Shown: one piece after another, positions 1-64,000 of the stretch | Position numbering within the stretch: position 1 is the stretch's first letter | Layout: the number at the start of each line of letters is the position of its first letter | Virus record (IMG/VR): IMGVR_UViG_3300048854_000081 | Span: 64,001-128,000 of that record | Strand: one strand, 5' to 3' | DNA: 64,000 nt | Origin: a virus | Lineage: Duplodnaviria > Caudoviricetes | Translations under genes and position numbers: made by a program | Notes under the pieces: generated by a model | Databases searched by the model: none | The model's input: only the letters and a program-made list of their open reading frames with translations | What the model was told of the DNA's origin: nothing

Positions 1-264
1 CGAGCCACCCTGAAGTTCGATGTGGTCGAGGAAGCCGTCCAGCAGACCTCTGCAATGGTTCAGCAGCCAAAGCAGGCTCGTGGCCGCAATGCTGCCGCGA
101 ACGATGACCAGAAGCAGTCGGGTGGTATCGCTGGCATCACCAGCAAGAGCGACCTTGCGGAACTGATCGTATCGGCTGTCGCTGCCGTGATGGATCATCG
201 CGACAAGCAACAGAACGCAAATTCGGCAGATAATGCTGGTGCGTCTGCCTCTGCTCAGGCATAA
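1..264 (+). CDS. hypothetical protein, 5'-truncated by window edge
   Basis: Frame open from base 1 to TAA at 264; Ala/Gln-rich low-complexity C-terminus. Confidence 0.6.
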   Translation, partial: RATLKFDVVEEAVQQTSAMVQQPKQARGRNAAANDDQKQSGGIAGITSKSDLAELIVSAVAAVMDHRDKQQNANSADNAGASASAQA

Positions 265-432
265 TCGAGTCGCCTCTTCAGGCAAAACTCAATCGTGGCC
301 TCCCGAGTAGTTCAGCGTATCAAACCGTTGCTACTCGGTGCCATGGTTGTAATGTATTACAACATACATGAATCCCAATTGAATCGTTTCTAGCTTGGCA
401 GTTACGAGAGGGGTACAAACGGGAGTAGTTCC

Positions 433-654
433 ATGGGCAGCGTGAAACCTAGCAACGTGATTCCTTTCGATGCTTATGCCGAAGGTTCAAGAGCTTTCCA
501 TGATGGGAAGACGTGGCATGAAAATCCCTATGCTCACATGGCATGTTCCCCACACGCTTACATGTGGACATGTGGATGGGATGATGCCAGTCTAAACCCT
601 ACGGTAATCCCTCCTAAGGTGCAGCGTGTACAGCAGTCGCGAACGGTTGGATGA
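433..654 (+). CDS. Rmf/CrpP-fold (ribosome modulation factor-like) small protein
   Basis: AYAEGSRAF-x6-NPY-x8-W-x-CGWDDA matches the Rmf pattern (Y..G..A......PY.......W..GW); GGGAG RBS upstream. Confidence 0.6.
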   Translation: MGSVKPSNVIPFDAYAEGSRAFHDGKTWHENPYAHMACSPHAYMWTCGWDDASLNPTVIPPKVQRVQQSRTVG

Positions 655-769
655 ACTGGGGACGCTCTGGTATGACATCTTTGATCCCGAAGGGAACATG
701 GTCGCCAGCCTCAAAGACTTCTACGTCGTCGAAACCCTGCTATTTCAACTCAACAGGTCCACCCACTGA
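626..769 (+). CDS. 47-aa hypothetical early protein (not in ORF track)
   Basis: GTG start after TAAGGT; MYSSRERLDELGTLWYDIFDPEGNMVASLKDFYVVETLLFQLNRSTH. Confidence 0.5.
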   Translation: MYSSRERLDELGTLWYDIFDPEGNMVASLKDFYVVETLLFQLNRSTH

Positions 770-808
770 CTATCTAATCAGTGGGTAGTTGCAGCGGCCT
801 CCATCCTC
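758..808 (-). ncRNA. putative small RNA copy A (5' GAGGAUGGAG..., 3' hairpin)
   Basis: Starts 7 nt after minus-strand TAAAAT (815-820); 9-bp stem ACCCACTGA/TCAGTGGGT at 761-789. Confidence 0.5.
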
Positions 809-814
809 GTCTCT

Positions 815-848
815 ATTTTAATACATCTACCCTGAACCGTAGCTGAAT
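815..848 (-). promoter_or_regulatory. PhoP-box-like direct repeat + -10 (cassette A)
   Basis: Minus strand ATTCAG-ctacg-GTTCAG, 11 bp, TAAAAT. Confidence 0.7.
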
Positions 849-866
849 GAAGCTTTGCGGGCATTG

Positions 867-895
867 TTGCATCTGTCGTTAGGTTACGTTATGAT
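867..895 (+). promoter_or_regulatory. sigma70 early promoter
   Basis: TTGCAT-N17-TATGAT followed by AC-rich leader. Confidence 0.75.
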
Positions 896-924
896 ACCTC
901 CACACTAACCAAACGGACCTAGCG

Positions 925-1188
925 ATGAATCGTTACGTTGCCATTCCCTCGCGTCATCTGCGCAATACCAAGACGGGTGCCACGGCAAGCCTCTATGGTG
1001 CCCATCCGGCCAAGTCTCCGGGTGATTTTCAGAACTGGCTCGTAGTCACTAACGGTTGGACCATCCACGACCTCAAGGAAAACCGTATCGGTGGTTTCCA
1101 GTCGTGCCCTCCCGGTTCCTCACAGGAACATGCGGAGTCCGTCGCTGCCCACCTCAACGCTCTCACAGGGAATCGTACCCATGGTTAA
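925..1188 (+). CDS. hypothetical early protein
   Basis: Directly behind promoter, GGA RBS. Confidence 0.75.
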   Translation: MNRYVAIPSRHLRNTKTGATASLYGAHPAKSPGDFQNWLVVTNGWTIHDLKENRIGGFQSCPPGSSQEHAESVAAHLNALTGNRTHG

Positions 1189-1375
1189 TTTCAACTGGTG
1201 GCTCATTGCCAGCCTCATCGGCTTCTCGGTCAGCTTGTACTACTGGGTATTTCACTGGGTACGGGCGATTTCCATCATCGGTCTTCAGACGAAAAGCACC
1301 ATCGCGTTTCGTCCGTATGCAATCAGTGGTGTTGGTTTGTTCATCTTCGGGTGGCTGTTGTATCATTGCAACTAA
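1181..1375 (+). CDS. small two-TM membrane protein
   Basis: MVNFNWWLIASLIGF...; two hydrophobic segments; overlaps upstream stop. Confidence 0.6.
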   Translation: MVNFNWWLIASLIGFSVSLYYWVFHWVRAISIIGLQTKSTIAFRPYAISGVGLFIFGWLLYHCN

Positions 1376-1408
1376 TGCATTACAATAGTATCTCACAAAG
1401 GATATCTA

Positions 1409-1603
1409 ATGTATTGCATTCGTTATACGGTTGACAAAGAGACGGCCATATGGTGCGACCCCAACATCCGGGGTAACCGTGAACCAATGGAATATCACAT
1501 AAAGGCACATGCTGAACAGGAATGCGAGTTCCTGAATCGTCAGTATTGTGGTGAAGGGTTTCACTTCACTGTTGACATTCATCCTAACGTTACTGTAACC
1601 TAA
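1409..1603 (+). CDS. hypothetical early protein
   Basis: AAGGA RBS; co-oriented. Confidence 0.65.
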   Translation: MYCIRYTVDKETAIWCDPNIRGNREPMEYHIKAHAEQECEFLNRQYCGEGFHFTVDIHPNVTVT

Positions 1604-1625
1604 CCGTTCTCATTCGGAGACAACC

Positions 1626-1850
1626 ATGTCCACCAACACGATCCCGAACATCATCAAGTCTGTCGGTAATCTCAATCCCATCGCCCATGAGGTGTGGAAG
1701 GGTCGTGATGCCAAGGTGGAATACATCGTTCGTGGCATCACTGGCATTGACCCCAAGGTGGAGTTCATCGCTACCGATCACGTGGGCTGTCGCCAGTACT
1801 GTGATACCCTTACCGAAGCCCTTGCGTGGCTCGACCTCCCCAAGTACTAA
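1626..1850 (+). CDS. hypothetical early protein
   Basis: GGAG RBS. Confidence 0.75.
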   Translation: MSTNTIPNIIKSVGNLNPIAHEVWKGRDAKVEYIVRGITGIDPKVEFIATDHVGCRQYCDTLTEALAWLDLPKY

Positions 1851-1860
1851 GGGAACTACC

Positions 1861-2205
1861 ATGTTGAAGAAAGAACGTCAGCAATTGGCTAAGGATATTG
1901 TGGCCCTGTGTAACGAGCATGGTTACACGTTCACTATGGACCCTATCTATGTCCATGGCCGGGATGCTGGAATCACCCTGAACATCGATTGTGGCGCGGT
2001 TAAAGCCATGGTCAGGCTCAACCACAGGGAATTCTATAGCGTTAACTGGTACGATGCCAAACGTCAACTATCCTCATGGACCTTTGGTGATGTCAATGCC
2101 TTCCATGGCACCAAGGCTACGTCATTCTGCGCTGGTGGCGACCAACTGTTGACATTCTTCAAGACAACCTTTACCAAGATCAAGAATGGTAAAGCGTTCA
2201 CCTAA
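1861..2205 (+). CDS. hypothetical early protein
   Basis: AAGGGA RBS before ATG 1861 (MLKKERQQ...). Confidence 0.75.
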   Translation: MLKKERQQLAKDIVALCNEHGYTFTMDPIYVHGRDAGITLNIDCGAVKAMVRLNHREFYSVNWYDAKRQLSSWTFGDVNAFHGTKATSFCAGGDQLLTFFKTTFTKIKNGKAFT

Positions 2206-2210
2206 GGGTA

Positions 2211-2239
2211 TTGCGTTACCTAACCTATTCCATTAGAAT
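2211..2239 (+). promoter_or_regulatory. sigma70 early promoter
   Basis: TTGCGT-N17-TAGAAT. Confidence 0.65.
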
Positions 2240-2264
2240 GGCAACATCCTACAGGGGAACAGCC

Positions 2265-2441
2265 ATGACACACCGTGATCGCCACCCATTCCATCGGTCG
2301 CACACTCCTGATAAGAACTACCTGTATTGCACCATTGATGCCCGTAAGGCTCTGGCGCGTGCGGCAGAACTGAAGAAAGCCCGTCGTAAGCCTAAGGCTC
2401 GACTGCTGGCGCTTATCAATCGGATTCGTGGCATAATCTAA
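2265..2441 (+). CDS. small basic hypothetical protein
   Basis: AGGGGA RBS before ATG 2265; Arg/Lys-rich C-terminus. Confidence 0.65.
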   Translation: MTHRDRHPFHRSHTPDKNYLYCTIDARKALARAAELKKARRKPKARLLALINRIRGII

Positions 2442-2446
2442 GGGTG

Positions 2447-2475
2447 TTGCATTCCGTAATCCATTGCATTATACT
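2447..2475 (+). promoter_or_regulatory. sigma70 early promoter
   Basis: TTGCAT-N17-TATACT. Confidence 0.8.
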
Positions 2476-2499
2476 GTCGTCACTCCAAAGGGAACTGAC

Positions 2500-2889
2500 A
2501 TGACCGACCCGAATATTTTCTATGTTGTATCTGCCTCTAGCAAGCGTGGTCTTGAGTCGGATGGCTATATCGATTACGATTCCCATTCGGGCGGTTATCC
2601 ATACCTTGCAAAGACTCTCATGGGTGCATATCGCTATGATACTCAGCAGAAGGCTGTTGATGCCGCTGAAAGGCTGCTCAGGAGCTTTGATAAGGAATAC
2701 AAGAATGTCAACGTTCTGCAAGCCAGACTTGCCACGAGCGTTATGATTCATTTTCCGGACGTTGACACCGATTATGACAAGGGTCTTCGTGACGGCAAGT
2801 TCCGTAATTCGTCGAAGTATCCGAACAATGACGAATACATGAATGGTTATATCGAAGGTATCAAGTCCTCAAAGGGAAACCTGACATGA
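2500..2889 (+). CDS. hypothetical early protein with C-terminal Y..G...G motifs
   Basis: AAGGGA RBS before ATG 2500; YDKGLRDG...YMNGYIEG. Confidence 0.75.
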   Translation: MTDPNIFYVVSASSKRGLESDGYIDYDSHSGGYPYLAKTLMGAYRYDTQQKAVDAAERLLRSFDKEYKNVNVLQARLATSVMIHFPDVDTDYDKGLRDGKFRNSSKYPNNDEYMNGYIEGIKSSKGNLT

Positions 2890-3104
2890 ACGACCGTGAA
2901 ATAATTGACGCACAGGTTAAGTCCATCACCAACGCTCTGGAAGCGTTGGTGCGGGTGAAAGAGGCTTCCAAGCCCTTCGCTGCCCTGTTGCAGGATCACC
3001 ATGATGACAAGGCCGACGATGAACCGTTGTTCGGTGTCAATGGTAAGTATATCACCTATGGTGATCTGCGTGAACTCAAGCGTGCCCTGAAGAAGGTTTC
3101 GTAA
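2886..3104 (+). CDS. hypothetical early protein
   Basis: ATGA overlap with upstream gene. Confidence 0.75.
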   Translation: MNDREIIDAQVKSITNALEALVRVKEASKPFAALLQDHHDDKADDEPLFGVNGKYITYGDLRELKRALKKVS

Positions 3105-3107
3105 CAG

Positions 3108-3136
3108 TTGCATTAGCTATTCAATTGCATTATACT
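3108..3136 (+). promoter_or_regulatory. sigma70 early promoter
   Basis: TTGCAT-N17-TATACT. Confidence 0.8.
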
Positions 3137-3167
3137 TGCATCACACCAACCAAAGAGGATTACGGCA

Positions 3168-3347
3168 ATGTCCCGTTCGTTTCGTGAAGGTTTCCAGCCC
3201 ATCAAGTCGAAGGCAAACGATCCGCGTCGTGCTTACCAGCATGATGACATGTTCGCTACCAGTGGTAAGCGTGGTGGTGACAAGGATGCGAAGCGTGAGG
3301 CTCGCCGTCAGGAAAAGCGTAACCAAACGCATTTCTACAGCCTGTGA
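3168..3347 (+). CDS. 59-aa basic hypothetical protein (not in ORF track)
   Basis: GAGGA RBS; MSRSFREGFQPIKSKANDPRRAYQHDDMFATSGKRGGDKDAKREARRQEKRNQTHFYSL; C-ending codon bias like neighbours. Confidence 0.75.
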   Translation: MSRSFREGFQPIKSKANDPRRAYQHDDMFATSGKRGGDKDAKREARRQEKRNQTHFYSL

Positions 3348-3370
3348 AGGTGTTGACTCGGGTAGAAATC

Positions 3371-3454
3371 GTGACATGGGTATTCATCATCGTTCTAGCT
3401 GGCGCTATGTTGCTGGCTAGTTCGATATCACTGGGTATTGCATTCCTTACGTAA
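3371..3454 (+). CDS. possible 27-aa single-TM peptide
   Basis: GTG start; MTWVFIIVLAGAMLLASSISLGIAFLT; weak RBS. Confidence 0.35.
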   Translation: MTWVFIIVLAGAMLLASSISLGIAFLT

Positions 3455-3465
3455 AGGTGTATACT
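3438..3465 (+). promoter_or_regulatory. sigma70 early promoter with TTACGTAA in spacer
   Basis: TTGCAT-N16-TATACT. Confidence 0.8.
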
Positions 3466-3497
3466 AGCTACACACCAACCGAAACGAGGGATGACCA

Positions 3498-3716
3498 ATG
3501 TACACTCTCCGCGATGCACTCCGTGAACGTGCCTACCAGAACGCCAAGATGGAAGCGCGTTGGAAGCATGAGAATGCCAAACGTGAAGAAATCGAAACCA
3601 TTCTGAAAGCTAACCCACAGATTGGAATCCTGATGCGCAACGGCAAGAATGTGTACTACACCTATCCCGCTGGTGGCAAGTACAAAGAAGCCAAGCATCC
3701 CGGCAAGCTAATCTAA
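3498..3716 (+). CDS. hypothetical early protein
   Basis: GAGGGA RBS; followed by terminator. Confidence 0.75.
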   Translation: MYTLRDALRERAYQNAKMEARWKHENAKREEIETILKANPQIGILMRNGKNVYYTYPAGGKYKEAKHPGKLI

Positions 3717-3717
3717 C

Positions 3718-3774
3718 CATAAAGCCCCATTGCTGGGGCTTTTCTTTACGTTACGGTAGCTGTTCCCCATCCGC
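3718..3774 (-). ncRNA. putative small RNA copy B (5' GCGGAUGGGGAACAG...)
   Basis: Starts 7 nt after TAAAAT (3781-3786); ends in the 3721-3743 hairpin. Confidence 0.55.
3721..3747. terminator. intrinsic terminator, potentially bidirectional
   Basis: AAAGCCCCA-ttgc-TGGGGCTTTTCTTT. Confidence 0.8.
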
Positions 3775-3780
3775 CAATCT

Positions 3781-3814
3781 ATTTTAATATAACCTACCTG
3801 AACGTAACCTGAAT
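3781..3814 (-). promoter_or_regulatory. PhoP-box-like direct repeat + -10 (cassette B)
   Basis: Minus strand ATTCAG-gttac-GTTCAG, 11 bp, TAAAAT. Confidence 0.7.
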
Positions 3815-3831
3815 AACATTTCATAACCCTA

Positions 3832-3859
3832 TTGCATTCCTTTTGTAAGAGTGTATACT
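3832..3859 (+). promoter_or_regulatory. sigma70 early promoter
   Basis: TTGCAT-N16-TATACT. Confidence 0.8.
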
Positions 3860-3883
3860 AGCCTCATACCACAGAGAACGACC

Positions 3884-4084
3884 ATGACCGAAGCTGAGCA
3901 GATTGCATCCACCCTCGTCGAACCTTACAAGGCCGACCTTGCTCCCTATCGTGGTCTGACTCCTACGCTGGACGATGTGCGTAAGTTCGTGGTCCGTTAC
4001 TTCCGTCAGCCCGGTCGAGTCTATCCCGGTCACCTGATGGCAGGTGAGATTGCCAAGGCTCTGTACGCCCTGATCATCGCTTGA
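3884..4084 (+). CDS. hypothetical early protein
   Basis: ATG 3884 downstream of promoter. Confidence 0.7.
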   Translation: MTEAEQIASTLVEPYKADLAPYRGLTPTLDDVRKFVVRYFRQPGRVYPGHLMAGEIAKALYALIIA

Positions 4085-4108
4085 CATCCTCTGAGGTTTA
4101 GTTATAAT
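4081..4108 (+). promoter_or_regulatory. sigma70 promoter with consensus hexamers
   Basis: TTGACA-N16-TATAAT. Confidence 0.85.
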
Positions 4109-4137
4109 ACCTCCACACCACTCATAAGGGATTTGCC

Positions 4138-4539
4138 ATGAAGCTTGTCGCTACCGAAACCGAAATGCTGCAACTGGCCTATGACGTACTGACCACTGGC
4201 CTGCCGAACTTCGTAGGCTACGGTATCGAACTGGATTACAGCCAGCAGGAATATGACAAGGCCAAGCAATCGCTGATCACCAGTGGTTCGACCAAGCCGA
4301 ACGATATCTGCATCGAAGACGTGCAGCGTGAAATGCTCCGCATGGGCTATGGCCTGACGTTCACGGATACGGAACATGAAGATGATGAGCCGGTCACGCT
4401 GACGCTGGAACTGATCAAGAAGAATTGGGATAGCATCCCGTTCAGTCGTATCGAGGCAGTGCTCAAAGAAAATTACGATGCCGATGATGCGGACGTGATC
4501 GCCCAGTCCATGATCTACGGCGAAGTGGTCTACGGTTAA
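4138..4539 (+). CDS. acidic hypothetical early protein
   Basis: TAAGGGA RBS; C-terminal DADDADVIAQSMIYGEVVYG. Confidence 0.8.
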   Translation: MKLVATETEMLQLAYDVLTTGLPNFVGYGIELDYSQQEYDKAKQSLITSGSTKPNDICIEDVQREMLRMGYGLTFTDTEHEDDEPVTLTLELIKKNWDSIPFSRIEAVLKENYDADDADVIAQSMIYGEVVYG

Positions 4540-4542
4540 CAT

Positions 4543-4602
4543 ACAAAACCCTACCTGACAAGGGTGGGGTTTTCTTATGGACGTTACTGCTCTCCCATCC
4601 AC
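4543..4602 (-). ncRNA. putative small RNA copy C (5' GUGGAUGGGAGAGCAG...)
   Basis: Starts 7 nt after TAAAAT (4609-4614); ends in hairpin plus UUUUGU. Confidence 0.5.
4545..4576 (+). terminator. intrinsic terminator
   Basis: AAAACCCTACC-loop-GGTGGGGTTTTCTT. Confidence 0.7.
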
Positions 4603-4608
4603 AACCCT

Positions 4609-4643
4609 ATTTTAAAGGATACTAGCTGAATAGAACCTGAACG
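4609..4643 (-). promoter_or_regulatory. PhoP-box-like direct repeat + -10 (cassette C)
   Basis: Minus strand CGTTCAG-gttct-ATTCAG, 11 bp, TAAAAT. Confidence 0.7.
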
Positions 4644-4660
4644 GTTACAAATCTTAGGTA

Positions 4661-4688
4661 TTGCATTCCATTATGAAACTAGTATACT
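4661..4688 (+). promoter_or_regulatory. sigma70 early promoter
   Basis: TTGCAT-N16-TATACT. Confidence 0.8.
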
Positions 4689-4718
4689 AGCCACACACCA
4701 ACCAACAGAGACAATACC

Positions 4719-5087
4719 ATGTCCGTTTACAAAAGCGCCATGAAGTACGGTAATCTTGTCAGTGGTATGATGGCTAACAGCCTGCCGAAGCCAGATGCAA
4801 AAGTTGGCGACTGGGCTACCATCATGGGTGGACGTGATCGCCATCCTGCCAAGATCACCGAAATCGTCTATGCCAAGAATGGCAAGATCAAGGGTTACAT
4901 GCTACAGCGCATGTCGTGGAAGATGGACCAGAATAGCGAAGGCTACGGTGTCAAGGGCTGGGAAGACGACTCCAAGCCGCAGGGTGAACCCAGCTTCTAC
5001 GAGGTGATCGTGCGGGGCAAGATGAAGGGTGCAGTACGTGATGCCCTGATCGGCCATGCCAACCCGTTCTATGATCGAACCTTCTAA
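4719..5087 (+). CDS. hypothetical early protein (SH3/KOW-like start VGDWATI...DRHPAKI)
   Basis: Behind promoter; ends GHANPFYDRTF. Confidence 0.8.
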   Translation: MSVYKSAMKYGNLVSGMMANSLPKPDAKVGDWATIMGGRDRHPAKITEIVYAKNGKIKGYMLQRMSWKMDQNSEGYGVKGWEDDSKPQGEPSFYEVIVRGKMKGAVRDALIGHANPFYDRTF

Positions 5088-5091
5088 ACAC

Positions 5092-5151
5092 AAGGAACCC
5101 ATCCTGTCAAGGGGTGGGTTTCATTTTACATGAATGCTGTTACCCATCCGC
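5092..5151 (-). ncRNA. putative small RNA copy D (5' GCGGAUGGGUAACAG...)
   Basis: Starts 7 nt after TAAAAT (5158-5163); ends in hairpin. Confidence 0.5.
5095..5128 (+). terminator. intrinsic terminator
   Basis: GAACCCATCC-loop-GGGTGGGTTTCATTTT. Confidence 0.65.
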
Positions 5152-5157
5152 CAGTCT

Positions 5158-5191
5158 ATTTTAATATAACCAAGCTGAACACACGCTGAAT
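5158..5191 (-). promoter_or_regulatory. PhoP-box-like direct repeat + -10 (cassette D)
   Basis: Minus strand ATTCAG-cgtgt-GTTCAG, 11 bp, TAAAAT. Confidence 0.7.
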
Positions 5192-5209
5192 AGATTACCT
5201 AACAGAGTG

Positions 5210-5237
5210 TTGCATTCCTTACGTAACTAGGTATACT
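5210..5237 (+). promoter_or_regulatory. sigma70 early promoter with TTACGTAA
   Basis: TTGCAT-N16-TATACT. Confidence 0.8.
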
Positions 5238-5264
5238 AGCCACACACCAACCAAAGGATATGTC

Positions 5265-5687
5265 ATGAACGATCTGAATCACTCTGTCGAGCCGAAGAAC
5301 TTCCCCGCGTTCGTGGGCATGGTCCGCAAGTTGGGTGAAGATAAGGATGTCGCTACGGAACTGCTGTGGCACATCGTCAACGAGCGTCCTGAACTGGCTC
5401 TCGCCCTGTTCAACGATATGAATACCCCTGTTGTGGTCCATACTGTCCACGTTGGCTGTCCGCTGTCTCCGTCTGCCAAGGATAAGGATGAGGTTCGCCT
5501 TGCTCCCGGTGTGATTTGGGCTGGGGATAAGTCAACCATCAGCGTCTTCAATTATCGTGCCATCCGCGACATTCACACGGGTGGTGGTCAGAGCCCGCGC
5601 ATCGCTGCCATCAAGCGTTTGCGTGAGCTTACCAGCCTTGGACTCAAGGAAGCCAAGGATACGTGCGATCTGTGGTTCATGTGGTAA
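5265..5687 (+). CDS. protein with ribosomal bL12 C-terminal-domain-like motif
   Basis: RIAAIKRLRELTSLGLKEAKD matches L7/L12 KI.VIK.VR..TGLGLKEAKD. Confidence 0.75.
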   Translation: MNDLNHSVEPKNFPAFVGMVRKLGEDKDVATELLWHIVNERPELALALFNDMNTPVVVHTVHVGCPLSPSAKDKDEVRLAPGVIWAGDKSTISVFNYRAIRDIHTGGGQSPRIAAIKRLRELTSLGLKEAKDTCDLWFMW

Positions 5688-5691
5688 GGGG

Positions 5692-5719
5692 TTGCATTCC
5701 CTTACGTAATCTGTATACT
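5692..5719 (+). promoter_or_regulatory. sigma70 early promoter with TTACGTAA
   Basis: TTGCAT-N16-TATACT. Confidence 0.8.
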
Positions 5720-5750
5720 AACCCCACACTAACCCGCTAAGGATACTGTC

Positions 5751-6098
5751 GTGATTCCTCTGAACGCCAAGAACATCGCCGCTCTCAACTTCTGCGAGAA
5801 CCTTGCCAATGGTAACCGTGGAGTCAAGGCATTCCTTGTCGCTAACATGACGGGTTGCACGTGCTGTCGCGATGAGAACTTCTACAGTGGTCCGTATCGC
5901 ACCAAGGAAGAGGCGGAAGCCGTGATGGTAGACCACCGTAAGCGTTCCTTGCTGGCTTCCCAGTTCGCTCGCGAAGGCAGGTATCACATTACCGAATGCC
6001 ATGTGCTGGAATATGAGAACTTGCTTGTGATCGACGGCGAGACTGTCAACCGTGGCGGTTGGAATCAGCACAATCTCGATATCGGTTACACCCCCTAA
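5751..6098 (+). CDS. hypothetical early protein (GCTCC motif)
   Basis: TAAGGA RBS, GTG start. Confidence 0.75.
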   Translation: MIPLNAKNIAALNFCENLANGNRGVKAFLVANMTGCTCCRDENFYSGPYRTKEEAEAVMVDHRKRSLLASQFAREGRYHITECHVLEYENLLVIDGETVNRGGWNQHNLDIGYTP

Positions 6099-6107
6099 CC
6101 AAGGGTG

Positions 6108-6135
6108 TTGACAACCTCATAGGTTCCGTTATAAT
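6108..6135 (+). promoter_or_regulatory. sigma70 promoter with consensus hexamers
   Basis: TTGACA-N16-TATAAT. Confidence 0.85.
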
Positions 6136-6160
6136 ACCTCCACACCACACGGAAACGACC

Positions 6161-6595
6161 ATGAAAACTCTGACCGGCCAGATTGTTGACTTCGTTGCCA
6201 CCGCAAAGGCCAATGGTGCCTGCACTGTCTACGCCAAGCTGCCCCGCTATCATGGACTGGTCGCGAACAACAAGGTCGTTCAGATTCGTAACAAGCGTGC
6301 ATACGCTGAGTATGTGGACGAACTGGGTAACATCGTGGTCCTCTGCAATGACCTGATCGTTCGCCAGTTCACCCATGCGGAATACGATGATGTGATCCTC
6401 GGTAAGAATGATCGCTATCACGTCATCATGCGCTTTGACAAGAATCAGGGCGTGCGTGCTGGGACACATGCCTATCTGGATGTCAAGGGTCGGATGCAGT
6501 GGTCCAAGGCCACGGCTACCAAGCATCTGAACGATGTCAAGAACGACGTTGGCTACAACAGCCATTACGATCACTTCGCACTGGAACTGGCATGA
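6161..6595 (+). CDS. hypothetical early protein
   Basis: GGA RBS before ATG 6161. Confidence 0.75.
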   Translation: MKTLTGQIVDFVATAKANGACTVYAKLPRYHGLVANNKVVQIRNKRAYAEYVDELGNIVVLCNDLIVRQFTHAEYDDVILGKNDRYHVIMRFDKNQGVRAGTHAYLDVKGRMQWSKATATKHLNDVKNDVGYNSHYDHFALELA

Positions 6596-6735
6596 ACGAG
6601 CTTATCCGTGCCATGGAACAAATCGAACGCCTCTCACGGGAGGCTGATCCCAAGCTGGTCGATGTCCCTGCGATGTTGGGTGATATCGCACGCAAAGCAT
6701 TGGAAAATGTCAAGGGGTTGCATTCCGTTACGTAA
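6592..6735 (+). CDS. small helical hypothetical protein
   Basis: ATGA overlap; MNELIRAMEQI... Confidence 0.65.
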   Translation: MNELIRAMEQIERLSREADPKLVDVPAMLGDIARKALENVKGLHSVT

Positions 6736-6745
6736 CCTGTATACT
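6718..6745 (+). promoter_or_regulatory. sigma70 early promoter with TTACGTAA
   Basis: TTGCAT-N16-TATACT. Confidence 0.8.
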
Positions 6746-6774
6746 ACACCCATACTAACCAACGGCGAACTGCT

Positions 6775-7155
6775 ATGAACCTCGTGATCACTTCTCTCCG
6801 TCAGCGTGTTGAGTCCGAGTCCTACTCCCTGTTCTTCCCGTTGGTGGAACATCCGGGTGCAGGCTGGGCACCACCGTGTGACAAGGATGGGAATGTCCTC
6901 CCCGATGAGTTCGCATCGCTGGCGCAGCGTCAGGCCGAAGTGGCTAAGCATCTTGCCGATCCCATCTATGGCAAGCCCTACGTCCAGACCTTCTATAACA
7001 GCTACGTGGAAGCTGCTGTAGGCCGTTGTGAGTGCGGTGGCACAGTCCAGCTTGATGACGGACTGGAAAACTTCTGCGATGAGTGTGGTGCGTGCTACAA
7101 CATGGCTGGGCAGCGTGTCCATCCTGAACTGGCCGAAGGGAACGACCTCTACTAA
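6775..7155 (+). CDS. Zn-ribbon protein
   Basis: CECG...CDECG..YN..GQ. Confidence 0.75.
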   Translation: MNLVITSLRQRVESESYSLFFPLVEHPGAGWAPPCDKDGNVLPDEFASLAQRQAEVAKHLADPIYGKPYVQTFYNSYVEAAVGRCECGGTVQLDDGLENFCDECGACYNMAGQRVHPELAEGNDLY

Positions 7156-7159
7156 GGGG

Positions 7160-7187
7160 TTGCATTCCATTACAAAACCTGTATACT
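7160..7187 (+). promoter_or_regulatory. sigma70 early promoter
   Basis: TTGCAT-N16-TATACT. Confidence 0.8.
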
Positions 7188-7215
7188 AGCCACACACCAC
7201 AACGGAACTGATGCC

Positions 7216-7497
7216 ATGACCACTGTTACCGATTTCGAAACCCTCATTGGCTTGCGCGAGTATGCTGATGACCGTGCGGAATACTGGTCCATGGAACTGA
7301 ACAAGTTCCCTAAGGGTGAAATGGGTCTGACTCCCGATGCTGTCAAGGCATCCCCGGAGTTCAAGATGGCTAAGAGTAACTACGATGAGGCATTCTTTAG
7401 CCTCCGTCGTTACAATGCCCTGCTCCGCACCCACTACCCGAAACAGTTCGCCAAGCATACCAAAGCTGCCATTGCAGCACGGAGAGCCAAAGCATGA
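7216..7497 (+). CDS. hypothetical early protein
   Basis: Behind promoter; FPKGEMGLTPDAVK. Confidence 0.8.
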   Translation: MTTVTDFETLIGLREYADDRAEYWSMELNKFPKGEMGLTPDAVKASPEFKMAKSNYDEAFFSLRRYNALLRTHYPKQFAKHTKAAIAARRAKA

Positions 7498-7667
7498 ACG
7501 ATAACCTTCCCCTTGAAATCAAGTGGCGTGGTGCGACCTATGTGATGCTGTCCGTTCAAGACGGCTACGTTACGTGGCGTAATACCTTCTCCGGCTACAG
7601 TGAGTCATGCTCTGTCGAAAGCTGGAAAGAGGGTAAGCCGTACGAACGCCAGATGGGTGCTTACTAA
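7494..7667 (+). CDS. 57-aa hypothetical protein (not in ORF track)
   Basis: GGAG RBS, ATGA overlap; MNDNLPLEIKWRGATYVML... Confidence 0.7.
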   Translation: MNDNLPLEIKWRGATYVMLSVQDGYVTWRNTFSGYSESCSVESWKEGKPYERQMGAY

Positions 7668-7668
7668 C

Positions 7669-7872
7669 ATGGTAGAACCGCGCCAGTTCACTGTAGGAGC
7701 GCATTCCATACGTAACCCATGGGAACGTAGCCTCAATGACACCGCTGAGCGTGTAGAGGCTTATGGGGGCTTACACCCTGTGTTGTACGATACCCTGACA
7801 GGAACGTACTTCACCCGCATCGTGCACACGTTCAGTCAGCACGCAATCCTCTACCATCTGCACCTGAAGTAG
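7669..7872 (+). CDS. hypothetical early protein
   Basis: ATG immediately after upstream TAA. Confidence 0.55.
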   Translation: MVEPRQFTVGAHSIRNPWERSLNDTAERVEAYGGLHPVLYDTLTGTYFTRIVHTFSQHAILYHLHLK

Positions 7873-7879
7873 TCAAGGG

Positions 7880-7907
7880 TTGCATTTCCTTAGGAGATAG
7901 GTATACT
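7880..7907 (+). promoter_or_regulatory. sigma70 early promoter
   Basis: TTGCAT-N16-TATACT. Confidence 0.8.
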
Positions 7908-7931
7908 AACCTCACTCACCAAGGAACTGCC

Positions 7932-8156
7932 ATGAACGACATCAAAGAATTCGCAACCGTCGAAGATGCATTCGAATGGATGTATGAGGCTGTTGATGAT
8001 GGGTGTATCGATAACGAACGCTTTGCCTACTCCGATGATGAGGATGCGGTCAACCGTTTCATTGAGTTGACTGATCAAGGCTGCTGTGGTTGCTTCGATT
8101 CCCTCGTAACCATCCTCGGTCGTGAGGCACACATCGGTTGCAACTATGGACATTGA
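7932..8156 (+). CDS. acidic hypothetical early protein (GCCGC...GCNYGH)
   Basis: AAGGA RBS. Confidence 0.8.
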   Translation: MNDIKEFATVEDAFEWMYEAVDDGCIDNERFAYSDDEDAVNRFIELTDQGCCGCFDSLVTILGREAHIGCNYGH

Positions 8157-8388
8157 TCCCATGACTGGCAGGCAGCATGACTTCATTCTCATGCTGCTGA
8201 TCAAAGCCCTACTGTTATCTAACCCTACCGCCGTACATGAGCGTACAGGACCGTCGTGGGGTTACATCTTCGATAAGGTAGGCAACGGTAGACCCCATGG
8301 CTATCCCACCATTGAAGAGTGGATGAATAGCCTTGACAAGTGGGCAGCTAGCAGGGCTATCACTGTCCTCAAGAGTCTACAACACTAA
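8146..8388 (+). CDS. hypothetical early protein
   Basis: ATG 8146 overlapping upstream stop. Confidence 0.6.
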   Translation: MDIDPMTGRQHDFILMLLIKALLLSNPTAVHERTGPSWGYIFDKVGNGRPHGYPTIEEWMNSLDKWAASRAITVLKSLQH

Positions 8389-8393
8389 GGGGG

Positions 8394-8421
8394 TTGCATT
8401 CCCTTACGTAACCTGTATACT
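8394..8421 (+). promoter_or_regulatory. sigma70 early promoter with TTACGTAA
   Basis: TTGCAT-N16-TATACT. Confidence 0.8.
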
Positions 8422-8451
8422 AGACTCATCCTAACGAAACGGACAACGACC

Positions 8452-8640
8452 ATGACCTCTGCCAACTATGCCCATATCTCCCTCAACGACTGGAATGCTA
8501 TGTCGCCGGTCGAGAAGGCCAAGGCTAAGGAATACGTCAATGCACGCTGCGACCAGATGCAGACCCTTACCCGTGAGGCACGCATGGCTGAGCGCAAGGC
8601 TCACCGTATCGCTACCTACATCAATGAGGTTAACTACTAA
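8452..8640 (+). CDS. hypothetical early protein
   Basis: GGA RBS; behind promoter. Confidence 0.75.
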   Translation: MTSANYAHISLNDWNAMSPVEKAKAKEYVNARCDQMQTLTREARMAERKAHRIATYINEVNY

Positions 8641-8798
8641 TGAATGCCTGCCCTAACCTCATCCCTATCATGAGCCGTGACCTCACCTATGTAGCAGGCG
8701 AGCTATCATGTGGTGGTGTATACAATGGTATGGTCATGCGCTGCGCACAGTGCAGTGAGTATGCCTGCCTTGAGTATGATGTGGATAGTGATAGCTAA
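8640..8798 (+). CDS. 52-aa Cys-rich (possible Zn-binding) protein (not in ORF track)
   Basis: TAATG overlap; CPN...CGG...CAQC. Confidence 0.55.
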   Translation: MNACPNLIPIMSRDLTYVAGELSCGGVYNGMVMRCAQCSEYACLEYDVDSDS

Positions 8799-8814
8799 CA
8801 GTAGGTAACACAGT

Positions 8815-8869
8815 AAGCTAAGCATGTCAACACTATGCTTAGCGTGTACACGCACTGCTCCCCATCCTC
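8815..8869 (-). ncRNA. putative small RNA copy E (5' GAGGAUGGGGAGCAG...)
   Basis: Starts 7 nt after TAAGAT (8876-8881); 9-bp stem GCTAAGCAT/ATGCTTAGC. Confidence 0.5.
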
Positions 8870-8875
8870 GTCCCT

Positions 8876-8910
8876 ATCTTACCATAGGTTAGCTGTATGT
8901 AACCTGAACG
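8876..8910 (-). promoter_or_regulatory. PhoP-box-like direct repeat + -10 (cassette E)
   Basis: Minus strand CGTTCAG-gttac-ATACAG, 11 bp, TAAGAT. Confidence 0.65.
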
Positions 8911-8927
8911 CTATGGTATGTAACCTA

Positions 8928-8956
8928 TTGCAATGCATAGGCTATGGTGGTATAGT
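8928..8956 (+). promoter_or_regulatory. sigma70 promoter
   Basis: TTGCAA-N17-TATAGT with TG extension. Confidence 0.65.
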
Positions 8957-9070
8957 ATGTACATAGGTAGCCTACTGGTATACGTGGAACGCTAAAGCAA
9001 GTTTGGTTTTATTTTGAATTACTTTTATTTTCTTTTACACCGCAGGGGTATAGGGTAGGCTAAGCGAGAG

Positions 9071-9158
9071 TGTGTATCTACCCCTAAAATAAAATTTTTT
9101 CATGATTTTCTTTTCCGTCACGCGAAGACTGTGTATCTACCCCTAAAATAAAATTTTT
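9071..9158. repeat. 29-bp direct repeat x2 at composition boundary
   Basis: TGTGTATCTACCCCTAAAATAAAATTTTT at 9071-9099 and 9130-9158. Confidence 0.95.
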
Positions 9159-9176
9159 CTGGAAAATTTCTGCACC

Positions 9177-9488
9177 ATGACCGAAAATGATACCATGACC
9201 TTGTGGGATGCTGATGCAGATAATTTGATTGATAATGTGCACCTGATCGAATACGTAACCTTTGATAATCGTTTCTGCGTCCGAGGGTTTTGGATTTATA
9301 CTATCACCCTTGATTATTGGAATGCAGGTCGTACTGTATTAGATAAGCTTACGGTGTATCAGTATCATCATATGTCCGATAGGGTTGACATCCATCATTA
9401 CAATCAGTTACTAAGCGTAGTAGAAAATATGACGAAGATGCCTATTGAAGATTTCACCAATGGTACGTTTGGCTACATAGAACCCTGA
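9177..9488 (+). CDS. IEEFTxGxF paralog family member 1
   Basis: YNQLLSVVENMTKMPIEDFTNGTFGY. Confidence 0.8.
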   Translation: MTENDTMTLWDADADNLIDNVHLIEYVTFDNRFCVRGFWIYTITLDYWNAGRTVLDKLTVYQYHHMSDRVDIHHYNQLLSVVENMTKMPIEDFTNGTFGYIEP

Positions 9489-9503
9489 ATCCTTATATCC
9501 TTC

Positions 9504-9944
9504 ATGATAAAACCCTTTTTAAAAATTTTTTCCAGAATTTTCCGTGCGGCGGACGAATCTACGGTAGAGACAACGGTTCCTGTCAAGGTGATGCCAAAGT
9601 TAGAGGACTATCTCAAATTAAGTCCTGATAAGACTAAAATGATAAAGCTATCCAAATTGTTAACAGATGGTACTTATAAGCTTATCGGGGTTGAATTGAT
9701 CCATAGTGATCATGCTATAGGTCATGGTAGGCTTTGTTATGATAATCTCAAGTTGATCTATAGGGATACCACGCTAAGTGACATTGAACCTGAGAGTAAT
9801 TATCTGTTGTGGCCGGTACCCGATTCGGAGAAAACTGGCATTGTATGTGTGGCCTACAATGATATCTTAGGAATGGTTGAAGACTATCTTGAAGGTAGCA
9901 TTAGTGAGTTTACGTTTGGAACCTTTGGATACATAGACCTCTGA
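9504..9944 (+). CDS. paralog family member 2
   Basis: YNDILGMVEDYLEGSISEFTFGTFGY. Confidence 0.8.
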   Translation: MIKPFLKIFSRIFRAADESTVETTVPVKVMPKLEDYLKLSPDKTKMIKLSKLLTDGTYKLIGVELIHSDHAIGHGRLCYDNLKLIYRDTTLSDIEPESNYLLWPVPDSEKTGIVCVAYNDILGMVEDYLEGSISEFTFGTFGYIDL

Positions 9945-9986
9945 ATCCTTTATATCCCTTTCATCGGTTTCCTATGGTGCTACACT

Positions 9987-10478
9987 ATGGGAAATCTTCT
10001 TGTGTCCGAAACTAAAAAATTTTTCTGGAAATTTATTCTCATGATTGAATCAAAGCTTTCAATGATCCCTCATCCTATGCTTGGCTTTGGTAGCGCATCA
10101 GTATCCTTTGGTGAGGTTTCGAATGCCACACTATTAAATGATGGTATGGTGGGTTGGGATAATGCTCAGCATGTGATTGGTAAGATCAAGGATGGTTCCT
10201 ATAGAATTTCTCAGGTCTGTCTTATGTTGTATCATATTGTCAGGAATGCGATTCCGGGTGAAAAGGCATTGCCATATTTAAGACTGACTATCACTGACAA
10301 TGCTAAAAACTACATCCATTATTCATTAGCCCGGTATCATATGAAAGGTTACGATGCTGAGCAGATTGCCTTGGTGAATACACTGTTTAGTAAGATTGAA
10401 GATTACATTCAGGTGTCCTTGCATGAGTTTACTCAAGGTCATTTCGATTACATTCCTGTGGAGTTAGACCATGCTTAG
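9987..10478 (+). CDS. paralog family member 3 (start may be 10041)
   Basis: VNTLFSKIEDYIQVSLHEFTQGHFDY. Confidence 0.8.
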   Translation: MGNLLVSETKKFFWKFILMIESKLSMIPHPMLGFGSASVSFGEVSNATLLNDGMVGWDNAQHVIGKIKDGSYRISQVCLMLYHIVRNAIPGEKALPYLRLTITDNAKNYIHYSLARYHMKGYDAEQIALVNTLFSKIEDYIQVSLHEFTQGHFDYIPVELDHA

Positions 10479-10785
10479 TTATAGACAAAAGATAATTAAT
10501 GAAGTGCGTCAAGGCATCAACCGACGACCATTTACGGGTTTGACTGTGGAGGATGTTGCCAGTATAGTCGAAGAAGTGAAAGATTTCATTGATCCGTTTA
10601 TCGTAAATGTACGTAAGGGTGCCTATAGTGTAGCGTATGTTGAGTTCCATGAGCGCTATCTTAGGAAGAAGTCCAATGGTGATTCGGGTGAGCGTGGTAG
10701 CCAATTAGCTTTTTATTACAAGATTGTGTTGGATGAGGATGGTAATCGTCTTATCGATAAAATTGAGCCCGATTTAAATGAATGA
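10471..10785 (+). CDS. hypothetical protein inside the array lacking the C-terminal motif
   Basis: GGAG RBS; coupled to neighbours. Confidence 0.7.
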   Translation: MLSYRQKIINEVRQGINRRPFTGLTVEDVASIVEEVKDFIDPFIVNVRKGAYSVAYVEFHERYLRKKSNGDSGERGSQLAFYYKIVLDEDGNRLIDKIEPDLNE

Positions 10786-11137
10786 AGAGATAGCTGAAAG
10801 GATTGCGCATTTACGGAATGATAAGTCGATCAAGGTCTTATCTATTGGCTTACGAAAGGATTTCCATAAGAGTGTAATCAAAAATCTTAGAAAAGGGGTT
10901 CGTGGCAGGGGAATGTTAGAGTGTCGTCAGTTGATTCAAATGTTTTATCAGTATAAAGTCATCAATCCTCATACTCAAAATCCTTATTTTGTATCCGAAA
11001 ATATCTTTTTTGAACAATCTGATATTCCGGTTGATGATCAGGGTGTAGAGGACTATAATTTTTTCCTATCTTATGTAGAAGATTGGTTGGGTGTGAGCAT
11101 TGAAGAATTTACAGAAGGTAGTTTCCATTATGTTTAG
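10778..11137 (+). CDS. paralog family member 4
   Basis: YNFFLSYVEDWLGVSIEEFTEGSFHY. Confidence 0.8.
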   Translation: MNEEIAERIAHLRNDKSIKVLSIGLRKDFHKSVIKNLRKGVRGRGMLECRQLIQMFYQYKVINPHTQNPYFVSENIFFEQSDIPVDDQGVEDYNFFLSYVEDWLGVSIEEFTEGSFHYV

Positions 11138-11149
11138 TAAAGGTAATTT

Positions 11150-11458
11150 ATGAGAAATGAAACAATATATGGTTCGTTCTTAGATTTTGACAATAATATA
11201 GAAATTTTATATGTCACATTTCGTGAAATAAGATACGGAAAATTCTATGCTGAGGAATTAGGTAAAGAGTCTAATCATTCATTAGAAATTTTCTATAGAA
11301 AAGAGGGCGCAATACCTTCAGACCCAAATTATACTTATCGCATAACTACTGATTCTTCGATCAAAAAAGAATTGTTTAATAAAATTTTGACTGATATAGA
11401 GAATATCATAGAGGAATCCATAACTGTATTCACCCGTGGTCATTTCCATTATATTTAA
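11150..11458 (+). CDS. paralog family member 5
   Basis: FNKILTDIENIIEESITVFTRGHFHY. Confidence 0.8.
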   Translation: MRNETIYGSFLDFDNNIEILYVTFREIRYGKFYAEELGKESNHSLEIFYRKEGAIPSDPNYTYRITTDSSIKKELFNKILTDIENIIEESITVFTRGHFHYI

Positions 11459-11464
11459 CATCAT

Positions 11465-11493
11465 TTGCCTTCTTTGGGTAGATATCCTACTAT
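11465..11493 (+). promoter_or_regulatory. possible sigma70 promoter
   Basis: TTGCCT-N17-TACTAT. Confidence 0.5.
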
Positions 11494-11506
11494 AGGGTCT
11501 TCCTCC

Positions 11507-11857
11507 ATGATTATTCGTGCCATGCTACCTAAAGCTACTGTGAAGAATCTTCAAGAGAAGATAGTTGTTGTTTCCAAAAATCAAGTCTTTAAGAATGCGG
11601 CTGGTCCTTTCTTGGAAGCCTTTACTGCTGACAGGGTTGTCATTCGCTATCTAGGGTTTTATGATAAATTTAATACCGTCAGTAACCGTAAGGAACCAGT
11701 GATCCTCATTGAATATACCATGGAAGCTATGGAATGTCGGCTTGAGATTCCTGCACATGCGTGTGAGTTGGATGAATACCGTAGGGTCATTGCTCTGGTG
11801 GAAGATCATGTTGGGCAGTCCATTGAAGAGTTTACCTATGGTCATATGGGAATGTAA
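11507..11857 (+). CDS. paralog family member 6 (start uncertain)
   Basis: YRRVIALVEDHVGQSIEEFTYGHMG. Confidence 0.8.
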   Translation: MIIRAMLPKATVKNLQEKIVVVSKNQVFKNAAGPFLEAFTADRVVIRYLGFYDKFNTVSNRKEPVILIEYTMEAMECRLEIPAHACELDEYRRVIALVEDHVGQSIEEFTYGHMGM

Positions 11858-11862
11858 ATATA

Positions 11863-12201
11863 ATGATTGGATATACTAAGCCCCATAACAGCGAGTCAGG
11901 TAAATTTGAACCAGATAATGAAATTATCTTTATACAGAAGATTATTGATGGAATAAGTAAGATTCGTGGTGTCGAATATACTAGTTCATTTGCCTATGAA
12001 TGGTATTTCCCCATGGTTATTCCTCGCCATACGTTAGTGATCAATCTTCTGGTAGATGATAATATACTAAATTATTACCTGCCTAACACAATTGATCGTA
12101 TCCATATGCCTCTGGTCAATCAGCTTTATAGTAAGATTGAGAATGTGATTGACATGTCTATTGAAGAATTCACACACGGCAAGTTTTATTATGACCAATA
12201 A
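11863..12201 (+). CDS. paralog family member 7
   Basis: VNQLYSKIENVIDMSIEEFTHGKFYY. Confidence 0.8.
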   Translation: MIGYTKPHNSESGKFEPDNEIIFIQKIIDGISKIRGVEYTSSFAYEWYFPMVIPRHTLVINLLVDDNILNYYLPNTIDRIHMPLVNQLYSKIENVIDMSIEEFTHGKFYYDQ

Positions 12202-12508
12202 TGTAATAGTACAGCCTACTGAAGCCGAAATAATTGATAATGCAATTTCCGGTGTTTACAGACCACGAAGTTCCGAGATTTCAAGAGTGGTTAATGTTGG
12301 ATACGGTGAAGATTATCATGTACTGAAAATATTATTTTGGGAAGATATTCAACCCACAGGTCGGAGAATTAGACGGGTGATCCTCAAAACAAAGCATGAT
12401 ACCGAGTTGAGTAATGAGAAGCACAATAAGCTTATTGCGTTGGTTGAAGATACGACACGGATGCCCATTGCTGAATTTACGCAGGGTGTCTTCGGATATA
12501 AACATTAA
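12191..12508 (+). CDS. paralog family member 8
   Basis: HNKLIALVEDTTRMPIAEFTQGVFGY. Confidence 0.8.
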   Translation: MTNNVIVQPTEAEIIDNAISGVYRPRSSEISRVVNVGYGEDYHVLKILFWEDIQPTGRRIRRVILKTKHDTELSNEKHNKLIALVEDTTRMPIAEFTQGVFGYKH

Positions 12509-12521
12509 TTAAGGAAATTGA

Positions 12522-12866
12522 TTGATGAAATATCAATTTTTAGAAGAAATAGAAGATACTGCCCTCAGTATTATTGAAGGAAAGATACGTGTTAGATTCA
12601 TTGATCAAGTAAATTCTTTTAATCCTGATTCAGTTGTCACGGAACCTGCGTTTACCTTGCAGTTATTTTTAGCGAATAAAAATAACAACAACGATGCCAC
12701 GTATAATGTATTAGAAATTGAAAATAATTCATGGAAAAATAATCTAACTAAATCAACATTCAATAAATTGCTAGCAGTTGTAGAGGATTTAACCGGAATA
12801 TCTATTCATGAACTTACAAAAGGTCAGATAGATTATGTTGAGATTGCAAAAGATGACCAATTATGA
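12522..12866 (+). CDS. paralog family member 9
   Basis: FNKLLAVVEDLTGISIHELTKGQIDY. Confidence 0.8.
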   Translation: MMKYQFLEEIEDTALSIIEGKIRVRFIDQVNSFNPDSVVTEPAFTLQLFLANKNNNNDATYNVLEIENNSWKNNLTKSTFNKLLAVVEDLTGISIHELTKGQIDYVEIAKDDQL

Positions 12867-13372
12867 ACATGTTTAAAAAATTTATCTACAAATTAATGAT
12901 TAAATGGTTTCCGGATGATATTCGTGTACCATTACCAGATATCAGAAACAATCCGAACAGTCAATTGTATCAAGGTGATGCTCAGTTGGATGCTGACGCT
13001 GAAATGTTGAACGTAATTCGAATGATCGAAGGCAATAAAACGAAAATTACTGCAATCACTTATACTAAATCTGATACTTCAGGTAATTTTGCTAAATCTA
13101 ATAGTTCAGGTAATTTTGGTCCAGTAGGTTGGGGATATTTTGTAGTCCATAACCTTGAAATACATTATGCAGTTGGAGACCCTACTTCAATATTGTATAA
13201 TACGAAGGGTATGGTTAAATTAACTTCTAGAGTTAATAAATTTGGTGATGACACGCTCCCATCGAATGACGATATCACCCGTGATACTTACAATAGAATG
13301 TTGGAAATTTTAGAAAATATCCTTGACATGCCTATTGAAGACTTTACCGAAGCCAAATTCTTCTATATCTAA
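12863..13372 (+). CDS. paralog family member 10
   Basis: YNRMLEILENILDMPIEDFTEAKFFY. Confidence 0.8.
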   Translation: MNMFKKFIYKLMIKWFPDDIRVPLPDIRNNPNSQLYQGDAQLDADAEMLNVIRMIEGNKTKITAITYTKSDTSGNFAKSNSSGNFGPVGWGYFVVHNLEIHYAVGDPTSILYNTKGMVKLTSRVNKFGDDTLPSNDDITRDTYNRMLEILENILDMPIEDFTEAKFFYI

Positions 13373-13402
13373 TCTGTACCTTAACGGGTGAATCTGAAGT
13401 GA

Positions 13403-13431
13403 TTGACACGTTCTCCACAATTAGATAGAAT
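13403..13431 (+). promoter_or_regulatory. sigma70 promoter
   Basis: TTGACA-N17-TAGAAT. Confidence 0.75.
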
Positions 13432-13451
13432 TGCTATCCTTGGAGAAACAT

Positions 13452-14033
13452 ATGTCCCTAACGTATTACGACAATAACAATAGTTCACTTGCAGGTATAT
13501 TGGACACTGGCGATTTGAGAGAACCCATTACCGACGACACACTCGACATGCGTGCTGTCACTGCTCTTGACAATATCATAAAAGAATTAATTACGTTTCA
13601 TGAAACAAAACCCGGATGGAGCTTGGGTGGTACTCCATTAAATCTAGAGTATGGTGAAACTCTTTTACTTAAAAAGAAGTTTGAAAATGGAAACACGGTT
13701 ATTGTCGGTATCACTTCTCCCTATTTCTATTTTCCATCCCAGCGAACCATGATTTATTTTGATGGTAAGATTAAGGAAGATACTGGTAAGATGTCAGTAG
13801 CTCAAATTTCTCAGAATGGTGAAAAGATATTCTTTACATCAAGTAAGATGCAGACCCAAGACGGTGCTCTCCCATTATCGGTCAAGGGTATTACCTCAAT
13901 GTACGAGGTCGAGTCCATGCAGACCACATTGAAAGAGTTACACCAAAAATGTACGACGATATTTTCCCTTATTGAAGATATCTATGAAAAATCCATTGAA
14001 GACATTACCTCCAACATCATCACCCAAGGTTAA
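13452..14033 (+). CDS. paralog family member 11 (divergent)
   Basis: GGAG RBS; IFSLIEDIYEKSIEDIT. Confidence 0.75.
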   Translation: MSLTYYDNNNSSLAGILDTGDLREPITDDTLDMRAVTALDNIIKELITFHETKPGWSLGGTPLNLEYGETLLLKKKFENGNTVIVGITSPYFYFPSQRTMIYFDGKIKEDTGKMSVAQISQNGEKIFFTSSKMQTQDGALPLSVKGITSMYEVESMQTTLKELHQKCTTIFSLIEDIYEKSIEDITSNIITQG

Positions 14034-14041
14034 GTAGTATC

Positions 14042-14428
14042 ATGCAGTTGAACACCCTTCCACAGAAGAGCACCATTCCAGTTGATATTGCTTTTCATGA
14101 TTATGTAACTTCTACAAGTCCGAAGGATATTTGTAAAGACATAGTGTTTGGTAATCATTATTATGTTGCAGGGGATAATACAATGAATGTATCCCCTGCC
14201 ATTATCATCCGTGGTGATTTCTCTATTTTTCTTACTTTTGTTGAAGATATGGACAAGAGTGTCACTGTCGTAGTCAATCCATCGGATTGTGACGATGGTA
14301 AGATGACTTTCATGTCATTGGATGATAACCTCAAGGCTGACCTTAACCTTCTATTCTCTTTGGTAGAGAACTTCATGAATCATCCTATTACCTATATAAC
14401 CAATAACTTATTCGATTACTATGTTTAA
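14042..14428 (+). CDS. paralog family member 12 (divergent)
   Basis: LNLLFSLVENFMNHPITYITNNLFDY. Confidence 0.75.
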   Translation: MQLNTLPQKSTIPVDIAFHDYVTSTSPKDICKDIVFGNHYYVAGDNTMNVSPAIIIRGDFSIFLTFVEDMDKSVTVVVNPSDCDDGKMTFMSLDDNLKADLNLLFSLVENFMNHPITYITNNLFDYYV

Positions 14429-14903
14429 GGATGTCTACAAGACCTTCCAAGATCAGTTTTTGTCCGAATTCCAGACAGCCTTACCAGAGGTAAGTCCTAC
14501 TAAACCTATATCTGCTCAGCAAATCATAGCCAATCTAAATGCTGTGATGAGCACCGTCAGTACCGGTTATGATAACCAAATCAATGCAAAACCGCTCATT
14601 AAGCAGTTTTTGGACTTCAAAATCACGTCTATTACCCTTAAAATGAAGGTTAGCAAGAACATAAGCTTCGTTAAGCCTATACATACTTACTATACTATTG
14701 ATATTGGTCCGTTCACACTCAACACAGGTGGAAGTGAGGAAGGATTTCGTCGCTTACAGAAGATTAGGTCAACTAACTTCGATTACAACTACACGTTCAA
14801 TGGTGGTGAGGTTGAAGCCAGTCTACTAAAAAAGTTTGATGAGATTATTGCCAATGTTGAAGATATTATGGAAGATTTTTGGGAAAACATCCTTACGATG
14901 TAA
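14421..14903 (+). CDS. possible degenerate paralog 13
   Basis: FDEIIANVEDIME at C-terminus. Confidence 0.65.
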   Translation: MFKDVYKTFQDQFLSEFQTALPEVSPTKPISAQQIIANLNAVMSTVSTGYDNQINAKPLIKQFLDFKITSITLKMKVSKNISFVKPIHTYYTIDIGPFTLNTGGSEEGFRRLQKIRSTNFDYNYTFNGGEVEASLLKKFDEIIANVEDIMEDFWENILTM

Positions 14904-14907
14904 ATCT

Positions 14908-15654
14908 ATGAAGTTCATTAAACTAATAAAAAAGAAAATAAAAATGATTAAAGATAAAAACACATTCAGAGATACGATGTACGATTATGCTAATATAAAT
15001 GAGTATTTCTCATTTTATGGCAACGTAATTTATATCTCGACCGATTACTATCACGGTAATGATTACTTTTTGGTTCTAAAGCGTGACACCAAGTACGCCT
15101 TGGTAACGATTAACCAAGAAGAAATCCAATATTACTTTGGGTTAAAGAACAGAGACAACATTACTCGCGATTTGGATACACTGTACGCGAAGCTTGAGTT
15201 CGTTGAAGGGTTACATAATTTTCGTAGAAAGCTGGATTGGTATCTATTGAATGTATTCTTCAACGAGAAGTCACGCTTCGAACTGATCAAGATTAAGAAT
15301 TCTGATCTAGTTCTATGGAATTTCATTCTGGTTGAGAATGTAATCAACAATAATAGACGTGACAAGACGATTGCTACCAAACTTATTACCCATGAATCCA
15401 GACAGCTTAACCCAAGTCTCCACCTGTCCTTCGTTCATACTGTAAATGTTTACAATACTCAGTTCACGGTAGACTATGATTGGGTGGAAGGTAATGCCTT
15501 CGTGGATGTTACTATCTACCATTTTAATTATAAATCTAAGCGTAGACTTAACTTGTTTGACATTTCGGAGTTAAATGCCGTATTATCGGTCATGTCACTT
15601 GGTGATGATTACAAAACACTAGAATATCTTGAGGGTTTCATTTTAAATGTCTGA
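14908..15654 (+). CDS. hypothetical protein
   Basis: Long ORF coupled to the ATPase gene. Confidence 0.7.
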   Translation: MKFIKLIKKKIKMIKDKNTFRDTMYDYANINEYFSFYGNVIYISTDYYHGNDYFLVLKRDTKYALVTINQEEIQYYFGLKNRDNITRDLDTLYAKLEFVEGLHNFRRKLDWYLLNVFFNEKSRFELIKIKNSDLVLWNFILVENVINNNRRDKTIATKLITHESRQLNPSLHLSFVHTVNVYNTQFTVDYDWVEGNAFVDVTIYHFNYKSKRRLNLFDISELNAVLSVMSLGDDYKTLEYLEGFILNV

Positions 15655-16819
15655 CATCGTTTATAACTACACCAATGAATCGGCTGGTACAACCCACTCA
15701 TTCATGAACGAATATGCGTTTTCATCTATAACAGGTGCTAATTTCAGTCATGTAAAACGTTATTCATTCGATGCGAATGGTAAAGTCAGCATGGATCAAA
15801 TCATGAGTTTGATCAATCCTTTGATCGATAAATTCAATTATGATAGGGTTATTTCATCCGCAGTTCGTGGTTTAGATTATAGTGATTACGAACAGGATGA
15901 CGAAGAGTTAGCCGAAACATCACTTACCGAAGATTATTTGGAATATGTTTATCTATTCTCAACTTCAAAGACTGTTGCAGTTAGCATCAATTTCTTCGGT
16001 GGTGGTAGCAATTATCTACAGTTGAATGTAGTTTGTCAGAAACATGATGTGGAATTGGCTGCTAGTACGTTCGAAGCCTTCTATGAAGTGATCACTTCAC
16101 TGAAAAAGCCTTCTGAAGAGAAAAGCAAAGTCAATTTCATTTGTCAGTCTGGTGCTGGTGGTTTGTACTTGAGTGAGCTTGAGCTACGAAAGGACAATAC
16201 TTTCGACCTAAATGCTCATTATAACGATGATTTCGTTCCTATTTCAGAACATATCATCGAATCACTCAATAAAAAGCGTGGTAAGGGCATCGTATTCTTG
16301 CATGGTAAGCACGGTACAGGTAAAACCACCTATCTACGTCACCTGATCCATAGCTTGAAGAAGAATGTGATCTACGTTTCACCTGATATGAGTGCTAGAG
16401 TATCGGAGCCTTCGTTCCTAACATTCCTCATGAAGCACAAAAATAGCGTTTTGATCATCGAAGATGCTGAAAACGTAATCAAAACTCGTGAAGCAGGTGA
16501 AAATCAAGCAGTTTCTAACCTATTGAACATCACTGATGGTATTTTGGGTGATGGTTTGAACTTCCAGATCATTTGTACCTTCAATACGGGCTTCGATAAC
16601 ATCGATCCAGCATTGAAGCGCAAGGGAAGAATGATTGCTCAATACGAATTCGGTAATCTATCTCGTGAGAAGACCTCAAATCTCGTTAAAGAGACCTACG
16701 GTTCAGAAGTTTTACCATTGCATTCGGAAATGTCACTTGCTGAAATCTTCAATATGCAAGAAGACAACTTTGAAAAGGTAGTTGCAAAACGAGCTATCGG
16801 CTTCACAGCTTCACTATAA
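15647..16819 (+). CDS. AAA+ family ATPase
   Basis: Walker A GKHGTGKT, Walker B LIIEDAE, SRH-like TFN...IDPALKRKGR. Confidence 0.9.
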   Translation: MSDIVYNYTNESAGTTHSFMNEYAFSSITGANFSHVKRYSFDANGKVSMDQIMSLINPLIDKFNYDRVISSAVRGLDYSDYEQDDEELAETSLTEDYLEYVYLFSTSKTVAVSINFFGGGSNYLQLNVVCQKHDVELAASTFEAFYEVITSLKKPSEEKSKVNFICQSGAGGLYLSELELRKDNTFDLNAHYNDDFVPISEHIIESLNKKRGKGIVFLHGKHGTGKTTYLRHLIHSLKKNVIYVSPDMSARVSEPSFLTFLMKHKNSVLIIEDAENVIKTREAGENQAVSNLLNITDGILGDGLNFQIICTFNTGFDNIDPALKRKGRMIAQYEFGNLSREKTSNLVKETYGSEVLPLHSEMSLAEIFNMQEDNFEKVVAKRAIGFTASL

Positions 16820-16820
16820 G

Positions 16821-16847
16821 AAAAGGCCGGGAATTCCCGGCCTTTTT
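16821..16847. terminator. bidirectional terminator
   Basis: AAAAGGCCGGG-aatt-CCCGGCCTTTTT between convergent genes. Confidence 0.9.
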
Positions 16848-16849
16848 GT

Positions 16850-17317
16850 TTACGCCTGTTGAGGCTGCTGTGGTGCTTGTTGCTGGACAGGTCTTTGTGG
16901 AGCGCCACCAGTAGTATCCTGATTACGGGAAGGCTGACCCTGTACGTTGCCACCCGGCTGCTGCTGGAACAGTTGAGTACCCTTTGCCTTCTGTAGAATC
17001 TGTTCTACTTCGGCAGCGATGGTGTTATCCAAACGCTTGATGAAACCACGTAGCTTGTTAAGATTCGACCATACACGGCTCTTCTGTGCTGGATCATTAA
17101 GCTTATTCACGATCTTGACAGCATTCATTGCGGCCATATAACGCTTCTTAGCTTCATCGAACATGTAAGACAAGTCTTCACTTTCGAAATCTAGTACACC
17201 TTCGTTAAGCTGCTTATCCTGCTTCTTGGCTTTCATCCATGTTTCATGAAGAGCCATGATGGCATCTTTCATTTCAGCCAATTCATTTTCAATAATAATT
17301 TTTTGTAGAACTTCCAT
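16850..17317 (-). CDS. late coiled-coil protein, possible head-internal
   Basis: MEVLQKIIIE start; Gln-rich tail. Confidence 0.75.
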   Translation of the reverse strand: MEVLQKIIIENELAEMKDAIMALHETWMKAKKQDKQLNEGVLDFESEDLSYMFDEAKKRYMAAMNAVKIVNKLNDPAQKSRVWSNLNKLRGFIKRLDNTIAAEVEQILQKAKGTQLFQQQPGGNVQGQPSRNQDTTGGAPQRPVQQQAPQQPQQA

Positions 17318-17326
17318 TATCTTACC

Positions 17327-17701
17327 TCAAAAAAGTTTGTACTTTGATTCTTCATCTTCTTCCTCTTCCTCATCATCGTTTTCCGAATCATCAAGGGAGA
17401 AGCTGGCTTCTTCACTTTCCGGGTCGCCGTCGATGACTTCGATGTTATCGTCGTCTTCAAGACCGCCTGCGGCTTTTTCTGCGTCGTGGCATGGGCACGA
17501 ACATGTAGCTGGGTCATGCTCTGGATGATCTTCATCATTACCCTGACCATCATCTTGACCAAATGAGAGTTCCATGTCGCCATCTTGACTCTCACCATCA
17601 TCTAAGCTATCATCACCCTTTACGAATTGTACTTCGTCTTCAGGTTTGGCCGGTGTGCTAAAAATAGCAAATTCTGTTATAAGCCCTTTAAGAACTTCCA
17701 T
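17327..17701 (-). CDS. highly acidic late protein
   Basis: GGAG RBS, ATAAATA upstream; D/E-rich; CSCPCH. Confidence 0.8.
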   Translation of the reverse strand: MEVLKGLITEFAIFSTPAKPEDEVQFVKGDDSLDDGESQDGDMELSFGQDDGQGNDEDHPEHDPATCSCPCHDAEKAAGGLEDDDNIEVIDGDPESEEASFSLDDSENDDEEEEEDEESKYKLF

Positions 17702-17756
17702 TACGATTCTCCGAAATCTTTACTATTTATTCTAAACTTTAGAAGGAGTTATAAAA

Positions 17757-18260
17757 ATGAGATTATATTCTTTTGTTAATGGTTTGTACATGAACTCGCT
17801 TCAGTATGGTCTTCAGACCGGCCATGTCATTTCTGAAATGGCCTTGCAGAACAATGCTAACTATTTTGAATGGGCATCCAAGCACAAGACCATCATCATC
17901 TGCGATGCTATCAACCTTGCTGGGTTGTTCCGTGTGCAGAAGCTATTGATCGATTTTACGTCCATGATCGGTAGTCTTAGTAAGGTTTTCTACCCAGTAG
18001 AATCGTTTAATGAGGATGAAGCTTCTCTTGGTGGGATCATGACGTGCGTTGGTGCTGTCATTCCTGAAGATATTTACGATTTCCCGCTTCATTACCCGGA
18101 AAGTAAGTACCTGAATCTTCTTGAAACGCTGTCACCACGTAAGCTCGTTGAAAACTATGAGTTTGCTATTGAAAACTTTCATGCTCAGGAATTTGGTGTG
18201 GAACGAATTAAATTTTTGACTTATTGCTTACTTAAGTCGTATAATTTGGCTCCACGTTGA
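17757..18260 (+). CDS. Pth2-like peptidyl-tRNA hydrolase-fold protein
   Basis: GLQTGH..., W...HKTIII, FNED....GGIMTCVG. Confidence 0.6.
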   Translation: MRLYSFVNGLYMNSLQYGLQTGHVISEMALQNNANYFEWASKHKTIIICDAINLAGLFRVQKLLIDFTSMIGSLSKVFYPVESFNEDEASLGGIMTCVGAVIPEDIYDFPLHYPESKYLNLLETLSPRKLVENYEFAIENFHAQEFGVERIKFLTYCLLKSYNLAPR

Positions 18261-18269
18261 GATTATTAA

Positions 18270-19298
18270 ATGAAGTTGATTGAAGATACGAAGCTCGATT
18301 TTAAAGATGTTTGTGTGGTACCTAAGCCCTCGCGAGCAGGGTCGAGAAGCGAAGTTAACCTTTCTTCTCAGTACCTCACACTCCATTCTAAGCAAATCAT
18401 TCGCGGTATCCCTATTATCGCTGCCAATATGAGTGCTGTAGCTACATTTGAAATGGCTAAAGCTCTTGCGGCCAACGGCATGTTCACTGCCCTTCACAAG
18501 CATTATTCTGTCGAAGAATTGGCTCAATTCTATAATTATTCCAATCGAGACGTCATCGATCATACCTTTTATACTCTAGGTATGCACGACATGGAGAAGT
18601 TTGAGCATTTTGTGGACCTGTGCCGTGACGGATTCCCCAAGTTAATCTGTCTCGATGTAGCCAATGGTTACATGCAGAACTTCCATCGTTTTATCCACAA
18701 AGTCAGAAATATATGTCGTGGCTCCATTATCATGGCAGGCAACGTCGTAACTCCTGAGGGTGTTCGGATCGTTGTCGATTCTGGTGCAGATATCGTTAAG
18801 GTGGGCATAGGATCATCGGCAGTATGTCGTACCCGTATGGTCGCTGGCGTGGGTGTTCCTCAGTTATCAGCCATCCTCGACTGTTATGAAATGACAAATA
18901 AAATGAATGCTTTGATGTGTTCGGATGGTGGTTGCAATTCACCGGGAGACTTTGTAAAAGCATTTGGGGCTGGCGCTGACTTTGTAATGTCTGGTACAAT
19001 GTTTGCCGGTCATGAGGAATGTGGTGGCGAAATTAGCGACGGTAAGATGGCTTTTTACGGTATGTCTTCCGAAGCAGCCATGAACAAACATCATGGTGGT
19101 ATGGCTAACCATCGATCTTCTGAAGGTATCCATACCATGGTAGATTACAAGGGTCCAGTTCAAAATACCGTGAATCATATCCTCGGCGGATTGAGAAGCG
19201 GTGGTAGTTACATCAATGCACTAACTCTTGCTGAGTTTGCACCAAACACAACTTTCGTTAAAGTTAATAGACCTTACAACAATATTTTTGGAGAATAA
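18270..19298 (+). CDS. guaC: GMP reductase
   Basis: [50 protein letters not shown]. Confidence 0.92.
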
Positions 19299-19300
19299 CA

Positions 19301-20008
19301 ATGAAGCAACCCAACACTGGTCCGTCACTTACTGACCGCATGAAGGCTTATGAGCAGGTTAACACTGGCTATCTAATGAAGCGTACACCTGTCGTCATCC
19401 GCTTGGATGGCAAGGCTTTTAAATCATGGACATCAAACCTCAATCGTCCTTTCGATCCTATCCTTCCTGAACTAATGAAGGAAACCGTTAAGTACCTGAT
19501 GAAGGAAGTACAGGGTTGCACATTTGCATTCTCTCAGTCCGATGAGATTTCTATTTTCCTTCGTGATTATGATTCTCTGACCACTGAGGGTTGGTTTGGT
19601 TACAATGTACAGAAGATGATTAGTGTGTCGGCTTCTCTAGTGACTGCGAAATTCAATCAGGCGGCTGCTAAATACGATTTACCTTTAGCCCATTTTGATG
19701 CGAGAGTGTTTTCTCTTCCTAAGGAAGAGGTTGTTAATTATTTCATCTATCGTCAGCATGACGGTGTACGAAATAGTGTGAGTATGCATGCTCATGATGT
19801 GTTCGGTCATAAGGCTGTACAGGGAAAGAGTGTGATTGAAATGAAGCAAATGCTTAAGGATGAAGGTAAGTCTTGGGATGATCTTCCGACTCAGTTCCGT
19901 CATGGAATTGCTATCCGAAAGGATGAGTCGCAGATTACGACTGAACTTCCTCTCTTTAAGGATGATAGAAGTTACATTGAAGAACTAGTTTACGTTAAAG
20001 CAGAATAA
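19301..20008 (+). CDS. thg1: tRNA-His guanylyltransferase Thg1/TLP family
   Basis: RLDGKAF, QSDEIS, FDARVF, RQ.D..RNS. Confidence 0.92.
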   Translation: MKQPNTGPSLTDRMKAYEQVNTGYLMKRTPVVIRLDGKAFKSWTSNLNRPFDPILPELMKETVKYLMKEVQGCTFAFSQSDEISIFLRDYDSLTTEGWFGYNVQKMISVSASLVTAKFNQAAAKYDLPLAHFDARVFSLPKEEVVNYFIYRQHDGVRNSVSMHAHDVFGHKAVQGKSVIEMKQMLKDEGKSWDDLPTQFRHGIAIRKDESQITTELPLFKDDRSYIEELVYVKAE

Positions 20009-20022
20009 AAACAGGAAATATA

Positions 20023-20385
20023 ATGAGTGATGTAAAAGTAATTGCGTTTAACAACGGTATGCAGGTTATCGCCAACGTTGTAAAAGAAGATGCCACCCAT
20101 CTTCATGTGGAAGATATGTTAGTCATCGTCCTCATCCCACCACAGCCAATTCGTGATGACGAAGGTAATGTGACTGGTAATACACCGCCACGTCTTCAGT
20201 TCGCTGAATTCAGTGATTTCATGGTGTTGAGTGATTTTGGTGATGGTGTTTCGGGTAAGGTTCCACATACCAGCTACATGTTGCTATCCGATCCAGTGGA
20301 TACGATTGCTGCTGGTTTCAGTAGCCGTACTAGCAGAATTCAGCTAGCCTCGGTTTCTAATTCTGGTAAAATCATTACCAAGTAA
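20023..20385 (+). CDS. hypothetical protein (possible Sm-like fold)
   Basis: CAGGA RBS; VKVIAF.NG.QVIA. Confidence 0.7.
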   Translation: MSDVKVIAFNNGMQVIANVVKEDATHLHVEDMLVIVLIPPQPIRDDEGNVTGNTPPRLQFAEFSDFMVLSDFGDGVSGKVPHTSYMLLSDPVDTIAAGFSSRTSRIQLASVSNSGKIITK

Positions 20386-20387
20386 TT

Positions 20388-20702
20388 ATGTATTACACTA
20401 GTATACTATATAAGAAAGATAACAAAGTATACCTAGGATCGGTGTCGCCAAGCAATCCAAAGGCTGTTGAAGCTTTTGGATTGCTTTTTTCTGTCAAGGC
20501 TAAAACATTCTCAGAAGAAATGGTTTATATCGTCATGGTGGAAAAGGTTGAAGGTGAACCTGTTAAGGTATATGAGTTAGAAAAGTTCACTGCCGGTTCT
20601 GTATTGAACGGTGGAACGATTGCTGATGCCAATCTAAACACGATGTTGTCTGTAGCTACGGTACTCTTAGAGAGCCATCTAAAGCGTCTCAGATACCATT
20701 GA
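20388..20702 (+). CDS. hypothetical protein
   Basis: Co-oriented, 2 bp gap. Confidence 0.65.
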   Translation: MYYTSILYKKDNKVYLGSVSPSNPKAVEAFGLLFSVKAKTFSEEMVYIVMVEKVEGEPVKVYELEKFTAGSVLNGGTIADANLNTMLSVATVLLESHLKRLRYH

Positions 20703-21006
20703 AGTTGATATTATAGGCTTGTTCAAAGAAACTACGTTCCTCGTGCTCTAATTCGAAGATAACTCGATTAAGATTCCATTGCTTTGGATGAACGTTATAC
20801 ATGATCATGGTTTGACCTTTCTGCAAGGCAAACCAGAAGGCCACACCACCCAAAATCTTGGGTTGTAGCTCATTGAAATACTGGCCGGTCTTCAGGCTAT
20901 AGTTATAAAGAAATTCAGCAATCTTCTCAGTTACCTGTGGCACATCAAGGTCCGAGACCAATTCCGTTTGCAACTCTTTTTCTTTTAAAATTCTTCCCTT
21001 ATCCAT
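20689..21006 (-). CDS. hypothetical protein
   Basis: Coupled to the ORF starting at 21292. Confidence 0.65.
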   Translation of the reverse strand: MDKGRILKEKELQTELVSDLDVPQVTEKIAEFLYNYSLKTGQYFNELQPKILGGVAFWFALQKGQTMIMYNVHPKQWNLNRVIFELEHEERSFFEQAYNINFNGI

Positions 21007-21292
21007 AATGATACTCTATCGTTTCTACTGAGTATATATTAAGTAGATAGGTAAGCTGTTCTTCTAATTGGGATTTTAGTTCCATGAACTCAATAGACTT
21101 GGCATAAGTCTCCGCATAGTCACGGAACGAGTCATAGTAACAGAGAGATTTAAAACGAGGGAACTTGAATTCAAGATTCAAGTTTTGGGAACCATAATTT
21201 ATTAAAACTACGTCGGTGATCGTGTCACAAGTGGTGCAGACATACGTGTTCCAGTAGTTTACTAAATCTAGTTCGAAGTGTTTCAGCTTCAT
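20999..21292 (-). CDS. hypothetical protein
   Basis: ATG 21292 behind TATAAATA. Confidence 0.65.
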   Translation of the reverse strand: MKLKHFELDLVNYWNTYVCTTCDTITDVVLINYGSQNLNLEFKFPRFKSLCYYDSFRDYAETYAKSIEFMELKSQLEEQLTYLLNIYSVETIEYHYG

Positions 21293-21314
21293 ACAAACGT
21301 CCGTTACCAAAAAT

Positions 21315-21326
21315 TATTTATAAATA
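21315..21326. promoter_or_regulatory. overlapping divergent T4-type late promoters
   Basis: Palindrome TATTTATAAATA gives TATAAATA on both strands between divergent genes. Confidence 0.75.
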
Positions 21327-21349
21327 TTATGACATCTATTGGTAAATTT

Positions 21350-21952
21350 ATGGGCTTGTTTCAAGAAATTATTATTGCAGAAAACCACAAGGCTTCTCAG
21401 AAGGAGCTTGAGTACACTCATTCTCTTATCAATAAGACATACAATGAATGGCGTAAGATTCGTCGCAGAATTAATGCAGTAGATATCATCACGACTACGG
21501 TTAACAGAATCATCAAGATGAACCCGGAATCTATCCAGTTCTTGAATGATGAAATGAAAATGAAGATGGCTATCCTGATCATGCGTTGCATGGATAACCC
21601 ATATTGGAAGCCAGTTTCCAATAAAGAGAAGCTTTACACCAAGCTATTTCCTCTAATCAAACCTCTAGAGAACTTCGCGCTCAATACAGGCACCAACGGA
21701 ACGCTTAAGCAAATTATCATGACTCGCCTAAGTGCGAACCTTGCTATGCAGGATGAACACAATAAGGGTAAAGTTATGGTGTGCTATGAGCCAACCATGC
21801 CTATTGCCTACTCCCGTTATCTTCTCGGTGAACACAAGCCAGACAAGGTTTACAAGATGCAGGCTTTATCCATGCCCGAAGACTTTGAAACCTTGATCCA
21901 TATCATCAGACTTGATTTGGATAAGGCCATGAAGAAAGCTTCAGCCAAATAA
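21350..21952 (+). CDS. late hypothetical protein
   Basis: MGLFQEIIIAE start behind late promoter. Confidence 0.7.
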   Translation: MGLFQEIIIAENHKASQKELEYTHSLINKTYNEWRKIRRRINAVDIITTTVNRIIKMNPESIQFLNDEMKMKMAILIMRCMDNPYWKPVSNKEKLYTKLFPLIKPLENFALNTGTNGTLKQIIMTRLSANLAMQDEHNKGKVMVCYEPTMPIAYSRYLLGEHKPDKVYKMQALSMPEDFETLIHIIRLDLDKAMKKASAK

Positions 21953-21960
21953 AAACTTCG

Positions 21961-22737
21961 TCATATTTCTATGACGAAGTTGGGGTCGAAGTTACCCTGA
22001 TTTTCCTTACCATAACCTCGGGGATTAGCCAAGACTCTGGTGTTTCCTACCATATAGTCTGAACTGTTATGACAATGGCCGTGAACCCAAAGATCGATTT
22101 CATGATCTAGGATGAATTCACTCAAGTCAGAAACGAATCCTGCGTTCAGTACGCTTCCCTTATACTTTTCGGCAACAGACTCGTACGTTGGAGCATGATG
22201 CGTCAGAACGATTTTCTTATCCGTAATGGCTTCCTTTAACGCATTATCAATGAACTCCAAGTCTTTCTTGTGCATAGCCATCGCATCAAGAGGCTTAAAT
22301 TTTCTCTGATATGGGAAATTGGCAGTGCCAATTCGGATATTGTGGAAGTCATTAAGACCTTGATTGACTTGCCAGATAGCCATGGGATCGCCCTTAGCCA
22401 TATCTGTCCACAACGTAGCCCCGATGATGGTAACACCATCAAGAACCACAGACCTTCGATCCATCACCAAAACGTTAGGAATGTCTACGATGGCATTCTT
22501 GAATTTGGTGATAGCATTGTTGATGCTTCCACCGTAATATTCATGATTACCAAAAATCACGAGGACATTCATGTAGTTTGGCGCAGCATCTAACAAGAAC
22601 TCACGAAAATACTTCACGCGATCAATCTCGCATGTATCTCCGATTAAGGCTAGTACAGTGTTCTTTGAGTCTTCGGGGGGAAAATCCTTATAAGAAACGA
22701 TGTCCAGATGTAGGTCACTAATCAATTTAATTTTCAT
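21961..22737 (-). CDS. calcineurin-like metallophosphoesterase
   Basis: SDLH, GD, GNHEYY, THHAP, HGH.H, NPRGY. Confidence 0.92.
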   Translation of the reverse strand: MKIKLISDLHLDIVSYKDFPPEDSKNTVLALIGDTCEIDRVKYFREFLLDAAPNYMNVLVIFGNHEYYGGSINNAITKFKNAIVDIPNVLVMDRRSVVLDGVTIIGATLWTDMAKGDPMAIWQVNQGLNDFHNIRIGTANFPYQRKFKPLDAMAMHKKDLEFIDNALKEAITDKKIVLTHHAPTYESVAEKYKGSVLNAGFVSDLSEFILDHEIDLWVHGHCHNSSDYMVGNTRVLANPRGYGKENQGNFDPNFVIEI

Positions 22738-22789
22738 AAGGTTTCTTCCTGCAAATAAATATATTCACACACTTACAGGAACTTGTCAA

Positions 22790-23509
22790 ATGAGCAACAC
22801 TTACTATGGTTTAGGTCACATCGAACATTCTGATCCTCGCGATGCTCTATTCCCCATGTCTGCCGTACTACCGGAACGTCCTTTCATTACTCAAAAGATG
22901 TGGTGGGATAACGGTTGGTGGGGCAATCAAGGTAACACTTCGATGTGCACTGTTTACTCATGGTCTCATTGGTTAGAAGACGGTCCTCTCATTCAAGATG
23001 GCCTAGGACAGCGTGAAAAGCCGTTGTTCGATGTTCAGAAGCTTTATCATAAAGCTCAGTTGAACGATGGTATTCCGGGTACCAATTACAATGGTTCGAC
23101 TGTTCGTGCTGTTGCTAAGATTCTTAAAGATATGGGTGTGATCGGCGAATACCGTTGGGCAGCATCCGTTGACGATATTGTCACTTGTCTTCTAACTCTC
23201 GGTCCTGTAGTTGTGGGTACTCGTTGGTATACTTCCATGTTCTCACCAGATAGTCAAGGGCTGGTCAAACCTGTAGGTGGAATGGCTGGTGGTCATGCTT
23301 ACTTGTTAAATGGTGTGGATGTTGACAAGAAATTGATCCGCATCAAGAATTCATGGGGTAAGGAGTGGGGTCAGGACGGTCATGCTTATGTTTCATTTGA
23401 TGACTTTGCCAAGCTTCTAGCTGATGGTGGTCAGGCTTGTATGGCCTTTGCTCAGAAGCTAACAGTGTTACCAAATCTGGATAGCACGCAAGACCAAGAT
23501 GTAACATAA
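22790..23509 (+). CDS. papain-like (C1A) cysteine peptidase
   Basis: NQG..SMC, GGHA, NSWG.EWG..G; late promoter at 22755. Confidence 0.85.
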   Translation: MSNTYYGLGHIEHSDPRDALFPMSAVLPERPFITQKMWWDNGWWGNQGNTSMCTVYSWSHWLEDGPLIQDGLGQREKPLFDVQKLYHKAQLNDGIPGTNYNGSTVRAVAKILKDMGVIGEYRWAASVDDIVTCLLTLGPVVVGTRWYTSMFSPDSQGLVKPVGGMAGGHAYLLNGVDVDKKLIRIKNSWGKEWGQDGHAYVSFDDFAKLLADGGQACMAFAQKLTVLPNLDSTQDQDVT

Positions 23510-23536
23510 AAAAAGGGAGCTTTCGCTCCCTTTTTT
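23509..23536. terminator. bidirectional terminator
   Basis: AAAAAAGGGAGC-tttc-GCTCCCTTTTTT. Confidence 0.9.
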
Positions 23537-24851
23537 ATTTCAGTACCTTTAGAAGTTTCTCTAGATCGAGTCTGTATTCAGTTTCGGCCGTCGTTCCCTT
23601 AAAATATACACAACTCTCGTATAGTTCAAGGTACTTGTTGCCCAACTTATCAATTTCTTCCGTCGTTAGATGATAGAAATTCATGTTTAACAGCGAATCG
23701 ATGTGCTCTGGCTTAAACTTAAGTGCGATCAATTCATCATTCAATTGCTTCTTGGATTTTTCCTTGAAGGTAATCTTGTTCGCGATAACTGACTCAATGA
23801 ACTTAATCTTAGCTTTTAACAACGCCATATCGGTTGTTAAGATGTCCAGTTCTTTTTCAATACGTTTTTGAACGTACTTAAGACGGAAATCACAGAAATC
23901 CTTGATCAAATCGATAGGTGTATCGTAAATCTTAAACTTACCTTCCGGATCAATGACCGATAGGTTTTCAGTGAATGACTTTCTTAGCTTAAAGGTCTTT
24001 TCGATATCACCATCAAAATCTCTTCTAAGAGTAACCAAGAACTGGAAGCCATTCATATCACACTGGTCTTCATAGTTGACCAATACGCCGTTCTCTTCCA
24101 ATGTATCAAGAATCTCTACATAGGTTTCACGATCATAACCGTAAGGAACTTCTGTGATGAGAAGCTTTGTCTTACCCTTGAGTTCGAATGTACCAACGAC
24201 ATCGTAACTCTTAGGACCAGTTCTCTCAACCGTGCCAGTGAACTGGGGGAACTTCGGTAGCAATGTTTTACCATCGATGCTCTTACCGCTCAGATACATC
24301 GCAGTGAGCTTCGTAACCTCCTTCACGTCGTAGGGAAGGATATCGGTAGCAAAGCCCGTAGCAACGCCGCTGATGCCATTCAGAAGCACATACGGGATGA
24401 TAGGAAGATACCATTTAGGTGTCTTGATATCTTCATCGATATGTTCGGGACATAGATCGGTATCCATGAAGAAATTGTAGAAATTCTTATGAATCTTGGC
24501 GAAGATGTAACGTGCTGCTGCCGGTTTCTGTACCAATCGAGTACCAAAGTTACCATCGCCTTCTAGTAAGGGATTGTTATTCTGCCAATCGGAACCCATC
24601 GCAGTAGCCGCACCCTGTGCAGATGTTTCGCCGTGATGGTAACCATATGCTGAAACGTTACCTGCAATCTCTGCTACCTTGGCAAATCTATCCTTAGCAT
24701 TCTTCAATGCCGAATACAGAATGAAGCGCTGGCTTGGCTTTAAGCCGTCTACCATGGAAGGAATAGCACGCTCTTCTACAGTATAGAGAGCGTATTCCTT
24801 CCAGTTCTTGGCAACAACTACGGTTAGTGGTACTTTTTTATTCTTAGCCAT
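23535..24851 (-). CDS. type II DNA topoisomerase medium subunit (T4 gp52-like)
   Basis: RAIPSMVDGLKPSQR, YHHGE, GNFG, AAARYI. Confidence 0.95.
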   Translation of the reverse strand: MAKNKKVPLTVVVAKNWKEYALYTVEERAIPSMVDGLKPSQRFILYSALKNAKDRFAKVAEIAGNVSAYGYHHGETSAQGAATAMGSDWQNNNPLLEGDGNFGTRLVQKPAAARYIFAKIHKNFYNFFMDTDLCPEHIDEDIKTPKWYLPIIPYVLLNGISGVATGFATDILPYDVKEVTKLTAMYLSGKSIDGKTLLPKFPQFTGTVERTGPKSYDVVGTFELKGKTKLLITEVPYGYDRETYVEILDTLEENGVLVNYEDQCDMNGFQFLVTLRRDFDGDIEKTFKLRKSFTENLSVIDPEGKFKIYDTPIDLIKDFCDFRLKYVQKRIEKELDILTTDMALLKAKIKFIESVIANKITFKEKSKKQLNDELIALKFKPEHIDSLLNMNFYHLTTEEIDKLGNKYLELYESCVYFKGTTAETEYRLDLEKLLKVLK

Positions 24852-24858
24852 TATCTCA

Positions 24859-26682
24859 TTATTCCATCATATACTTTTTACGCAGATTTGCATCCTTACC
24901 ATACATCATATTGAAAAGTTCAACGTCGTCGATGACAATCGTTTCATAGTAAGGATCGCTGATGATATCCTTATATTCTTCAATACGCAAAGAACCCAGT
25001 CCTTTGATGTATGCAAGCTCGTATCCGCTGGTTGAACCCTTGAAAGCATCCAATTCAGTCTTATCATAGAAATAATGACGTTGCTTCTTGCTTCTCAGGA
25101 TGTAACGAGGCGAGTTCAGAATCTTAACTCTACCATGTTCAAACAATTCCGGCCAGTTGTAGAAGAAATTGATCAATAGGCAGCGGATCGAAAATCCATC
25201 CACGTCTTGGTCAGTGGTGATAGCAATCGTACCATAATTCAAGGTCTTTGCTGGTTTACCCAGTTCAAGACCTAGCACCACCATCAATTCGCTTAGAGCA
25301 CCACTGGAAAGGATTTCCTTGTTCGATTTGTCGAATGTGTTAAGAATCTTACCACGAAGTGGAATAGCACCCTGCGTTTCCGAATTTCTAACTGAGACGA
25401 ACTGTCCGATAGCCGAGTCACCTTCCGTAATGAAGAGTGTCTTCTTCTCAAAGATGGAAGAGGTAGCAGGGATATGCTTGGCTACTTTCTTTTTCTTTAG
25501 GTTATTATTCTTCTTACGTTCTTCGGCAAGGTCTGCTGCACGTTGCTTGGCAAGCTGTGTCTCAATGATTGGCATCAAGATCGCTTCATTCTTTAGAATT
25601 TGCTTAGCAATATTCTCATAGTCAACATGGGACAGATGTTCAGCCACCTCTTGTGAGGTATTGGTCAAACGCTCCTTGGTCTGAGAATCGAACTTCATAT
25701 TCTTAAAATTACGGATAACCGAAACCAACTGAATATGAGACTTGATCTGCGCTGGCATGATATCGAACTTATGCTTCTTCTTGATACCTTCGCGCAGCGT
25801 AGCGACCACACCATTCATAATGTAATCAATATGCGAGCCACCTGAGTACAGAGTCAGGCCATTGACCACAGAATGATAACGTAATTCAGCTTCAGGTGAT
25901 GGCATGAAGCCTAGAATGACATTCTCATCACTATAAACGATAGCATTCTCACCAAATTTGGATACATAAGCCTTCGGTGTACCCATCTTGATAGGCGTAC
26001 CGTTGAACTTAAATGTAATATTAGGATAAGCAACCGCGAGACCGACAATACGGTCTTCGATGAGCTTTATCATGGTTTCATCAAACTTTTCCAGTGAAAA
26101 ACGCTGGAAATCAGGCTGAATAGTGACTTTCGTGTACTTTTTAGTCGATTTTGTGACCTTTACAGACACAATCTTAGCATTGTCTACGCATTCAACAACG
26201 AACTTTTGGGAACCATCGGAGGTTTCACCGTGGAACTTCTTACTAAAAATGTTGGATAGTGCGGAGCCCACACCATTCATACCAGCCGTGACGCGATTAG
26301 CATCATCGTTAAAGTTGGAACCAGCCTTGGTCTTGCACCAAGCCGCCTGCGGACGATAGATATCGGAACCATCTACATCCTTGACCTTATCGACGGGAAT
26401 ACCACGTCCATTGTCTAGAACGGTAAAGGTGGTGTCTGTGACATCGATGTCGATCTTGTCAGCGAACTTCCCTTGGGTTCGTGTGTATTCGTCTACGGAA
26501 TTGTCAATTAGCTCATTGACGATCTTGAATAGACCGGGATTGTAATGGACAGAAGCATAATTGTAGTTAAGGAATAATTCCTTCTTCTCAATCGATGTCG
26601 ATCCAATGTAGATAGCTGGTCTAAGTAATACGTGCGAAATATCGTCTAATATTTTGAAATCTTTTTGTTCTTCTTTTTTCAT
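24859..26682 (-). CDS. type II DNA topoisomerase large subunit (gp39+60-like, unsplit)
   Basis: ELIDNSVDE, DNGRGIP, EGDSA, PLRGK, DQDVDG, YIKGLGS. Confidence 0.95.
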   Translation of the reverse strand: MKKEEQKDFKILDDISHVLLRPAIYIGSTSIEKKELFLNYNYASVHYNPGLFKIVNELIDNSVDEYTRTQGKFADKIDIDVTDTTFTVLDNGRGIPVDKVKDVDGSDIYRPQAAWCKTKAGSNFNDDANRVTAGMNGVGSALSNIFSKKFHGETSDGSQKFVVECVDNAKIVSVKVTKSTKKYTKVTIQPDFQRFSLEKFDETMIKLIEDRIVGLAVAYPNITFKFNGTPIKMGTPKAYVSKFGENAIVYSDENVILGFMPSPEAELRYHSVVNGLTLYSGGSHIDYIMNGVVATLREGIKKKHKFDIMPAQIKSHIQLVSVIRNFKNMKFDSQTKERLTNTSQEVAEHLSHVDYENIAKQILKNEAILMPIIETQLAKQRAADLAEERKKNNNLKKKKVAKHIPATSSIFEKKTLFITEGDSAIGQFVSVRNSETQGAIPLRGKILNTFDKSNKEILSSGALSELMVVLGLELGKPAKTLNYGTIAITTDQDVDGFSIRCLLINFFYNWPELFEHGRVKILNSPRYILRSKKQRHYFYDKTELDAFKGSTSGYELAYIKGLGSLRIEEYKDIISDPYYETIVIDDVELFNMMYGKDANLRKKYMME

Positions 26683-26734
26683 CTTATGTCTTCTAAAAAT
26701 TCTATTTATTAGTCAAATTGGAGCACTATAAAAG

Positions 26735-26770
26735 AAAAAATCTGGAACCTGTGAAGATTCCAGATTTTTT
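26735..26770 (-). terminator. intrinsic terminator
   Basis: AAAAAATCTGGAA...TTCCAGATTTTTT. Confidence 0.75.
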
Positions 26771-26789
26771 ATGTCCAAATCCGCGAGAT

Positions 26790-27161
26790 TTAGTCGAACA
26801 GCTTGTTAACTAGTTCGCTGATGGCGATACGCTTACGGACACGGGTGCCCTTAACGGTCTTGCTTAGACGAACGTATGGCTGACCACCGATCATTTCCTG
26901 AGCAACGTAGTCGCCGTAGGTGTTTGAGTATACACGACCGTCAGCGGTAAGTGCATAGTTGTTAAAGCTAGGAATGGTCTTGTCGTTAGGAACCGAAGCC
27001 CAACGCTCACCAGCAACGATGTCGGAAACGTGACGACGGTCAATGCCGTAGATGTTGCCTAGAGCGGTTGAGGAAATACCATTTGCGTGGTGACGACGGA
27101 TATCGATTACGTCAGAGACGGTTAGCTTTTGTCTTGTTTGATTGCTCATATTTTTCTCCAA
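26790..27161 (-). CDS. HTH + NUMOD4-like DNA-binding protein (no HNH)
   Basis: KLT..DV..IR...LG..YGI....VS.IV...RW followed by F.NY.....GRVYS. Confidence 0.7.
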   Translation of the reverse strand: MEKNMSNQTRQKLTVSDVIDIRRHHANGISSTALGNIYGIDRRHVSDIVAGERWASVPNDKTIPSFNNYALTADGRVYSNTYGDYVAQEMIGGQPYVRLSKTVKGTRVRKRIAISELVNKLFD

Positions 27162-27204
27162 TTAGGTTATATATGTTTACGAACGTGCGGCTATTATCAC
27201 AAAA

Positions 27205-27591
27205 TTATTCAGGAGTGTCAACAGTTTTTTCAGGATTTACGGGACTTGTGTTAGAATTAGCCGTAGCGACCTGTACTGCGATAGACTGAATAGCGCGCTG
27301 GTAGTAAAGTTCGTTGTAGATACCCTGCAAGAGAGCCGTAGGCTTCTTAATGAAATATAGGAGGGTATCGATACTAGTCCTGAATAGGAGAGTGATAGCG
27401 AAGGCAGTCTGGAAGGACACTAGATTCGTATGGAAATCTTGCACAACGAATGTGTTCCATACAAAATAAATGAGTGCCGAATAGATAAGGGAATTGATTA
27501 TTACACTGAAGGCCACTTTCGACCAATATGTAATAACCCCCGTGATGATTGCAGTTTGTCTAACTTGGGTTTGTGACATGATAGTATCCAA
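27205..27591 (-). CDS. membrane protein
   Basis: Two hydrophobic segments. Confidence 0.7.
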   Translation of the reverse strand: MDTIMSQTQVRQTAIITGVITYWSKVAFSVIINSLIYSALIYFVWNTFVVQDFHTNLVSFQTAFAITLLFRTSIDTLLYFIKKPTALLQGIYNELYYQRAIQSIAVQVATANSNTSPVNPEKTVDTPE

Positions 27592-27622
27592 TTTTAACGA
27601 ATACTATCATAGCTCTCATTTG

Positions 27623-27889
27623 TTAGCAAGCTTGAGTTTCAACTGATGTCTGCAACGCTAGAATGGCATCCTCTAACGATGTGTAAGCATTTGATTCATC
27701 TACCAAAAGTGTACCCGCATTACAATCTAGAAGCGCAATATATTTAATATCCGTAACGAATACGGTATCAGCCGAAGGGATGATCTTAATTTCTACTTGA
27801 ATGCAAGTACCTTTCTTGACAGAATTGTCATCCAAAATCCACATAGGATCGTTTGGTGTAAAATTGTAATCAACTGTGTAAGTGCCCAT
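27623..27889 (-). CDS. small SH3/Tudor-like late protein
   Basis: F..ND..W.LD...VKKG.C...Y..LL; same motif starts two mucin-like proteins. Confidence 0.75.
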   Translation of the reverse strand: MGTYTVDYNFTPNDPMWILDDNSVKKGTCIQVEIKIIPSADTVFVTDIKYIALLDCNAGTLLVDESNAYTSLEDAILALQTSVETQAC

Positions 27890-27907
27890 AGACCGGTTTC
27901 CTGTATT

Positions 27908-28651
27908 TTATTTAAGGGATAAATCTTTATCATTCAGCTTGTTGCCAAAATCATAAAGTTTTTCCATATAACCATTGTTTCTTAACGTCTTAAATACAAG
28001 ATTCTCCAAAGAAAATTCTCCACCCTTAGAAATAGATGCCTGACGCATCTTCTTTATTTTGTCTTGTAGATTTTTAACGGTTGTTTCATTTGTATTTCCG
28101 TCATTAATGATGGCATCGATTTCATCCATCAATTTCTTCGCCTTGACTTTGATTTCTTTTTCATCATAGACAAGGTTCTCTTCTTTGGTCGGTTCTCTGA
28201 CCCATGTATCCTTTACTAAAGAATAGATACCTGCATTACCTGATGGTAACTCGGCTTTATCCTGTGCGTATACCTCAACATCATGGCCTTTAATTGTTAC
28301 ATCATGACCATCGTTCCATAAGGTTTTCTTGGCCTTAAAGCAATCATCTAGATCAAAATCTGATCCATCACCTTCACAATCATTACAAATCTTTGAATAA
28401 TCTAAAATTACATGTAAATCAACGTCGGACAATCTAGACCAATTATAGTTGGCATTTGACCCAGTAAGGATAACATCAACAACAGATTCCTTGGGAGCTT
28501 TTAAAGCCACTAGGAAAGAGTTGGCGATTTCTTTAAGAGCAGATTTGACATCATCTTTCATCTGCATACCATCCCATAGCTTAGGATTAAGCTTGTCGTG
28601 GTATTCTAGGTGTGTTTTCAATGCTTTAAGAGCAATTTCAGTAAGTAGCAT
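27908..28651 (-). CDS. Pol-beta-superfamily nucleotidyltransferase
   Basis: LTGSNANYNW...SDVDLHV, VEVY; late promoter at 28674. Confidence 0.85.
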   Translation of the reverse strand: MLLTEIALKALKTHLEYHDKLNPKLWDGMQMKDDVKSALKEIANSFLVALKAPKESVVDVILTGSNANYNWSRLSDVDLHVILDYSKICNDCEGDGSDFDLDDCFKAKKTLWNDGHDVTIKGHDVEVYAQDKAELPSGNAGIYSLVKDTWVREPTKEENLVYDEKEIKVKAKKLMDEIDAIINDGNTNETTVKNLQDKIKKMRQASISKGGEFSLENLVFKTLRNNGYMEKLYDFGNKLNDKDLSLK

Positions 28652-28676
28652 GTTTAGATGTCTTTTATGTGGTTAT

Positions 28677-29351
28677 TTATGCTAGAGGGTCACTAATGAC
28701 CGGCTGAACGCCATATTTTGTACGTCTATACATTACATTATTGGCATGTAAGTCGTTAGCAAATTTTAAGTTCTTGATCATGTCATGTATGACTTTGACA
28801 GCCTCAGAAAGATTTTCATCTGTAATGTTGCTGGTATCACCATATTCGATGGCTGAATGAATGTTCTGAACCCATGTCGAATGTAGAGAATAGGTTTCAC
28901 TATTATGATAGAAACGAATATTATCAGGTTCAGAAGAGGTTTCAATGATATCTTTAGCAACCATATCAGTAAATGTTCTTTCAATAAGAGTACTTACCTC
29001 TTCAGGTTCCAACTCCTTAGCACTAATCAATTTCTCAATAGTATACTTGTGAGATTGCTGACCGTTAGGATCACTAACAGTTTTAATGTTGTAAACTCGT
29101 GGGAAGTAGGGATTACCAGTTAATTTATGTTCAACAATGTATTCAACATAATCATTGAACGGATCATGATCTTCAAAATTATGATTATATTTCTTAATCA
29201 TATGTGGATCACGGTCTGGTCTGGCAACAGAAAAATGTCCCGATCCTATCTTGTTTCTAGGATCGGGAACCTTGTCACCATCGAGATTGCGATTTAAGGT
29301 CACATTCTGTCTGGTTGGAATAATATCTTCAAGTATCGTTTGAATTTTCAT
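28677..29351 (-). CDS. protein-kinase-like protein
   Basis: IGSGHFS, MIKK, DLH..NVM, ISDP; late promoter at 29373. Confidence 0.75.
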   Translation of the reverse strand: MKIQTILEDIIPTRQNVTLNRNLDGDKVPDPRNKIGSGHFSVARPDRDPHMIKKYNHNFEDHDPFNDYVEYIVEHKLTGNPYFPRVYNIKTVSDPNGQQSHKYTIEKLISAKELEPEEVSTLIERTFTDMVAKDIIETSSEPDNIRFYHNSETYSLHSTWVQNIHSAIEYGDTSNITDENLSEAVKVIHDMIKNLKFANDLHANNVMYRRTKYGVQPVISDPLA

Positions 29352-29424
29352 AATAGTAGGTCAACTTCCCAATATTTATGTATGTGAAGACCAAAACATA
29401 CTATTACGTTACTTACTTTTCACC

Positions 29425-30870
29425 TTAAATTGCTGGTGTTTGTGTGACTGTTACGGTTGGCGTCAATGTTACCGATGGTGTGATAGAAATTGTAGGCGAT
29501 ACTGTAGGTGTCACGGTTGCGGCTGGCGTGCCCGTAACTGCTGGTGTAAGTGTTGGATTTGGAGTAACCGAAATCGTTACGGTTACTGCTGGTGTACCTG
29601 TGTGCGTTGGTGTAATCGTCAATGTAGGCGATGCTGTAACTGTTGGAGTTGGTGATACCGACACGTTTGGCGACACTGTTACTGCTGGTGTTCCTGAAAT
29701 GGTCGGTGTCACTGTTGCGGTAGCTGTTGGAGTAACTGTTACAGGTGGTGTACCGCTTACTGCAACGCTACGAGTGACGGATGGAGTAACCGTTACGGCT
29801 GGTGTTCCACTTACGGTAGCGGTGTGCGTAGGAGTAACAGTGACAGCGGCAGAGTGAGTTACAGAAGGTGTGGTCGTCAACGTTGGGGTTGGGCTTGGCG
29901 AATGAGTTACAGAGGGTGTGGAGGAAGCGGCTAGCGTTCCTGTAACGGTTCTAGTGGCTGTTGGTGTAGGTGTTGGCTGGACTACCGATCCGGATTTGGA
30001 TGGAGTTACCGTAGGTGTAGGTGTTGGCGAGAATAGAACTTGAGTCTGCGATACAGAAATTGTACCTGTTGGTGTTGGAGAAGTAAGAACTTCGTGTGCA
30101 CCCACGCTCTTCAACGAAAGTTGGGATACTCTGAATTGCTTATTAATAGCTAAAGGTGTCTTAAACTGACTATCTTCAAACAATTCGACTCTAATCTTTA
30201 GGCTTTCGGCTGCTCCCGAATTGATCACACAATCCACGATACCAGTATCAAATACTAGAACGTTAAGTAGTTCATTGTTCGACCGACTTGGGTTGATCTG
30301 AGCATCACCAAATAGTTCAGTATTATCATAATAGATTGATATGACAGCATATCTACCAGACAATGCAATATAGTTTAGATAAAGCGAATAGTCAGTATTT
30401 GCATGAACGGTTGGTACAGTACCTTCAAAATAGGTTTCTGTATTGCCTGTACTGGTAAACGTAAAGGTTCCATGATCAGCAGTTACAGTGCCGCCAACTT
30501 GTGTTGTAGACATAGGCCACATCAAATTGTTACCAAGTAATTGATACTTGTTAGAAACCGTCATCGAAGGTGTGACAGTTGGGAATGGTGTACCTGTTAC
30601 AGGTGGAGTAGACGATGCGGTGATCGTTGGAGTAGGAGTCACGCTACGCTGTAAGAAAATTTCAGCATAGCTTTGTAATGCAAATACATTTGCAGCTAAG
30701 ACATTGATAGTTGATCCAGTCGTTAGCAGAACGTCATAAGACGTTATATTAGGAAATGTTCCGTGAGTTCCCGTGCATATACCATTAGATATGGTACGGG
30801 TTGATACATCAACCACCCAAATACTATCATCAATTTGATATGGTGTGTACCCGTGTATATTATTACGCAT
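29425..30870 (-). CDS. mucin-like Thr/Pro/Ser-rich protein with jelly-roll-like domain
   Basis: SH3-like N-terminus, beta-rich ~150-aa domain, ~220-aa TP stalk; start at MRNNIHG. Confidence 0.85.
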   Translation of the reverse strand: MRNNIHGYTPYQIDDSIWVVDVSTRTISNGICTGTHGTFPNITSYDVLLTTGSTINVLAANVFALQSYAEIFLQRSVTPTPTITASSTPPVTGTPFPTVTPSMTVSNKYQLLGNNLMWPMSTTQVGGTVTADHGTFTFTSTGNTETYFEGTVPTVHANTDYSLYLNYIALSGRYAVISIYYDNTELFGDAQINPSRSNNELLNVLVFDTGIVDCVINSGAAESLKIRVELFEDSQFKTPLAINKQFRVSQLSLKSVGAHEVLTSPTPTGTISVSQTQVLFSPTPTPTVTPSKSGSVVQPTPTPTATRTVTGTLAASSTPSVTHSPSPTPTLTTTPSVTHSAAVTVTPTHTATVSGTPAVTVTPSVTRSVAVSGTPPVTVTPTATATVTPTISGTPAVTVSPNVSVSPTPTVTASPTLTITPTHTGTPAVTVTISVTPNPTLTPAVTGTPAATVTPTVSPTISITPSVTLTPTVTVTQTPAI

Positions 30871-31064
30871 GATTAATATTCCGTTATTAATTGCATAATG
30901 TAAACAATAAAATATGAAACCCGTCATCCTTGACAGGAATCATAAACCTTGAAAACAGTATGCAGAAAAAGCCGCTGAGCGACCACTAAAACTATTTAGT
31001 CGGTGGGTCACTCAACAGCCCATAAATAATCTGTTTTAACGGAATTTATGTGATTCGTATCACA

Positions 31065-31736
31065 TTATAGGACAAACTCAATTTCAAGCTTGGTGTTCTC
31101 GATAACAGCCGCGATATTGGCTCGTGCCTTCTTCTCATACGTATTGTAAAAATAGGGGGTATTATAGATACGTTTCTTCTTCAAAAGTGTTTCAAGAAAC
31201 TTGACCCTGTTACCTAACATGACTTTGCGGCTATAACCGAGAACAGCATATTCTTTAAGAATCAGATCAGAGGTCTTGTATACTCGATCATACTCTTCAC
31301 CAAACCCAGCCATGTCAACATCTAACATAATTTGTGTGACAATGTGAGTGCTCTCCGGCCAATCTTTCAAATGATGCTCTGTTGCAAGAATAGCATTCTT
31401 AGCAATAGTCATGGTTTCAGATAGGATTATGTTGTTATGCACGATAAGTTCATCGTGATAAATCTCACTGAAGCTGGCCTGAAATAGGTCTACAGACTCT
31501 TTTTCATTCGATGTTGTAGCAAATGGGAATGGTGAATAGATTGCATCATGGAACCAAATTGCCCAAAGCAAGCCAAGATTATAGGATGGATGTGGCATTG
31601 CAGAAGGAACATTGGATTGATATTCGCTTAATTTTGAAAGCAAATAGTGGATGTGGTCTAGGTTGTGATAATGGCGACCGGGACTGTTGTACAATGGAAT
31701 CAACAGTTGAAGTGCTTTAGGTGAAATCATGTACAT
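31065..31736 (-). CDS. HD-superfamily phosphohydrolase (COG4339-like)
   Basis: RHYHNLDHI, AIWFHDAIY, NE..S, ILAT.HH, D.D. Confidence 0.85.
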   Translation of the reverse strand: MYMISPKALQLLIPLYNSPGRHYHNLDHIHYLLSKLSEYQSNVPSAMPHPSYNLGLLWAIWFHDAIYSPFPFATTSNEKESVDLFQASFSEIYHDELIVHNNIILSETMTIAKNAILATEHHLKDWPESTHIVTQIMLDVDMAGFGEEYDRVYKTSDLILKEYAVLGYSRKVMLGNRVKFLETLLKKKRIYNTPYFYNTYEKKARANIAAVIENTKLEIEFVL

Positions 31737-31766
31737 AAAAATCCCTTGGTTTTAGGCCAAGGGATT
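31737..31766 (-). terminator. nrdB terminator hairpin overlapping next RBS
   Basis: Minus strand AATCCCTTGG-loop-CCAAGGGATTTTT. Confidence 0.7.
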
Positions 31767-31788
31767 CTACTACACATGAAGATTAGAA

Positions 31789-32889
31789 TCAATCTAAAGT
31801 AAAATTACCAAAATCATGATCGGTCAAATCGTTCTTCATACCACCGATGACATAGCTTGAAATTTCTGTTTCTTGTGGTGCAACCTGCATGTCACCAGAG
31901 GAAAGGTACTTTTCAGTCCATGAAAGAGGATTCTTGGTGGAATAGTTGGTCTTGAGACCGATATTCTTCATTCTCTTACCAGCAATGTATTCAACGTAAT
32001 CGGAAAGAATCTTCTCATTCAAACCAAGCATCGAACCTTCGCTGAAGAGATACTTACACCATTCTTTCTCTTGAGAAATGATAGATTCATAGATACCGCG
32101 AATTTCTTCTAAGGAATCCTGATAAATCTCCACCATTTCCGGATCATCATCACCACTAGCCCATTTCTTCAAGATATTCTGAGTAATGGCAAGGTGTAGC
32201 GATTCATCACGAGCAATAGTAGCAATCTGCTTAGCATTACCTTCCATCAAACCCTGTTCAGCGAATGCGAACGAGCAAGCAAAGGATGCATAGAAGCTCA
32301 AGCCTTCAAGGGCATTGATCGAAGCCACGCAGAGCACTAGCTTCTTCTTCAACTGCGTTAGGGTCAGTTTCGATACACCAGCACGCCATAAGTTCGATTC
32401 ATTGATAAAATCATCGTAATACTTGACTGTATTGGCTGCACGTTCCTTAATTGACTCATCAAGGATGATGCCGTTTAGCAGATCACCAGCAACAGCGTAC
32501 ACATTCTTAAGAATGTAGTTGTACGATCTATTGTGTAGACCTTCGAAGGCTGTCCACCACGTAATACACGTTTCCAATTCTGGAATGGTTACGAATGGAA
32601 GTAGAGCCAACGATGGACTACGGCCCTGAATACTATCTAAAACAATCTGATAGCTTAGAGTTTTGACCCAAATATGCTTTTGTGTATCACTAAGCATCTT
32701 GAAGTCATTCTTATCCTTTGAAATATCGAATTCTTCTGGTCGCCAGAAGAATCCAATTTGCTTGTCAATTAGCTTATCAAAGATAGGATGAGTTGGTTCA
32801 TCGTAACGAGCGATGTTAGGTTGTTCACCAAAGAACATATACTGTTCTTTGGTGACGTTAGGTTGCGTGTTAAATACGGTTTCTTTCAT
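31789..32889 (-). CDS. nrdB: class Ia ribonucleotide reductase beta subunit
   Basis: FFWRPEE, LDSIQGR, E..H..SY, LEG..FY.SFA, RDE.LH, VAPQETEI.SY. Confidence 0.97.
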   Translation of the reverse strand: MKETVFNTQPNVTKEQYMFFGEQPNIARYDEPTHPIFDKLIDKQIGFFWRPEEFDISKDKNDFKMLSDTQKHIWVKTLSYQIVLDSIQGRSPSLALLPFVTIPELETCITWWTAFEGLHNRSYNYILKNVYAVAGDLLNGIILDESIKERAANTVKYYDDFINESNLWRAGVSKLTLTQLKKKLVLCVASINALEGLSFYASFACSFAFAEQGLMEGNAKQIATIARDESLHLAITQNILKKWASGDDDPEMVEIYQDSLEEIRGIYESIISQEKEWCKYLFSEGSMLGLNEKILSDYVEYIAGKRMKNIGLKTNYSTKNPLSWTEKYLSSGDMQVAPQETEISSYVIGGMKNDLTDHDFGNFTLD

Positions 32890-32905
32890 TTTTATCCTAA
32901 ATTAT

Positions 32906-35221
32906 TCAAATTGAGCAAGATTCACATTCAGAAGATTCGACTTCGAAAGCAGGTTCGGGTGCTATTTCAACCTTATCTACCTTCTTGTCATCTACCACAA
33001 CCTCATCTTCGCGACCATCACGGGTATTATGATAATAGAGAGTCTTAAGTCCGTACATATTTGCCTTAAGAATGTCACCCATCAATACCGACATAGGAAT
33101 CTCGGCACCTTCGAAGTGCTCCGGATTGTATGATAGGTTGGTCGAGATAGACTGGCATGTGAACTTCTGAATAACGGCCATCATCTTAATGATACCGTCC
33201 ATGTCTCGCATATCCCAAAGCATATCATACTTGTTCTTTAAACGCATGTATTCAGGAACAACCTGCTTCGAAACGTTATGCTTGTTAGGCTTAACTGTGA
33301 TCAAGCTTCTAACCGGCTCAACACCGTTGGTGCTGTTCATGATCTTGGAGCTAGATTCAGCAGGCATCATGGCAGTTAGGGTTGCATTGCGGATACCATG
33401 CTTAGCCAACTCTTCACGAAGCCACTTCCAATCAAGGTTCAATACGTTAGGAACGATCTTATCGACATTCTTATTGTAATGATCGATTGGCATGATGCCC
33501 TGTGACCACTTGGTTTCATCAAAACCTAAACAAGGACCGCGTTCCTTAGCCAATTCAATAGATGCCTTGATGCAGTAGAACTCAATGGCTTCCATCGTAT
33601 CGTGCATGAGCTTGTAGCCATCATCAGACGAATAGGAGACACCATTCTTAGCCAAATAGTAGGCTAGGTTGGTGATACCAATACCCAATGGACGATACTT
33701 CATGGTCGAAGTCTTAGCAGCCGGAACCATGTAATCCTGATAATCAAGAAGATTGTCAAGCATTCTTACAGCATTGCGGCAAGTTACTTCTAGATCATCC
33801 AATGACTTAACGTTACCAAGATTGATAGCAGCAAGCGTACATAGAGCGATTTCGCCTTCAGGATCATCCAAACTCTTCAATGGCTTGGTTGGGAGAGTGA
33901 TTTCCTGACACAAGTTGCTGGTAGTGATTGGAACATTGAAGTTCGAATGGGAGTTTACGTTATCGACGTTGAACACGTAGATACGACCAGTTTCCTTTCT
34001 CTCTGTAGTTAAAGTAGTGAAGAGTTCAATCGCTGGGATCGACTTCTTTCTAATCTTTGGATCATTCTCATACTTTTCGTAAAGTTCAATAAACTTTGCC
34101 TTATCCGAGAACATGGCATCGTATAGACCCGGAACATCAGATGGCGAGAACAATGTGATGTTCTGCTTCTTGATGAAGCGATTATATAAGTAATTGTTTA
34201 TCTGGATTGAGTAATCGAGCTTGCGTACGCGAGTGTCCGGAGTACCCTTGTTATTCTTAAGAACAAGAATATCGAGGATTTCACTGTGCCATAGCGAAGC
34301 TGTCAATGTTGCAGAAGCACCACGAACACCACCTTGTGAACATGACTTCAGAGCGCTCTCAAACATTCTGTAGAACGGTACGACACCAGTATGCTTAACA
34401 GCCTTTTCCTTACCCACCGGAGCGCCTTCAGCGCGGATACGGGAGGCATCAATACCAATACCAGCCTTCTTGCTAGCATACTTAACAATGGAGCCAGCAG
34501 CAGCAATGATCGAATCCAGATTGTCATCGGATGAGATAAGTGTGCAGCTTGAGAACTGTTTTGTTGGGCTACGCAAACCAGCCATGATTGGAGTTGGAAG
34601 ACTCAAATCCCATGACGAAAAGGTATTGTACTGTGACTTGATGTCCTTGACGCTCTTGGTGTCGAGGGCAGAAATGGCAGCAGCGAGAATGTAAGTAATC
34701 TGTGGAGTCTCTAGTGGAGTAACTTCCTTAAGAGAACGATCACGCATAGCATACTTGGTCATGTATTCGGTAATACCGATGTATGACATGTGGAAATCGC
34801 GATCATGATCGACGATGGTTTCAATACGATCCCAATCGCTTTCACTATAGTCTTCTAACAGATGTGCATGGTAATAATTACCTTCGACCATCTTCTTAAC
34901 ATGGTCATATAGACGTGGAGGATTCATACCACCCCAAGCCTGTTTACGTATTTCATAATTCATCAAATTACCAGCAACGTACTGATAATTAACAGAAGTT
35001 TCAGAGATTAGATCAGCAGCCGACTTGATAAGTGCTGCATGGATATCCTTAGATGAGATTCCATCATAGACAGATAAATGAGCTTTCATAGCAATATCCG
35101 AGACGGATACGCCAGTGATACCTTCGCACGCTTTTTCTAGGATATTATGTATCTTATCGAGGTTTAACTGTTCTTTCTCTCCGTTTCTTTTTAAAACAAA
35201 AATCTTACTTTCATCTACCAT
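32906..35221 (-). CDS. nrdA: class Ia ribonucleotide reductase alpha subunit
   Basis: ATP cone, QFSSC, SQGGVRG, SNLCQEI, ALCTL, C-terminal CESC. Confidence 0.97.
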   Translation of the reverse strand: MVDESKIFVLKRNGEKEQLNLDKIHNILEKACEGITGVSVSDIAMKAHLSVYDGISSKDIHAALIKSAADLISETSVNYQYVAGNLMNYEIRKQAWGGMNPPRLYDHVKKMVEGNYYHAHLLEDYSESDWDRIETIVDHDRDFHMSYIGITEYMTKYAMRDRSLKEVTPLETPQITYILAAAISALDTKSVKDIKSQYNTFSSWDLSLPTPIMAGLRSPTKQFSSCTLISSDDNLDSIIAAAGSIVKYASKKAGIGIDASRIRAEGAPVGKEKAVKHTGVVPFYRMFESALKSCSQGGVRGASATLTASLWHSEILDILVLKNNKGTPDTRVRKLDYSIQINNYLYNRFIKKQNITLFSPSDVPGLYDAMFSDKAKFIELYEKYENDPKIRKKSIPAIELFTTLTTERKETGRIYVFNVDNVNSHSNFNVPITTSNLCQEITLPTKPLKSLDDPEGEIALCTLAAINLGNVKSLDDLEVTCRNAVRMLDNLLDYQDYMVPAAKTSTMKYRPLGIGITNLAYYLAKNGVSYSSDDGYKLMHDTMEAIEFYCIKASIELAKERGPCLGFDETKWSQGIMPIDHYNKNVDKIVPNVLNLDWKWLREELAKHGIRNATLTAMMPAESSSKIMNSTNGVEPVRSLITVKPNKHNVSKQVVPEYMRLKNKYDMLWDMRDMDGIIKMMAVIQKFTCQSISTNLSYNPEHFEGAEIPMSVLMGDILKANMYGLKTLYYHNTRDGREDEVVVDDKKVDKVEIAPEPAFEVESSECESCSI

Positions 35222-35308
35222 TTCTTGTCCTTAGTATTCTCGTCTTGCAGTGGTTTAATATTTAGACTACCACTTTTTCTTATCTTATTTCGTTGAAGAA
35301 TCATCACC

Positions 35309-35839
35309 TTATATTAGGTTAAGAAATTCTTCGTATTCTTCTATCAATGAGTAGCGAATTGCATAGTAATATGGGATGTCATACACGATGACTTCGGTCT
35401 TCGAACTCAGTCCATTTTCCAAATCACTAAACGAATACTGATGCTTCAAGACCTCTTGAAAAGTCTTGATTCCATTCTCTCCATAGTTTTCTATGAGAGT
35501 AGACAGGGTTGTCTTGTATGTTTCGGTTGTGTTTGCCACATTCTGAGCATACAGATACTTGTAGCCATTTATCGGAAAGATAAAGAATGGCTCAAAGTCG
35601 GCTGTCTTGCTTGGCTGGAATGCCTCAACGCTATGAGCAAAAATTGATCTTTGCATAAGGTCGGTGTGGCTTTTGAAGGTGTCATTGAAGGCTTCAATGA
35701 TTTCGTTCTTTAGATTTTTCTTCTTTCTGACCTTTACCTTTCGAAACCCATCTTGATTGGTAGGTAAATTCTTTAGTAGAGGATACCCTCTTGATTCTGT
35801 TAAGAATTGAGAGCATTCATTTTGTATGGTTAATAACAT
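35309..35839 (-). CDS. late hypothetical protein
   Basis: CTAAATA upstream at 35884 on minus strand. Confidence 0.75.
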   Translation of the reverse strand: MLLTIQNECSQFLTESRGYPLLKNLPTNQDGFRKVKVRKKKNLKNEIIEAFNDTFKSHTDLMQRSIFAHSVEAFQPSKTADFEPFFIFPINGYKYLYAQNVANTTETYKTTLSTLIENYGENGIKTFQEVLKHQYSFSDLENGLSSKTEVIVYDIPYYYAIRYSLIEEYEEFLNLI

Positions 35840-35893
35840 TTTAAGGCTCGTTGGGAAGTTCTAAATAGATGTTGTCAAATGGATATTTAGAAG

Positions 35894-36541
35894 ATGAATG
35901 GTAGCAAAATGCGTCCTAAATTGCAATGCCTTTACGATAAGGTTGCAGGCCGCGATGTCTTTGTCATAGGTGGTGGACCTAGCTTCAAGGATATCGACAA
36001 GCGAGTTCTTGATGGTAAGATTATTTTCTGTCTTAACACAGCATATCGTGAATTTCCTAATGCTACCGCCCTATATTGGTGCGACGAAAGCTGGATAGGA
36101 AATCATTACGATGCTGTCATGGACCACCCATGTCAATTACGTTTCACTGCTCGCCATACTGCCGATGGTTACATTAAGAAAGACCTGTTGGCTACTGGGA
36201 ATGCTACCGTTATGAAACGTACCGGAGATTACGGAATAGATACTGACTTCAATCATGTTCGTGGCAACAATAGCGGGGCTCACGCCCTAAATCTTCTTGG
36301 TAACATGCGAGCCAAACGTATTATACTATTAGGATACGATATGTCTCTTTCCGGTTCAGCTTCACATTGGCACGAAGGCCATGGTCTACCTATGGGAAAT
36401 TATGTTTACAATGACCTATTTATTCCATCGATCACCAGCATGGCTAATCCCCTAAAGAATCTAAAGGTGGAAGTGGTGAATTGTTCACCAACCTCTCGTC
36501 TAGACTGCTTCAAGAAAGATAAGCTTGAGAACTACCTATGA
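35894..36541 (+). CDS. Maf/DUF115-like putative glycosyltransferase
   Basis: VFVIGGGPS, N..Y, NSG..A, IILLGYD. Confidence 0.7.
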   Translation: MNGSKMRPKLQCLYDKVAGRDVFVIGGGPSFKDIDKRVLDGKIIFCLNTAYREFPNATALYWCDESWIGNHYDAVMDHPCQLRFTARHTADGYIKKDLLATGNATVMKRTGDYGIDTDFNHVRGNNSGAHALNLLGNMRAKRIILLGYDMSLSGSASHWHEGHGLPMGNYVYNDLFIPSITSMANPLKNLKVEVVNCSPTSRLDCFKKDKLENYL

Positions 36542-37266
36542 TATCCTGCCTAATTGTTAATTTCAATTGTCTGTTCCACACCAAAAACCTTATCAAAGAC
36601 GTAGAGGCTCAAGACCTCCAAGATTTTGAGTTGATCATCATGGACCAGAATTCACACGAGGAAGGTACAAAGGAATTCTTGGAATCTATCAAAAATAAGT
36701 ACACTGTTATTCAAAATGGGTATAATAAACCATTGAATACCATCTGGAATGACTTTGTAACCATGTCTAAGTATGATTACTGTGCATTTCTTAACAATGA
36801 CATCCGTATTCCAACTAATTTCTTATCTAATACTGTGGAAATCTTCAATCTAGAGCCATCAGTGTCCTGCGTCATTCATCCAACCAATCACAAGGATTGG
36901 AGCATAGCCAAAAAGAAGCTGTCTTATGAAATTTTGTCAGATAGAACTCGACAGGGTTGGGATCACAGCTTTAGGAAGTCAGACTGGGTTACTATCCCAT
37001 CCATCCTAGACTTTTATTGTGGTGATGACTTTATCTTTGAAAATGTATATCTAAGAAATAAACACGTGGCTATGGCCTTAAGTTCACCAATTATCCATTT
37101 ATTAAGTCAAACTCGCAAGAGTCCACTTAATAAGGTCATTCCTAATAGAAATCCTATCAAGGATGTGGAGAGCTATAAGAAGTTAGGGTTCCGACACTAC
37201 CTTAATATACTGGATAAATATTCGAAAATTGAACCAGAAATAGCCCACATAAGGCAGGAATCATAA
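36538..37266 (+). CDS. GT2-family glycosyltransferase
   Basis: IVNFN, IIMDQNS, AFLNNDI, YCGDD. Confidence 0.85.
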   Translation: MISCLIVNFNCLFHTKNLIKDVEAQDLQDFELIIMDQNSHEEGTKEFLESIKNKYTVIQNGYNKPLNTIWNDFVTMSKYDYCAFLNNDIRIPTNFLSNTVEIFNLEPSVSCVIHPTNHKDWSIAKKKLSYEILSDRTRQGWDHSFRKSDWVTIPSILDFYCGDDFIFENVYLRNKHVAMALSSPIIHLLSQTRKSPLNKVIPNRNPIKDVESYKKLGFRHYLNILDKYSKIEPEIAHIRQES

Positions 37267-37739
37267 TGGCATATACAAATGTAGAGATTGTAAGAGGATT
37301 AAACGTAAGAATTGACGAAACCGTAAAAATTATCGGTAGTGGTAAGATAATTCTAGGTGATAATGTTCAAATTCGTGCTTATTCTATTATAGAAATCGAC
37401 GGTACCTTGGAAATTGGTGCTAGAAGTGTAATTGGATATCATAATTTTATACAATGTTCCGGAATATGCAAAATTGGTGTCGGCTCTTTGATCGGTCCTA
37501 ATACTGTAATGTTGGCTTCCAGTCACCAAATTACTGACGTTCCTTTGGTCGATGAGAAAATGTTGCGCAGTTTTCTAACAATTAAAGATAATGTGTGGGT
37601 AGGTGCCAATTGCACCATCAACCATGGGATTACTTTAGATGATAATTGTATTATTGGTGCAAATAGTTTTGTGAAGGCTAATGTAGGAAAGAATGAGATT
37701 GTAGGTGGCGTTCCAGCCAAGTTAATTAGAACTCGCTAA
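37266..37739 (+). CDS. hexapeptide-repeat (LbH) sugar O-acetyltransferase
   Basis: IKDNVWVGANCTI..GI.....CIIGANS.V...GGVPAK. Confidence 0.9.
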   Translation: MAYTNVEIVRGLNVRIDETVKIIGSGKIILGDNVQIRAYSIIEIDGTLEIGARSVIGYHNFIQCSGICKIGVGSLIGPNTVMLASSHQITDVPLVDEKMLRSFLTIKDNVWVGANCTINHGITLDDNCIIGANSFVKANVGKNEIVGGVPAKLIRTR

Positions 37740-38689
37740 TGAACTTCATCTTTGTCGTAGCCCTTAATAATGCAACCAATGCATATCAATATAAAACCAT
37801 CACTGGTCTATTTCGCACTTTAGCAATAACATTAGAAGAATTGGGTCACCAAACACATATTGTCTGTCATCCTGATTCGATCTTACATGCTCAAGATTAT
37901 ACCAAGACATATCTAACTGAATTCCTAAACGGCAATAATTACCAAACTCTAATTGAAGAAATTGGATTTACCCCCGATTACGCTTTTATTTGGAACGGTA
38001 ATCCGCCTTATGATGAAGTTACTATTAAATTATTGCAAGACAATAAAATAAAGATAGTATATGGGGAACTTGGTTTCTTCAAACACTTCAATAAAACCTG
38101 CTATTTCGATCTTAGTGGTGTCAATTGTAAGATTAGAGATATTATCGATCCGTTAAATGAACCTATTACCGAAGATGATCTTCAATTGGTTGAATTACTT
38201 AAGGAAGATAATATCCAACCTCGTTTAATAGAAGAACCTTATATTTTTATCCCATTACAAATTGAAACTGACACACAAATCGTAAAATATTCCCCTTTTA
38301 AGACAATGGATAAGTTTCTAACTCATGTAGCAGAAATCTTTAATGGAGATAATCGAAAGATTGTTTTCAAACAACATCCACTTAAATCTTCACCGATCAG
38401 TTCCTATGATAAATTCGTAGAGGTGACTGAAGATGTTCACCATTATATTCCCTATGCTGATCTTGTTGTCGGCATAAATTCTACTGTTCTGATGGAATCA
38501 TTGATCTATCATAATAGAATTATTAGCTTTGGTGCAAGTATTGCCTCTAGACAGTTGTCCGAAGAGCAAAGAATCAAATTGTTAGCCAAGCTTCAAAGGA
38601 AACAGGTCAATTGGGAAGACCTAAAAGACAAGGATAAGGTAGAGAATTCAAGATTCTACCAAGAAATATTAGAGGATTATAGTAAATGA
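37739..38689 (+). CDS. KpsS/KpsC-like capsule-synthesis glycosyltransferase
   Basis: E.GF, FIPLQ..D.QI, FKQHP, GINSTV..ES. Confidence 0.75.
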   Translation: MNFIFVVALNNATNAYQYKTITGLFRTLAITLEELGHQTHIVCHPDSILHAQDYTKTYLTEFLNGNNYQTLIEEIGFTPDYAFIWNGNPPYDEVTIKLLQDNKIKIVYGELGFFKHFNKTCYFDLSGVNCKIRDIIDPLNEPITEDDLQLVELLKEDNIQPRLIEEPYIFIPLQIETDTQIVKYSPFKTMDKFLTHVAEIFNGDNRKIVFKQHPLKSSPISSYDKFVEVTEDVHHYIPYADLVVGINSTVLMESLIYHNRIISFGASIASRQLSEEQRIKLLAKLQRKQVNWEDLKDKDKVENSRFYQEILEDYSK

Positions 38690-39381
38690 ATGGTATTAAA
38701 TGGTCTAAAGTAGATACGAGTAAGAAAGTTGATACTGTAATCATTGTATGTACTGGTCCAAGTTTGAAGAATTTCAACTTTGAATCATTACGCGACAAGG
38801 GCTATATCATTGCAGTGAACGATGCCGGTAAGTACGTTCCGTTCGCAGATGCATGGTTTACGCTCGATCCATGGGGTTGTGGTATAGGTGGTAAGCAATA
38901 TCCGGAAAATTTCCGTGGTGATTTATTTGCTGCTGTACCTGAAGACTATGGTACGACGTATGCCCGAAGCCTTGATCATAAGATTCAGGCAAACCCTAAG
39001 ATTAACTTCCTACATCGAATCCCATTCCATTCTGTTTCGCAGTCAGATATCAAAACTTACGATTATCTGACATGGGGATTTAACGATGATCGTGGAAGTA
39101 TCCACACAGGTAATTCCGGCTTTGGTGCTATGAATATGGCTTACCATATGAGACCAAAACGCATTGTTTTATTAGGATTAGATGCTAGCAGTGGTTATTT
39201 CTTTAATGAAAATAAGCCAACTCGCACTCTTAACCATCTACCATTAATCTTTAGATCAACATTACCACAACTAAAAGAAGCTAACATTGAGGTTCTAAAT
39301 GGAAGTCAGTTATCCAAAATCGATTGCTTCCCTAGATATGCCCTTAATGTTATAACCAAAAGACTTGAGACGCCAGCATGA
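38686..39381 (+). CDS. Maf/DUF115-like putative glycosyltransferase (paralog of 35894)
   Basis: IIVCTGPSL, IAVND, NSGFGA, IVLLGLD. Confidence 0.7.
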   Translation: MNGIKWSKVDTSKKVDTVIIVCTGPSLKNFNFESLRDKGYIIAVNDAGKYVPFADAWFTLDPWGCGIGGKQYPENFRGDLFAAVPEDYGTTYARSLDHKIQANPKINFLHRIPFHSVSQSDIKTYDYLTWGFNDDRGSIHTGNSGFGAMNMAYHMRPKRIVLLGLDASSGYFFNENKPTRTLNHLPLIFRSTLPQLKEANIEVLNGSQLSKIDCFPRYALNVITKRLETPA

Positions 39382-40655
39382 TACAAAATAAATTAAAATT
39401 ACACCTTGAAGACTCTTTAAAGCTTGACGGATCAGTTATCGACTTCCGTGTTTATGATGCACAAAACTTCTCTCTTATTCTAAACACCTTAAAAGGAAGT
39501 GACAAGCATTGCTATGGCGTCGATACATTCAAAGGTTTGGGTGATCCTACACAGGAAGATAGTCGCGATCCTGACACATACAGAGTTAAGAAAGGTGCAT
39601 TTTTAATTAATAGAAGTCTCACCAAACTTAATATTCGTTCTGATAATGAAAACTACTCATTAACTGAGACGGATAACTATAATGATTTAGAGTGGGTTAT
39701 TCCAGAACTAGAGAAATTCTGCTTCGCTTTAGTCGATTTGAAACAATTTGCCTCTACCAAGAAAGTTTTAGAATACCTTTGGACACGAATGACCTATGGT
39801 GGAACTATTTTCGTAGCCAATTATCACGAATCGTCAAATCATTCTGAACACATTGCAATCAAAGCATTTGTCGAGGCACATGATGAAGAAGTCAACGTTT
39901 CCAGACAAATGATGGTCAATGGTGTACATGAGAAGTTTATTGCCATTAAATGCTTGCGTGATGCGGTGAAGCCAGCCAATTGGAGAAGCTACACCAAATC
40001 CCAAAAAGTAACCATAGCAATGGTTCTTAAGACTGGCGGCGAAGTTTACAATTACAAATACGTCAATGCTCTTGCAAAATCAATCAAAGAAAACGTTACA
40101 GTTCCTCATGAAGTTGTAGTACTTACCGATAATCCGAAGGGATTCACTTGGGATGTTGATAGAGTTATTCCATTAGCTAATAACTACCCTACATGGTGGA
40201 GTAAGATAGAATTGTTCAAGCCGTACCAGTTCGATGGTCCTGTGTTCTATTTTGATTTGGATACCGCCATTATTGGTAACATTGACGATATCGTATCGTA
40301 TGATGGTGATTTTGCTGGGTTGAGAGATTTCTATGGTCTGCATTCCCTTGGAAGTGGTCTTATGGGATGGAATCCTAAGCATACAGATAAAATTTATCTC
40401 GATTTTGCACCACGATACAGCACCATCATAACCAATTATAAGGAAGGTGATCAGAAGTGGATCGATGAGAATAAGCCCTCAGTCGAGTATCTTCAGGACA
40501 TCTATCCTAATCAAATCGTATCTTTCAAGAGACATTGCTTGGATAAGCATGGTCAGATCGTTATTCCAGAGAAAGCTAAGATCATTTGCTTCCATGGTAA
40601 CCCGCGACCACATTCGATTACCCACCCTGTTATATCAAAATATTGGAATTCTTAA
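39378..40655 (+). CDS. TylF-like methyltransferase + GT-A (DxD) fusion
   Basis: N: FRVY, GVDTF.GL, LVDL..F.ST, GG.I; C: WWSKIELF, YFDLDT, D.K, FHG.PRP. Confidence 0.7.
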   Translation: MIQNKLKLHLEDSLKLDGSVIDFRVYDAQNFSLILNTLKGSDKHCYGVDTFKGLGDPTQEDSRDPDTYRVKKGAFLINRSLTKLNIRSDNENYSLTETDNYNDLEWVIPELEKFCFALVDLKQFASTKKVLEYLWTRMTYGGTIFVANYHESSNHSEHIAIKAFVEAHDEEVNVSRQMMVNGVHEKFIAIKCLRDAVKPANWRSYTKSQKVTIAMVLKTGGEVYNYKYVNALAKSIKENVTVPHEVVVLTDNPKGFTWDVDRVIPLANNYPTWWSKIELFKPYQFDGPVFYFDLDTAIIGNIDDIVSYDGDFAGLRDFYGLHSLGSGLMGWNPKHTDKIYLDFAPRYSTIITNYKEGDQKWIDENKPSVEYLQDIYPNQIVSFKRHCLDKHGQIVIPEKAKIICFHGNPRPHSITHPVISKYWNS

Positions 40656-40694
40656 TATCCATAAATACACAGATAGTATTTGACCGGAAACCGA

Positions 40695-42527
40695 ATGGCG
40701 ACAATAACATATAAGTGCAATGTCTGCGAAAGAAACATTGATCTACTTGAGAACAAGCAAGGTCTGACCACATTTTCTAAATGTGTGATTACGTATGGCT
40801 GCAAAGGTAAGTTATTAAAAACTAAGAGAAATCCTGACAATATCCGAGAATCATTCCCGGTAGAAGTGCCGGGGCTGGAAGATTACAGTCAACGTCGAGT
40901 TCTATTCGATTACACTCAGACTCTTCCAAGTTCGGTGTGGGTTATCTCGCATGATCTTAACACATCACCTACGGTTTCAGTTTATATCCTGAATACTACG
41001 ACAAAAAAATATGATGAGCTTGATCAGAATCAGTACAAGATTACGATTCTTGGTACAAATCGCTTAAAGCTTACCTTTAAGAATTCATACGTCGGCAGAG
41101 CCCAGTTAGTTTCAAGAAACTCGATAAAGTCGGTTCCTACCAGTGTTACTCCGGTTCTTGCTCCATTCCAAGTTACCAGTACTGGCTATTTCGTATTCGC
41201 TGTACCAAAATATCTAACGAAGTTTGAATACCCGCCTTCGATTCTTCCTACTCCACAACTTCCATACGATCTTAATGCACTTCCAATCAGAATTGAAGTC
41301 AGCATTAAGAAGCCTAACGAGGAAGAAGAAATATGTACAGAAATCTTCTCTAGTTCACTTTCCAATACTCCGTGGACTGGTTGGAATGAGGTTCTTGTTC
41401 GAAAGAGAAGAAACTATTACCTATTCAGCAAGAGCATTCTAGCTTTTAGAACCTTTGGTGGTGACACTCTTAAATTCAGTGACATTCCAGATGGAACACA
41501 GCTTAAAATCACACGTATCGACTATGGTACTGGTGTACTTCAGCCTATTCCACCGGAAGGTTTGTACATTCTATTGGCCGGTACTCCATTTACCACCAAT
41601 GATAAAATTAAGGATAAGGTCGTTGACGTAGCCAATATGGTTGACAACGATATCGATTATTTTTCTTATACTACATCAGATTTCTTTGTTGACCAATCTA
41701 ATGTCGAAAAAACCTATCCAGAACTATTGCAGGTCAAGGCGGTTAACTTCATTCCACCTACACCAAGCCCTACACCTACAATTTCTCCTACAATTTCACA
41801 AACTCCGTCAGTTTCCTTGACTAAATCGGTTATTGTCAGTGCAACACCACAGGCGTCTCCACAGCCTTCGTCCAGCATTCCGGCAACTCCAACACCAACA
41901 GCTTCGGTAACGAAGTCAGCTACACCTACACCAACGGTTACTCCAACTCCTACTCCGGGTTCGTTCAACCAACCATTCGACTTTGCTCTAGTTCGTTACA
42001 CATGGAATGCAGGCGATGGTACCGACCTAGATACCAGAACCGCCATTATCGTTCCACCACGCAATATTGACGTGGGTTGGAGTCGTGCAGATGTTGATGG
42101 AACCTACCTTAACTGGGGTGGTGATAATACCTCACCTAACGGTCCAGAAGCCGTACTAATCGATTTCAATTCGTTGTCTACTGACTATCCAGATATTGAT
42201 GATTTTTCTATTAGATTAAGATTGAACTGGTATAGCACGCGTTTGGATGGTAATGTGGGTATACAATTCCAAAGCTATTTGGGTGGTACCATGCAACATA
42301 GTGGTACCGACTTTGTTAACGTTGGTGGACAATTAGTTAATGATGCAACAGTTTACGTAAACTGTGTAAGTAACAGTGCTGGTAACGTAGATGGTTCGGA
42401 TATTGGTACGTTGAATTATGATAGCGGTACAAAGACGGCTAGCTTCATTCCGTTAGTTCCGGCTGTAACGCCTACTCAAACTCCACAACCTTCGCCAACT
42501 CCAACGGCAACACCATCAAGCACTTAA
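40695..42527 (+). CDS. virion structural protein with TP stalk
   Basis: Late promoter 40661; CxxC N-terminus, W.I.H.L motif, TP repeats. Confidence 0.8.
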   Translation: MATITYKCNVCERNIDLLENKQGLTTFSKCVITYGCKGKLLKTKRNPDNIRESFPVEVPGLEDYSQRRVLFDYTQTLPSSVWVISHDLNTSPTVSVYILNTTTKKYDELDQNQYKITILGTNRLKLTFKNSYVGRAQLVSRNSIKSVPTSVTPVLAPFQVTSTGYFVFAVPKYLTKFEYPPSILPTPQLPYDLNALPIRIEVSIKKPNEEEEICTEIFSSSLSNTPWTGWNEVLVRKRRNYYLFSKSILAFRTFGGDTLKFSDIPDGTQLKITRIDYGTGVLQPIPPEGLYILLAGTPFTTNDKIKDKVVDVANMVDNDIDYFSYTTSDFFVDQSNVEKTYPELLQVKAVNFIPPTPSPTPTISPTISQTPSVSLTKSVIVSATPQASPQPSSSIPATPTPTASVTKSATPTPTVTPTPTPGSFNQPFDFALVRYTWNAGDGTDLDTRTAIIVPPRNIDVGWSRADVDGTYLNWGGDNTSPNGPEAVLIDFNSLSTDYPDIDDFSIRLRLNWYSTRLDGNVGIQFQSYLGGTMQHSGTDFVNVGGQLVNDATVYVNCVSNSAGNVDGSDIGTLNYDSGTKTASFIPLVPAVTPTQTPQPSPTPTATPSST

Positions 42528-42571
42528 TCATCCGAAATAGTAATAAATAGGTTAGACTATTTTGGATTAGC

Positions 42572-45500
42572 ATGAAGATTAATTTTAGACAAGGAATCAT
42601 TGGGTGTCAAAGACTCCCAAAATTCATCAAGGTAACTTCACCAACGACTGCATCTTTTGATGCTTCGGTATTACCTACTGTTCTAAATTTTGCTGATGGT
42701 GCATCCAATTACCTTTATTATCTAAAAACCTCGATTGAACCTGCATGGATTTTTCCTGCGGGAGTAGAGTGCTGGTTATATTGGGATATTAGTACCGAAG
42801 ATAGCTCGTTTTCTTTTGGATACACTCCATTCAATCCATTCGCGACGACCGCACCAACCAACCCCCAAATTAATCAGATGTACTTTGATCTTACCGATTT
42901 CAAGTACAAGGCTTGGACAGGTCAATATTGGAGAAACGTTATCCGTGTCATCGCGGGTTCTGTGGATGCACAAGGAAAGGCTGTTCTTCAATCCACCGGC
43001 AGTCAGATCAATTGGCAGATATCTTGTATTACAAATGAAATTGTACTGGATGAAACTGCACGTCCTATTAAGAAATACAATGATGCTGGCTTTGAATTTT
43101 ATAACAAAGATACCATCAAGACTTTCAAGAAAGAATCGAATGATACTTTTACTTATTCCCGTTTAGTAAATGCTCATGGTGAGGCTGAAACGCCTATTTT
43201 GAAGCACTATTGTGTTACTTGGAAGAATTTTAACACATTAGAACCTGCTGATCCACAAATGTTAACACAACCCGCTTTCGCTCTTGCTGAGCGTGAAGTT
43301 GGTACAGGTGAGCTTACAAGCTTGTATTTCGATGGTTTTGTCACCAATAGAACCGATTGGAATTGGACTTATACAGAACATACACCATTGTATGTTGGTA
43401 GTCATGGTCAACTAACAGTAGATTTTGATCCAGTTTTCTCTTTCCAAACAGTTGGTTACATTGTTTCACAGAACACCATTTATGTGAATTTTTCTGAACA
43501 ATATGTCAGTCAAAATCACCCAACACTAACACCATCACCAACCACGTCTCCTACACCAACTGTTACACCTTCAGTTACGGTTTCCATGAGTGTGTCTCCG
43601 GAAGCTACCGCAACCCCTACACCAACAGTTACATCCAGTGCTACACCAAGTGTAACGGTTACTCCAACATTAACGGCTACGCCTTCTCATACATTAACAC
43701 CATCGGTTACTGTAACGAGAAGTTTGACCTTAACTCCAACACCTACCAATACTCAGACTGGTTCACCGTTTGTTACACATACTGCGACGCCTTCTGTATC
43801 GCAAACTGCGTCTCTAACTTCGACACCTACACCAACCGTCTCTCAGACCGCCTCTCCGTCCATTACACACTCTCCGACGCCAACTGTGTCCGAGACTGCA
43901 TCTTTGACCATGACGCCTTCTGTGACGCCTACAAGAAGTCTTACAGTAACCCCAAGTCATACGATATCGCCAAGCGTTTCGTTTACTCATACAGCAACGG
44001 CTACCCCAGCGGCGACACATACGGTAACTCCAACAGTCACACCTACTGTGACTCGCTCCATTTCCATCACACCATCGGTAACTCCAACACATTCGTTGAC
44101 ACCATCGGTCACGGGTACTCCGGGTGCTACCTTGACTCCATCGGTTACTATTTCGATATCCGTGTCGCAAACGTTGTCACCAACAGTCACACCAACCTTG
44201 ACAGCTACCCCTTCGATAACAGCTTCACCATCGGAGACTCCACAAGCTACCTTAACAAATACACCGACTGCAACTGTCACTCAGACAGTTACACCAACCT
44301 TGACACCTACCGTAACTCCAACCATTTCCATTACACCATCAGTAACAGCTAGCCAAAGCGTAAGTTTAACAGCTTCGTTGACTCCTACGGTAACATCTTC
44401 AGTTACACCAACGGTGACACCAACTATTTCACTAACAGGTGAAGTTACACCTACGCCTACGAGTTCAATCAGCCCAAGTCCAACCTTAACTCCAACAAAT
44501 ACCGCAACGGTCAGCGTTTCGTCGTCGCTAACTCCTACACCAACAGTAACGGCTTCACAAACCATTACAGTATCTACAAGTGCCACACCGGGTGCTACTG
44601 CTACGCCAACAGCTACGGTTACACCAACGATTTCTGTAACACCATCTGTTACGGGAAGTTTGACCTTGACCCCAACATCGACTGTTACGCCTTCAGTAAC
44701 CCAGTCAATATCTGTATCTCTAACACCATCCCCAACCGGAACTCCGGCTGTAACGGTATCTGTATCAGGAACACCGCCTGTTACACCAACCGCTACGGCT
44801 ACCATAACTCCAACGAATACAGTTACCCCTTCGGTGACAGGTTCGCTTACATTTACTCCAACTGCGACTGCATTACCAACAGTCACACCAACAATTTCTA
44901 CAACTCCATCCGTGACAGCGACCCCACCTGTAACTCAGTCGCTATCCGTGACACCAAATCCTACTGGAACTCCACCAGTAACTCCAACAAGCACACTTAC
45001 ATTAACTCCGACTCAGACTGCCTCGGTGACGTTAACGGCACAACCTACGGTCACACCTACACTTTCACTAACACCATCCCCATCGTTGACGGCATCGTTG
45101 ACCTTAACTCCTACACCAACATCGGAAGTAACTGTAACTCCAACTCTGACCGTAACTCCTTCCGTAACACAGTCAATTTCTGTGAGCTTGACTGCGACAA
45201 TTACTCCAACGATTTCTTCGACACCTCCGGTAACGCAGACAATTTCGACTACCCCATCACCTACCCCAACGATAACTGGTTCGATTACTCCATCGGTAAG
45301 CATTTCGCCATCTGGAACAATTACACCTACCCCAACACCATCGCAAACTCCAACAAACCAAGATTTGTTAGTAATGGCACATAACAATACTCCACGCGTT
45401 GCGGTGTATGGTCAAAATGGTTCCACATTCACCCCAATTACTCAAAGCTTAGGTATTACGACGGGTGATGGTCGTGCAATTGCAATGAGTCCTGATTCTG

Positions 45501-46342
45501 GTTATATGGCTTTTGGTAAAACAGACAGTAATGCTCCATTCCTATATGTGTTTGCTCGTAGTGGTAACTCATTCGTGAGCACTGGGGTAAGCATTTCTGC
45601 CCAGCCTGCTGGTGTGGTTCAGGGCTTGGATTTCAGTCCAGATGGAACACTACTGGCTGTTGCACATGGTGTTTCACCATTCGTAACGGTTTACACTAAA
45701 AGTGGTGGTACGTTTACAAAATTGACTGGTAACTTTGACGTTTTACCAACTAATACTGGTAACCGCGTTAAGTTCTCGCCTGACGGAAATTTCTTGCTTG
45801 TAAGTACCAACGTCACTGGTGTGTTGTTATACCAGAGAAGCGGTAATAACTTTACCAAGGTTACTGCTGCGGCATTACCTACGAATACAACATATAGTAT
45901 GACCTTCACTCCTGATAGTGCTTACTTGGCGATTGCCAGTGCCCAGTCTCCATTCTTGTTTGTGTACCAGTTTAATTCTGGTGCCCCAGTTAAGGTAGCT
46001 GATTCGGCCAATATCCCAACAGCAGCTTGCTATACCATTAACTTTAATCATACAGGAACGATGCTATCCGTAGGTACTCTATCGGCATCACCATTCCTAT
46101 ACACGTACTCATTCTCGGCTGGCGCATTAACTAAGCTACCTGATCCAGATGTATTGCCAGCAGGCAATGTCACAGGTATCACATACACTACAGCGAATGA
46201 TTATCTGTGTGTAGGTGCGGGCACGACACCGTTTATCTACATATATTCGATTAGTGGAACAACATTCACTAAGGTAGCTGATCCAACTACTCTACCGGGT
46301 GGACCAGCATTTGACATTTCCTCCGTAAGAATTCAAGGGTGA
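42572..46342 (+). CDS. large mucin-like fibre protein with C-terminal beta-propeller
   Basis: Late promoter 42543; ~610-aa T/P/S/V stalk; FSPDG/PF..VY repeats. Confidence 0.85.
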   Translation: MKINFRQGIIGCQRLPKFIKVTSPTTASFDASVLPTVLNFADGASNYLYYLKTSIEPAWIFPAGVECWLYWDISTEDSSFSFGYTPFNPFATTAPTNPQINQMYFDLTDFKYKAWTGQYWRNVIRVIAGSVDAQGKAVLQSTGSQINWQISCITNEIVLDETARPIKKYNDAGFEFYNKDTIKTFKKESNDTFTYSRLVNAHGEAETPILKHYCVTWKNFNTLEPADPQMLTQPAFALAEREVGTGELTSLYFDGFVTNRTDWNWTYTEHTPLYVGSHGQLTVDFDPVFSFQTVGYIVSQNTIYVNFSEQYVSQNHPTLTPSPTTSPTPTVTPSVTVSMSVSPEATATPTPTVTSSATPSVTVTPTLTATPSHTLTPSVTVTRSLTLTPTPTNTQTGSPFVTHTATPSVSQTASLTSTPTPTVSQTASPSITHSPTPTVSETASLTMTPSVTPTRSLTVTPSHTISPSVSFTHTATATPAATHTVTPTVTPTVTRSISITPSVTPTHSLTPSVTGTPGATLTPSVTISISVSQTLSPTVTPTLTATPSITASPSETPQATLTNTPTATVTQTVTPTLTPTVTPTISITPSVTASQSVSLTASLTPTVTSSVTPTVTPTISLTGEVTPTPTSSISPSPTLTPTNTATVSVSSSLTPTPTVTASQTITVSTSATPGATATPTATVTPTISVTPSVTGSLTLTPTSTVTPSVTQSISVSLTPSPTGTPAVTVSVSGTPPVTPTATATITPTNTVTPSVTGSLTFTPTATALPTVTPTISTTPSVTATPPVTQSLSVTPNPTGTPPVTPTSTLTLTPTQTASVTLTAQPTVTPTLSLTPSPSLTASLTLTPTPTSEVTVTPTLTVTPSVTQSISVSLTATITPTISSTPPVTQTISTTPSPTPTITGSITPSVSISPSGTITPTPTPSQTPTNQDLLVMAHNNTPRVAVYGQNGSTFTPITQSLGITTGDGRAIAMSPDSGYMAFGKTDSNAPFLYVFARSGNSFVSTGVSISAQPAGVVQGLDFSPDGTLLAVAHGVSPFVTVYTKSGGTFTKLTGNFDVLPTNTGNRVKFSPDGNFLLVSTNVTGVLLYQRSGNNFTKVTAAALPTNTTYSMTFTPDSAYLAIASAQSPFLFVYQFNSGAPVKVADSANIPTAACYTINFNHTGTMLSVGTLSASPFLYTYSFSAGALTKLPDPDVLPAGNVTGITYTTANDYLCVGAGTTPFIYIYSISGTTFTKVADPTTLPGGPAFDISSVRIQG

Positions 46343-46378
46343 AATAAATAGTACAATGAATTCTAAGGTAAATTTTAC

Positions 46379-47167
46379 ATGAAGTATTATGGTGACATAG
46401 AACTGATGGGTAGTACCATCCTAAATGCCCTGATTGAAAATCTTGGCAGTGATCCCGTTTTTACCGTTGAAGAGTCCGGTCGTATTTACTTTAACACTAC
46501 GTCTGATACATTAAGATTGAATAATGGCACCACTTATGTGGATGCCTCGCTGCCAGCAACTTTTAGTAATCTTATCGATAGCTTGGGCGCAGTCTGGATC
46601 AATACTGATCTAACCTTCAATCCATCGGCTTTCAATCAGTTAATCAATGTTGGTAGCTTAACAGCTAACGATTCTCTATTCACCGTCTTACAGCAGCTAG
46701 ATAGTGCCATTAAAGATTCAAATATCGGTATTCTTGATTTAAGCGACGTTGCGGTTACAACAAACTTAGAACAAGGTGACATTCTTTTCTATAACGGAAC
46801 GAATTTTACCTTTGCGGATATCGACTCACTAGTCCAGAATTACGCGCACCTATCCTTGAGTAACTTAACTGACGTTACTCTAGGTGATGTGGGAAGTGGT
46901 GATTTCTTAGTATATGACAGCGTAACTTCAAAGTTTGTCGCTGCAAACCCTATTCAGCCGTACGAAGACTTGCAGGTATCGACGAATCATACCATCTTAC
47001 ATACGTTGGGTGTCAAATATTGTAATGTAACGGTTATCAACCGTTCGACTGATACAATTATCACTGACGCGATTGTATCATTCTTAGATATTAACCAGAT
47101 ACAAATCACACTGAACACACCAGCCCCAGTGCTTGTTATTGTAACCGGTTCACCTAATCTATCTTAA
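46379..47167 (+). CDS. tail-fibre-like structural protein
   Basis: Late promoter 46344; GRIYFNT, L.DV....GD.L.Y repeats. Confidence 0.75.
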   Translation: MKYYGDIELMGSTILNALIENLGSDPVFTVEESGRIYFNTTSDTLRLNNGTTYVDASLPATFSNLIDSLGAVWINTDLTFNPSAFNQLINVGSLTANDSLFTVLQQLDSAIKDSNIGILDLSDVAVTTNLEQGDILFYNGTNFTFADIDSLVQNYAHLSLSNLTDVTLGDVGSGDFLVYDSVTSKFVAANPIQPYEDLQVSTNHTILHTLGVKYCNVTVINRSTDTIITDAIVSFLDINQIQITLNTPAPVLVIVTGSPNLS

Positions 47168-47397
47168 TAAACTCTAAGTATAACTCCATTGTCACATTCA
47201 ATGGAGTAAATATTTCCAGTTACATTGACTTTGATTTGCTTCAGAGTACTGGCAGGAGCACAAAGCGGCTCATACTTTTTAATAGTCTCCATTTTAACTG
47301 GATACTTGATCGTAATACCCAACAGTATGCCGAGAAGAATCCCAACGAATAAGGCTACGGCTTTTTGTTCTAAATGGCTTGGCATGATAGTGGTCAA
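47164..47397 (-). CDS. small membrane protein
   Basis: Single TM segment; start uncertain. Confidence 0.5.
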   Translation of the reverse strand: MTTIMPSHLEQKAVALFVGILLGILLGITIKYPVKMETIKKYEPLCAPASTLKQIKVNVTGNIYSIECDNGVILRVY

Positions 47398-47503
47398 TTA
47401 TTATACAATTATTTATCTTACATGTGGTCAGAACACCATTGTACCATAAATATTGTTTTATACCCAGCAGCAATAAATATTCGAAAAGAATGCGAACCCT
47501 GTA

Positions 47504-50500
47504 ATGATCTTTAATGAAGGCGATCTAATTTATTATTTGGACCCAGCCTCAGGCAAAGTTGCCTATGGTGTGTGTCAAGAAGTTATTCAAAATGGTAGTG
47601 ATACTACCTATGCCCTTCTACTTACCAATGGTTCTGTGTACTATCTTGATTCTGAGGATGCTTATCCCTCGGGTCTCATGTTGGCTACACCAACTCCAAC
47701 GGCTTCATTATCGCCAACTCCAACGTTAACGGGAACCCCACAGGCGACGTTAACACCGACAATGACGGTTTCGCCTTCAAATCCAGCTTATCCAAACATT
47801 TTTGATGAAGCTGATGCCGCAGCATGGACATCACCAGACGGTACCGTTACTACGGATGGGACAGGACTTATATTCCATAGTGAAAATACAGACCCGTTAC
47901 ATACTCTAACATTTACACGTTCATTCACAGTAGTTCCAAATAAGACTTTCAAATTCTCGTTCGATTACGAACAGGGAACTATTCGTTACGCAAAAATCAA
48001 GCTTCAGGCTAACGAAGGCATGATGTTCGCCATGGCGCGAGCAGAAATCAATAAAGGTAATGAATTAGTTTATGGTCTATTCGGAGACAGTGGTCGCTTT
48101 GAAGCTGACCTATTCGTTCCGACCGCAACTACCGTTACAATGACCATTTCGTTCTACGGTGACTCAAATTTTAACAATTCGCCTATCGAACGCTTCAATT
48201 ACAGATTAGAACGAACCATTTTCCAGCAGAAGTACCAGCCAATCTTGGTGACGCCTTCTGCTTCATTACAAGCGACATCAACTCCTACACCAACACCTTC
48301 GATCACTCCTACCAAAACGCCAGTGCATATTCCTCTTTCTGGTTATGCACGCATGGTTATTTCCGATAGTCCTCTAATTTATTACAAATTCGACGAACAA
48401 TCAGGCAACGCGGTAATAGATTACAGCGGCAATAACATTAACGGTACCTATCATAACGTAGTAACTGGTGAGCCGTCCATTGTGGATGGTCTTGGTTTCT
48501 CGGCTGGATTTGGTCAGAATGCACAGCCATCTTATGTGGTAGCCAACAATGACAACCGTTATAAGAATATCTTAACTGATTTCTCTATCGAATTGTCGAT
48601 AAACAGCCAGCCACAGCCTCACAATGGTACCTTGGTATTGTTACCAACTACCGGAACTGATTCTACATTTAAATTATCTGTAGAATCCAACAAATTGATA
48701 TTCCGTTTGACTACGTTGAATGGAACCTTCGTTCTTGATCCAAATCTTCTTGTTAATGATAACGTCAATCGTCTTATCACCATTACCCGTCAGGGCTCAG
48801 TCCTTCGCGTGTATGTTGCTGGCGTGCAGGTTGGAAGCATTGCTGTAACAGGCGATAACGTTTCTAGCCGTAACTTCTTGTATGTTGGCGGTCTGGTTAA
48901 TGATGCTACCTACAATTATACTGGCATTATTGACGATTTCAGCTTCTATCGCTATGCATTAACAGACTTCCAGATTCAGAACCATTATGTGGTGTGGGGC
49001 AATTCTGGTGGTTCAGCTTTAACGCCGACACCTACACCATCCACGACACCATCTACTGATGCTTACAAATCATTGATCATAAGCGGCTTACCAGTTGCTT
49101 ACTATCGTTTAGATGAGCCTACTGGTACCTACGTTTATGATGCCATCGGCAATAAACATGATGGTATAAGCAATGGACTTCTTGATCTTCAGCAGCCAAG
49201 TTTGATAAGAAATTATTCAGACAAGGCTACTGGTAACTTCCAAAGTGGTCTAGTATCGGTAAGTAAGAATTCTAATGATCTATCCTTTGCTGGTAGTGAC
49301 TTTACCTTTGAATTTTATCTAAATGTAAGCTCGACTCAGATTGATACCTCTCCTACTGTTTTCGGTAAGATTGTCGATGCCAATTCGCTTGCATATAACT
49401 ATTCGTTTAAGATTGATGCTTCTGGACACGGTGTGTTCAGTGTGTTCATGAATGGTCAGCCAACGTCTGTCACCACTCCTACTCCAATCAATGATGATAC
49501 AACACGTACCTTCCACATCATTAGAAGCGGAAGAACCTTAAGTCTATTGATTGATACTATAACAGAATCTACCGCTCAGTTGGGTGGTAATGGTATTCTG
49601 GACACAACTAGTAACGATATGGAAATGTTCTCATCGTCTTATGTGGATAATTGTCGCTTTATCGGTGTTCTTGATGAATTTGCTATCTATAATTATGCAT
49701 TGAGTCAGGCTGTAGTTAATCAGCATGCTAATACTGCTACGGTTGTCACCCCAACACCAACGCCAACACATTCGTTGACACCATCACGTACACCTACTGT
49801 AACCAGAACTCCGACGATTTCTGTTACACCAACGATTTCTGTAACGATCAGTATTACCCCAACACACTCGGTAACGCCATCTGTTACACCAACGATATCC
49901 ATTACACCATCTATTACACCAACAATATCGATCACACCATCGGTAACTCCAACACATTCGTTGACACCATCGATTACACCAACGATTACGCAGACCCGCA
50001 CAGTTACACCAACCGTAACGGCTTCGATTACCGTATCAAAATCGATACCTGCTACGCCAACTGTAACTCCAACACACTCGTTGACACCATCGATAACTGC
50101 AACCCCATCGATCACAGCATCGGTGTCACCAACTATTTCCATTACACCCTCGATTACAAAGAGTATTTCGATTACACCAACCATATCGATTACTCCATCA
50201 GTTACGATTACTTCGACTCATACCCCAACACCAACACGTACAATCACGCCTACTCATACAGCAACACCTACTGTAACCAAGACAGTAACGCCTACGCCTT
50301 CGATTACTCCAACGATTTCCGTGACGGTAACCCGCATCTACGATCCGAATGCACAGGCTATCTTGAATTCCATGCACAACTGGTGGGATTTCAATGAGTC
50401 CTCGGCTCAGAACAAGGTTGACTCTAAGGATGGCGTAATCCTAGTTCCATTCGATACCGGTACAAGTATTGGTATCGTGGGTAATGCCGTCTCATTCAAT

Positions 50501-52189
50501 CCAATAACGAATCCTTCAGCACGTTTAGAGAGCACCATTTCCGAAAACGTCTTGAACTATGGTAATTCCGACTTTACCGTTGGTGCGTTCATTAAGATCA
50601 ATTACGCACTTTCTGCTCAGTTGTCTTACGATAAGATGAGCATTATGTCTCGTTGGGGTGACAATACCCGTCAGTTCCAGCTAGGTTATGATCGTTCTGT
50701 GGACAAGGTGTTCCTCTCTATTTCTGATAACGGTGCTGATACATCCACGGTATATTCCACTAATACTGTAGGTGGTTCAACTGGTTGGCTATCTGTAGTC
50801 GGTTCCTATGATTCACAGGGTCACGTACTTCGTGTTGCCTTGAATGGTGTTGCTCCGAACAGCATTTCCTATCCGTTGGATTACTATGGTGTAACTCAGT
50901 CGTACATGATCGGTAACGATGCAAACTTCTCTAGCGGATTTGCTGGTTCAATTGACTCAGCCTTCGTTTGCGCCAGCGTACTAAGTACGGCACAGATAGC
51001 TTGGTACTACAACAATGGTGCTGGTACAGACTATAACCGCGTTCTAGCTAATGCTTACCTTGTAGATAAGGGTGAAATTGCCCAGTATTATGATGGTAGC
51101 TCTCTAGCAGCCTTCACCAATAATGGTGGTATTGTAGATAATACTCTAGGTAATCCACAGCCAGCCTTCACGTTTGGTAGCTCGGATTATGCATTCAATA
51201 GCATCCCATTGAGCAAGTTCTTCCAGAGAATTACATTTGATTTCTATCTAAATGCTAATTCTTCGTTTGATATGTTCTTTGCAACCGATGCTACTGGCTC
51301 CGGTAGCTATTTGAAGTTGACTTCGGCAACTGGCGACAATTCGGGTATTTCTTCAGGTCTTGGTTGGACAGATTACAACGATCCTTCAGCTACTTCAAGC
51401 TTTGAGGCTCTAACTACCAATGTTTGGCATAACGCCGAAGTTCGCTTCGATTATCTTGATAATGACACTTACGTTAGCATCTATGTGGATGGTAATTGTA
51501 AGGTTTATTACTACTTGATTCCGGATTCGAACAAGTTCTTTGGTATGAACGGTGACCTATCGGCTTCTACGGTAACAGTGGACAATCTAAAAATTTACAC
51601 GGAAGTAACTGCACCGGCCATTACACCTACACCAACACCATCGGCTACGGTCACTCCTACGGTAACGTTGACTCCATCGGTTACGAAGACAATTACTGTC
51701 ACTCCATCGATCACTCCAACATTCACACCGACCATTACACCAACATTGACGGCAACCGTATCCGGTACTCCGGCAGCATCCGTAACTCCAACGGCTTCGG
51801 TAACTGCATCGATTACACCTACACCATCTGTAACCAAGTCTCCACTTCCATCACCTACACCATCCGTAACCGCATCTATCACTCCTACGCCAACAGTGAC
51901 AGCGACAGTATCAACTAGCTTGACTCCATCTGTAACTGCCTCGATATCGGTAAGCTTGACACCATCGGTGACCAGAACACCTCCGGTTACACCAACAATG
52001 ACTTCAACTGTCACACCTACACCAACCCTAACACCAACGCCTACACCAACAATTTCTATCACACCATCTTCAACACCGGGTAGCGTCCCATTACAAATTG
52101 AATCATTGAATAAGATGGTTATTATACAGAATCAAATCCCAGCACAGATTGATTCTCTACAGAAATTGATTTTGATTAAGAAACCTTAA
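47504..52189 (+). CDS. giant LamG/ConA-domain protein with mucin-like stalks
   Basis: Late promoter 47473; YYKFDE/YYRLDE/WWDFNE LamG-type starts, G.IDDF..Y; two long TP tracts. Confidence 0.88.
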   Translation: MIFNEGDLIYYLDPASGKVAYGVCQEVIQNGSDTTYALLLTNGSVYYLDSEDAYPSGLMLATPTPTASLSPTPTLTGTPQATLTPTMTVSPSNPAYPNIFDEADAAAWTSPDGTVTTDGTGLIFHSENTDPLHTLTFTRSFTVVPNKTFKFSFDYEQGTIRYAKIKLQANEGMMFAMARAEINKGNELVYGLFGDSGRFEADLFVPTATTVTMTISFYGDSNFNNSPIERFNYRLERTIFQQKYQPILVTPSASLQATSTPTPTPSITPTKTPVHIPLSGYARMVISDSPLIYYKFDEQSGNAVIDYSGNNINGTYHNVVTGEPSIVDGLGFSAGFGQNAQPSYVVANNDNRYKNILTDFSIELSINSQPQPHNGTLVLLPTTGTDSTFKLSVESNKLIFRLTTLNGTFVLDPNLLVNDNVNRLITITRQGSVLRVYVAGVQVGSIAVTGDNVSSRNFLYVGGLVNDATYNYTGIIDDFSFYRYALTDFQIQNHYVVWGNSGGSALTPTPTPSTTPSTDAYKSLIISGLPVAYYRLDEPTGTYVYDAIGNKHDGISNGLLDLQQPSLIRNYSDKATGNFQSGLVSVSKNSNDLSFAGSDFTFEFYLNVSSTQIDTSPTVFGKIVDANSLAYNYSFKIDASGHGVFSVFMNGQPTSVTTPTPINDDTTRTFHIIRSGRTLSLLIDTITESTAQLGGNGILDTTSNDMEMFSSSYVDNCRFIGVLDEFAIYNYALSQAVVNQHANTATVVTPTPTPTHSLTPSRTPTVTRTPTISVTPTISVTISITPTHSVTPSVTPTISITPSITPTISITPSVTPTHSLTPSITPTITQTRTVTPTVTASITVSKSIPATPTVTPTHSLTPSITATPSITASVSPTISITPSITKSISITPTISITPSVTITSTHTPTPTRTITPTHTATPTVTKTVTPTPSITPTISVTVTRIYDPNAQAILNSMHNWWDFNESSAQNKVDSKDGVILVPFDTGTSIGIVGNAVSFNPITNPSARLESTISENVLNYGNSDFTVGAFIKINYALSAQLSYDKMSIMSRWGDNTRQFQLGYDRSVDKVFLSISDNGADTSTVYSTNTVGGSTGWLSVVGSYDSQGHVLRVALNGVAPNSISYPLDYYGVTQSYMIGNDANFSSGFAGSIDSAFVCASVLSTAQIAWYYNNGAGTDYNRVLANAYLVDKGEIAQYYDGSSLAAFTNNGGIVDNTLGNPQPAFTFGSSDYAFNSIPLSKFFQRITFDFYLNANSSFDMFFATDATGSGSYLKLTSATGDNSGISSGLGWTDYNDPSATSSFEALTTNVWHNAEVRFDYLDNDTYVSIYVDGNCKVYYYLIPDSNKFFGMNGDLSASTVTVDNLKIYTEVTAPAITPTPTPSATVTPTVTLTPSVTKTITVTPSITPTFTPTITPTLTATVSGTPAASVTPTASVTASITPTPSVTKSPLPSPTPSVTASITPTPTVTATVSTSLTPSVTASISVSLTPSVTRTPPVTPTMTSTVTPTPTLTPTPTPTISITPSSTPGSVPLQIESLNKMVIIQNQIPAQIDSLQKLILIKKP

Positions 52190-52217
52190 TAGATAAATAG
52201 GACATACGGATTTAACA

Positions 52218-55200
52218 ATGGCAATTATAACCTTCGACAACTTTAAATTTGACAATACCGCTGCGGCGATACCTGCAACAAATTGGGGTGTTTTCACTAG
52301 TGCTGGCTCTACTTTTGCCAATGCATTTACAAAAAATGGCTATTCATCTAGTGGTTTAGATTTATCTATCACCACGACTGGTGCCGTGGCTCACGGTTCA
52401 TCATATGTAGCAAAATCGAATATAACTCAAAATAATACAAATATTATTACACCAGCGGCAAATTTTAGTGGCCCTCGTCTAGCATTAGGATTTAGTGTTT
52501 CTAAATATCCTCAGAGTGGTTCAATGACCATTGAACCACAATTGACTTCGGATATGACACCATACATTGGTACGAACTCGACTGCCGTTTACAACGGCGA
52601 TGGTTCGCATATGATTGTCAGTAGATATAATAGCGCCACCTCACAGGGAATCGTAGAACTTTGGGTAAGAAATACTGGTGGGAGCAATGCATATACATTT
52701 ATCACACAACTTCTCATTCTACCCAATGCCACAGGATTTTCAACAATAAGATTTTCTCAGGATGGTTTATATTGGGCTATCGCATATAGCGTAACTGGTG
52801 GTTCATCGTTGTTCATCTTTAAAAGATCAGGACCAACTACAAATGCATATAACCAAGTTTTCACCTCAACTGGATTATCCGGTTCTGCAACTTCATTGGC
52901 TTGGAATAGCGGTGGAAGTGTTATCGTGGGTACTGGTCTCAGCCCATTCGTTTATTTTTTCTTTAAAAACAGTTCAAGTGATGCATGGACTAAAACCCCA
53001 AATCCCAGCACATTACCTGCAACTACAGTTAACGCCGTCACTGGCGGAACTGATAGTATTGTTGGTGTAATATGTTCTGCTGGATCATTTGTGTATCTCT
53101 ACAGTATTGGTAGTACATCTGCACCATCATTCATAGGGTCCACCTTTACTGGACTTAGTAACCCTATCGGTTTTGACATGAATAACTCTCTTGTTACTGT
53201 TATCGGGACTAATACAGCACCATTCATAAAAATATATACGAATACTGCTGGTGCAACTTTGTCTTTCCCCGATACCCTTGTGAGACAGCCTACGACTATT
53301 AAATTTAATCCCGAAGGTACTATGTTTACCATTGCATATAATACCGATGGTTTCGCTCCGGCTACTTATAAATTGTCTGGTAATCCCCTATCTGTGGTTA
53401 ATGTTGGAACAACACCATTACCATCAGTAGGAACTAAAGACATCGTTTTTAGTGCAGATAATAACTATACCGCACTATCTGTATCCACAGCCAGTGCATC
53501 TACACAAGGATTCTACACTTTTGATAATCAAGTAAACGTTATTGCTACTATATCACCGGGTATGGTCGAAGGAAGCACATCTTCAGATAATTATGGTTAT
53601 TCTGGTGGTACTTCGCGTTTTTCAATTACCGTACAAGATGAATTTCTAGGTCTTAGATATTATTCCGCTAATACTGGTGGCGTGTATCCTGTTGGTAGAG
53701 CAATTTCTTCAAGAGCAGTAGGATTTGTTGACAATAATTTTACTAATGCATATATCGAATGGTACTTGAATAACAGTAACACTTCTACACTAACAACTAC
53801 CTCTGCATTATATCTAAATGGTACGCCCGTTACAGTTCAGGTTGCGCTTACCGGAACTACCTCTATGTTACCAGCGACCGATTTCTCTTCATTTTTTAGT
53901 GGAAATGTGTCCGTTTCATTTAAACGAGATATTAACGTATCATCTGCCACTACCTTAAATTGTGTTGTTAGTGATTTCTATATGCTGGACGCCTCTGGTC
54001 CAATAAATACTGCGCCATTAGGTGTGTGCTCTGTGGTACAAGAACCACTTCTCTCAGATAAATCTAAGCAGTGGACCTCTACTGGTCCTAATAGTTATAG
54101 TGTACTTTCTAATAATCCACCTGATCCATCTGCATACGTGTCTTCTAACACAATTGGAGCTACGGATATCATCAATTTAGATAATACATTTAATACAAAT
54201 GCGTATGCATCTAAGATAAGCATAAAAGCAAAGGTGACTTCCCCAACTTCGTCAACTGGGTTGACTTTGGTTGATGGTGATAATTTAAACGTGTTAAATA
54301 CCCGATTGACTCCGGCGTTTAAAGAATACAATTATACGAGTGAACTCCATTCAACTTATGTTGCGGCAGCTACTACCACTATTGGCGGACAGATTGTCAT
54401 CCTTAAATTGGCACCAAAATCTGCAACACCAACTCAATTACCAGTGATAGGATTGTCTTCAACTGGAACTGGAAATGCTACTGCTATGGTGGCTGATGGT
54501 TCAGTCGCAGCTTTAGGTTTAGTCAATACCGCAGCACCTTATGTTCAAATTTTTAATAGAAAAAACGATGTTTATACTGCTACATCACAGACATTTCCTG
54601 ACATAACAACTGCCGTTGCTTTGCTTGAATATTCGTATGATGGTAAATATCTTGCAATTCGTCAAGGTACTCCTAACTCAACGGTAACTATATACTCTGT
54701 GGTAGGGGATGTTTATACTAAAATTACAGATTTATCTACAACTGCTGCCATTACAGCTATTAAATTCTCAAAGGGCGGAAAATATCTATTCGTGGGGACC
54801 AATACAGGTTCAACAGCAAATAAAATATATTCTATTAATTCCTCAACCAATACATTTACTCCATTAACCTCACCTGTAACAGCATCTATTTCTTGTATGG
54901 ACACTGTTATAGATTTAACCCAAACAGTTGAATATGTTTTGTTTGGTCTTAATACCTCTCCATGGCTAGCTATGTATAAAATAAATAATAATGATACCTT
55001 TACAGCAGCTACAGTAACTACACAGTCGTTGATTACCCAAAATCCAACTTCAGTGGCATTTTCTACCATGTTGACACCAACATCGAATGCAAATATATCT
55101 ATTATACAAAACTCTACAACAAACACCGGATTAGCAACGGCATATGTAACCGCAACAAATACGCTTGCATCTGCGACCAGTGCAGGCCAAGCAGCGTCCA

Positions 55201-55427
55201 CTACTGCAAAGCTTTACAAATCTGTGTCTAAAAATGCCTTTGCTATTCTTGCTCCAACCAGTGGTGGTGCTCTTACATATACATACGTTGGCAGTTTACC
55301 ACTTAATTCAGGTATTCCAGTAGTCGCAGGACCATTTTTTACATTATCCACATTAGTCAATACTTCTATATCTATGGCTGAGTTGGTTGAAAACTACAAC
55401 ACTATCGGCTATACCTATACCCTATAA
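52218..55427 (+). CDS. beta-propeller-containing fibre/adhesin protein
   Basis: Late promoter 52193; FSQDG/YSYDG/FSKGG and SPF.. repeats. Confidence 0.8.
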   Translation: MAIITFDNFKFDNTAAAIPATNWGVFTSAGSTFANAFTKNGYSSSGLDLSITTTGAVAHGSSYVAKSNITQNNTNIITPAANFSGPRLALGFSVSKYPQSGSMTIEPQLTSDMTPYIGTNSTAVYNGDGSHMIVSRYNSATSQGIVELWVRNTGGSNAYTFITQLLILPNATGFSTIRFSQDGLYWAIAYSVTGGSSLFIFKRSGPTTNAYNQVFTSTGLSGSATSLAWNSGGSVIVGTGLSPFVYFFFKNSSSDAWTKTPNPSTLPATTVNAVTGGTDSIVGVICSAGSFVYLYSIGSTSAPSFIGSTFTGLSNPIGFDMNNSLVTVIGTNTAPFIKIYTNTAGATLSFPDTLVRQPTTIKFNPEGTMFTIAYNTDGFAPATYKLSGNPLSVVNVGTTPLPSVGTKDIVFSADNNYTALSVSTASASTQGFYTFDNQVNVIATISPGMVEGSTSSDNYGYSGGTSRFSITVQDEFLGLRYYSANTGGVYPVGRAISSRAVGFVDNNFTNAYIEWYLNNSNTSTLTTTSALYLNGTPVTVQVALTGTTSMLPATDFSSFFSGNVSVSFKRDINVSSATTLNCVVSDFYMLDASGPINTAPLGVCSVVQEPLLSDKSKQWTSTGPNSYSVLSNNPPDPSAYVSSNTIGATDIINLDNTFNTNAYASKISIKAKVTSPTSSTGLTLVDGDNLNVLNTRLTPAFKEYNYTSELHSTYVAAATTTIGGQIVILKLAPKSATPTQLPVIGLSSTGTGNATAMVADGSVAALGLVNTAAPYVQIFNRKNDVYTATSQTFPDITTAVALLEYSYDGKYLAIRQGTPNSTVTIYSVVGDVYTKITDLSTTAAITAIKFSKGGKYLFVGTNTGSTANKIYSINSSTNTFTPLTSPVTASISCMDTVIDLTQTVEYVLFGLNTSPWLAMYKINNNDTFTAATVTTQSLITQNPTSVAFSTMLTPTSNANISIIQNSTTNTGLATAYVTATNTLASATSAGQAASTTAKLYKSVSKNAFAILAPTSGGALTYTYVGSLPLNSGIPVVAGPFFTLSTLVNTSISMAELVENYNTIGYTYTL

Positions 55428-55436
55428 GGAAATATT

Positions 55437-56309
55437 ATGAAATACGCTTACAGAAAGGTTTACACGGTTGATAATGGATATAATACTCTATTACCTACCA
55501 CTGGTGATTCACCAACATATGATCCCAATGCTCATTATGATTGGTATTCTGATGTCCATGGTCCATTGGGATTTGCCTTAATTACTCTCAATGGGTATGC
55601 TGGATTAGCAGACGGTGATACCTATATCGTGGTTTCTTATGATGACGCTGATGTCACCCTAGATGACTATGATCCATCTGTTATACATGTCTCAAAGTAC
55701 ACAGTAGTGTATTCATGCGTGACGCCAGATGACACGTTTAAAAGTTATTTTGATTTTACACAGTTGACTTCTCTTGGCGCATTTATGTGGGGATATTACA
55801 TTCAAAATTATGATGACGTAATTGATTATGTAACAAATCAACAGGACATGTCTAATTGGGTAACGTCTGTTAGATCAACCGATGCGGCTCGTTTTAAGCC
55901 ATTGATTGTAGATCAGGATTGGATTTATTATTGGGCAACACAGTTGGATGATATTTCATTTTTACCATTGTTGACTAATCAAGAGTATATTTTCAGCTAT
56001 TCACAAATTTTCCCTGATAGAAAAGATATGATCAAAGATATGTTGACCGATCCTTATTGGATTGGATTATTTAATCAAATATTCCCTGATGATCCTATCA
56101 TTACTGCAACGCCTACTCCAACACCAACTTTTACACCTGAAGCAAGCGGTTTACAGACTCCTACACCAACACCTTCACCAGAAGTAGAGCCAACGCCTGA
56201 ACCTTCAGTTGACGTTACACCAACTCCATCGTCATCCGAAGTAGAACCTGAACTTTCAGTGACACCTACACCATCCGTAACAGCAACACCTTCTTCAACA
56301 GAAGGTTAA
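55437..56309 (+). CDS. late protein with acidic TP-rich tail
   Basis: TAAGGA RBS; TPTPTPSPEVEP C-terminus. Confidence 0.8.
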   Translation: MKYAYRKVYTVDNGYNTLLPTTGDSPTYDPNAHYDWYSDVHGPLGFALITLNGYAGLADGDTYIVVSYDDADVTLDDYDPSVIHVSKYTVVYSCVTPDDTFKSYFDFTQLTSLGAFMWGYYIQNYDDVIDYVTNQQDMSNWVTSVRSTDAARFKPLIVDQDWIYYWATQLDDISFLPLLTNQEYIFSYSQIFPDRKDMIKDMLTDPYWIGLFNQIFPDDPIITATPTPTPTFTPEASGLQTPTPTPSPEVEPTPEPSVDVTPTPSSSEVEPELSVTPTPSVTATPSSTEG

Positions 56310-56312
56310 AAG

Positions 56313-56339
56313 AAAAGGGAGCCGGAAGGCTCCCTTTTT
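56313..56339. terminator. bidirectional terminator
   Basis: AAAAGGGAGCC-ggaa-GGCTCCCTTTTT. Confidence 0.9.
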
Positions 56340-57271
56340 CATACTGCCATTTTTGGCTTATTCTTAAAATCCGGATGTGCTTCGTATTCAGTAGTAAAGA
56401 TAAAATCCTCATACTCTAAATTGAATAGATCATCAAGTGTCTTGATATCTTTTACAATCTCTAGCTTTGGCAGTTCATACGGTTCACGTAATACTTGATC
56501 TGATGCCATTTCGATTTGATTATCATAAATGTGGACATCGTTACCAAAATAAGCCAGATGACCCGATTCCAGACCAAGATATTTGGCAAAAGCCATGTTA
56601 AGCAATGCATAGCCCATAAAATTGAATGGTCCGCCATAGAGCCAATCATGTGAACGCATCACAAAAGATGAGTTGAGCTTGCCATCAAGAATCTGATATT
56701 GATTGTACAAATGGCATGGTGGGAGAGCCATTTCATGTAGCTGTTGAGGGTTCCATCCCGAAATGATATGGCGACGACCATTTGGGTCTTTCTTCATACC
56801 TTCAAGAATGGCGATTACCTGATCTACACCGCTATCATCATTCTTACGAAAATTCTTATTTCTTGGATCATTAGGATTCATCTTACCCGGATCAAAATAA
56901 GGCATATCATAATCACCACCAAAATTACGCCACTGGAAACCGTAACCTTTACCCATGTGACCTTCAGGAAGATATGTCAGTCCGCGATTATCAAGAAATT
57001 CTCTGGTGGTATTACCCTTCCAAATATTGATCTTCTTGGCTTCCAGCTTCTTCGTATCAGTTTCACCACGTAGCATCCACCACGTTTCCTCAAATGCGAT
57101 ACGGAAGGATGTCTTACGCGTTGTAGTGATCGGGAAGCCGTCAGCTAGATCGATGTCTATCATGGCTCCCCAAATGGCTCTAGAGCCTACTCCGGTACGG
57201 TCTGGACGATCTACACCTGTCTCTAAGATACGCTTCATCGTATCCAAATATTGTCTATCAAAACTATTCAT
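56339..57271 (-). CDS. thyA: thymidylate synthase
   Basis: DRTGVG, YGFQWR, ALPPCH, RS.D...G.PFN, HIY.N, C-terminal MAV. Confidence 0.95.
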   Translation of the reverse strand: MNSFDRQYLDTMKRILETGVDRPDRTGVGSRAIWGAMIDIDLADGFPITTTRKTSFRIAFEETWWMLRGETDTKKLEAKKINIWKGNTTREFLDNRGLTYLPEGHMGKGYGFQWRNFGGDYDMPYFDPGKMNPNDPRNKNFRKNDDSGVDQVIAILEGMKKDPNGRRHIISGWNPQQLHEMALPPCHLYNQYQILDGKLNSSFVMRSHDWLYGGPFNFMGYALLNMAFAKYLGLESGHLAYFGNDVHIYDNQIEMASDQVLREPYELPKLEIVKDIKTLDDLFNLEYEDFIFTTEYEAHPDFKNKPKMAV

Positions 57272-57499
57272 TCATTTTTTCTCATATTTTTTCTTAATAA
57301 AGGAATCTACTTTTTCGTAACCCCTTTCTTCGGACTCTAGTGAGAATCCTCTATATTCAACCTCAGCAGGATAGACTTCGTTAATAGTACCATCACTATT
57401 TTGTGAGATTACTATTGCGACACCAAACGTATGCAATATACGGTTTATCCACCACAATAACCCACTATCCTGTAACTCTTTCCACGTCATCTTTTTCAT
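57272..57499 (-). CDS. hypothetical protein
   Basis: GLLWWINRILHTFG; coupled ORF. Confidence 0.75.
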   Translation of the reverse strand: MKKMTWKELQDSGLLWWINRILHTFGVAIVISQNSDGTINEVYPAEVEYRGFSLESEERGYEKVDSFIKKKYEKK

Positions 57500-57702
57500 A
57501 ATATCACTATATCTTTTACGTCTTTCAAATAATCAGTATCTCTAAATAGTTCCCCTTTTGAACAGGAACAATATGCTAAGAGACGATATTTGTCATGCCA
57601 TGCACACGACATATCAATAACCCCATTGTCTCCACAAGTCTCACATGCTACAGGAAGATCATAATGAGTATCTAATAGGTGGTCCCATCTATTGTTAGGC
57701 AT
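57496..57702 (-). CDS. small Cys-rich protein
   Basis: CETC...CSC. Confidence 0.65.
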   Translation of the reverse strand: MPNNRWDHLLDTHYDLPVACETCGDNGVIDMSCAWHDKYRLLAYCSCSKGELFRDTDYLKDVKDIVIL

Positions 57703-58034
57703 TAGTCAAACACCGCGTCCCAACAACCACCTTTATAGAATGGATCATCTTCAGTAATGTTGATTACAGGAAATAGATCAATTAGTCGCTGCCTCAATGG
57801 TCCACACTTGATGTCCGATGGCATATAGCCTGTAACATCAGCATGATCGACATAATGATTTACATCACATTCCGAATAGGTTTCTTCGCCGATTTCATAC
57901 GGACTATCAAACTCATCCGTTGATTCAATCAATGCTGCAATGGCATCCCTATGTTCTTTCGACATAGGGATGTAAAAGTTCCACGTTTCACCTTCGTAAT
58001 CATTATGCTCAACAAACATATAATAGTTGGTCAT
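57702..58034 (-). CDS. acidic hypothetical protein
   Basis: E.ND.EGETW.FYI...YKGG. Confidence 0.75.
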   Translation of the reverse strand: MTNYYMFVEHNDYEGETWNFYIPMSKEHRDAIAALIESTDEFDSPYEIGEETYSECDVNHYVDHADVTGYMPSDIKCGPLRQRLIDLFPVINITEDDPFYKGGCWDAVFD

Positions 58035-59254
58035 GGTCTATCCTTAAAGGTTAACTTGCTTATGACATATCTTTTCGTACTGAAAGTATACAACACTTCG
58101 TAGAGTTGCCCATCAAAGTCATGTAGAGATTGTGAAATCCCGGCACTCATGGAGTGTGTGTCATACAATCTACTATCTTCGCTTAGTTTATCAAGCATTA
58201 TAGCTTCATCTTCCAAGGATAATCTGTCATAGGAAAATGAATACAAAATAGTATTATAAACTAACCCAAGAACGTTTTGACCCTCGGCTTCAATGGTTTC
58301 ATCCATAAAATCATTCCAATCTCTTTCCATACTTTCAGGAGTTGAATTGAAGGAATATGTTCTTATGATATAGGACTTAAGTCCGGCCATAAACTGACCT
58401 AGCTTCTTGCCATGTAGGCCGGTTGCATTGGCAACAATATCACCATTGTAATACTTCTTAAATTCAAGACTCTTCTCAAATTCCTTAGTAGCACTGGCAA
58501 CTTCAGCATCGAACTCCGGTCCAAAGAATTCGATAGCACGCTGATAATGAGCATCCCGCTCTTCGACAGTTAACTTAGGTCTATCTTCCAAGCCCTTTTC
58601 CTGAATGTAAGCAATCATCTTCTGATACATCTTGCGCTTGGAATTGCGAACACGGTCATTGTGTGACTGATCTTCCAGCGTAAAGTAAGCAGGATTGAAT
58701 AGTGGACTGCCGGCTGCATAAGCAAAGATTTCATCTTCGGTCTCAAATCCTTCCAGCCACGATTCATAGTCATAGCCAAGGAATTCTAAGATTTTCTTAG
58801 TGTCTCTAGATATGATGATGGATTTCTTGAAGTGATCACCCAAACGAAGCTCATAGACAAGACCATCATGACCATATTTCAGGTTGATGGAACGAGCCGT
58901 ACGACCGATGAAGTTACCAAGGTCATTCCAGCAAAAATAGCTCCATGCTGGTAGGAAATCGTCACTACTCATCGAGATAAAGTCTACCTGTACTCCTTTG
59001 AATTCAAAGGAGAAGAACATGTTGTTGTGATAGACAGTCTTAGGATTTATACGTTCCATGACTAAGGCTGGCACATCAATACCAGCGTTTTCCACCACGA
59101 TATCGATATCACCGAAGTCTTTCTTTTGATAAAAAGCTCGGACAGCCTTCATCTTTAGCTGAGGGAATAGACCCTGAAGCTCTTCGCACAGTTCAAAATA
59201 CTCGGATCGAGGAATTCTGCGTGCGTCTTTAATTGCGTTGCCGCCCATATCCAT
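58031..59254 (-). CDS. Pol-beta/PolX-like nucleotidyltransferase
   Basis: MGGNA, K.DFGDIDIV, VQVDF, LKYG..GL. Confidence 0.8.
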   Translation of the reverse strand: MDMGGNAIKDARRIPRSEYFELCEELQGLFPQLKMKAVRAFYQKKDFGDIDIVVENAGIDVPALVMERINPKTVYHNNMFFSFEFKGVQVDFISMSSDDFLPAWSYFCWNDLGNFIGRTARSINLKYGHDGLVYELRLGDHFKKSIIISRDTKKILEFLGYDYESWLEGFETEDEIFAYAAGSPLFNPAYFTLEDQSHNDRVRNSKRKMYQKMIAYIQEKGLEDRPKLTVEERDAHYQRAIEFFGPEFDAEVASATKEFEKSLEFKKYYNGDIVANATGLHGKKLGQFMAGLKSYIIRTYSFNSTPESMERDWNDFMDETIEAEGQNVLGLVYNTILYSFSYDRLSLEDEAIMLDKLSEDSRLYDTHSMSAGISQSLHDFDGQLYEVLYTFSTKRYVISKLTFKDRP

Positions 59255-59332
59255 GTTCCTTTTCAGTAGATAAGTAAAAACTCATTTGCTTTGATGCAGA
59301 TAAATACAGATTATATTGGAGTTCTTACCCAC

Positions 59333-60532
59333 ATGTCAAATGATTCAGTAAATGTCAGCATCCTAGGTCACGTACACGCCATTGAGCGCATCGCTGGCCG
59401 TCCTGACAAAGTTATGTTAGACAAATACAATGCCATCCATCCACAGAATATGGCACGCGTGATCGCACGCGCACTTGCTCATGAACCAAACTCGTCTATC
59501 TGGCGTCTAGCCCTAGGTAACGGTGGTACCACTTGGGCTTCCGATGGTTCTGTTATTTTTAAAACTCCAAACGATGGTAGTGATGGTAGTGGCTGGGAAT
59601 CCCGTCTCTACAACGAAACATACTCTGAAATCGTAGATGACACTAGTGCCCTTGTCGGTACTGATCCGGGTTCCGCTGACGCTAATAACGTCCGTCCGGG
59701 TGGTGGTGCTGATCCTTCTGACGATCCAGCCCCCGACAGTACAGTTTCACAGGAAGTTGGTACAAAATCCAATGTCGTTATTACCATGTATCTTAACGAA
59801 AATGAACCTACTGGTGAACTTCCAAACATGACCGATCCATCCCAAGGAACGGCAGACTTATTTTTTGACTTCAATGAACTTGGCTTATATTCCTCTGGTA
59901 AGCAAGCTCGTGACTCTTCCGGCTACAGTTCGGTCAATGTAGGCAACAAGACCTCTGCGGACGTCTCTACGCTAGCCCAAAGCACATCCTACAACGTGTC
60001 TATGATTGTTAATGGAACCGTCTACACGGCTGTCCTACGCACTCCTACATCGGGTACTGGCACGGGCGGATCAATCACTTACGGTGACATCTGTGAAGGT
60101 ATCAACGGTGGTTCATGGATTATCAGCGGCGATCCAATCAATAACTTTATCTATGTTTACATCACCGACGATTCCAATGGTGATTATCCTTCTATCCTAG
60201 GTAAGCAGTCTTATGGTTATTTGAACTTCGAAAGCAAGGTTGCCGGTTCTCTCTCGACAGTCAGCCTATCATGTACCTCAGGTTCGGTTAACGATTTCTT
60301 CAATAACTTGGTCTCTGGTATCTGTGGTAACGTCAACTATGTCGTCGTTCCGGGTCAGGCGGCTGGTGTGGCTAACGACTCCGTTAATCCGGGTAATGAG
60401 CGTGAAAGACTATTGACTCACCTGATCTTCTCTCCATTGAGAAAGACCAAGGGGAGTCAGATTATCATCACGTATACTCTGACAGTCTCGGTAAATCCGA
60501 CCACGACATCTATCGTCAACGAACTAGCCTAA
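59333..60532 (+). CDS. virion structural (baseplate/tail) protein
   Basis: Late promoter 59300; NAIHPQN, LGNGG, FNELGL, LLTHLIFSP..K, I.YTL. Confidence 0.75.
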   Translation: MSNDSVNVSILGHVHAIERIAGRPDKVMLDKYNAIHPQNMARVIARALAHEPNSSIWRLALGNGGTTWASDGSVIFKTPNDGSDGSGWESRLYNETYSEIVDDTSALVGTDPGSADANNVRPGGGADPSDDPAPDSTVSQEVGTKSNVVITMYLNENEPTGELPNMTDPSQGTADLFFDFNELGLYSSGKQARDSSGYSSVNVGNKTSADVSTLAQSTSYNVSMIVNGTVYTAVLRTPTSGTGTGGSITYGDICEGINGGSWIISGDPINNFIYVYITDDSNGDYPSILGKQSYGYLNFESKVAGSLSTVSLSCTSGSVNDFFNNLVSGICGNVNYVVVPGQAAGVANDSVNPGNERERLLTHLIFSPLRKTKGSQIIITYTLTVSVNPTTTSIVNELA

Positions 60533-60533
60533 G

Positions 60534-60560
60534 AAAAAGCCCACCTTATAGGTGGGCTTT
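60534..60560. terminator. bidirectional terminator
   Basis: AAAGCCCACCT-tat-AGGTGGGCTTT. Confidence 0.8.
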
Positions 60561-61133
60561 CAACTTCTGGACGATGGCTCTAATTCTGTCCATACCGCCT
60601 TCATTCCAATGCTCACAAGCAGCATCGAGCATGTCGAACCGCTCCTTCCACATGGAAGGACGTTGCCAGTCAGGCGTGTGAACGATATAGCCTAGATTAT
60701 GTAAGAGAATAGAGCGAATTTCATCAACCGTGACGTTCTTTCCTTCCATGGTCTCGGCAAGGATATTCTCCAAGGCAACAATCTTGAATTCATCCATAAG
60801 ATGATCCATATTCTTAAACAGGGTCTTACCATCAGGTAAAACCTCTACCTGCGTCCAGTCTCGTCCAAAATCGTTTAACTTCAGACAATCCATATTGTCT
60901 TGGCTCGTGTAAAGGAGCATATGGCTCGTATCATGTAAAAACATTCTACGTAGCCATCTTGTCGTGTTGAATCGCTTAATGTCATACCATGTCTTGTGGT
61001 TGATGAGGGTTACCTCATTATTTTCAACACTATATGCATGGACAGGACGGTAGCGTAGCCATTTATATGTGACTGGGAGTCCTGCCAGAACTGTCCCGTC
61101 ATAAATTGAATTTTTAACGTGTACGGTTTTCAT
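60546..61133 (-). CDS. hypothetical protein
   Basis: GGGAG RBS before ATG 61133. Confidence 0.75.
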   Translation of the reverse strand: MKTVHVKNSIYDGTVLAGLPVTYKWLRYRPVHAYSVENNEVTLINHKTWYDIKRFNTTRWLRRMFLHDTSHMLLYTSQDNMDCLKLNDFGRDWTQVEVLPDGKTLFKNMDHLMDEFKIVALENILAETMEGKNVTVDEIRSILLHNLGYIVHTPDWQRPSMWKERFDMLDAACEHWNEGGMDRIRAIVQKLKAHL

Positions 61134-61134
61134 G

Positions 61135-61189
61135 TGAACTCCCACAATATAGGTTTTGGAGTATATTGTGGGAGTTCAATCCATGTCAA
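61135..61189 (-). promoter_or_regulatory. RBS-sequestering 17-bp hairpin with overlapping sigma70 promoter
   Basis: TGAACTCCCACAATATA/TATATTGTGGGAGTTCA; TTGACA-N18-TATACT on minus strand. Confidence 0.7.
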
Positions 61190-61193
61190 ACTT

Positions 61194-61586
61194 TTAAACG
61201 GTTAGCTCTTTGAATGCTTCGAAGGTGAATCCTTCACCAAACGGAGCCAGTAATGGCTTAATAAATTTCTCCATGTCACTCTCAGATGAGCGATGACGTA
61301 AGAAGTTGATACGCTGGCGAACGTCTACAAGAGCACCTTCAGAGAAGATGACACTAGGGTCACGCTTGCGGATTAAGGCGTAGACGTAGTGATGGATGGC
61401 CTTGAGGTCAGACTCCCAGCGATAGCCACTGACTTGCTTGGCCTTCTCACCACCCCAAATCCATTCGTTAAAGTGCGTATCGACCTTGTACTTCTTGTGA
61501 CGGCCATCTGCGATAAACTTCTTCCACGATGCGCGGATAGCAAGGAACTGTTCTTTGGTAAAAATTGAGGTTTCGTTAGTATTCAT
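61194..61586 (-). CDS. hypothetical protein downstream of HD-Pth2
   Basis: AGGA RBS; HH..YALIR motif. Confidence 0.75.
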   Translation of the reverse strand: MNTNETSIFTKEQFLAIRASWKKFIADGRHKKYKVDTHFNEWIWGGEKAKQVSGYRWESDLKAIHHYVYALIRKRDPSVIFSEGALVDVRQRINFLRHRSSESDMEKFIKPLLAPFGEGFTFEAFKELTV

Positions 61587-61598
61587 GGTTTATTTTCC

Positions 61599-62465
61599 TT
61601 ATTTGAGTAGTTGAAATCTTGAAAACGCTTTACGATCTTTGCCGATAAGTGGACGGGAGGCCAGTGCGGTCGCCTGATTACCAATATCGGGTTCCTTAAA
61701 AATAGTGTAATCGATGCCCTGCGCCGCGAGTTCGTCAGCACACTTCATCAACTTTGCTTCACTCTTGATGGAGCAGAGGATCACCGAAGGGTGTTCATCA
61801 CCATCTTTAAGAAATTTTCTCCCCGACTCGATGGCAGCATGAGACGCCTGCACGGCCTGTTGGGCGGGGCTGAGGTCATTGCGCACGAGGACATACATGT
61901 AAGCATGATCGAAGAGCTTCTTACAGATTTGCTTGCCAAGCTTTTCAAGCTTCTTAAACTTGATCTTGAAGCTGTCAGACTCGATACCACCAAACATATT
62001 GGCGTTCGAATGCAACTCTGCGAGAGCCGTGATCATGAGGGTGCAGAGGTCTTTTGTGGAAAGATTCTGTGACAGGATGTCGTCCGCCTTCAGGGTATGG
62101 AAATCCATATCATGTTCGATCAAAGTCGAAATGACTGGGCGATTCGGGAAGAGAGTATCCCAAATTTCCTTAGACTGATTAGCGTGATCGGGGAAATGCT
62201 GCTTACCATCTGCGTCAACAGTGCGACAAAACGGCTTACCGATGTCGTGCCAGATGTTGTAATGCCTGATGGTCTTATAATCGTGAAGGTTACCAAGAAT
62301 CTGATCTTGATAGTCAGTAAACCATTGCGGTAAACGGAAGCCTTCTGTATCGCCAGAGATAAGGCGACGGGTATAACTCCAAACACTCAAACCATGCTGA
62401 ATAATGCTCTGGTTCTTGGCCTGCTTGGTGGCCTTCATGCTGTTAATGGTCTATGCAAGGTTCAT
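61599..62465 (-). CDS. HD-domain + Pth2-like fusion with in-frame UAG at codon 5
   Basis: HG.SV, HDIGKP, H...DH (HD); YVLVRNDL...QQAVQASHA, F.EPD....TA (Pth2-like); AAGGA-N9-ATG AAC CTT GCA TAG ACC ATT AAC AGC ATG. Confidence 0.8.
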
Positions 62466-62537
62466 TGTCGTATTTCCTTTGTTGGGTTGTGACCGGAACA
62501 TTCCGGATCGAGGTCTAATATACAGTATTTAGATGAA

Positions 62538-63380
62538 TCAAAACTGAATAGAATTTGTTATCCAGTTCTTCACCGCTTCTGGTGAGCAAGAATTCATGAA
62601 CTTAGTTTTACAGTTATTCGATATAAAGTCAAGATAGGCTTTATCATCCTTGTATCGCTCAATCAGGTCGATGACATCGCTGAAGTCACCCTTACATTCA
62701 ATGTAATCGATATTTGCTTCAAACTGGTGGCCGAACGGCAGCAATGTCGATATGTAAGGAGTGATGACCGGAATACCTAGGGCAAACGATTGAAGGTGCG
62801 TTCTGTCTAAGATGTCATTGGTCGCACCCGGCACAACCACGTTCATACGGCAGGTATTCATGGAAGACAGGTATTCACTCTGCTCTACCATGGTGAAATC
62901 TACTGGAACGCCACTATACGCTTTTAGTTTGTCGAGAACCAGATTGCGGCGCTCAATAGCACCGCCATATATCTTACATTTATAGAAGATACTACCATGA
63001 GGATCATATGATATAGAATCTTTGAGGGTTGAATAGTCCGACCAGTTCATGAAAGACATCGGTGCAAAGGGGATACATCTAGGATCGGAGTGACCCGTCG
63101 TGTGGAATTTAAAATAAGGAATGTCTGAATCTATCAGCTTGAAGTCCAACACATTGTAATGGAAATCTGAGTAATCAAAGATGGCTTTCTTTCCATCAAT
63201 CTCGACAGCAAAATTGTTATTATGCTTGGCATCTTTGACGGTGGTATCTTCATCTACGATGGTAACGGTTCCCATGTGCTCAAGATAGTTCAAGACATGC
63301 TTATAATGTGTAATATAATAAGCTTCTTGTGAAAGATTACACAATGTCTGACAGGCTTTACCGGGAAAATTGATTATCAT
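62538..63380 (-). CDS. glycosyltransferase-like protein (GT-B-type C-terminal half)
   Basis: EY...M......VPG....DR...S.A.G.P.I.P, YIEC..DFSD. Confidence 0.6.
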   Translation of the reverse strand: MIINFPGKACQTLCNLSQEAYYITHYKHVLNYLEHMGTVTIVDEDTTVKDAKHNNNFAVEIDGKKAIFDYSDFHYNVLDFKLIDSDIPYFKFHTTGHSDPRCIPFAPMSFMNWSDYSTLKDSISYDPHGSIFYKCKIYGGAIERRNLVLDKLKAYSGVPVDFTMVEQSEYLSSMNTCRMNVVVPGATNDILDRTHLQSFALGIPVITPYISTLLPFGHQFEANIDYIECKGDFSDVIDLIERYKDDKAYLDFISNNCKTKFMNSCSPEAVKNWITNSIQF

Positions 63381-63383
63381 ACC

Positions 63384-63732
63384 TTACCACGTTTTACAGT
63401 CAATATTATCATATTCGAAGGTTTTTAGGTCATACCACAACACAAATTGTAGGTGAGTACTACCTTCCAAGGCTGACATTATCTTACCAGCAAACGAATC
63501 TAATATATTACACTTCACAGTCACAATAAACCCGTCAAAGAGCACAGTATTTAATTTAGCGTACGTTGTGTAAATTCCAGCAGACCAGTTACATAAAAAG
63601 ACAGTTTTCCGTGAGAATTTCACTCTCTCAAACATCTTTATGAATTCGAACGGTTTGTCATAACCAGAAAAATCAAAACTTAATTCTAAATTACCATTCT
63701 CAATGCGATATGTCTGTGCCGTGGGATACATG
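63384..63732 (-). CDS. hypothetical protein (start uncertain, ORF track extends to 63764)
   Basis: GGAG RBS before MYPTAQ; CTAAATA at 63771 on minus strand. Confidence 0.6.
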
Positions 63733-63778
63733 CCTCTCCAAATCAATAAGGGGTGACTTCTCACCCCTTATATTTAGC

Positions 63779-64000
63779 TCAGTTTTTGTAGTGTCTGTTT
63801 TCTCTTCGTGTCGATCCATCGTAATGGAACTTGCGGAAATGATTGATTGGAGCGGCTAATAGGCTACCAACCTTCATCTTCTTATCAAACGTGTACTGGC
63901 AACTCAAGCTGGAAAGCGTCTGCTCATACCAATGTTCAAACTCATCGGAAAGGAACAACTGACGGTTACCTCTCTTATTGAACAAGAGCGGCCAGTTAGA
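63779..64000 (-). CDS. 3' end of a gene truncated by the window edge
   Basis: Open minus-strand frame ending at 63779. Confidence 0.5.
   Translation of the reverse strand, partial: SNWPLLFNKRGNRQLFLSDEFEHWYEQTLSSLSCQYTFDKKMKVGSLLAAPINHFRKFHYDGSTRRENRHYKN

What the first reader, a model, noticed from the sequence alone, without database searches (positions are those of the whole stretch)
758..8910. Five-copy family of putative phage small RNAs behind PhoP-box-like promoters, hidden antisense in the early region
Seen: five minus-strand units (808, 3774, 4602, 5151, 8869 = predicted +1) share identical geometry: RTTCAG-N5-RTTCAG, exactly 11 bp, TAAAAT (TAAGAT in E), exactly 6 bp, then G-N-GGAUGG(G/A). 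The 5' ends are GAGGAUGGAG, GCGGAUGGGG, GUGGAUGGGA, GCGGAUGGGU and GAGGAUGGGG; four of five have CAG at about +13 to +16. Each ends 20-30 nt later in a hairpin of largely different sequence. The spacers have diverged while the boxes, distances and 5' seed have not, which argues for selection. Established: CGTTCAG-N5-RTTCAG is the Pseudomonas aeruginosa PhoP consensus (oprH-type), and a PhoP box 11-12 bp upstream of -10 replacing the -35 is the classic PhoP-activated promoter layout. Inference: a large phage makes redundant 50-60 nt seed-type sRNAs in response to a host two-component system (low Mg2+/antimicrobial peptide), acting by pairing to CCCAUCC, by sponging a host sRNA, or by binding RsmA/CsrA through GGA. 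Caveats: hairpins C and D pair better on the plus strand (G-U), and A has no U-tail.
Basis: partly seen in the sequence, partly recalled or inferred. Interest (0 to 1): 0.92.

Follow-up and report, generated by a model that had tools for sequence, protein, structure and literature searches.

The report
PhoP-box, G-rich-start phage promoters
The end repeat of this jumbo phage carries 11 promoters with an undescribed G-rich start, 9 of them behind a box of the kind read by the bacterial stress regulator PhoP; relatives keep the G-rich start but change the supposed RNA seed, so it probably acts on the DNA where it sits, not as a family of small RNAs.

Summary
The five units are real; copy E has an imperfect second half-box. 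The genome is an XacN1-like jumbo phage and the stretch lies in its ~31-kb terminal repeat, which holds 11 units. Two separable layers emerge. (1) A PhoP-type box 11 nt before the -10. The same layout precedes phoPQ-like operons in many Gammaproteobacteria (101/301 genomes carry it, reversed control 0), and a one-mismatch version precedes Xanthomonadaceae-type phoP. The phage also uses it at mRNA promoters. (2) A G-rich module after the -10 (consensus RG-N6-GG-H-Y-GG): 78 copies in 8 related phages, many behind a plain -35. The GGATGG seed varies between phages, more than half the copies lack a terminator, there is no shared RNA fold, and the hairpins mostly belong to converging genes. The module recurs at Ltr-type late promoters of Gram-positive prophages (34/70 versus 6/2136 controls). 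Best reading, untested: a cis-acting promoter start that holds RNA polymerase or a stable RNA:DNA hybrid and tunes neighbouring early promoters. Main rival: replication priming near the genome ends. The scan had noted these 11 copies in an overlapping window only.

The parts
832..848 (-). Copy A, PhoP-type direct repeat
   Evidence: sequence
800..820 (-). Copy A, -10 (815-820) and G-rich module (800-814)
759..788 (.). Hairpin facing copy A, no T-tail on either strand
867..895 (+). Divergent sigma70-type early promoter, -35 starts 18 nt from box A
   Evidence: consensus match only
3798..3814 (-). Copy B, PhoP-type direct repeat (near-identical unit at genome 59,350)
3766..3786 (-). Copy B, -10 (3781-3786) and G-rich module
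3721..3742 (+). Terminator of the converging plus-strand gene 3498-3716, possibly bidirectional
3832..3859 (+). Divergent early promoter, 17 nt from box B
4626..4642 (-). Copy C, PhoP-type direct repeat
4594..4614 (-). Copy C, -10 (4609-4614) and G-rich module
4545..4573 (+). Terminator of gene 4138-4539; folds better on plus strand, T-tails on both
4661..4688 (+). Divergent early promoter, 18 nt from box C
5175..5191 (-). Copy D, PhoP-type direct repeat
5143..5163 (-). Copy D, -10 (5158-5163) and G-rich module
5094..5122 (+). Terminator of gene 4719-5087 (plus-strand fold z -3.2; minus-strand RNA z 0.08)
5210..5237 (+). Divergent early promoter, 18 nt from box D
8893..8909 (-). Copy E, direct repeat with one imperfect half (ATACAG)
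8861..8881 (-). Copy E, -10 TAAGAT (8876-8881) and module; outermost copy, 180 bp inside the inferred genome end, pointing inward
8817..8843 (.). Hairpin facing copy E
8928..8956 (+). Divergent promoter, 18 nt from box E
8990..9061 (-). Inferred genome terminus (AGCC at 9061), similar to the deposited left ends of XacN1 and Xoo-sp13
   Evidence: contig depth about doubled over 1-5245

Best explanation
Each unit is a host-RNA-polymerase promoter built from two independent parts. Upstream, in this clade, a PhoP-type box replaces the -35, so host PhoP~P (or a close OmpR-family regulator) most likely switches it on. The phage also uses this box for ordinary early mRNA promoters. Downstream of the -10, a G-rich module acts in cis. 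G at discriminator positions 1-2, GG at positions 9-10 and a near-invariant pyrimidine-G step at 12-13 would hold polymerase, or its first 9-12 nt of RNA as an unusually stable hybrid, at the start site. In the terminal repeat these held or short-run complexes sit back-to-back with, or just upstream of, early promoters and head-on to the terminators of upstream genes. They would thereby insulate and tune neighbouring early transcription units, in a PhoP-dependent way in this clade. Shown: sequence, copy number, location, interchangeable upstream parts, variable seed, recurrence at Ltr late promoters, calculated hybrid energies. Inferred: transcription itself, PhoP binding, polymerase holding, and any effect on neighbouring promoters.
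For: The same module follows a PhoP box, a consensus -35 (XacN1, Xoo-sp13) or Ltr repeats. It occurs in 34/70 distinct Ltr-gene 3' regions chosen by protein homology alone, against 6/2136 control windows. There the -35 position, not part of the pattern, has T in 34/34 and G in 31/34. No Ltr homologue was found in the jumbo phages, so a shared reader would be a host factor conserved across two phyla, most simply RNA polymerase (inference). Positions not forced by the search pattern are still constrained: position 11 never G, position 12 pyrimidine in 68/71. The calculated hybrid-minus-duplex energy for +1..+12 is -3.9 versus -0.9 kcal/mol at ordinary promoters of the same repeats, with no difference further downstream; this follows from the G content and is not independent evidence. 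37 copies have a divergent promoter at 32/42/52/73/82 nt, and 25 of 35 back-to-back early promoters have a module as partner. Facing hairpins cluster 38-49 nt from the -10. Host box; no OmpR-type DNA-binding domain found in five of the phages.
Against: Nothing here measures transcription. The consensus for scrunched initial pausing is T-N-Y-G (PMC9191641), and the module has G where T is expected. Purine-rich initial sequences usually speed escape (own knowledge). The helical phasing is also seen in the 10 back-to-back pairs without a module, so it shows only that these behave like promoters. The module is absent from S. aureus phi13 P23 and from about half of the Ltr loci, so Ltr control does not need it. 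The jumbo/Ltr likeness could be convergence on G-richness with different uses. The host of this phage is inferred from relatives at about 45-48% core protein identity.
Confidence: 0.4

Rival explanations
1. The units are redundant RNA-primed origins or recombination triggers. The G-rich 5' RNA stays hybridised as an R-loop and primes DNA synthesis, or terminal-repeat duplication, inward from the genome ends, like T4 oriF or the Neisseria gar/G4 element.
For: All copies lie in the terminal repeat in the six genomes where it could be delimited. 56 of 71 point inward from the nearer repeat end, against 106 of 273 ordinary promoters; 11 of 11 in this genome, whatever the gene direction. The outermost copies bracket the repeat, 152-227 bp from the terminus in four genomes. 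The G-rich strand is the non-template strand and favours the hybrid. gar is a cis-acting sRNA whose promoter is adjacent to a G-rich tract and forms an R-loop (PMC13463697).
Against: Ltr late promoters are not known origins. G004 and XacN1 have mixed orientations (11/16, 8/12), and the genomes are related, so the counts are not independent. No GC-skew switch at the convergence point. 10 of 11 copies in this phage have only three GG tracts, too few for an intramolecular G4.
Confidence: 0.2
2. One reading: the antisense copies make 55-65 nt RNAs whose G-rich 5' end acts in trans, by pairing with host C-rich targets or by binding CsrA/RsmA through GGA, induced by PhoP.
For: About 13-15 of 78 copies face a hairpin with a T-tail on their own strand, at a fairly constant distance. 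Nearly all copies have a GGA within the first 12 nt. The seed is uniform within each phage and could track host-specific targets. The PhoP-type box is real.
Against: The seed differs among phages, including XacN1 (mostly GGCCGG) and Xoo-sp13 (mostly GGACGG), which both infect Xanthomonas. The untranscribed discriminator and the -10 variant are as conserved as the seed. More than half the copies have no terminator. No shared fold: pairing of the 5' end is no greater than with shuffled tails (p 0.21), and own versus foreign 5' end p 0.42. Only an unrelated miRNA-family chance hit in Rfam. The same module starts late transcripts of unrelated prophages.
Confidence: 0.17
3. The module (and perhaps the box) is the site of a phage-encoded protein: an operator overlapping -10 to +9, or a MotA-like activator, co-evolving with its site in each phage.
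For: The variants are phage-specific and homogenised within each genome. The T4 MotA box has a similar distance to the -10 (own knowledge). Many small conserved proteins are unassigned.
Against: The box matches host phoP promoters in sequence and spacing. No PF00486 match, with a working control. The best candidate gene beside the cassette is a SprT-like protein. No shared protein found between jumbo phages and Ltr prophages. MotA and AsiA searches were blank but had no positive control.
Confidence: 0.1
4. The module is the antisense of a tRNA 3' end (TGG-N-acceptor complement, as in retroelement primer-binding sites) and either derives from tRNA genes or pairs with tRNA ends.
For: Seven XacN1 copies match the antisense of XacN1's own tRNA-Trp 3' end over 12-14 nt. 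Most G004 copies match tRNA-Pro/Ser ends over 7-10 nt, and one still adjoins a T-arm.
Against: In this phage the best own-tRNA match is only 4-7 nt. The TGG falls at positions 4, 5, 7-8 or 12 in different copies, untranscribed in XacN1. Most Ltr modules lack it. The column-shuffle null used is too lenient because copies within a phage are homogenised.
Confidence: 0.05

Closest known systems
PhoP-activated promoters of P. aeruginosa (oprH-phoP-phoQ type; PMC7916210)
   Same: Same direct repeat. The 11-nt distance to the -10 is identical to that before phoPQ-like operons of other Gammaproteobacteria.
   Different: Here it lies in a lytic jumbo phage's terminal repeat, 11-40 exact boxes in the richest genomes, partly in front of no gene. 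I found no paper on a lytic phage using PhoP boxes (one search).
Ltr superfamily late promoters (RinA/ArpU/LtrC; PMC3753634; phi13 Ltr and P23, bioRxiv 10.1101/2025.11.28.691083)
   Same: About half of the Ltr-type loci retrieved carry the same -10 plus G-rich module, downstream of 9-bp repeats, 16 of 34 with a terminator within 130 nt.
   Different: The jumbo phage has no detectable Ltr and no 9-bp repeats. The passages read in these papers describe repeats and activation, not a module after the -10; phi13 P23 itself lacks it.
Neisseria gonorrhoeae garP / pilE G4 element (PMC13463697)
   Same: Promoter directly adjacent to a G-rich non-template tract; short RNA acting in cis.
   Different: gar needs a four-tract G4 and is single-copy. 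Here most copies have three GG tracts and no R-loop is shown.
T4 oriF/oriG R-loop origins, and PeSL promoter-terminator cassettes of T4-type phages (own knowledge, not checked in a paper here)
   Same: Activator-box promoter without a -35; repeated promoter/terminator cassettes between small early genes.
   Different: Host-type regulator box instead of MotA; an extra antisense or tandem promoter with a G-rich start; no unwinding element tested.
Lambda PR' sigma-dependent pause and initial-transcription pause (PMC9191641)
   Same: Promoter-proximal conserved sequence, with a terminator shortly downstream in some copies; Y-G step.
   Different: No second -10-like pause element, and the T of the T-N-Y-G consensus is missing.

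Membership tests
PhoP-activated promoter (Pseudomonas/Xanthomonadaceae type) | RTTCAG-N5-RTTCAG direct repeat | tested here: met
   A-D exact, E one mismatch; consensus from PMC7916210
PhoP-activated promoter (Pseudomonas/Xanthomonadaceae type) | Box 11 nt upstream of a -10, as at host phoPQ-like operons | tested here: met
PhoP-activated promoter (Pseudomonas/Xanthomonadaceae type) | Bound and activated by host PhoP~P | not testable with these tools
   needs EMSA and a phoP mutant; host not identified
Trans-acting seed-pairing sRNA family | Seed conserved across homologues | tested here: not met
   five different seeds among 8 phages
Trans-acting seed-pairing sRNA family | Own intrinsic terminator giving a discrete RNA | tested here: inconclusive
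   15 of 78 copies have a hairpin with 5 or more T on the module strand; most hairpins favour the converging gene
Trans-acting seed-pairing sRNA family | Stable transcript detected | not testable with these tools
   needs stranded RNA data from an infection
CsrB/RsmZ-type sponge RNA | Several GGA motifs in hairpin loops | tested here: not met
   one or two GGA per unit; a GGA-loop hairpin in only a few copies; no shared fold; no Rfam match
gar/pilE G4 element | Four G-tracts able to fold an intramolecular G4 | tested here: not met
   10 of 11 copies in this genome have three GG tracts; XacN1 and Xoo-sp13 have four or more, two-tier only
gar/pilE G4 element | R-loop formed in cis | not testable with these tools
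   only the hybrid energy was calculated
T4 middle promoter / R-loop origin | Phage-encoded MotA and AsiA | tested here: inconclusive
   no match in six genomes, but no positive control rang
Ltr late promoter | Adjacent ltr gene and 9-bp repeats | tested here: not met
   no convincing Ltr homologue in the jumbo genomes
Initial-transcription / sigma-dependent pause | T-N-Y-G consensus at the pause | tested here: not met
   Y-G present in 68/71, but the T position is always G (PMC9191641)

The most novel reading that the evidence does not exclude
An undescribed promoter-start element read by bacterial RNA polymerase itself, used by two unrelated phage groups in different host phyla. In XacN1-like jumbo phages it forms an array of inward-facing R-loop or polymerase-holding sites that start replication or terminal-repeat duplication, and one clade has put this array and many early genes under host PhoP, tying the start of lytic growth to envelope stress and Mg2+.
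Probability: 0.2. Interest if true: 0.9.

Novelty: new variant of a known kind. Interest (0 to 1): 0.7.

Why it matters
If PhoP drives these promoters, a strictly lytic jumbo phage has built its early programme on a host two-component regulator: 11 exact boxes here, and 40, 26 and 13 in three relatives. Infection would then depend on Mg2+ and antimicrobial peptides, which matters for phages used against Xanthomonas and Stenotrophomonas. The G-rich module is a compact, testable element; XacN1 and Xoo-sp13 are cultured and carry 10-12 copies per repeat. How phages with very long terminal repeats start replication and duplicate the repeat is not settled (own knowledge), and the module's placement gives concrete sites to test. 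Its presence at about half of the Ltr late promoters examined also raises the question whether Ltr acts partly after polymerase binding.

Tried and rejected
No RNA holder listed among sequencing runs; this says nothing about expression. Rfam: only a chance miRNA-family hit. blastn against phage records found 56 bp only. The topoisomerase query found no loci in IMG/VR. Convergence on one centre: true here (11/11) but mixed in G004 and XacN1, so kept only as an inward bias; no skew switch. Chi-like protection: orientation is opposite to that expected and the fixed tie to a -10 does not fit (own knowledge). Universal G4: rejected for this phage. Phasing as a module-specific signal: rejected by the control. 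Shared RNA structure: rejected. Phage activator candidates: the gene beside the first cassette is SprT-like; an 88-aa protein shared by the box-bearing phages gave no Pfam match and only unnamed Atlas clusters plus one weak regulator hit. The module behind a consensus -35 was not found in the 301 bacterial genomes searched. It was not found in PA5oct, CBB, XbC2, RsoM2USA or Atu_ph07. The Xanthomonas PhoP ChIP paper was not held. The first Ltr hits were found with a module-shaped pattern and so were biased; they were replaced by the protein-first set.

Full report
Observation. The five minus-strand units exist as described, except that copy E has ATACAG as its second half-box. The whole 350-kb genome holds 11 units, all between 42.5 and 72.9 kb; three Markov-model genomes give none. 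Four are on the plus strand and have no terminator. Two of these have a sigma70-type -35 instead of the box. Three further boxes precede ordinary mRNA promoters, there with a 10-nt gap to TATAAT. In all five window copies the box also lies 17-18 nt from the -35 of a divergent early promoter. The hairpins of B, C and D follow the stop codon of the converging gene and have the longer T-tail on that strand.

Context. NrdA is 68-70% identical to that of XacN1, CM1, RAS14 and Xoo-sp13, and a tail-region protein finds the same four. Core proteins average 45-48% identity to the three compared. So this is an XacN1-like jumbo phage, probably of a xanthomonad; the host is inferred, not shown. Contig depth is about double over window 1-5245 (36 versus 18; 57 versus 31). 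These runs may be the source sample, and depth is a per-contig mean. The sequence ending at window 9061 resembles the deposited left ends of XacN1 and Xoo-sp13. XacN1 has 66-kb direct terminal repeats (PMC5852040). I infer a terminal repeat of about 31 kb, with the finding in its outer 8 kb.

Layer 1, the box. The layout box-11 nt-TANNNT occurs in 101 of 301 Gammaproteobacteria genomes and never in the reversed control. In most of the 20 loci examined it precedes a secreted-protein gene and a regulator/kinase pair. Their best or second-best NCBIfam models are PhoP and PhoQ, below the enterobacterial cut-offs. Three genomes with Xanthomonadaceae-type PhoP, recognised by a motif recalled from memory and then inspected, carry GTTCAG-N5-ATTCAC 11 nt before a weak -10 upstream of the phoP operon. 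Exact boxes are concentrated in the terminal repeats of the box-bearing clade: 11, 40, 7 and 3 inside against 3, 0, 0 and 0 outside, and 26 and 13 in two more genomes. XacN1 and Xoo-sp13 have none in their repeats. No OmpR-type domain was found in five of the phages. A host PhoP-like regulator is the likely reader (my estimate about 0.75); binding is untested.

Layer 2, the module. After the -10 comes RG-N6-GG-H-Y-GG. There are 78 copies in 8 genomes against 0-2 expected per genome, and 14 and 15 in two more. In the six genomes where the repeat could be delimited, all copies lie in it. The GG pairs were part of my pattern, but unforced positions are constrained too. The six-base seed differs between phages. 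Thirty copies face a terminator-like hairpin, 28 with the tail on the opposite strand and 15 on their own. The rest sit upstream of another promoter or gene. There is a slight folding excess (mean z -0.46) but no consistent pairing of the 5' end.

Unexpected recurrence. A search with the XacN1 variant hit Gram-positive prophages, directly after a 150-aa helix-turn-helix gene and upstream of the terminase genes. That protein is a homologue of phi13 Ltr / PVL orf61. Because those hits were pattern-biased, I collected 80 loci by protein homology alone. Of 70 distinct 3' regions, 34 carry the loosely defined module against 6 of 2136 control windows; strictly defined, 17 against 4. An unforced TG appears at the -35 position, and 16 of the 34 have a terminator within 130 nt. 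phi13 P23 lacks the module. The jumbo phages have no convincing Ltr homologue. The simplest common reader is host RNA polymerase (inference); independent convergence on G-richness is not excluded.

Mechanism. From established knowledge, G just after the -10 contacts sigma region 1.2 and lengthens open-complex life, G at +2 binds the core-recognition pocket, and Y-G steps favour pausing. The module has all three if the start is at position 8 or 9. It lacks the T of the scrunched-pause consensus, and purine-rich starts usually escape well, so holding is a hypothesis. The first 12 nt favour the RNA:DNA hybrid by a calculated 3 kcal/mol more than at ordinary promoters. Modules are the usual back-to-back partner of early promoters and face upstream terminators at 38-49 nt. 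I therefore favour local control of neighbouring early units by a long-lived polymerase or hybrid complex (0.4). The inward bias (56/71 versus 106/273) and the copies 152-227 bp from the terminus in four genomes keep R-loop priming of replication or recombination as the main rival (0.2), by analogy with gar. The two share the same physical state and are not exclusive. A trans-acting sRNA remains possible for the minority of copies with bidirectional terminators (0.17).

Comparison and verdict. The unit works like a PhoP-activated promoter and meets both sequence criteria. It fails the tested criteria for a seed sRNA family, a CsrB-type sponge, a gar-type G4 and an Ltr promoter. I found no description of the module or of PhoP-box use by a lytic phage in the searches made. 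The library lacks most subscription journals, so this is limited evidence of novelty. Earlier scan notes contained the same 11 copies from an overlapping window and ordinary Ltr promoters; no look-alike of the module on other DNA was returned. Verdict: a real and conserved regulatory feature, a new variant of known promoter kinds, with an unresolved function. Interest 0.7.

Noticed in passing
window 8990-9061 (minus strand); G001 93,776; G005 192,843; RAS14 24,192: A conserved genome-end signature (AGCC, a G-rich stretch, an A-rich stretch, then AAACTT) predicts the physical terminus of uncultured XacN1-like phages.
   Followed up: partly
XacN1 65,680-65,750; Xoo-sp13 71,300-71,355; G004 65,469-65,491: An array of TTAAC/TTAAG repeats with 11-bp period lies at the other boundary of the terminal repeat. 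It could be a site for a PmrA/QseB-type regulator or a packaging signal.
   Followed up: partly
G004 65-128 kb (L048-L051): 40 exact PhoP-type boxes in the terminal repeat and none in the other 250 kb. Many drive mRNAs; so many sites might also titrate the host regulator.
   Followed up: partly
XacN1 42,668-42,744 (L098) and seven module copies: The XacN1 module matches the antisense of the phage's own tRNA-Trp 3' end over 12-14 nt; a G004 copy at 116,966 adjoins a tRNA T-arm.
   Followed up: partly
L296-L375 (Gram-positive prophages): About half of the Ltr-type late promoters carry the G-rich module and 16 of 34 a nearby terminator, a lambda PR'-like layout; Ltr may act partly after polymerase binding.
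   Followed up: partly
L377-L396 (Gammaproteobacteria): A widespread PhoPQ-like regulon: the box precedes a secreted or glycine-zipper protein, a small secreted protein, the regulator and the kinase; elsewhere cytochrome c-like and DsbA-like genes.
   Followed up: partly
L091:12970-13020 (genome 52,970-53,020): A box-driven promoter with ATG 7 nt after the -10, apparently a leaderless mRNA; the mRNA boxes of this phage use a 10-nt gap, the module boxes 11 nt.
   Followed up: no
window 5265-5687 (+): Early protein of 140 aa with a ribosomal L7/L12 C-terminal-like domain (Pfam PF00542, E 7.7e-6).
   Followed up: no
window 9075-9165: Two copies of a ~30-bp unit with a C run, an A run and a T run just outside the inferred terminus; similar pairs flank the G001 terminus.
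   Followed up: no
genome 26,819-26,975 (outside the window): Two tRNAs with a CUA anticodon (amber suppressor-like) among 41 tRNA genes.
   Followed up: no

What the first reader, a model, noticed from the sequence alone, without database searches (positions are those of the whole stretch)
35894..56309. Phage-encoded glycosylation cluster adjacent to mucin-like virion fibres: candidate viral glycocalyx
Seen: six coupled late genes (two Maf/DUF115-like, GT2, LbH acetyltransferase, KpsS-like, methyltransferase-GT fusion) immediately precede late genes with very long Thr/Ser/Pro tracts (40695, 42572 with ~610 aa, 47504, 55437; also 29425). In these tracts Thr/Ser occupy nearly every second position and charged residues are rare (55437 excepted). 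Established: such tracts are O-glycosylated stalks in mucins and cellulase linkers; Maf proteins O-glycosylate flagellin Ser/Thr; some mycobacteriophages glycosylate their virions. Inference: cytoplasmic O-glycosylation builds acetylated/methylated glycans on stiff stalks presenting LamG and propeller heads, for adhesion, protease or desiccation resistance, or shielding.
Basis: partly seen in the sequence, partly recalled or inferred. Interest (0 to 1): 0.82.

Follow-up and report, generated by a model that had tools for sequence, protein, structure and literature searches.

The report
Jumbo-phage sugar-coating operon beside mucin-like fibres
A 350-kb uncultured phage has a late operon of six sugar-handling enzymes directly upstream of giant proteins with mucin-like Thr/Ser/Pro stalks; it most likely sugar-coats virion proteins, but the enzyme that tracks such stalks across viruses is a different one, encoded elsewhere in the genome.

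Summary
Six translationally coupled genes lie at 35894-40655: two Maf/CstII-like transferases, a GT2, a hexapeptide sugar O-acetyltransferase, a KpsS-like beta-Kdo-transferase homologue, and a sugar-O-methyltransferase/GT8 fusion. They sit behind a late-type CTAAATA box. Downstream come late-box genes with Thr/Ser/Pro tracts of up to 631 residues, LamG domains and beta-propellers.

Maf-Maf-MT/GT8 is the conserved core in all XacN1-like phages and always lies directly upstream of the p615 fibre-family gene. GT2-LbH-KpsS fills a variable slot that holds other glycosyltransferases, or nothing, in relatives. In distant small phages the same Maf/MT/GT8 module sits beside the capsid gene, which points to virion modification. 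XacN1 virions stain with periodic acid-Schiff (PMC5852040).

The link to the stalks is weaker. Of 69 unselected viral records encoding (TP)5 tracts, 9 carry a GT60-like enzyme (this genome has one 13.5 kb downstream) and only 1 carries a Maf-like gene. None of 25 distant Maf-bearing records encodes a TP tract. This cluster therefore more likely extends or caps glycans, or modifies another virion protein, than initiates stalk glycosylation.

No sugar has been measured. The scan had already flagged this system, in this genome and in many others.

The parts
35861..35868 (+). Late-type promoter box CTAAATAG, 33 nt before the first gene. A mirror CTAAATA on the minus strand faces the divergent gene 35309-35839.
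35894..36541 (+). Maf1: a 215-aa bare catalytic core of a Maf/GT42 sialyltransferase-like transferase, paralogue of Maf2 (about 27% identity). Part of the conserved core.
   Evidence: Pfam PF01973 E 5.5e-5 (below cut-off); phrog_4603 E 4e-39; orthologues in XacN1, Xoo-sp13, RAS14 and the IMG/VR relatives
36538..37266 (+). GT2 family glycosyltransferase (242 aa); part of the variable insert.
   Evidence: PF00535, 48.3 bits against a cut-off of 23.3; present only in L004, L005, L006 and this phage
37266..37739 (+). Left-handed beta-helix (hexapeptide) acetyltransferase of the WbbJ/WcaF/maltose sugar O-acetyltransferase type; part of the variable insert.
   Evidence: PF00132, 52.9 bits; NCBIfam best hits WbbJ and WcaF, below equivalog cut-offs
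37739..38689 (+). KpsS/LipB-like (Capsule_synth) protein. All characterised members of this family are beta-Kdo transferases. Part of the variable insert, and absent from L004.
   Evidence: PF05159, 34.5 bits against a cut-off of 20; ESM Atlas structure TM 0.76-0.82 to KpsS/LipB clusters, GT99-related cluster also listed; the only cultured-collection homologue is the uncultured 462-kb phage LR756500
38686..39381 (+). Maf2: a 231-aa Maf/GT42 sialyltransferase-like transferase. Part of the conserved core.
   Evidence: phrog_2111 E 3e-41; AF2 pLDDT 94.2; Z 13.7 to Maf 5mu5 and Z 10-11 to Cst-I/Cst-II; GxGPSL and SG..LG..I.L.GiD motifs align with CstII; P1 PmgP/PmgO are homologues
39378..40655 (+). 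Fusion protein. The N-terminal half is a TylF-type sugar O-methyltransferase. The C-terminal half is a retaining GT-A (glycogenin/GT8-like) glycosyltransferase with an invariant D293-L-D295 motif. Part of the conserved core.
40680..42527 (+). p615 (likely true start ATG 40695). It has a conserved ~350-aa N-terminal domain with an N-terminal 4-Cys motif, then a TSP tract (352-435), a phrog_24956 domain and a TSP tail (582-615). It is the first gene after the operon in every clade member.
42572..46342 (+). p1256: N-terminal domain, a 631-aa Thr/Ser/Pro stalk (residues 305-935; DNA 43484-45376) and a C-terminal beta-propeller-like domain.
46379..47167 (+). p262: small late protein without a TSP tract. 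It shares a short domain (phrog_21918) with p615 and gives a weak 'virion structural protein' PHROG hit.
   Evidence: conserved after p615 in L007-L009, L014 and L016
47504..52189 (+). p1561: four TSP tracts (55-99, 243-281, 740-948, 1363-1537) separating three LamG_3/ConA-like lectin-fold domains and further beta-rich domains.
52218..55427 (+). p1069: Thr/Ser/Ala-rich protein with beta-propeller-like repeats and no long TSP tract.
55437..56309 (+). p290: globular N-terminal part plus a 75-aa TP-rich tail that is unusually acidic (14.7% charged).
29425..30927 (-). p500: minus-strand protein whose C-terminal 222 residues are TSP tract running to the stop codon.

Best explanation
This is a late, cytoplasmic virion-glycosylation operon of a XacN1-like jumbo phage.

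Its conserved core is two Maf/CstII-like transferases plus a sugar-O-methyltransferase/GT8 fusion. This core is a portable phage module that elsewhere sits beside capsid and tail genes.

Between the two Maf genes lies a cassette slot. In this lineage it holds a GT2, a sugar O-acetyltransferase and a KpsS-like beta-Kdo-transferase homologue.

The enzymes would use host nucleotide sugars. For the Maf-like and KpsS-like enzymes the likely donor is CMP-Kdo, because the phage encodes no ulosonic-acid synthase and no CMP-activating enzyme. With these donors they would build a short acidic, O-acetylated and O-methylated glycan on the fibre-like virion proteins encoded just downstream.

Initiation on the Thr/Pro stalks themselves is more probably done by the GT60-like enzyme encoded 13.5 kb further on. 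This operon would then extend or cap those chains, as sialyltransferases cap mucin O-glycans, or else glycosylate a separate site such as the conserved p615 N-terminal domain.

Shown: gene content, folds, synteny, the variable slot, and the co-occurrence statistics. Inferred: late timing, virion location of the acceptors, donor identity, and any glycan at all on this phage.
For: - Enzyme identities and folds.
- Tight coupling and late-type boxes shared with the downstream genes.
- The order Maf1-(slot)-Maf2-MT/GT8-p615 family is invariant in XacN1, Xoo-sp13, RAS14 and 14 IMG/VR relatives. In XacN1 and Xoo-sp13 it runs straight into the tail sheath stabilizer and tail sheath genes.
- Slot content varies: nothing in XacN1; a PF03407 nucleotide-sugar transferase in L007; GT2+LbH in L004; GT2+LbH+KpsS here and in L005/L006.
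- In the small phage L030 the order is portal, MuF, capsid, Maf, connector, Maf, SAM methyltransferase, GT8, tail tube, tape measure. In 14 of 24 distant loci the ORF picked upstream of the Maf gene (directly upstream in most) is a major capsid protein.
- Homologues of the fusion occur fused to PF01973, PF00535, PF05050 and PF00777 domains.
- None of the six enzymes or the downstream proteins has a TM-like segment.
- XacN1 virions show at least 2 PAS-positive bands: PMC5852040.
- The phage has no CMP-sugar synthetase, NeuB or KdsA.
Against: - No glycan has been measured on this phage, and the PAS-positive XacN1 bands were not identified.
- None of the downstream proteins is proven to be a virion component. 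PDB, Atlas and PHROG searches gave no structural-protein assignment.
- Across viruses the Maf and MT/GT8 families do not track TP tracts (Maf 1/69, MT/GT8 1/46; 0/25 in the reverse test), whereas GT60-like does (9/69; Fisher p = 0.017 against Maf).
- The core persists next to p615 homologues that have no tract.
- The P1 homologues PmgO and PmgP are dispensable in the laboratory and have no known function.
- KpsS-type, GT2 and WbbJ-type enzymes are classically polysaccharide enzymes.
Confidence: 0.6

Rival explanations
1. The operon glycosylates virion proteins, but not the Thr/Ser/Pro tracts. Its acceptor would be a folded site, for example the conserved p615 N-terminal domain or a head or tail protein. 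The stalks would be served only by the separate GT60-like system, or be bare linkers. This overlaps with the general part of the best explanation and differs only in the acceptor.
For: The Maf and MT/GT8 families are absent from TP-tract-bearing viral records, and TP tracts are absent from distant Maf-bearing records. The core is kept where p615 has no tract. The GT60-like gene is present in all three complete relatives searched (G001, G003, G005) and enriched in TP records.
Against: In this clade the operon is always co-oriented and contiguous with genes that usually do carry tracts. Known Maf enzymes act on Ser/Thr. Nothing excludes cooperation between the two systems.
Confidence: 0.3
2. The enzymes remodel host envelope glycans (LPS core, O-antigen or capsule) late in infection. 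The purpose could be to stop progeny or competing phages adsorbing to infected or lysed cells. The position next to the fibre genes would then be incidental.
For: KpsS/LipB, GT2 and WbbJ/WcaF-type acetyltransferases are typical polysaccharide enzymes. Maf2 weakly resembles the LPS Kdo-III transferase WaaZ. Jumbo-phage GT clusters have been read as capsule or O-antigen modifiers (PMC7824862). An earlier scan note left the same question open for the P1-type trio.
Against: There is no membrane-associated component, flippase or polymerase in the cluster. The promoter type is shared with the fibre-like genes. The core sits inside head-tail modules in small phages. XacN1 virions carry glycoprotein.
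Confidence: 0.12
3. The glycosyltransferases hypermodify phage DNA, for example by glycosylating hydroxymethyl-pyrimidines.
For: Phage GTs often act on DNA (review statements quoted). A thymidylate-synthase-family gene lies next to the cluster at 56339-57271.
Against: That gene scores as an ordinary thymidylate synthase (TIGR03284, 215 bits against a cut-off of 108). Sialyltransferase-like, KpsS-like, sugar O-methyl- and O-acetyltransferases are not known DNA-modifying enzymes. The operon uses the late-type box of the fibre-like genes and is not part of the replication genes on the opposite strand.
Confidence: 0.03

Closest known systems
Mycobacteriophage virion glycosylation (Che8 and others; Freeman et al. 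2023, as summarised in PMC12619734; the original was not readable here)
   Same: Phage-encoded glycosyltransferases lie next to structural genes, and virion proteins are O-glycosylated in the host cytoplasm.
   Different: The enzyme families differ (here Maf/GT42-like, GT8, KpsS-like, GT2). The candidate acceptors are giant fibre-like proteins with mucin-like stalks rather than the C-termini of capsid and tail-tube subunits. The host is probably Gram-negative. No glycan has been measured here.
Maf flagellin nonulosonic-acid O-glycosyltransferases (Magnetospirillum Maf, PDB 5mu5) and GT42 sialyltransferases Cst-I/Cst-II
   Same: Same catalytic fold (Z 13.7 and 10-11). The GxGPSL and SG...GiD nucleotide-binding motifs are shared. 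Maf acceptors are protein Ser/Thr.
   Different: The phage proteins are bare 215-231-aa cores without the flanking Maf domains. Their PF01973 scores are below the Pfam cut-off. There is no linked flagellin or nonulosonic-acid pathway. Donor and acceptor are unknown.
Phage P1 PmgO/PmgP ('putative morphogenetic function') and the Maf + methyltransferase + GT8 trio of many phages
   Same: Homologous proteins (26-27% identity over 83% of Maf2), late or structural-module context, and paired paralogues.
   Different: P1 has no reported mucin-like proteins, and its genes are nonessential by CRISPRi (PMC10695390). Here the module carries an extra GT2/acetyltransferase/KpsS cassette and precedes Thr/Ser/Pro-stalk genes.
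KpsS/KpsC (GT107) and WbbB (GT99) beta-Kdo transferases of capsule and O-antigen synthesis
   Same: Pfam Capsule_synth domain above the cut-off, and predicted structure TM 0.76-0.82 to KpsS/LipB clusters.
   Different: The protein has 316 aa, with no kps export genes nearby and far below the NCBIfam KpsS equivalog cut-off (17 against 600 bits). It would have to act on a protein-linked glycan rather than lyso-phosphatidylglycerol.
Mucin-type O-glycosylation and GT60 (PF11397) polypeptide alpha-GlcNAc transferases; PAS-positive XacN1 virion proteins (PMC5852040)
   Same: Long Pro/Thr/Ser tracts with few charges. A GT60-like gene is conserved in the clade and enriched in TP-tract-bearing viral records. 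The glycoprotein stain is positive in the cultured relative.
   Different: The GT60-like gene is not part of the reported cluster (it lies 13.5 kb beyond it). Glycosylation would be cytoplasmic, not in the Golgi. The stained XacN1 bands were never identified.
Chlorovirus PBCV-1 capsid glycosylation by virus-encoded enzymes
   Same: A virus-encoded multi-enzyme glycan pathway, independent of host glycosylation machinery, that includes methylated sugars.
   Different: PBCV-1 is a eukaryotic virus with N-linked atypical glycans on the major capsid protein, and the enzymes are unrelated.

Membership tests
Maf / PF01973 (MptE-like) flagellin glycosyltransferases | Sequence match to PF01973 above Pfam's gathering score | tested here: not met
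   Maf1 scores 23.4 bits and Maf2 28.3 bits against a cut-off of 34.6. Many close homologues do carry a precomputed PF01973 hit.
Maf / PF01973 (MptE-like) flagellin glycosyltransferases | Central catalytic domain with the Maf/GT42 (GT-A variant) fold | tested here: met
   Maf2 model pLDDT 94.2; Z 13.7, rmsd 3.6 over 188 residues to 5mu5 residues 253-517
Maf / PF01973 (MptE-like) flagellin glycosyltransferases | About 600-aa architecture with flanking domains, and linkage to flagellin and nonulosonic-acid biosynthesis genes | tested here: not met
   The proteins have 215 and 231 aa. No NeuB or CMP-sugar synthetase is found in the phage genome.
GT42 sialyltransferases (Cst-I/Cst-II) | N-terminal GNGPSL-type motif and SG...GID motif; same fold | tested here: met
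   In a profile search of the PDB the top hits are all CstII/CstI, with both motifs aligned (E 0.016-0.04, weak). Z is 10-11.
GT42 sialyltransferases (Cst-I/Cst-II) | Catalytic His base and use of a CMP-sialic acid donor | not testable with these tools
   No residue-level structural superposition or assay was available. The donor is inferred only.
KpsS/KpsC beta-Kdo transferases (PF05159, GT107) | Capsule_synth domain above the Pfam cut-off and the same fold | tested here: met
   34.5 bits against 20; TM 0.76-0.82 to KpsS/LipB clusters
KpsS/KpsC beta-Kdo transferases (PF05159, GT107) | Equivalog-level identity to KpsS, and context of kps capsule export genes | tested here: not met
   NF050054 scores 17 bits against a cut-off of 600. 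The neighbours are phage genes.
GT8 (glycogenin-like retaining GT-A) | GT-A fold with a DxD motif | tested here: met
   Foldseek E 7e-9 to glycogenin 6eql and 1zcv. D293-L-D295 is invariant in 49 homologues.
TylF-type sugar O-methyltransferases (PF05711) | Class I methyltransferase fold of the TylF/MycF/CalS11 type | tested here: met
   Foldseek E about 1e-8 to 3tos, 4x7v and 4ce0. The protein's own Pfam score of 17.6 is below the cut-off of 23, but many homologues carry PF05711.
Phage virion glycosylation systems (mycobacteriophage type) | Glycosyltransferase genes embedded in or contiguous with virion structural genes | tested here: met
   Contiguous with the p615 family, tail sheath stabilizer and sheath genes in XacN1 and Xoo-sp13. 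Capsid-adjacent in 14 of 24 distant loci.
Phage virion glycosylation systems (mycobacteriophage type) | Glycan demonstrated on virion proteins and dependent on the phage GTs | not testable with these tools
   The only evidence is indirect: PAS-positive bands in XacN1 virions, not identified.
Mucin-type O-glycosylation | Long Pro/Thr/Ser acceptor tracts | tested here: met
Mucin-type O-glycosylation | A polypeptide-initiating transferase (GT27 or GT60) within the reported cluster | tested here: not met
   None of the six genes is GT27 or GT60. The PF11397 gene lies at genome 133851-134819, outside the cluster and the window.

The most novel reading that the evidence does not exclude
The phage builds a sialomucin-like coat in the bacterial cytoplasm. 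A GT60-like enzyme would start O-glycans on the Thr/Pro stalks of tail appendages. This operon would then extend them and cap them with a host-derived acidic ulosonic sugar (Kdo), plus O-acetyl and O-methyl groups. The swappable cassette slot between the two Maf genes would give related phages different glycan 'serotypes'.
Probability: 0.25. Interest if true: 0.85.

Novelty: new variant of a known kind. Interest (0 to 1): 0.6.

Why it matters
Virion glycosylation is experimentally established only for a few mycobacteriophages. A second, enzymatically unrelated system in Gram-negative jumbo phages would show that phages sugar-coat their particles much more widely. It would involve sialyltransferase-like and Kdo-transferase-like enzymes and mucin-like fibres.

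It would also give a function to the long-unexplained PmgO/PmgP-type genes of P1 and of hundreds of other phages. It would matter for adsorption, particle stability and immune recognition of therapeutic phages.

The idea can be tested directly. XacN1, Xoo-sp13, RAS14 and CM1 are cultured, and a XacN1 virion proteome is public.

Tried and rejected
- Sequence searches of the PDB with Maf2, KpsS-like, MT-GT, p615, p262 and the p1256 N-terminal domain gave nothing significant. The ESM Atlas gave no usable hit for the p615 N-domain.
- p262 is not the XacN1 'tail sheath stabilizer' (no similarity). That gene and the sheath gene lie elsewhere in this genome, at 148081-148764 (minus strand) and 238105-240207 (plus strand).
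- Counting TSP tracts within 10 kb of GT60-like loci did not discriminate (33 of 65 loci had one) because the loci are local windows of related jumbo phages. I replaced this with whole-record searches.
- The DNA-modification idea was rejected: the neighbouring ThyA-family gene is an ordinary thymidylate synthase.
- Phage-encoded donor synthesis was rejected: no CTP_transf_3, NeuB or KdsA-type gene in the genome.
- The Freeman 2023 paper could not be read. The RsoM2USA and jumbo-phage review papers gave no relevant proteomics. No paper links DUF115 to phage glycosylation.
- tRNA and Rfam scans of the window found nothing relevant.
- Both structure-prediction jobs went to the enzymes, so the fold of the TSP tracts (extended stalk or beta-structure) and of the p615 N-domain was not tested.

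Full report
**Context.** The window is bases 64001-128000 of a single 350,036-bp IMG/VR virus record that CheckV rates as complete. Gene content and synteny place it among the XacN1-like jumbo myoviruses: Xanthomonas phages XacN1 and Xoo-sp13, and Stenotrophomonas phages RAS14 and CM1. To the left of the region lie minus-strand replication and nucleotide genes: topoisomerase II subunits and ribonucleotide reductase alpha and beta. To the right lies a thymidylate synthase.

**Observation.**
- Six + strand genes from 35894 to 40655 overlap at each junction by 1 or 4 nt.
- Pfam, PHROG and NCBIfam identify a GT2 (PF00535), a hexapeptide acetyltransferase closest to the WbbJ/WcaF/maltose sugar O-acetyltransferases, a Capsule_synth (KpsS/LipB) protein, two paralogous MptE/DUF115-like proteins (phrog_4603, annotated 'alpha-2,3-sialyltransferase', and phrog_2111), and a TylF-like methyltransferase fused to a phage glycosyltransferase (phrog_1962).
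- I built alignments of 49 homologues each and obtained confident AF2 models (pLDDT 94.7 and 94.2).
- Maf2 is closest to the central domain of the Magnetospirillum Maf flagellin glycosyltransferase (Z 13.7) and next to the GT42 sialyltransferases Cst-I and Cst-II (Z 10-11). A profile search of the PDB aligns both CstII nucleotide-binding motifs.
- The fusion protein is a sugar O-methyltransferase (CalS11/MycF/SpnH type) joined to a glycogenin-like GT8 domain with an invariant DLD motif.
- The KpsS-like protein has a predicted structure matching KpsS/LipB clusters at TM 0.76-0.82.
- None of the six proteins has a TM-like segment.

**The downstream proteins.** They carry the described tracts: 631 residues in p1256, 468 in p1561, 118 in p615, 75 in p290 and 261 in the minus-strand p500.
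- The long tracts contain 31-33% Thr, 12-16% Ser and 16-19% Pro, with 1.6-4.3% charged residues. p290 is the acidic exception.
- Tandem-repeat structure at DNA level is weak, and all four Thr codons are used in the p1256 tract (the one tallied), so the tracts are kept by selection on the protein.
- p1561 has three LamG_3 domains. p1256 and p1069 have beta-propeller-like regions.
- An [A/C]TAAATA box lies 19-35 nt upstream of the operon and of five of the six downstream genes, although TAAATA occurs only about once per 3 kb of strand. Reading this box as a late promoter is an inference from T4-type late promoters.
- The tracts are a genome-wide feature: about 17 proteins between 93 and 318 kb carry them.

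**Comparative anatomy.**
- XacN1, Xoo-sp13, RAS14 and 14 IMG/VR relatives share the order RNR (minus strand), a 176-aa gene (minus strand), then Maf1, Maf2, MT/GT8 and a p615-family gene on the plus strand.
- In XacN1 and Xoo-sp13 this block runs straight into the genes annotated tail sheath stabilizer/completion protein and tail sheath. That argues the p615-family products belong to the tail.
- In this genome the stabilizer homologue sits next to another block of tract-bearing genes.
- XacN1 and RAS14 orthologues also carry TP tracts.
- GT2, LbH and KpsS are not part of the core. They occur only here and in L005/L006. L004 has GT2+LbH. XacN1-type genomes have nothing between the Maf genes. 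L007 has a different gene there, a PF03407 nucleotide-diphospho-sugar transferase.
- The position between Maf1 and Maf2 is therefore a cassette slot in which the glycan chemistry varies between relatives.

**The core module outside the clade.**
- Maf2 homologues at 25-39% identity occur in many small phages, usually as a pair and often with a GT8-domain homologue.
- In L030 the order is portal, MuF, scaffold-like gene, major capsid, Maf, connector, Maf, SAM methyltransferase, GT8, tail tube, tape measure.
- In 14 of 24 distant loci the ORF picked upstream of the Maf gene (directly upstream in most) matches a major-capsid family.
- Homologues of the MT/GT8 protein are found fused to PF01973, GT2, Methyltransf_21 and GT29 domains.
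- P1 PmgO and PmgP are members of the family. They are late 'putative morphogenetic' genes and are dispensable in CRISPRi screens.
- This placement is the strongest computational argument that the module acts on virion proteins. Earlier notes of this scan reached the same reading for many other genomes.

**Experimental anchor.** The XacN1 paper reports at least two Schiff-positive (glycoprotein) bands in purified virions. The authors attributed them to two annotated glycosyltransferases and did not identify the bands (PMC5852040). One annotated XacN1 glycosyltransferase is the orthologue (70% identity) of this genome's GT60-like gene.

- A scan of IMG/VR for DNA encoding (TP)5 gave an unselected set of viral records.
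- Among the 69 that could be searched whole, 9 carry a PF11397 (GT60-like) gene. This family is found in only 4 of 50,697 cultured phage records, all of them in the XacN1 clade.
- Only 1 of the 69 has a Maf-like match, and it is weak. Only 1 of the 46 also tested has the MT/GT8 family.
- The Maf profile found all 5 of 5 known positives, including distant ones.
- The difference between 9/69 and 1/69 gives Fisher p = 0.017.
- In the reverse direction, 0 of 25 distant Maf-bearing records encode even (TP)3.
- Within the clade, five relatives keep the core next to a p615 homologue that ends right after its N-terminal domain, with no tract.
- The three complete relatives searched (G001, G003, G005) have both systems and some TP-coding DNA, so the clade itself cannot separate them.
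- Many of the sampled records are fragments, so an absence is soft evidence, but both families were tested on the same records.

**Conclusion from the test.** Across viruses the Thr/Pro stalks track the GT60-like enzyme, and the Maf core tracks structural modules. In this phage the GT60-like gene lies at genome 133851-134819, 13.5 kb beyond the reported region and outside the window.

**Mechanism proposed.**
- Late in infection the operon is transcribed together with the fibre-like genes.
- The soluble enzymes use host nucleotide sugars. The phage has no CMP-sugar synthetase, NeuB or KdsA. From general knowledge, all characterised relatives of the Maf/GT42 fold use CMP-linked ulosonic acids, and characterised Capsule_synth and GT99 enzymes transfer Kdo. 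The only such donor universally present in Gram-negative hosts is CMP-Kdo, so an acidic Kdo-type cap is the most economical guess.
- GT2 and GT8 would add neutral sugars. The LbH enzyme would O-acetylate and the TylF-like domain would O-methyl them.
- The acceptor is either O-glycans started by the GT60-like enzyme on the stalks, or Ser/Thr on a folded virion domain such as the conserved p615 N-terminal domain.
- My estimates: about 0.6-0.7 that the operon modifies virion proteins; about 0.35-0.4 that its products end up on the Thr/Ser/Pro tracts; about 0.3 that Kdo or another ulosonic acid is involved.

**Rivals.**
- Host LPS or capsule remodelling is compatible with the enzyme families. It fits poorly with the promoter type, the lack of membrane components and the structural-module context elsewhere.
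- DNA glycosylation has no support: the adjacent ThyA-family gene is an ordinary thymidylate synthase.

**Novelty.**
- Phage virion glycosylation is known for mycobacteriophages, and glycoprotein staining was reported for XacN1. However, no paper found here links Maf/DUF115-like, KpsS-like or GT8/methyltransferase genes to it.
- The scan has already reported the GT60 system in this same genome and the Maf/MT/GT8 trio in more than 100 other genomes, so this is not a first sighting.
- New here are four results: the separation of a conserved core from a variable cassette slot; the fold evidence for this clade's enzymes; the link to the XacN1 stain; and the finding that the stalks statistically follow the GT60-like enzyme rather than this operon.

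Noticed in passing
window 47164-47397 (-): A 77-aa minus-strand ORF with one hydrophobic segment (AVALFVGILLGILLGITI) occupies the only large gap (336 bp) in the + strand late block, between p262 and p1561. It may be a small membrane protein.
   Followed up: no
L002 (RAS14) 19371-20001; record OP752703.1 about 76407-77037: The RAS14 Maf1 orthologue matches in two pieces in different frames (residues 6-115 and 114-215), and only a 94-aa ORF is annotated. This is either a frameshift (pseudogene) or a sequencing error, so Maf1 may be dispensable in that phage.
   Followed up: partly
L007 9402-10004 (+); the same position looks occupied in L008 and L016: The slot between Maf1 and Maf2 holds a 200-aa PF03407 nucleotide-diphospho-sugar transferase in this relative, in place of the GT2/LbH/KpsS cassette. 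The slot swaps glycosyltransferase cassettes between relatives.
   Followed up: partly
window 40695-40850 (p615 residues about 13-45): The conserved N-terminal domain of the p615 family starts with a four-cysteine CxxC...C...C motif (KCNVCERN...SKCVITYGCKG), which may be a zinc ribbon. Its fold and role are unknown.
   Followed up: no
window 35861-35893: Back-to-back CTAAATA boxes on opposite strands lie in the 54-bp gap between the divergent gene 35309-35839 (-) and the glycan operon. This suggests a bidirectional late promoter pair. The 176-aa divergent gene is conserved in this position in all relatives and has no family match.
   Followed up: partly
genome 148081-166654 (-), i.e. window coordinates 84081-102654, outside the window: The homologue of the XacN1 'tail sheath stabilizer' lies directly next to a second block of tract-bearing giant genes (422, 876, 938 and 3678 aa). 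The XacN1 arrangement (operon, fibres, stabilizer, sheath) is therefore split in this genome.
   Followed up: partly
L030 12799-13386 (+): In a small Mu-like-head phage the methyltransferase of the module is a separate gene between the second Maf gene and the GT8 gene. The MT-GT8 protein of the jumbo phages is therefore a fusion of two neighbouring genes.
   Followed up: partly

What the first reader, a model, noticed from the sequence alone, without database searches (positions are those of the whole stretch)
62436..62480. In-frame amber codon five codons into the HD-Pth2 gene: stop-codon sensor on a peptidyl-tRNA hydrolase
Seen (minus strand): AAGGA-N9-ATG AAC CTT GCA TAG ACC ATT AAC AGC ATG AAG... 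The only good RBS serves ATG 62465; the ORF-track ATG 62438 has none. The long genes in the window are not interrupted by TAG, so this is not genome-wide recoding. Established: RF2 is autoregulated by an early stop, and minigenes cause peptidyl-tRNA drop-off that requires Pth. Inference: expression depends on UAG read-through (phage suppressor tRNA or RF1 limitation), or the MNLA minigene couples reinitiation to termination status, giving feedback control of a translation-rescue enzyme.
Basis: partly seen in the sequence, partly recalled or inferred. Interest (0 to 1): 0.78.

Follow-up and report, generated by a model that had tools for sequence, protein, structure and literature searches.

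The report
Amber-gated tRNA hydrolase gene in phages
A giant phage that uses the normal genetic code keeps a UAG stop as the fifth codon of a two-domain tRNA-end-processing gene and carries its own UAG-reading tRNAs, so the enzyme is probably made only when those tRNAs override the stop, which gives the puzzling suppressor tRNAs of such phages a conserved target.

Summary
On the minus strand a Shine-Dalgarno site serves ATG 62465, and TAG 62453-62451 lies in frame with the 279-codon HD-Pth2 ORF. The ATG at 62438 has no ribosome-binding site.

The TAG is not a private mutation. XacN1, Xoo-sp13, RAS14/CM1 and two IMG/VR relatives keep it. In two independent surveys, about 72% of Pth2-like genes (51/71 clusters) and 74% of HD genes (50/68) start with ATG, 1-7 codons, then a stop. 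Neighbouring genes do so in 3% of cases (p about 1e-44).

In 43 of 48 gated Pth2-like genes no start codon lies between the TAG and the conserved core. The base after the TAG is a purine in 91/98 cases.

The window's genome encodes two tRNA(CUA) genes and is not TAG-recoded. Elsewhere a tRNA(CUA) lies within 4 kb of the gene in 58/71 clusters, always on the same strand. Rare early TGA and TAA variants are accompanied by tRNA(UCA) and tRNA(UUA).

Best reading (0.8): programmed amber read-through by the phage's own suppressor tRNA. Leader-minigene reinitiation is disfavoured.

I found no paper describing this; the XacN1 authors could not find targets for their suppressor tRNAs. This scan has met the same phenomenon before on other DNA (at least eight follow-ups). 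Nothing here is experimental.

The parts
62475..62479 (-). Shine-Dalgarno motif (AAGGA) serving the upstream ATG, 9 nt spacer
   Evidence: Read. It is the only SD-like motif in the 5' region. Homologues have AGGA/GAGGA/AAGGA at the same distance from their upstream ATG.
62463..62465 (-). Proposed true start codon (ATG) of the HD-Pth2 gene
   Evidence: An in-frame ATG lies 1-7 codons before the stop in 51/71 Pth2-like and 50/68 HD gene clusters.
62454..62462 (-). Three leader sense codons (Asn-Leu-Ala), not conserved in sequence or number among relatives (1-3 codons)
   Evidence: Leaders in relatives read MK, MKK, MSFT, MKLS, ML and MFTT.
62451..62453 (-). In-frame amber codon (TAG, followed by A): the proposed read-through gate
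   Evidence: Conserved in XacN1, Xoo-sp13, RAS14, CM1, L005 and L006 and family-wide. The next base is a purine in 91/98 contexts.
62439..62450 (-). Four post-TAG codons (Thr-Ile-Asn-Ser), conserved as protein (x-hydrophobic-Asn-x) with synonymous variation. The spacing to the next Met/Leu is always 4 codons in this clade.
   Evidence: 10 clade members. Homologous post-stop segments in L064 and L181 align to the GAP32 HD protein N-terminus, which is translated from an ordinary ATG.
62436..62438 (-). ATG used by ORF callers as the start. It has no SD and is read here as an internal Met (Leu in RAS14/CM1, L006 and L128).
61905..62438 (-). HD phosphohydrolase domain (residues 1-178 of the 279-aa ORF), closest to the HD part of a bacterial tRNA-nucleotidyltransferase-type 'tRNA processing enzyme'
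   Evidence: Invariant H15, H64-D65, H85, D110 and H114. AF2 model pLDDT 94. 3wfr_F Z 14.5, rmsd 2.7 over 148 residues, chain residues 259-446; generic HD proteins score Z 10.3 or less.
61602..61904 (-). Pth2-like domain (residues 179-279)
   Evidence: Pfam PTH2 25.1 bits (cut-off 23) on the domain alone; 11/13 family members match. Profile hit to 2zv3 at E 3.7e-8. 3erj_A Z 14.9, rmsd 1.9 over 102 residues; Bit1 1q7s Z 14.8.
61599..61601 (-). Real stop codon (TAA) of the gene

Best explanation
The HD-Pth2 gene is translated from the SD-served ATG at 62465. Its fifth codon, UAG, is decoded as an amino acid by the phage's own amber-suppressor tRNA(s). These are two tandem tRNA(CUA) genes at genome positions 26819-26975, about 99 kb away and outside the window. 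Without a charged suppressor, RF1 releases a four-residue peptide and little or no enzyme is made. With it, the full protein is made: Met-Asn-Leu-Ala-X-Thr-Ile-Asn-Ser-Met-Lys and so on. Synthesis of this two-domain tRNA-3'-end enzyme is therefore made conditional on, and roughly proportional to, suppressor-tRNA activity. The gate sits at codons 2-8, so a failed attempt costs almost nothing, and a ribosome waiting at the UAG still covers the start site. SHOWN: the conserved in-frame stop; the coding conservation after it; the lack of alternative starts in most relatives; cognate suppressor tRNAs in the same genomes; stop/anticodon covariation; a purine-rich context after the stop. INFERRED: that the tRNAs are expressed and charged; which amino acid is inserted (Lys or Gln is likely for class-I CUA tRNAs, from general knowledge of amber-suppressor identity); and why gating is advantageous.
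For: (1) The TAG and its layout are conserved in all close relatives at 63-86% protein identity: XacN1, Xoo-sp13, RAS14, CM1, L005 and L006. In RAS14/CM1, L006 and L128 the 'second ATG' is a Leu codon.
(2) Family-wide surveys gave 51/71 Pth2-like clusters and 50/68 HD clusters with ATG, 1-7 codons, then a stop. The figure for neighbouring long frames is 25/764, and about 10 of those 25 are partner or paralogue genes. Fisher p is 1.6e-44 and 3.4e-43.
(3) 43/48 gated Pth2-like representatives have no ATG/GTG/TTG between the TAG and the conserved core.
(4) The TAG is position-specific: 3 TAGs in 4,942 internal codons. The loci show no general TAG recoding.
(5) The window's genome has two tRNA(CUA) genes, at 70.5 and 53.1 bits on Rfam tRNA. 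XacN1 has two; Xoo-sp13, RAS14, ME3, Arash and Cane17 have one each.
(6) A tRNA(CUA) lies within 4 kb in 58/71 clusters, on the same strand in 62/62 cases and within 300 nt in 19.
(7) Covariation: the early-TGA locus L109 has tRNA(UCA), and the early-TAA locus L135 has tRNA(UUA).
(8) The base after the gate TAG is A in 67, G in 24, C in 6 and T in 1. Among this phage's genuine TAG terminators it is a purine in 12/27 (p 1.5e-7).
(9) Post-stop residues in L064 and L181 are homologous to residues of the GAP32 HD protein that are translated from an ordinary start.
(10) On a domain tree the gated state lies on both sides of the midpoint root and in all major clades, with about 4-6 changes. It has therefore been kept over deep divergence, although 7 of 9 point mutations would turn TAG into a sense codon.
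Against: There is no protein, Ribo-seq or tRNA-charging data, so every step of decoding is inferred. In the window's own clade 7 of 10 members, including the window, have an in-frame ATG four codons after the stop, so reinitiation could also give a near-full-length protein here. One of the two tRNA(CUA) genes has an aberrant T-loop. The suppressor genes lie about 99 kb from the gene in this genome. About a quarter of homologues have ordinary starts, so the gate is dispensable for enzyme function. A strong suppressor would also read through the roughly 6% of this phage's genes that end in TAG, and host genes too. Only 16-19% of independently found phage tRNA(CUA) loci have the gene nearby, so this gene cannot be the only reason phages carry such tRNAs.
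Confidence: 0.8

Rival explanations
1. Leader minigene with termination-reinitiation. Ribosomes translate the four-codon ORF, terminate at UAG, and some of them reinitiate at ATG 62438 twelve nucleotides downstream. The protein then starts at Met-Lys-Ala-Thr, and output reflects termination or peptidyl-tRNA drop-off status rather than suppression.
For: ATG 62438 exists, lacks its own SD and lies 4 codons after the stop. The same ATG is present in 7/10 clade members and in most of the 550 database homologues called at 279-285 aa. Short SD-led minigenes are known to cause drop-off that needs Pth (general knowledge of the lambda bar minigenes).
Against: RAS14/CM1, L006 and L128 have Leu codons in place of that ATG. 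43/48 gated Pth2-like genes have no canonical start at all between the stop and the conserved core. Reinitiation does not require the leader to be in frame, yet it always is. It also does not explain the co-encoded cognate tRNAs, the TGA/UCA and TAA/UUA covariation, or the protein-level conservation of the codons between the stop and the ATG.
Confidence: 0.12
2. UAG is used in another non-standard way: as an initiation codon read by a CUA-anticodon initiator-like tRNA, or skipped by ribosome hopping from the codon before the stop to a matching codon downstream.
For: In XacN1, Xoo-sp13 and RAS14 the codon before the TAG (AAG) recurs a few codons downstream. Engineered CUA initiator tRNAs can start at UAG (general knowledge).
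Against: The window has GCA before the TAG and no matching landing codon in frame. The CUA tRNAs have G1:C72 and lack the three G:C pairs in the anticodon stem that mark initiators. The SD spacing fits the ATG, not the TAG: 21 nt to the TAG here. An in-frame upstream ATG would be unnecessary under this model.
Confidence: 0.03
3. The phage uses a reassigned genetic code (TAG as a sense codon genome-wide), so the early TAG is simply one of many.
For: TAG is rare as a terminator: 18/378 and 27/458 long ORFs. Suppressor tRNAs are present.
Against: Long genes are not interrupted by TAG. The only candidates were off-frame artefacts, or an ordinary gene junction that carries TGA/TAA in XacN1. Only one SD-ATG-TAG site opens on a long frame. 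In the surveyed loci, reading TAG as sense gains no more coding coverage than reading TGA as sense.
Confidence: 0.01
4. Sequencing error, recent nonsense mutation or pseudogene.
For: None beyond the bare presence of a stop codon in a reading frame.
Against: The same stop at the same place occurs in more than 100 independently assembled phage genomes, with an intact, conserved downstream frame and a confident two-domain fold.
Confidence: 0.01

Closest known systems
Stop-codon-recoded phages with phage-encoded suppressor tRNAs (TAG or TGA reassigned; crAss-like, Lak and others; bioRxiv 10.1101/2021.08.26.457843)
   Same: A phage-encoded suppressor tRNA lets in-frame stop codons be translated in a standard-code host, and this is proposed to gate expression of particular genes.
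   Different: There, tens to hundreds of late genes carry many in-frame stops, and the 'code-change module' is tRNA + aaRS + release factor. Here the genome uses the standard code, a single gene carries one stop at codon 2-8, and the gated genes are always the same two tRNA-end enzyme families. That paper does not mention any hydrolase.
prfB (RF2) autoregulation through an early in-frame UGA
   Same: A translation-factor gene carries an early in-frame stop whose fate (termination or recoding) sets the output of the gene.
   Different: prfB escapes by +1 frameshifting and senses its own product. Here the escape is in-frame read-through by a separate, co-encoded tRNA, and it is unknown whether the product acts back on that tRNA.
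Programmed stop-codon read-through in viruses (Qbeta A1 protein, retroviral gag-pol)
   Same: An in-frame stop is read through at a set efficiency in a favourable 3' context.
   Different: Those use host near-cognate tRNAs, lie at the end of a complete protein and produce an extended minor product. Here the stop is at the very start, so all-or-none synthesis depends on a virus-encoded cognate suppressor.
Lambda bar minigenes and Pth
   Same: A two-to-four-codon SD-led ORF ending in a stop, linked functionally to peptidyl-tRNA hydrolase.
   Different: bar minigenes are free-standing and toxic to Pth-deficient hosts. Here the mini-ORF is always in frame with, and continuous with, the hydrolase gene, and most relatives lack a downstream start.
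Synthetic amber-suppressor gates (e.g. PMC7969014, suppressor-tRNA feed-forward loop)
   Same: An amber codon placed early in a gene plus a co-expressed suppressor tRNA gives tight translational control.
   Different: That is an engineered device. This appears to be a natural, ancient and widespread counterpart.
XacN1 'orphan' suppressor tRNAs (PMC5852040)
   Same: The same phage clade, with the same two tandem tRNA(CUA) genes.
   Different: The authors read through the 18 amber terminators of annotated ORFs and found no target. The target proposed here, the XacN1 ORF364 homologue, has its TAG upstream of the annotated start, so it was invisible to that test.

Membership tests
Pth2 peptidyl-tRNA hydrolase (Pfam PF01981) | Sequence match above the curated threshold | tested here: met
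   Domain alone scores 25.1 bits against a cut-off of 23, and 11/13 family members match. The whole protein scores 22 bits, just under the cut-off. Profile against PDB: 2zv3 at E 3.7e-8.
Pth2 peptidyl-tRNA hydrolase (Pfam PF01981) | Pth2 alpha/beta fold | tested here: met
   Residues 178-279: 3erj_A Z 14.9, rmsd 1.9 over 102 residues; 1q7s, 1rlk, 2zv3, 1wn2 and 1xty at Z 13.6-14.8.
Pth2 peptidyl-tRNA hydrolase (Pfam PF01981) | Canonical active-site elements | tested here: inconclusive
   The Q..H pair and the D/T-containing loop are conserved (Q197, H200, E249-P250-D251, T257). The Gly/Lys-rich loop of archaeal Pth2 falls in an alignment gap.
Pth2 peptidyl-tRNA hydrolase (Pfam PF01981) | Hydrolysis of peptidyl-tRNA | not testable with these tools
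   Needs an enzyme assay.
HD-domain metal-dependent phosphohydrolase superfamily | H...HD...D metal-binding motif | tested here: met
   H15, H64-D65, H85, D110 and H114 are invariant in 24 homologues. Pfam itself gave no HD hit at E below 0.01.
HD-domain metal-dependent phosphohydrolase superfamily | HD helical fold | tested here: met
   Residues 1-178: 3wfr_F Z 14.5 (rmsd 2.7, 148 residues), then GppA/PPX, PgpH, PhnZ, Rel, HD-GYP and Cas3-HD at Z 7-10.3. Helical folds need caution, but the top hit stands 4 Z units above the rest.
Programmed read-through by a cognate, virus-encoded suppressor tRNA | In-frame stop conserved in diverged homologues at the same place | tested here: met
Programmed read-through by a cognate, virus-encoded suppressor tRNA | Sequence after the stop is coding and no alternative start is available | tested here: met
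   Family: 43/48 have no start between the stop and the core. Post-stop residues are homologous to translated residues of GAP32. For the window's own clade the test is only partly discriminating, because an ATG is present in 7/10 members.
Programmed read-through by a cognate, virus-encoded suppressor tRNA | Cognate suppressor tRNA encoded in the same genome | tested here: met
   Two tRNA(CUA) genes. Relatives.
Programmed read-through by a cognate, virus-encoded suppressor tRNA | Stop type covaries with the suppressor anticodon | tested here: met
   TGA with UCA (L109) and TAA with UUA (L135). This rests on only two such loci.
Programmed read-through by a cognate, virus-encoded suppressor tRNA | Read-through protein and charged tRNA observed | not testable with these tools
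   Needs mass spectrometry, Ribo-seq or tRNA charging assays.
Genome-wide stop-codon reassignment (code 15) | Many genes interrupted by in-frame TAG; low coding density under the standard code | tested here: not met
RF2-type autoregulatory recoding | The recoding site senses the activity of the gene's own product | not testable with these tools
   The substrate of the HD-Pth2 enzyme is unknown.
Leader minigene with termination-reinitiation | A start codon close downstream of the leader stop in all members | tested here: not met
   Absent in 43/48 gated Pth2-like genes and in 3/10 members of the window's clade.

The most novel reading that the evidence does not exclude
The suppressor tRNA and the amber-gated HD/Pth2-like enzyme form a closed control loop. 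The enzyme acts on the suppressor tRNA itself or on its products, for example by deacylating aminoacyl-tRNA(CUA), hydrolysing short peptidyl-tRNAs stalled at UAG, or trimming the tRNA 3' end. The early UAG then reports suppressor activity back to the synthesis of its own regulator, holding nonsense suppression at a set level in a standard-code cell. This would be a tRNA-based analogue of RF2 autoregulation. Supporting hints: same-strand adjacency in 62/62 cases; adjacency is retained in 18/20 clusters whose gene has lost the gate; both domains resemble enzymes that work on the tRNA 3' end.
Probability: 0.2. Interest if true: 0.9.

Novelty: new variant of a known kind. Interest (0 to 1): 0.8.

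Why it matters
Several papers on cultured jumbo phages report amber-suppressor tRNAs in genomes that use the standard code and say they cannot explain them (XacN1, PMC5852040; RsoM2USA, PMC8504454; phiKp24, PMC8386662).

This finding names a concrete, conserved target: the first codons of an HD/Pth2-like tRNA-end enzyme gene. It shows the pairing is ancient and spans phages of Proteobacteria, Bacteroidota and Actinobacteria as well as uncultured megaphages.

The open question becomes directly testable in culturable phages. It also flags a systematic annotation error, because these genes are called truncated or in fragments. It describes a natural single-gene translational gate of the kind synthetic biologists build with amber codons. 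Finally, it may show an intermediate stage on the way to full stop-codon reassignment.

Tried and rejected
- Local RNA structure that might stimulate read-through or hide the RBS: none (141 nt, z -0.17).
- Sigma-70 promoter or terminator on the gene's strand near the 5' end: none found by the simple scan.
- Other suppressor targets in this genome: coding-potential candidates for mid-gene TAGs were off-frame artefacts. The helicase/downstream-ORF junction at genome 257930-259981 is two genes, with TGA and TAA at the junction in XacN1 and separate matches in other relatives.
- Further Pth2-like or HD paralogues in the genome: none.
- A single wide alignment for locus retrieval failed and was split in two.
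- Amino acid inserted at UAG: not resolvable. The leaders are unconserved, so no homologue aligns a sense codon to the TAG. The tRNA bodies are class I, with A73 or G73 and a Lys/Met-like look.
- Hopping and UAG initiation were considered and rejected (see rivals).
- Literature: eight searches and four papers read. No description of an amber-gated Pth2/HD gene or of a tRNA(CUA)-Pth2 module turned up. The library lacks most subscription journals.
- Reciprocal test: only 11/67 independently found phage tRNA(CUA) loci have the gene nearby. I therefore rejected the idea that every phage suppressor tRNA comes with this module.

Full report
**1. The observation**

An AAGGA motif lies at 62479-62475. 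Nine bases later comes ATG 62465-62463, followed by three sense codons and TAG at 62453-62451. Four more codons lead to the ATG at 62438, which ORF listing takes as the start of a 279-codon frame ending at 61599. Everything is in one frame. The second ATG has no ribosome-binding motif.

The window is positions 64001-128000 of a 350,036-bp phage genome. In that whole genome only three sites combine an SD, an ATG, 1-7 codons and a TAG that opens onto at least 60 further codons. This is the only one that opens onto a long frame (283 codons).

**2. What the gene encodes**

An AlphaFold model built on 24 homologues is confident (pLDDT 94).

- Residues 178-279 have the Pth2 fold: 3erj Z 14.9, rmsd 1.9 Å over 102 residues, with Bit1 and four archaeal Pth2 structures at Z 13.6-14.8. 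They reach Pfam PTH2 when scanned alone, at 25.1 bits against a cut-off of 23. A family profile finds archaeal Pth2 2zv3 at E 3.7e-8, although the Gly/Lys-rich loop of canonical Pth2 is missing.
- Residues 1-178 are an HD domain with invariant H15, H64-D65, H85, D110 and H114. The best structural match, by four Z units, is the C-terminal part of a bacterial 'tRNA processing enzyme' (3wfr, Z 14.5). Generic HD hydrolases follow.

Both halves therefore resemble enzymes that work on the 3' end of tRNA. The genome has no other copy of either domain.

**3. The stop is conserved in relatives**

The nearest named relatives are the jumbo phages XacN1, Xoo-sp13, RAS14 and CM1, at 63-69% protein identity. 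All have an SD, an ATG, one or two Lys codons, a TAG, four codons, and then the residue annotated as the start. Two IMG/VR relatives (86% and 72% identity) do the same.

The leaders differ in sequence and length. The four post-stop codons are conserved as protein (x, hydrophobic, Asn, x) with synonymous changes. The 'second start' is a Leu codon in RAS14/CM1, L006 and L128. In RAS14 the annotators had to start the gene at a GTG 18 codons inside the conserved domain.

**4. The pattern is family-wide**

In more distant jumbo phages the two domains are separate genes or are fused in the opposite order.

- The Pth2-like gene starts with ATG, one or two codons, then TAG in GAP32, XbC2, fHe-Yen9-04, ME3, RsoM2USA, Arash, pT24, the mycobacteriophage Cane17 and two megaphages.
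- HD genes carry a TAG at codon 4 in RsoM2USA and LR745206, or near codon 41 in the GAP32 group.

I then made two surveys that were blind to the 5' end.

- **Pth2-like survey.** 95 IMG/VR loci were retrieved through conserved Pth2-like peptides, giving 71 clusters at 80% identity. Of these, 48 have an ATG within 8 codons upstream of a TAG that lies within 8 codons of the conserved core. Two more are HD-Pth2 fusions like the window. One has TGA in that slot.
- **HD survey.** 80 metagenome loci were retrieved through HD-domain peptides, giving 68 usable clusters. Of these, 38 HD genes are gated, 10 are gated Pth2-HD fusions, and 2 have an early TAA.

The same motif occurs in 25 of 764 neighbouring long open frames. 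About ten of those 25 are themselves HD partners, second Pth2-like copies or a third recurrent family. Fisher p values are 1.6e-44 and 3.4e-43.

The TAG is position-specific: only 3 further TAGs occur in 4,942 internal codons. The loci are not TAG-recoded, because reading TAG as sense gains no more open frame than reading TGA as sense.

On a quick maximum-likelihood tree of the domain, the gated state lies on both sides of the midpoint root and in every major clade. Ordinary starts form two supported clades plus singletons, about 4-6 changes in all.

**5. Read-through rather than reinitiation**

- In 43 of 48 gated Pth2-like representatives no ATG, GTG or TTG lies between the TAG and the first conserved strand.
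- The residues after the stop in L064 and L181 are homologous to the N-terminal residues of the GAP32 HD protein, which there follow an ordinary ATG.
- The leader is always in frame, which reinitiation would not require.
- The base after the gate TAG is A in 67, G in 24, C in 6 and T in 1 of 98 non-redundant contexts. This is the context known from classical E. coli work to favour amber suppression (my knowledge, not tested here). Among the genuine TAG terminators of this phage the next base is a purine in only 12 of 27 (p 1.5e-7).
- No RNA structure is predicted around the leader.

**6. The suppressor tRNAs**

ARAGORN finds 41 tRNAs in the genome, including two tandem tRNA(CUA) genes at 26819-26892 and 26899-26975. 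Both pass the Rfam tRNA threshold, at 53.1 and 70.5 bits. The weaker one has an unusual T-loop.

- XacN1 has two such genes; Xoo-sp13 and RAS14 have one each.
- ME3, Arash and Cane17 each have one, 250-500 nt from the gated gene.
- In the Pth2-like survey a tRNA(CUA) lies within 4 kb in 58 of 71 clusters. It is on the same strand in 62 of 62 cases and within 300 nt in 19. CUA is by far the commonest anticodon there.
- The one early-TGA locus carries a tRNA(UCA), and an early-TAA locus carries a tRNA(UUA) on a 2.4-kb contig.

The dependence is asymmetric. Only 11 of 67 tRNA(CUA) loci found by a tRNA pattern alone have the gene nearby.

**7. No genome-wide recoding here**

TAG ends 5-6% of long ORFs. 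Candidate mid-gene TAGs were off-frame artefacts. The one plausible case, a helicase followed in frame by a 164-codon ORF, is two genes: XacN1 has TGA and TAA at that junction, and other relatives have separate genes. In this genome the HD-Pth2 gene is the only convincing target of the two suppressors.

**8. Comparison with what is known**

The XacN1 paper reports the two CUA tRNAs. [quoted passage not shown] Their test could not see a TAG upstream of an annotated start.

The RsoM2USA and phiKp24 papers also leave the role of their suppressor tRNAs open. The main survey of recoded phages describes a module of suppressor tRNA, aaRS and release factor, and never mentions a hydrolase. Eight full-text searches found no description of this gate.

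Within this scan the phenomenon has been met before on other genomes, in at least eight follow-up reports. I saw these only after my own analysis, and they agree with it. This instance adds:
- the fused HD-Pth2 architecture with the gate in front of the HD domain;
- suppressors unlinked from the gene by about 99 kb;
- the HD-anchored survey;
- the TAA/UUA and TGA/UCA covariation;
- the contrast between the gate context and the context of genuine terminators;
- the link to the explicit open question in the XacN1 paper.

**9. Mechanism and limits**

I commit to programmed amber read-through by the phage's own suppressor tRNA (0.8). This makes synthesis of a tRNA-3'-end enzyme conditional on suppressor activity.

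Why this is useful is inference. The tight same-strand linkage, which is kept even in clades that lost the gate (18 of 20 clusters), suggests that the enzyme and the tRNA are functional partners. The boldest reading is a feedback loop that limits suppression (0.2).

Nothing here is experimental. Expression and charging of the tRNAs, the residue inserted, and the enzyme's substrate are all unknown.

Noticed in passing
L109 (IMG/VR), Pth2-like gene near 4001; L135 (metagenome contig WBZM01038642.1), HD gene near 694: Variants of the gate with other stops. L109 has ATG, 6 codons, then TGA, with a tRNA(UCA) in the locus. L135 (and L118) have ATG-TTG-TAA, and L135 carries a tRNA(UUA) on the same 2.4-kb contig.
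   Followed up: partly
L050:5244-5649 and L113:5536-5965: A third recurrent gene family next to the module, sharing a Cys-Pro-Tyr ... Arg-Trp-Val ... Ser-Ile-Arg motif, also starts with ATG, 1-2 codons, then TAG. No Pfam match.
   Followed up: partly
L012:1944-1962 (GAP32), same place in L011 (XbC2) and L014 (fHe-Yen9-04): The HD genes of the GAP32 group start at an ordinary ATG but carry a conserved internal TAG (between two Gly codons) near codon 41. GenBank annotates the region as three or four small fragments.
   Followed up: partly
Genome G000 positions 26819-26892 (L313:523-593, minus strand): One of the two tandem tRNA(CUA) genes has a non-canonical T-loop (CGCAAAT in place of TTCGAAT) and G73. 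Its body is unrelated to the second, canonical A73 tRNA(CUA).
   Followed up: partly
L009:17429-17503 (RAS14): RAS14 also encodes a tRNA with a UUA anticodon (ochre-reading), which is not annotated in the record. No TAA-gated gene was looked for in that genome.
   Followed up: no
L015:2501-2575 (Salmonella phage Arash): The record annotates this tRNA as tRNA-Phe, but ARAGORN calls the anticodon CUA. It lies about 500 nt downstream of the gated Pth2-like/HD gene pair.
   Followed up: no
L017:1156-1185 (Klebsiella phage RaK2): The Pth2-like gene has a TAG three codons before its ATG, but there is no upstream ATG. A tRNA-Leu(UAA) ends a few bases upstream. This may be a decayed gate.
   Followed up: no
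L001:2280-2320 (XacN1) and L002:2290-2330 (Xoo-sp13): A TTGACA-type promoter-like element overlaps a 9-bp inverted repeat about 90 nt upstream of the gated gene. The window has a smaller CCGGAA/TTCCGG hairpin at 62506-62519 instead.
   Followed up: no
L007:7702-8122 (XacN1): ARAGORN calls a tmRNA-like gene (tag ending in ALAA) in the tRNA region, about 1 kb from the two suppressor tRNAs.
   Followed up: no
Genome G000 positions 257930-259981 (L314): A helicase gene ends in TAG-A, and a 164-codon gene follows in the same frame two codons later. Relatives show these are separate genes (TGA/TAA in XacN1), so this is an ordinary terminator in a suppression-prone context.
   Followed up: yes
window 61194-61586, 60546-61145 and 62538-63380 (all minus strand): The three ORFs flanking the HD-Pth2 gene have no Pfam match. 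In XacN1 and Xoo-sp13 the upstream neighbourhood holds NAD+ synthetase and a GatB/YqeY-like 'glutamyl-tRNA amidotransferase'. In RAS14 a valyl-tRNA synthetase lies downstream.
   Followed up: no
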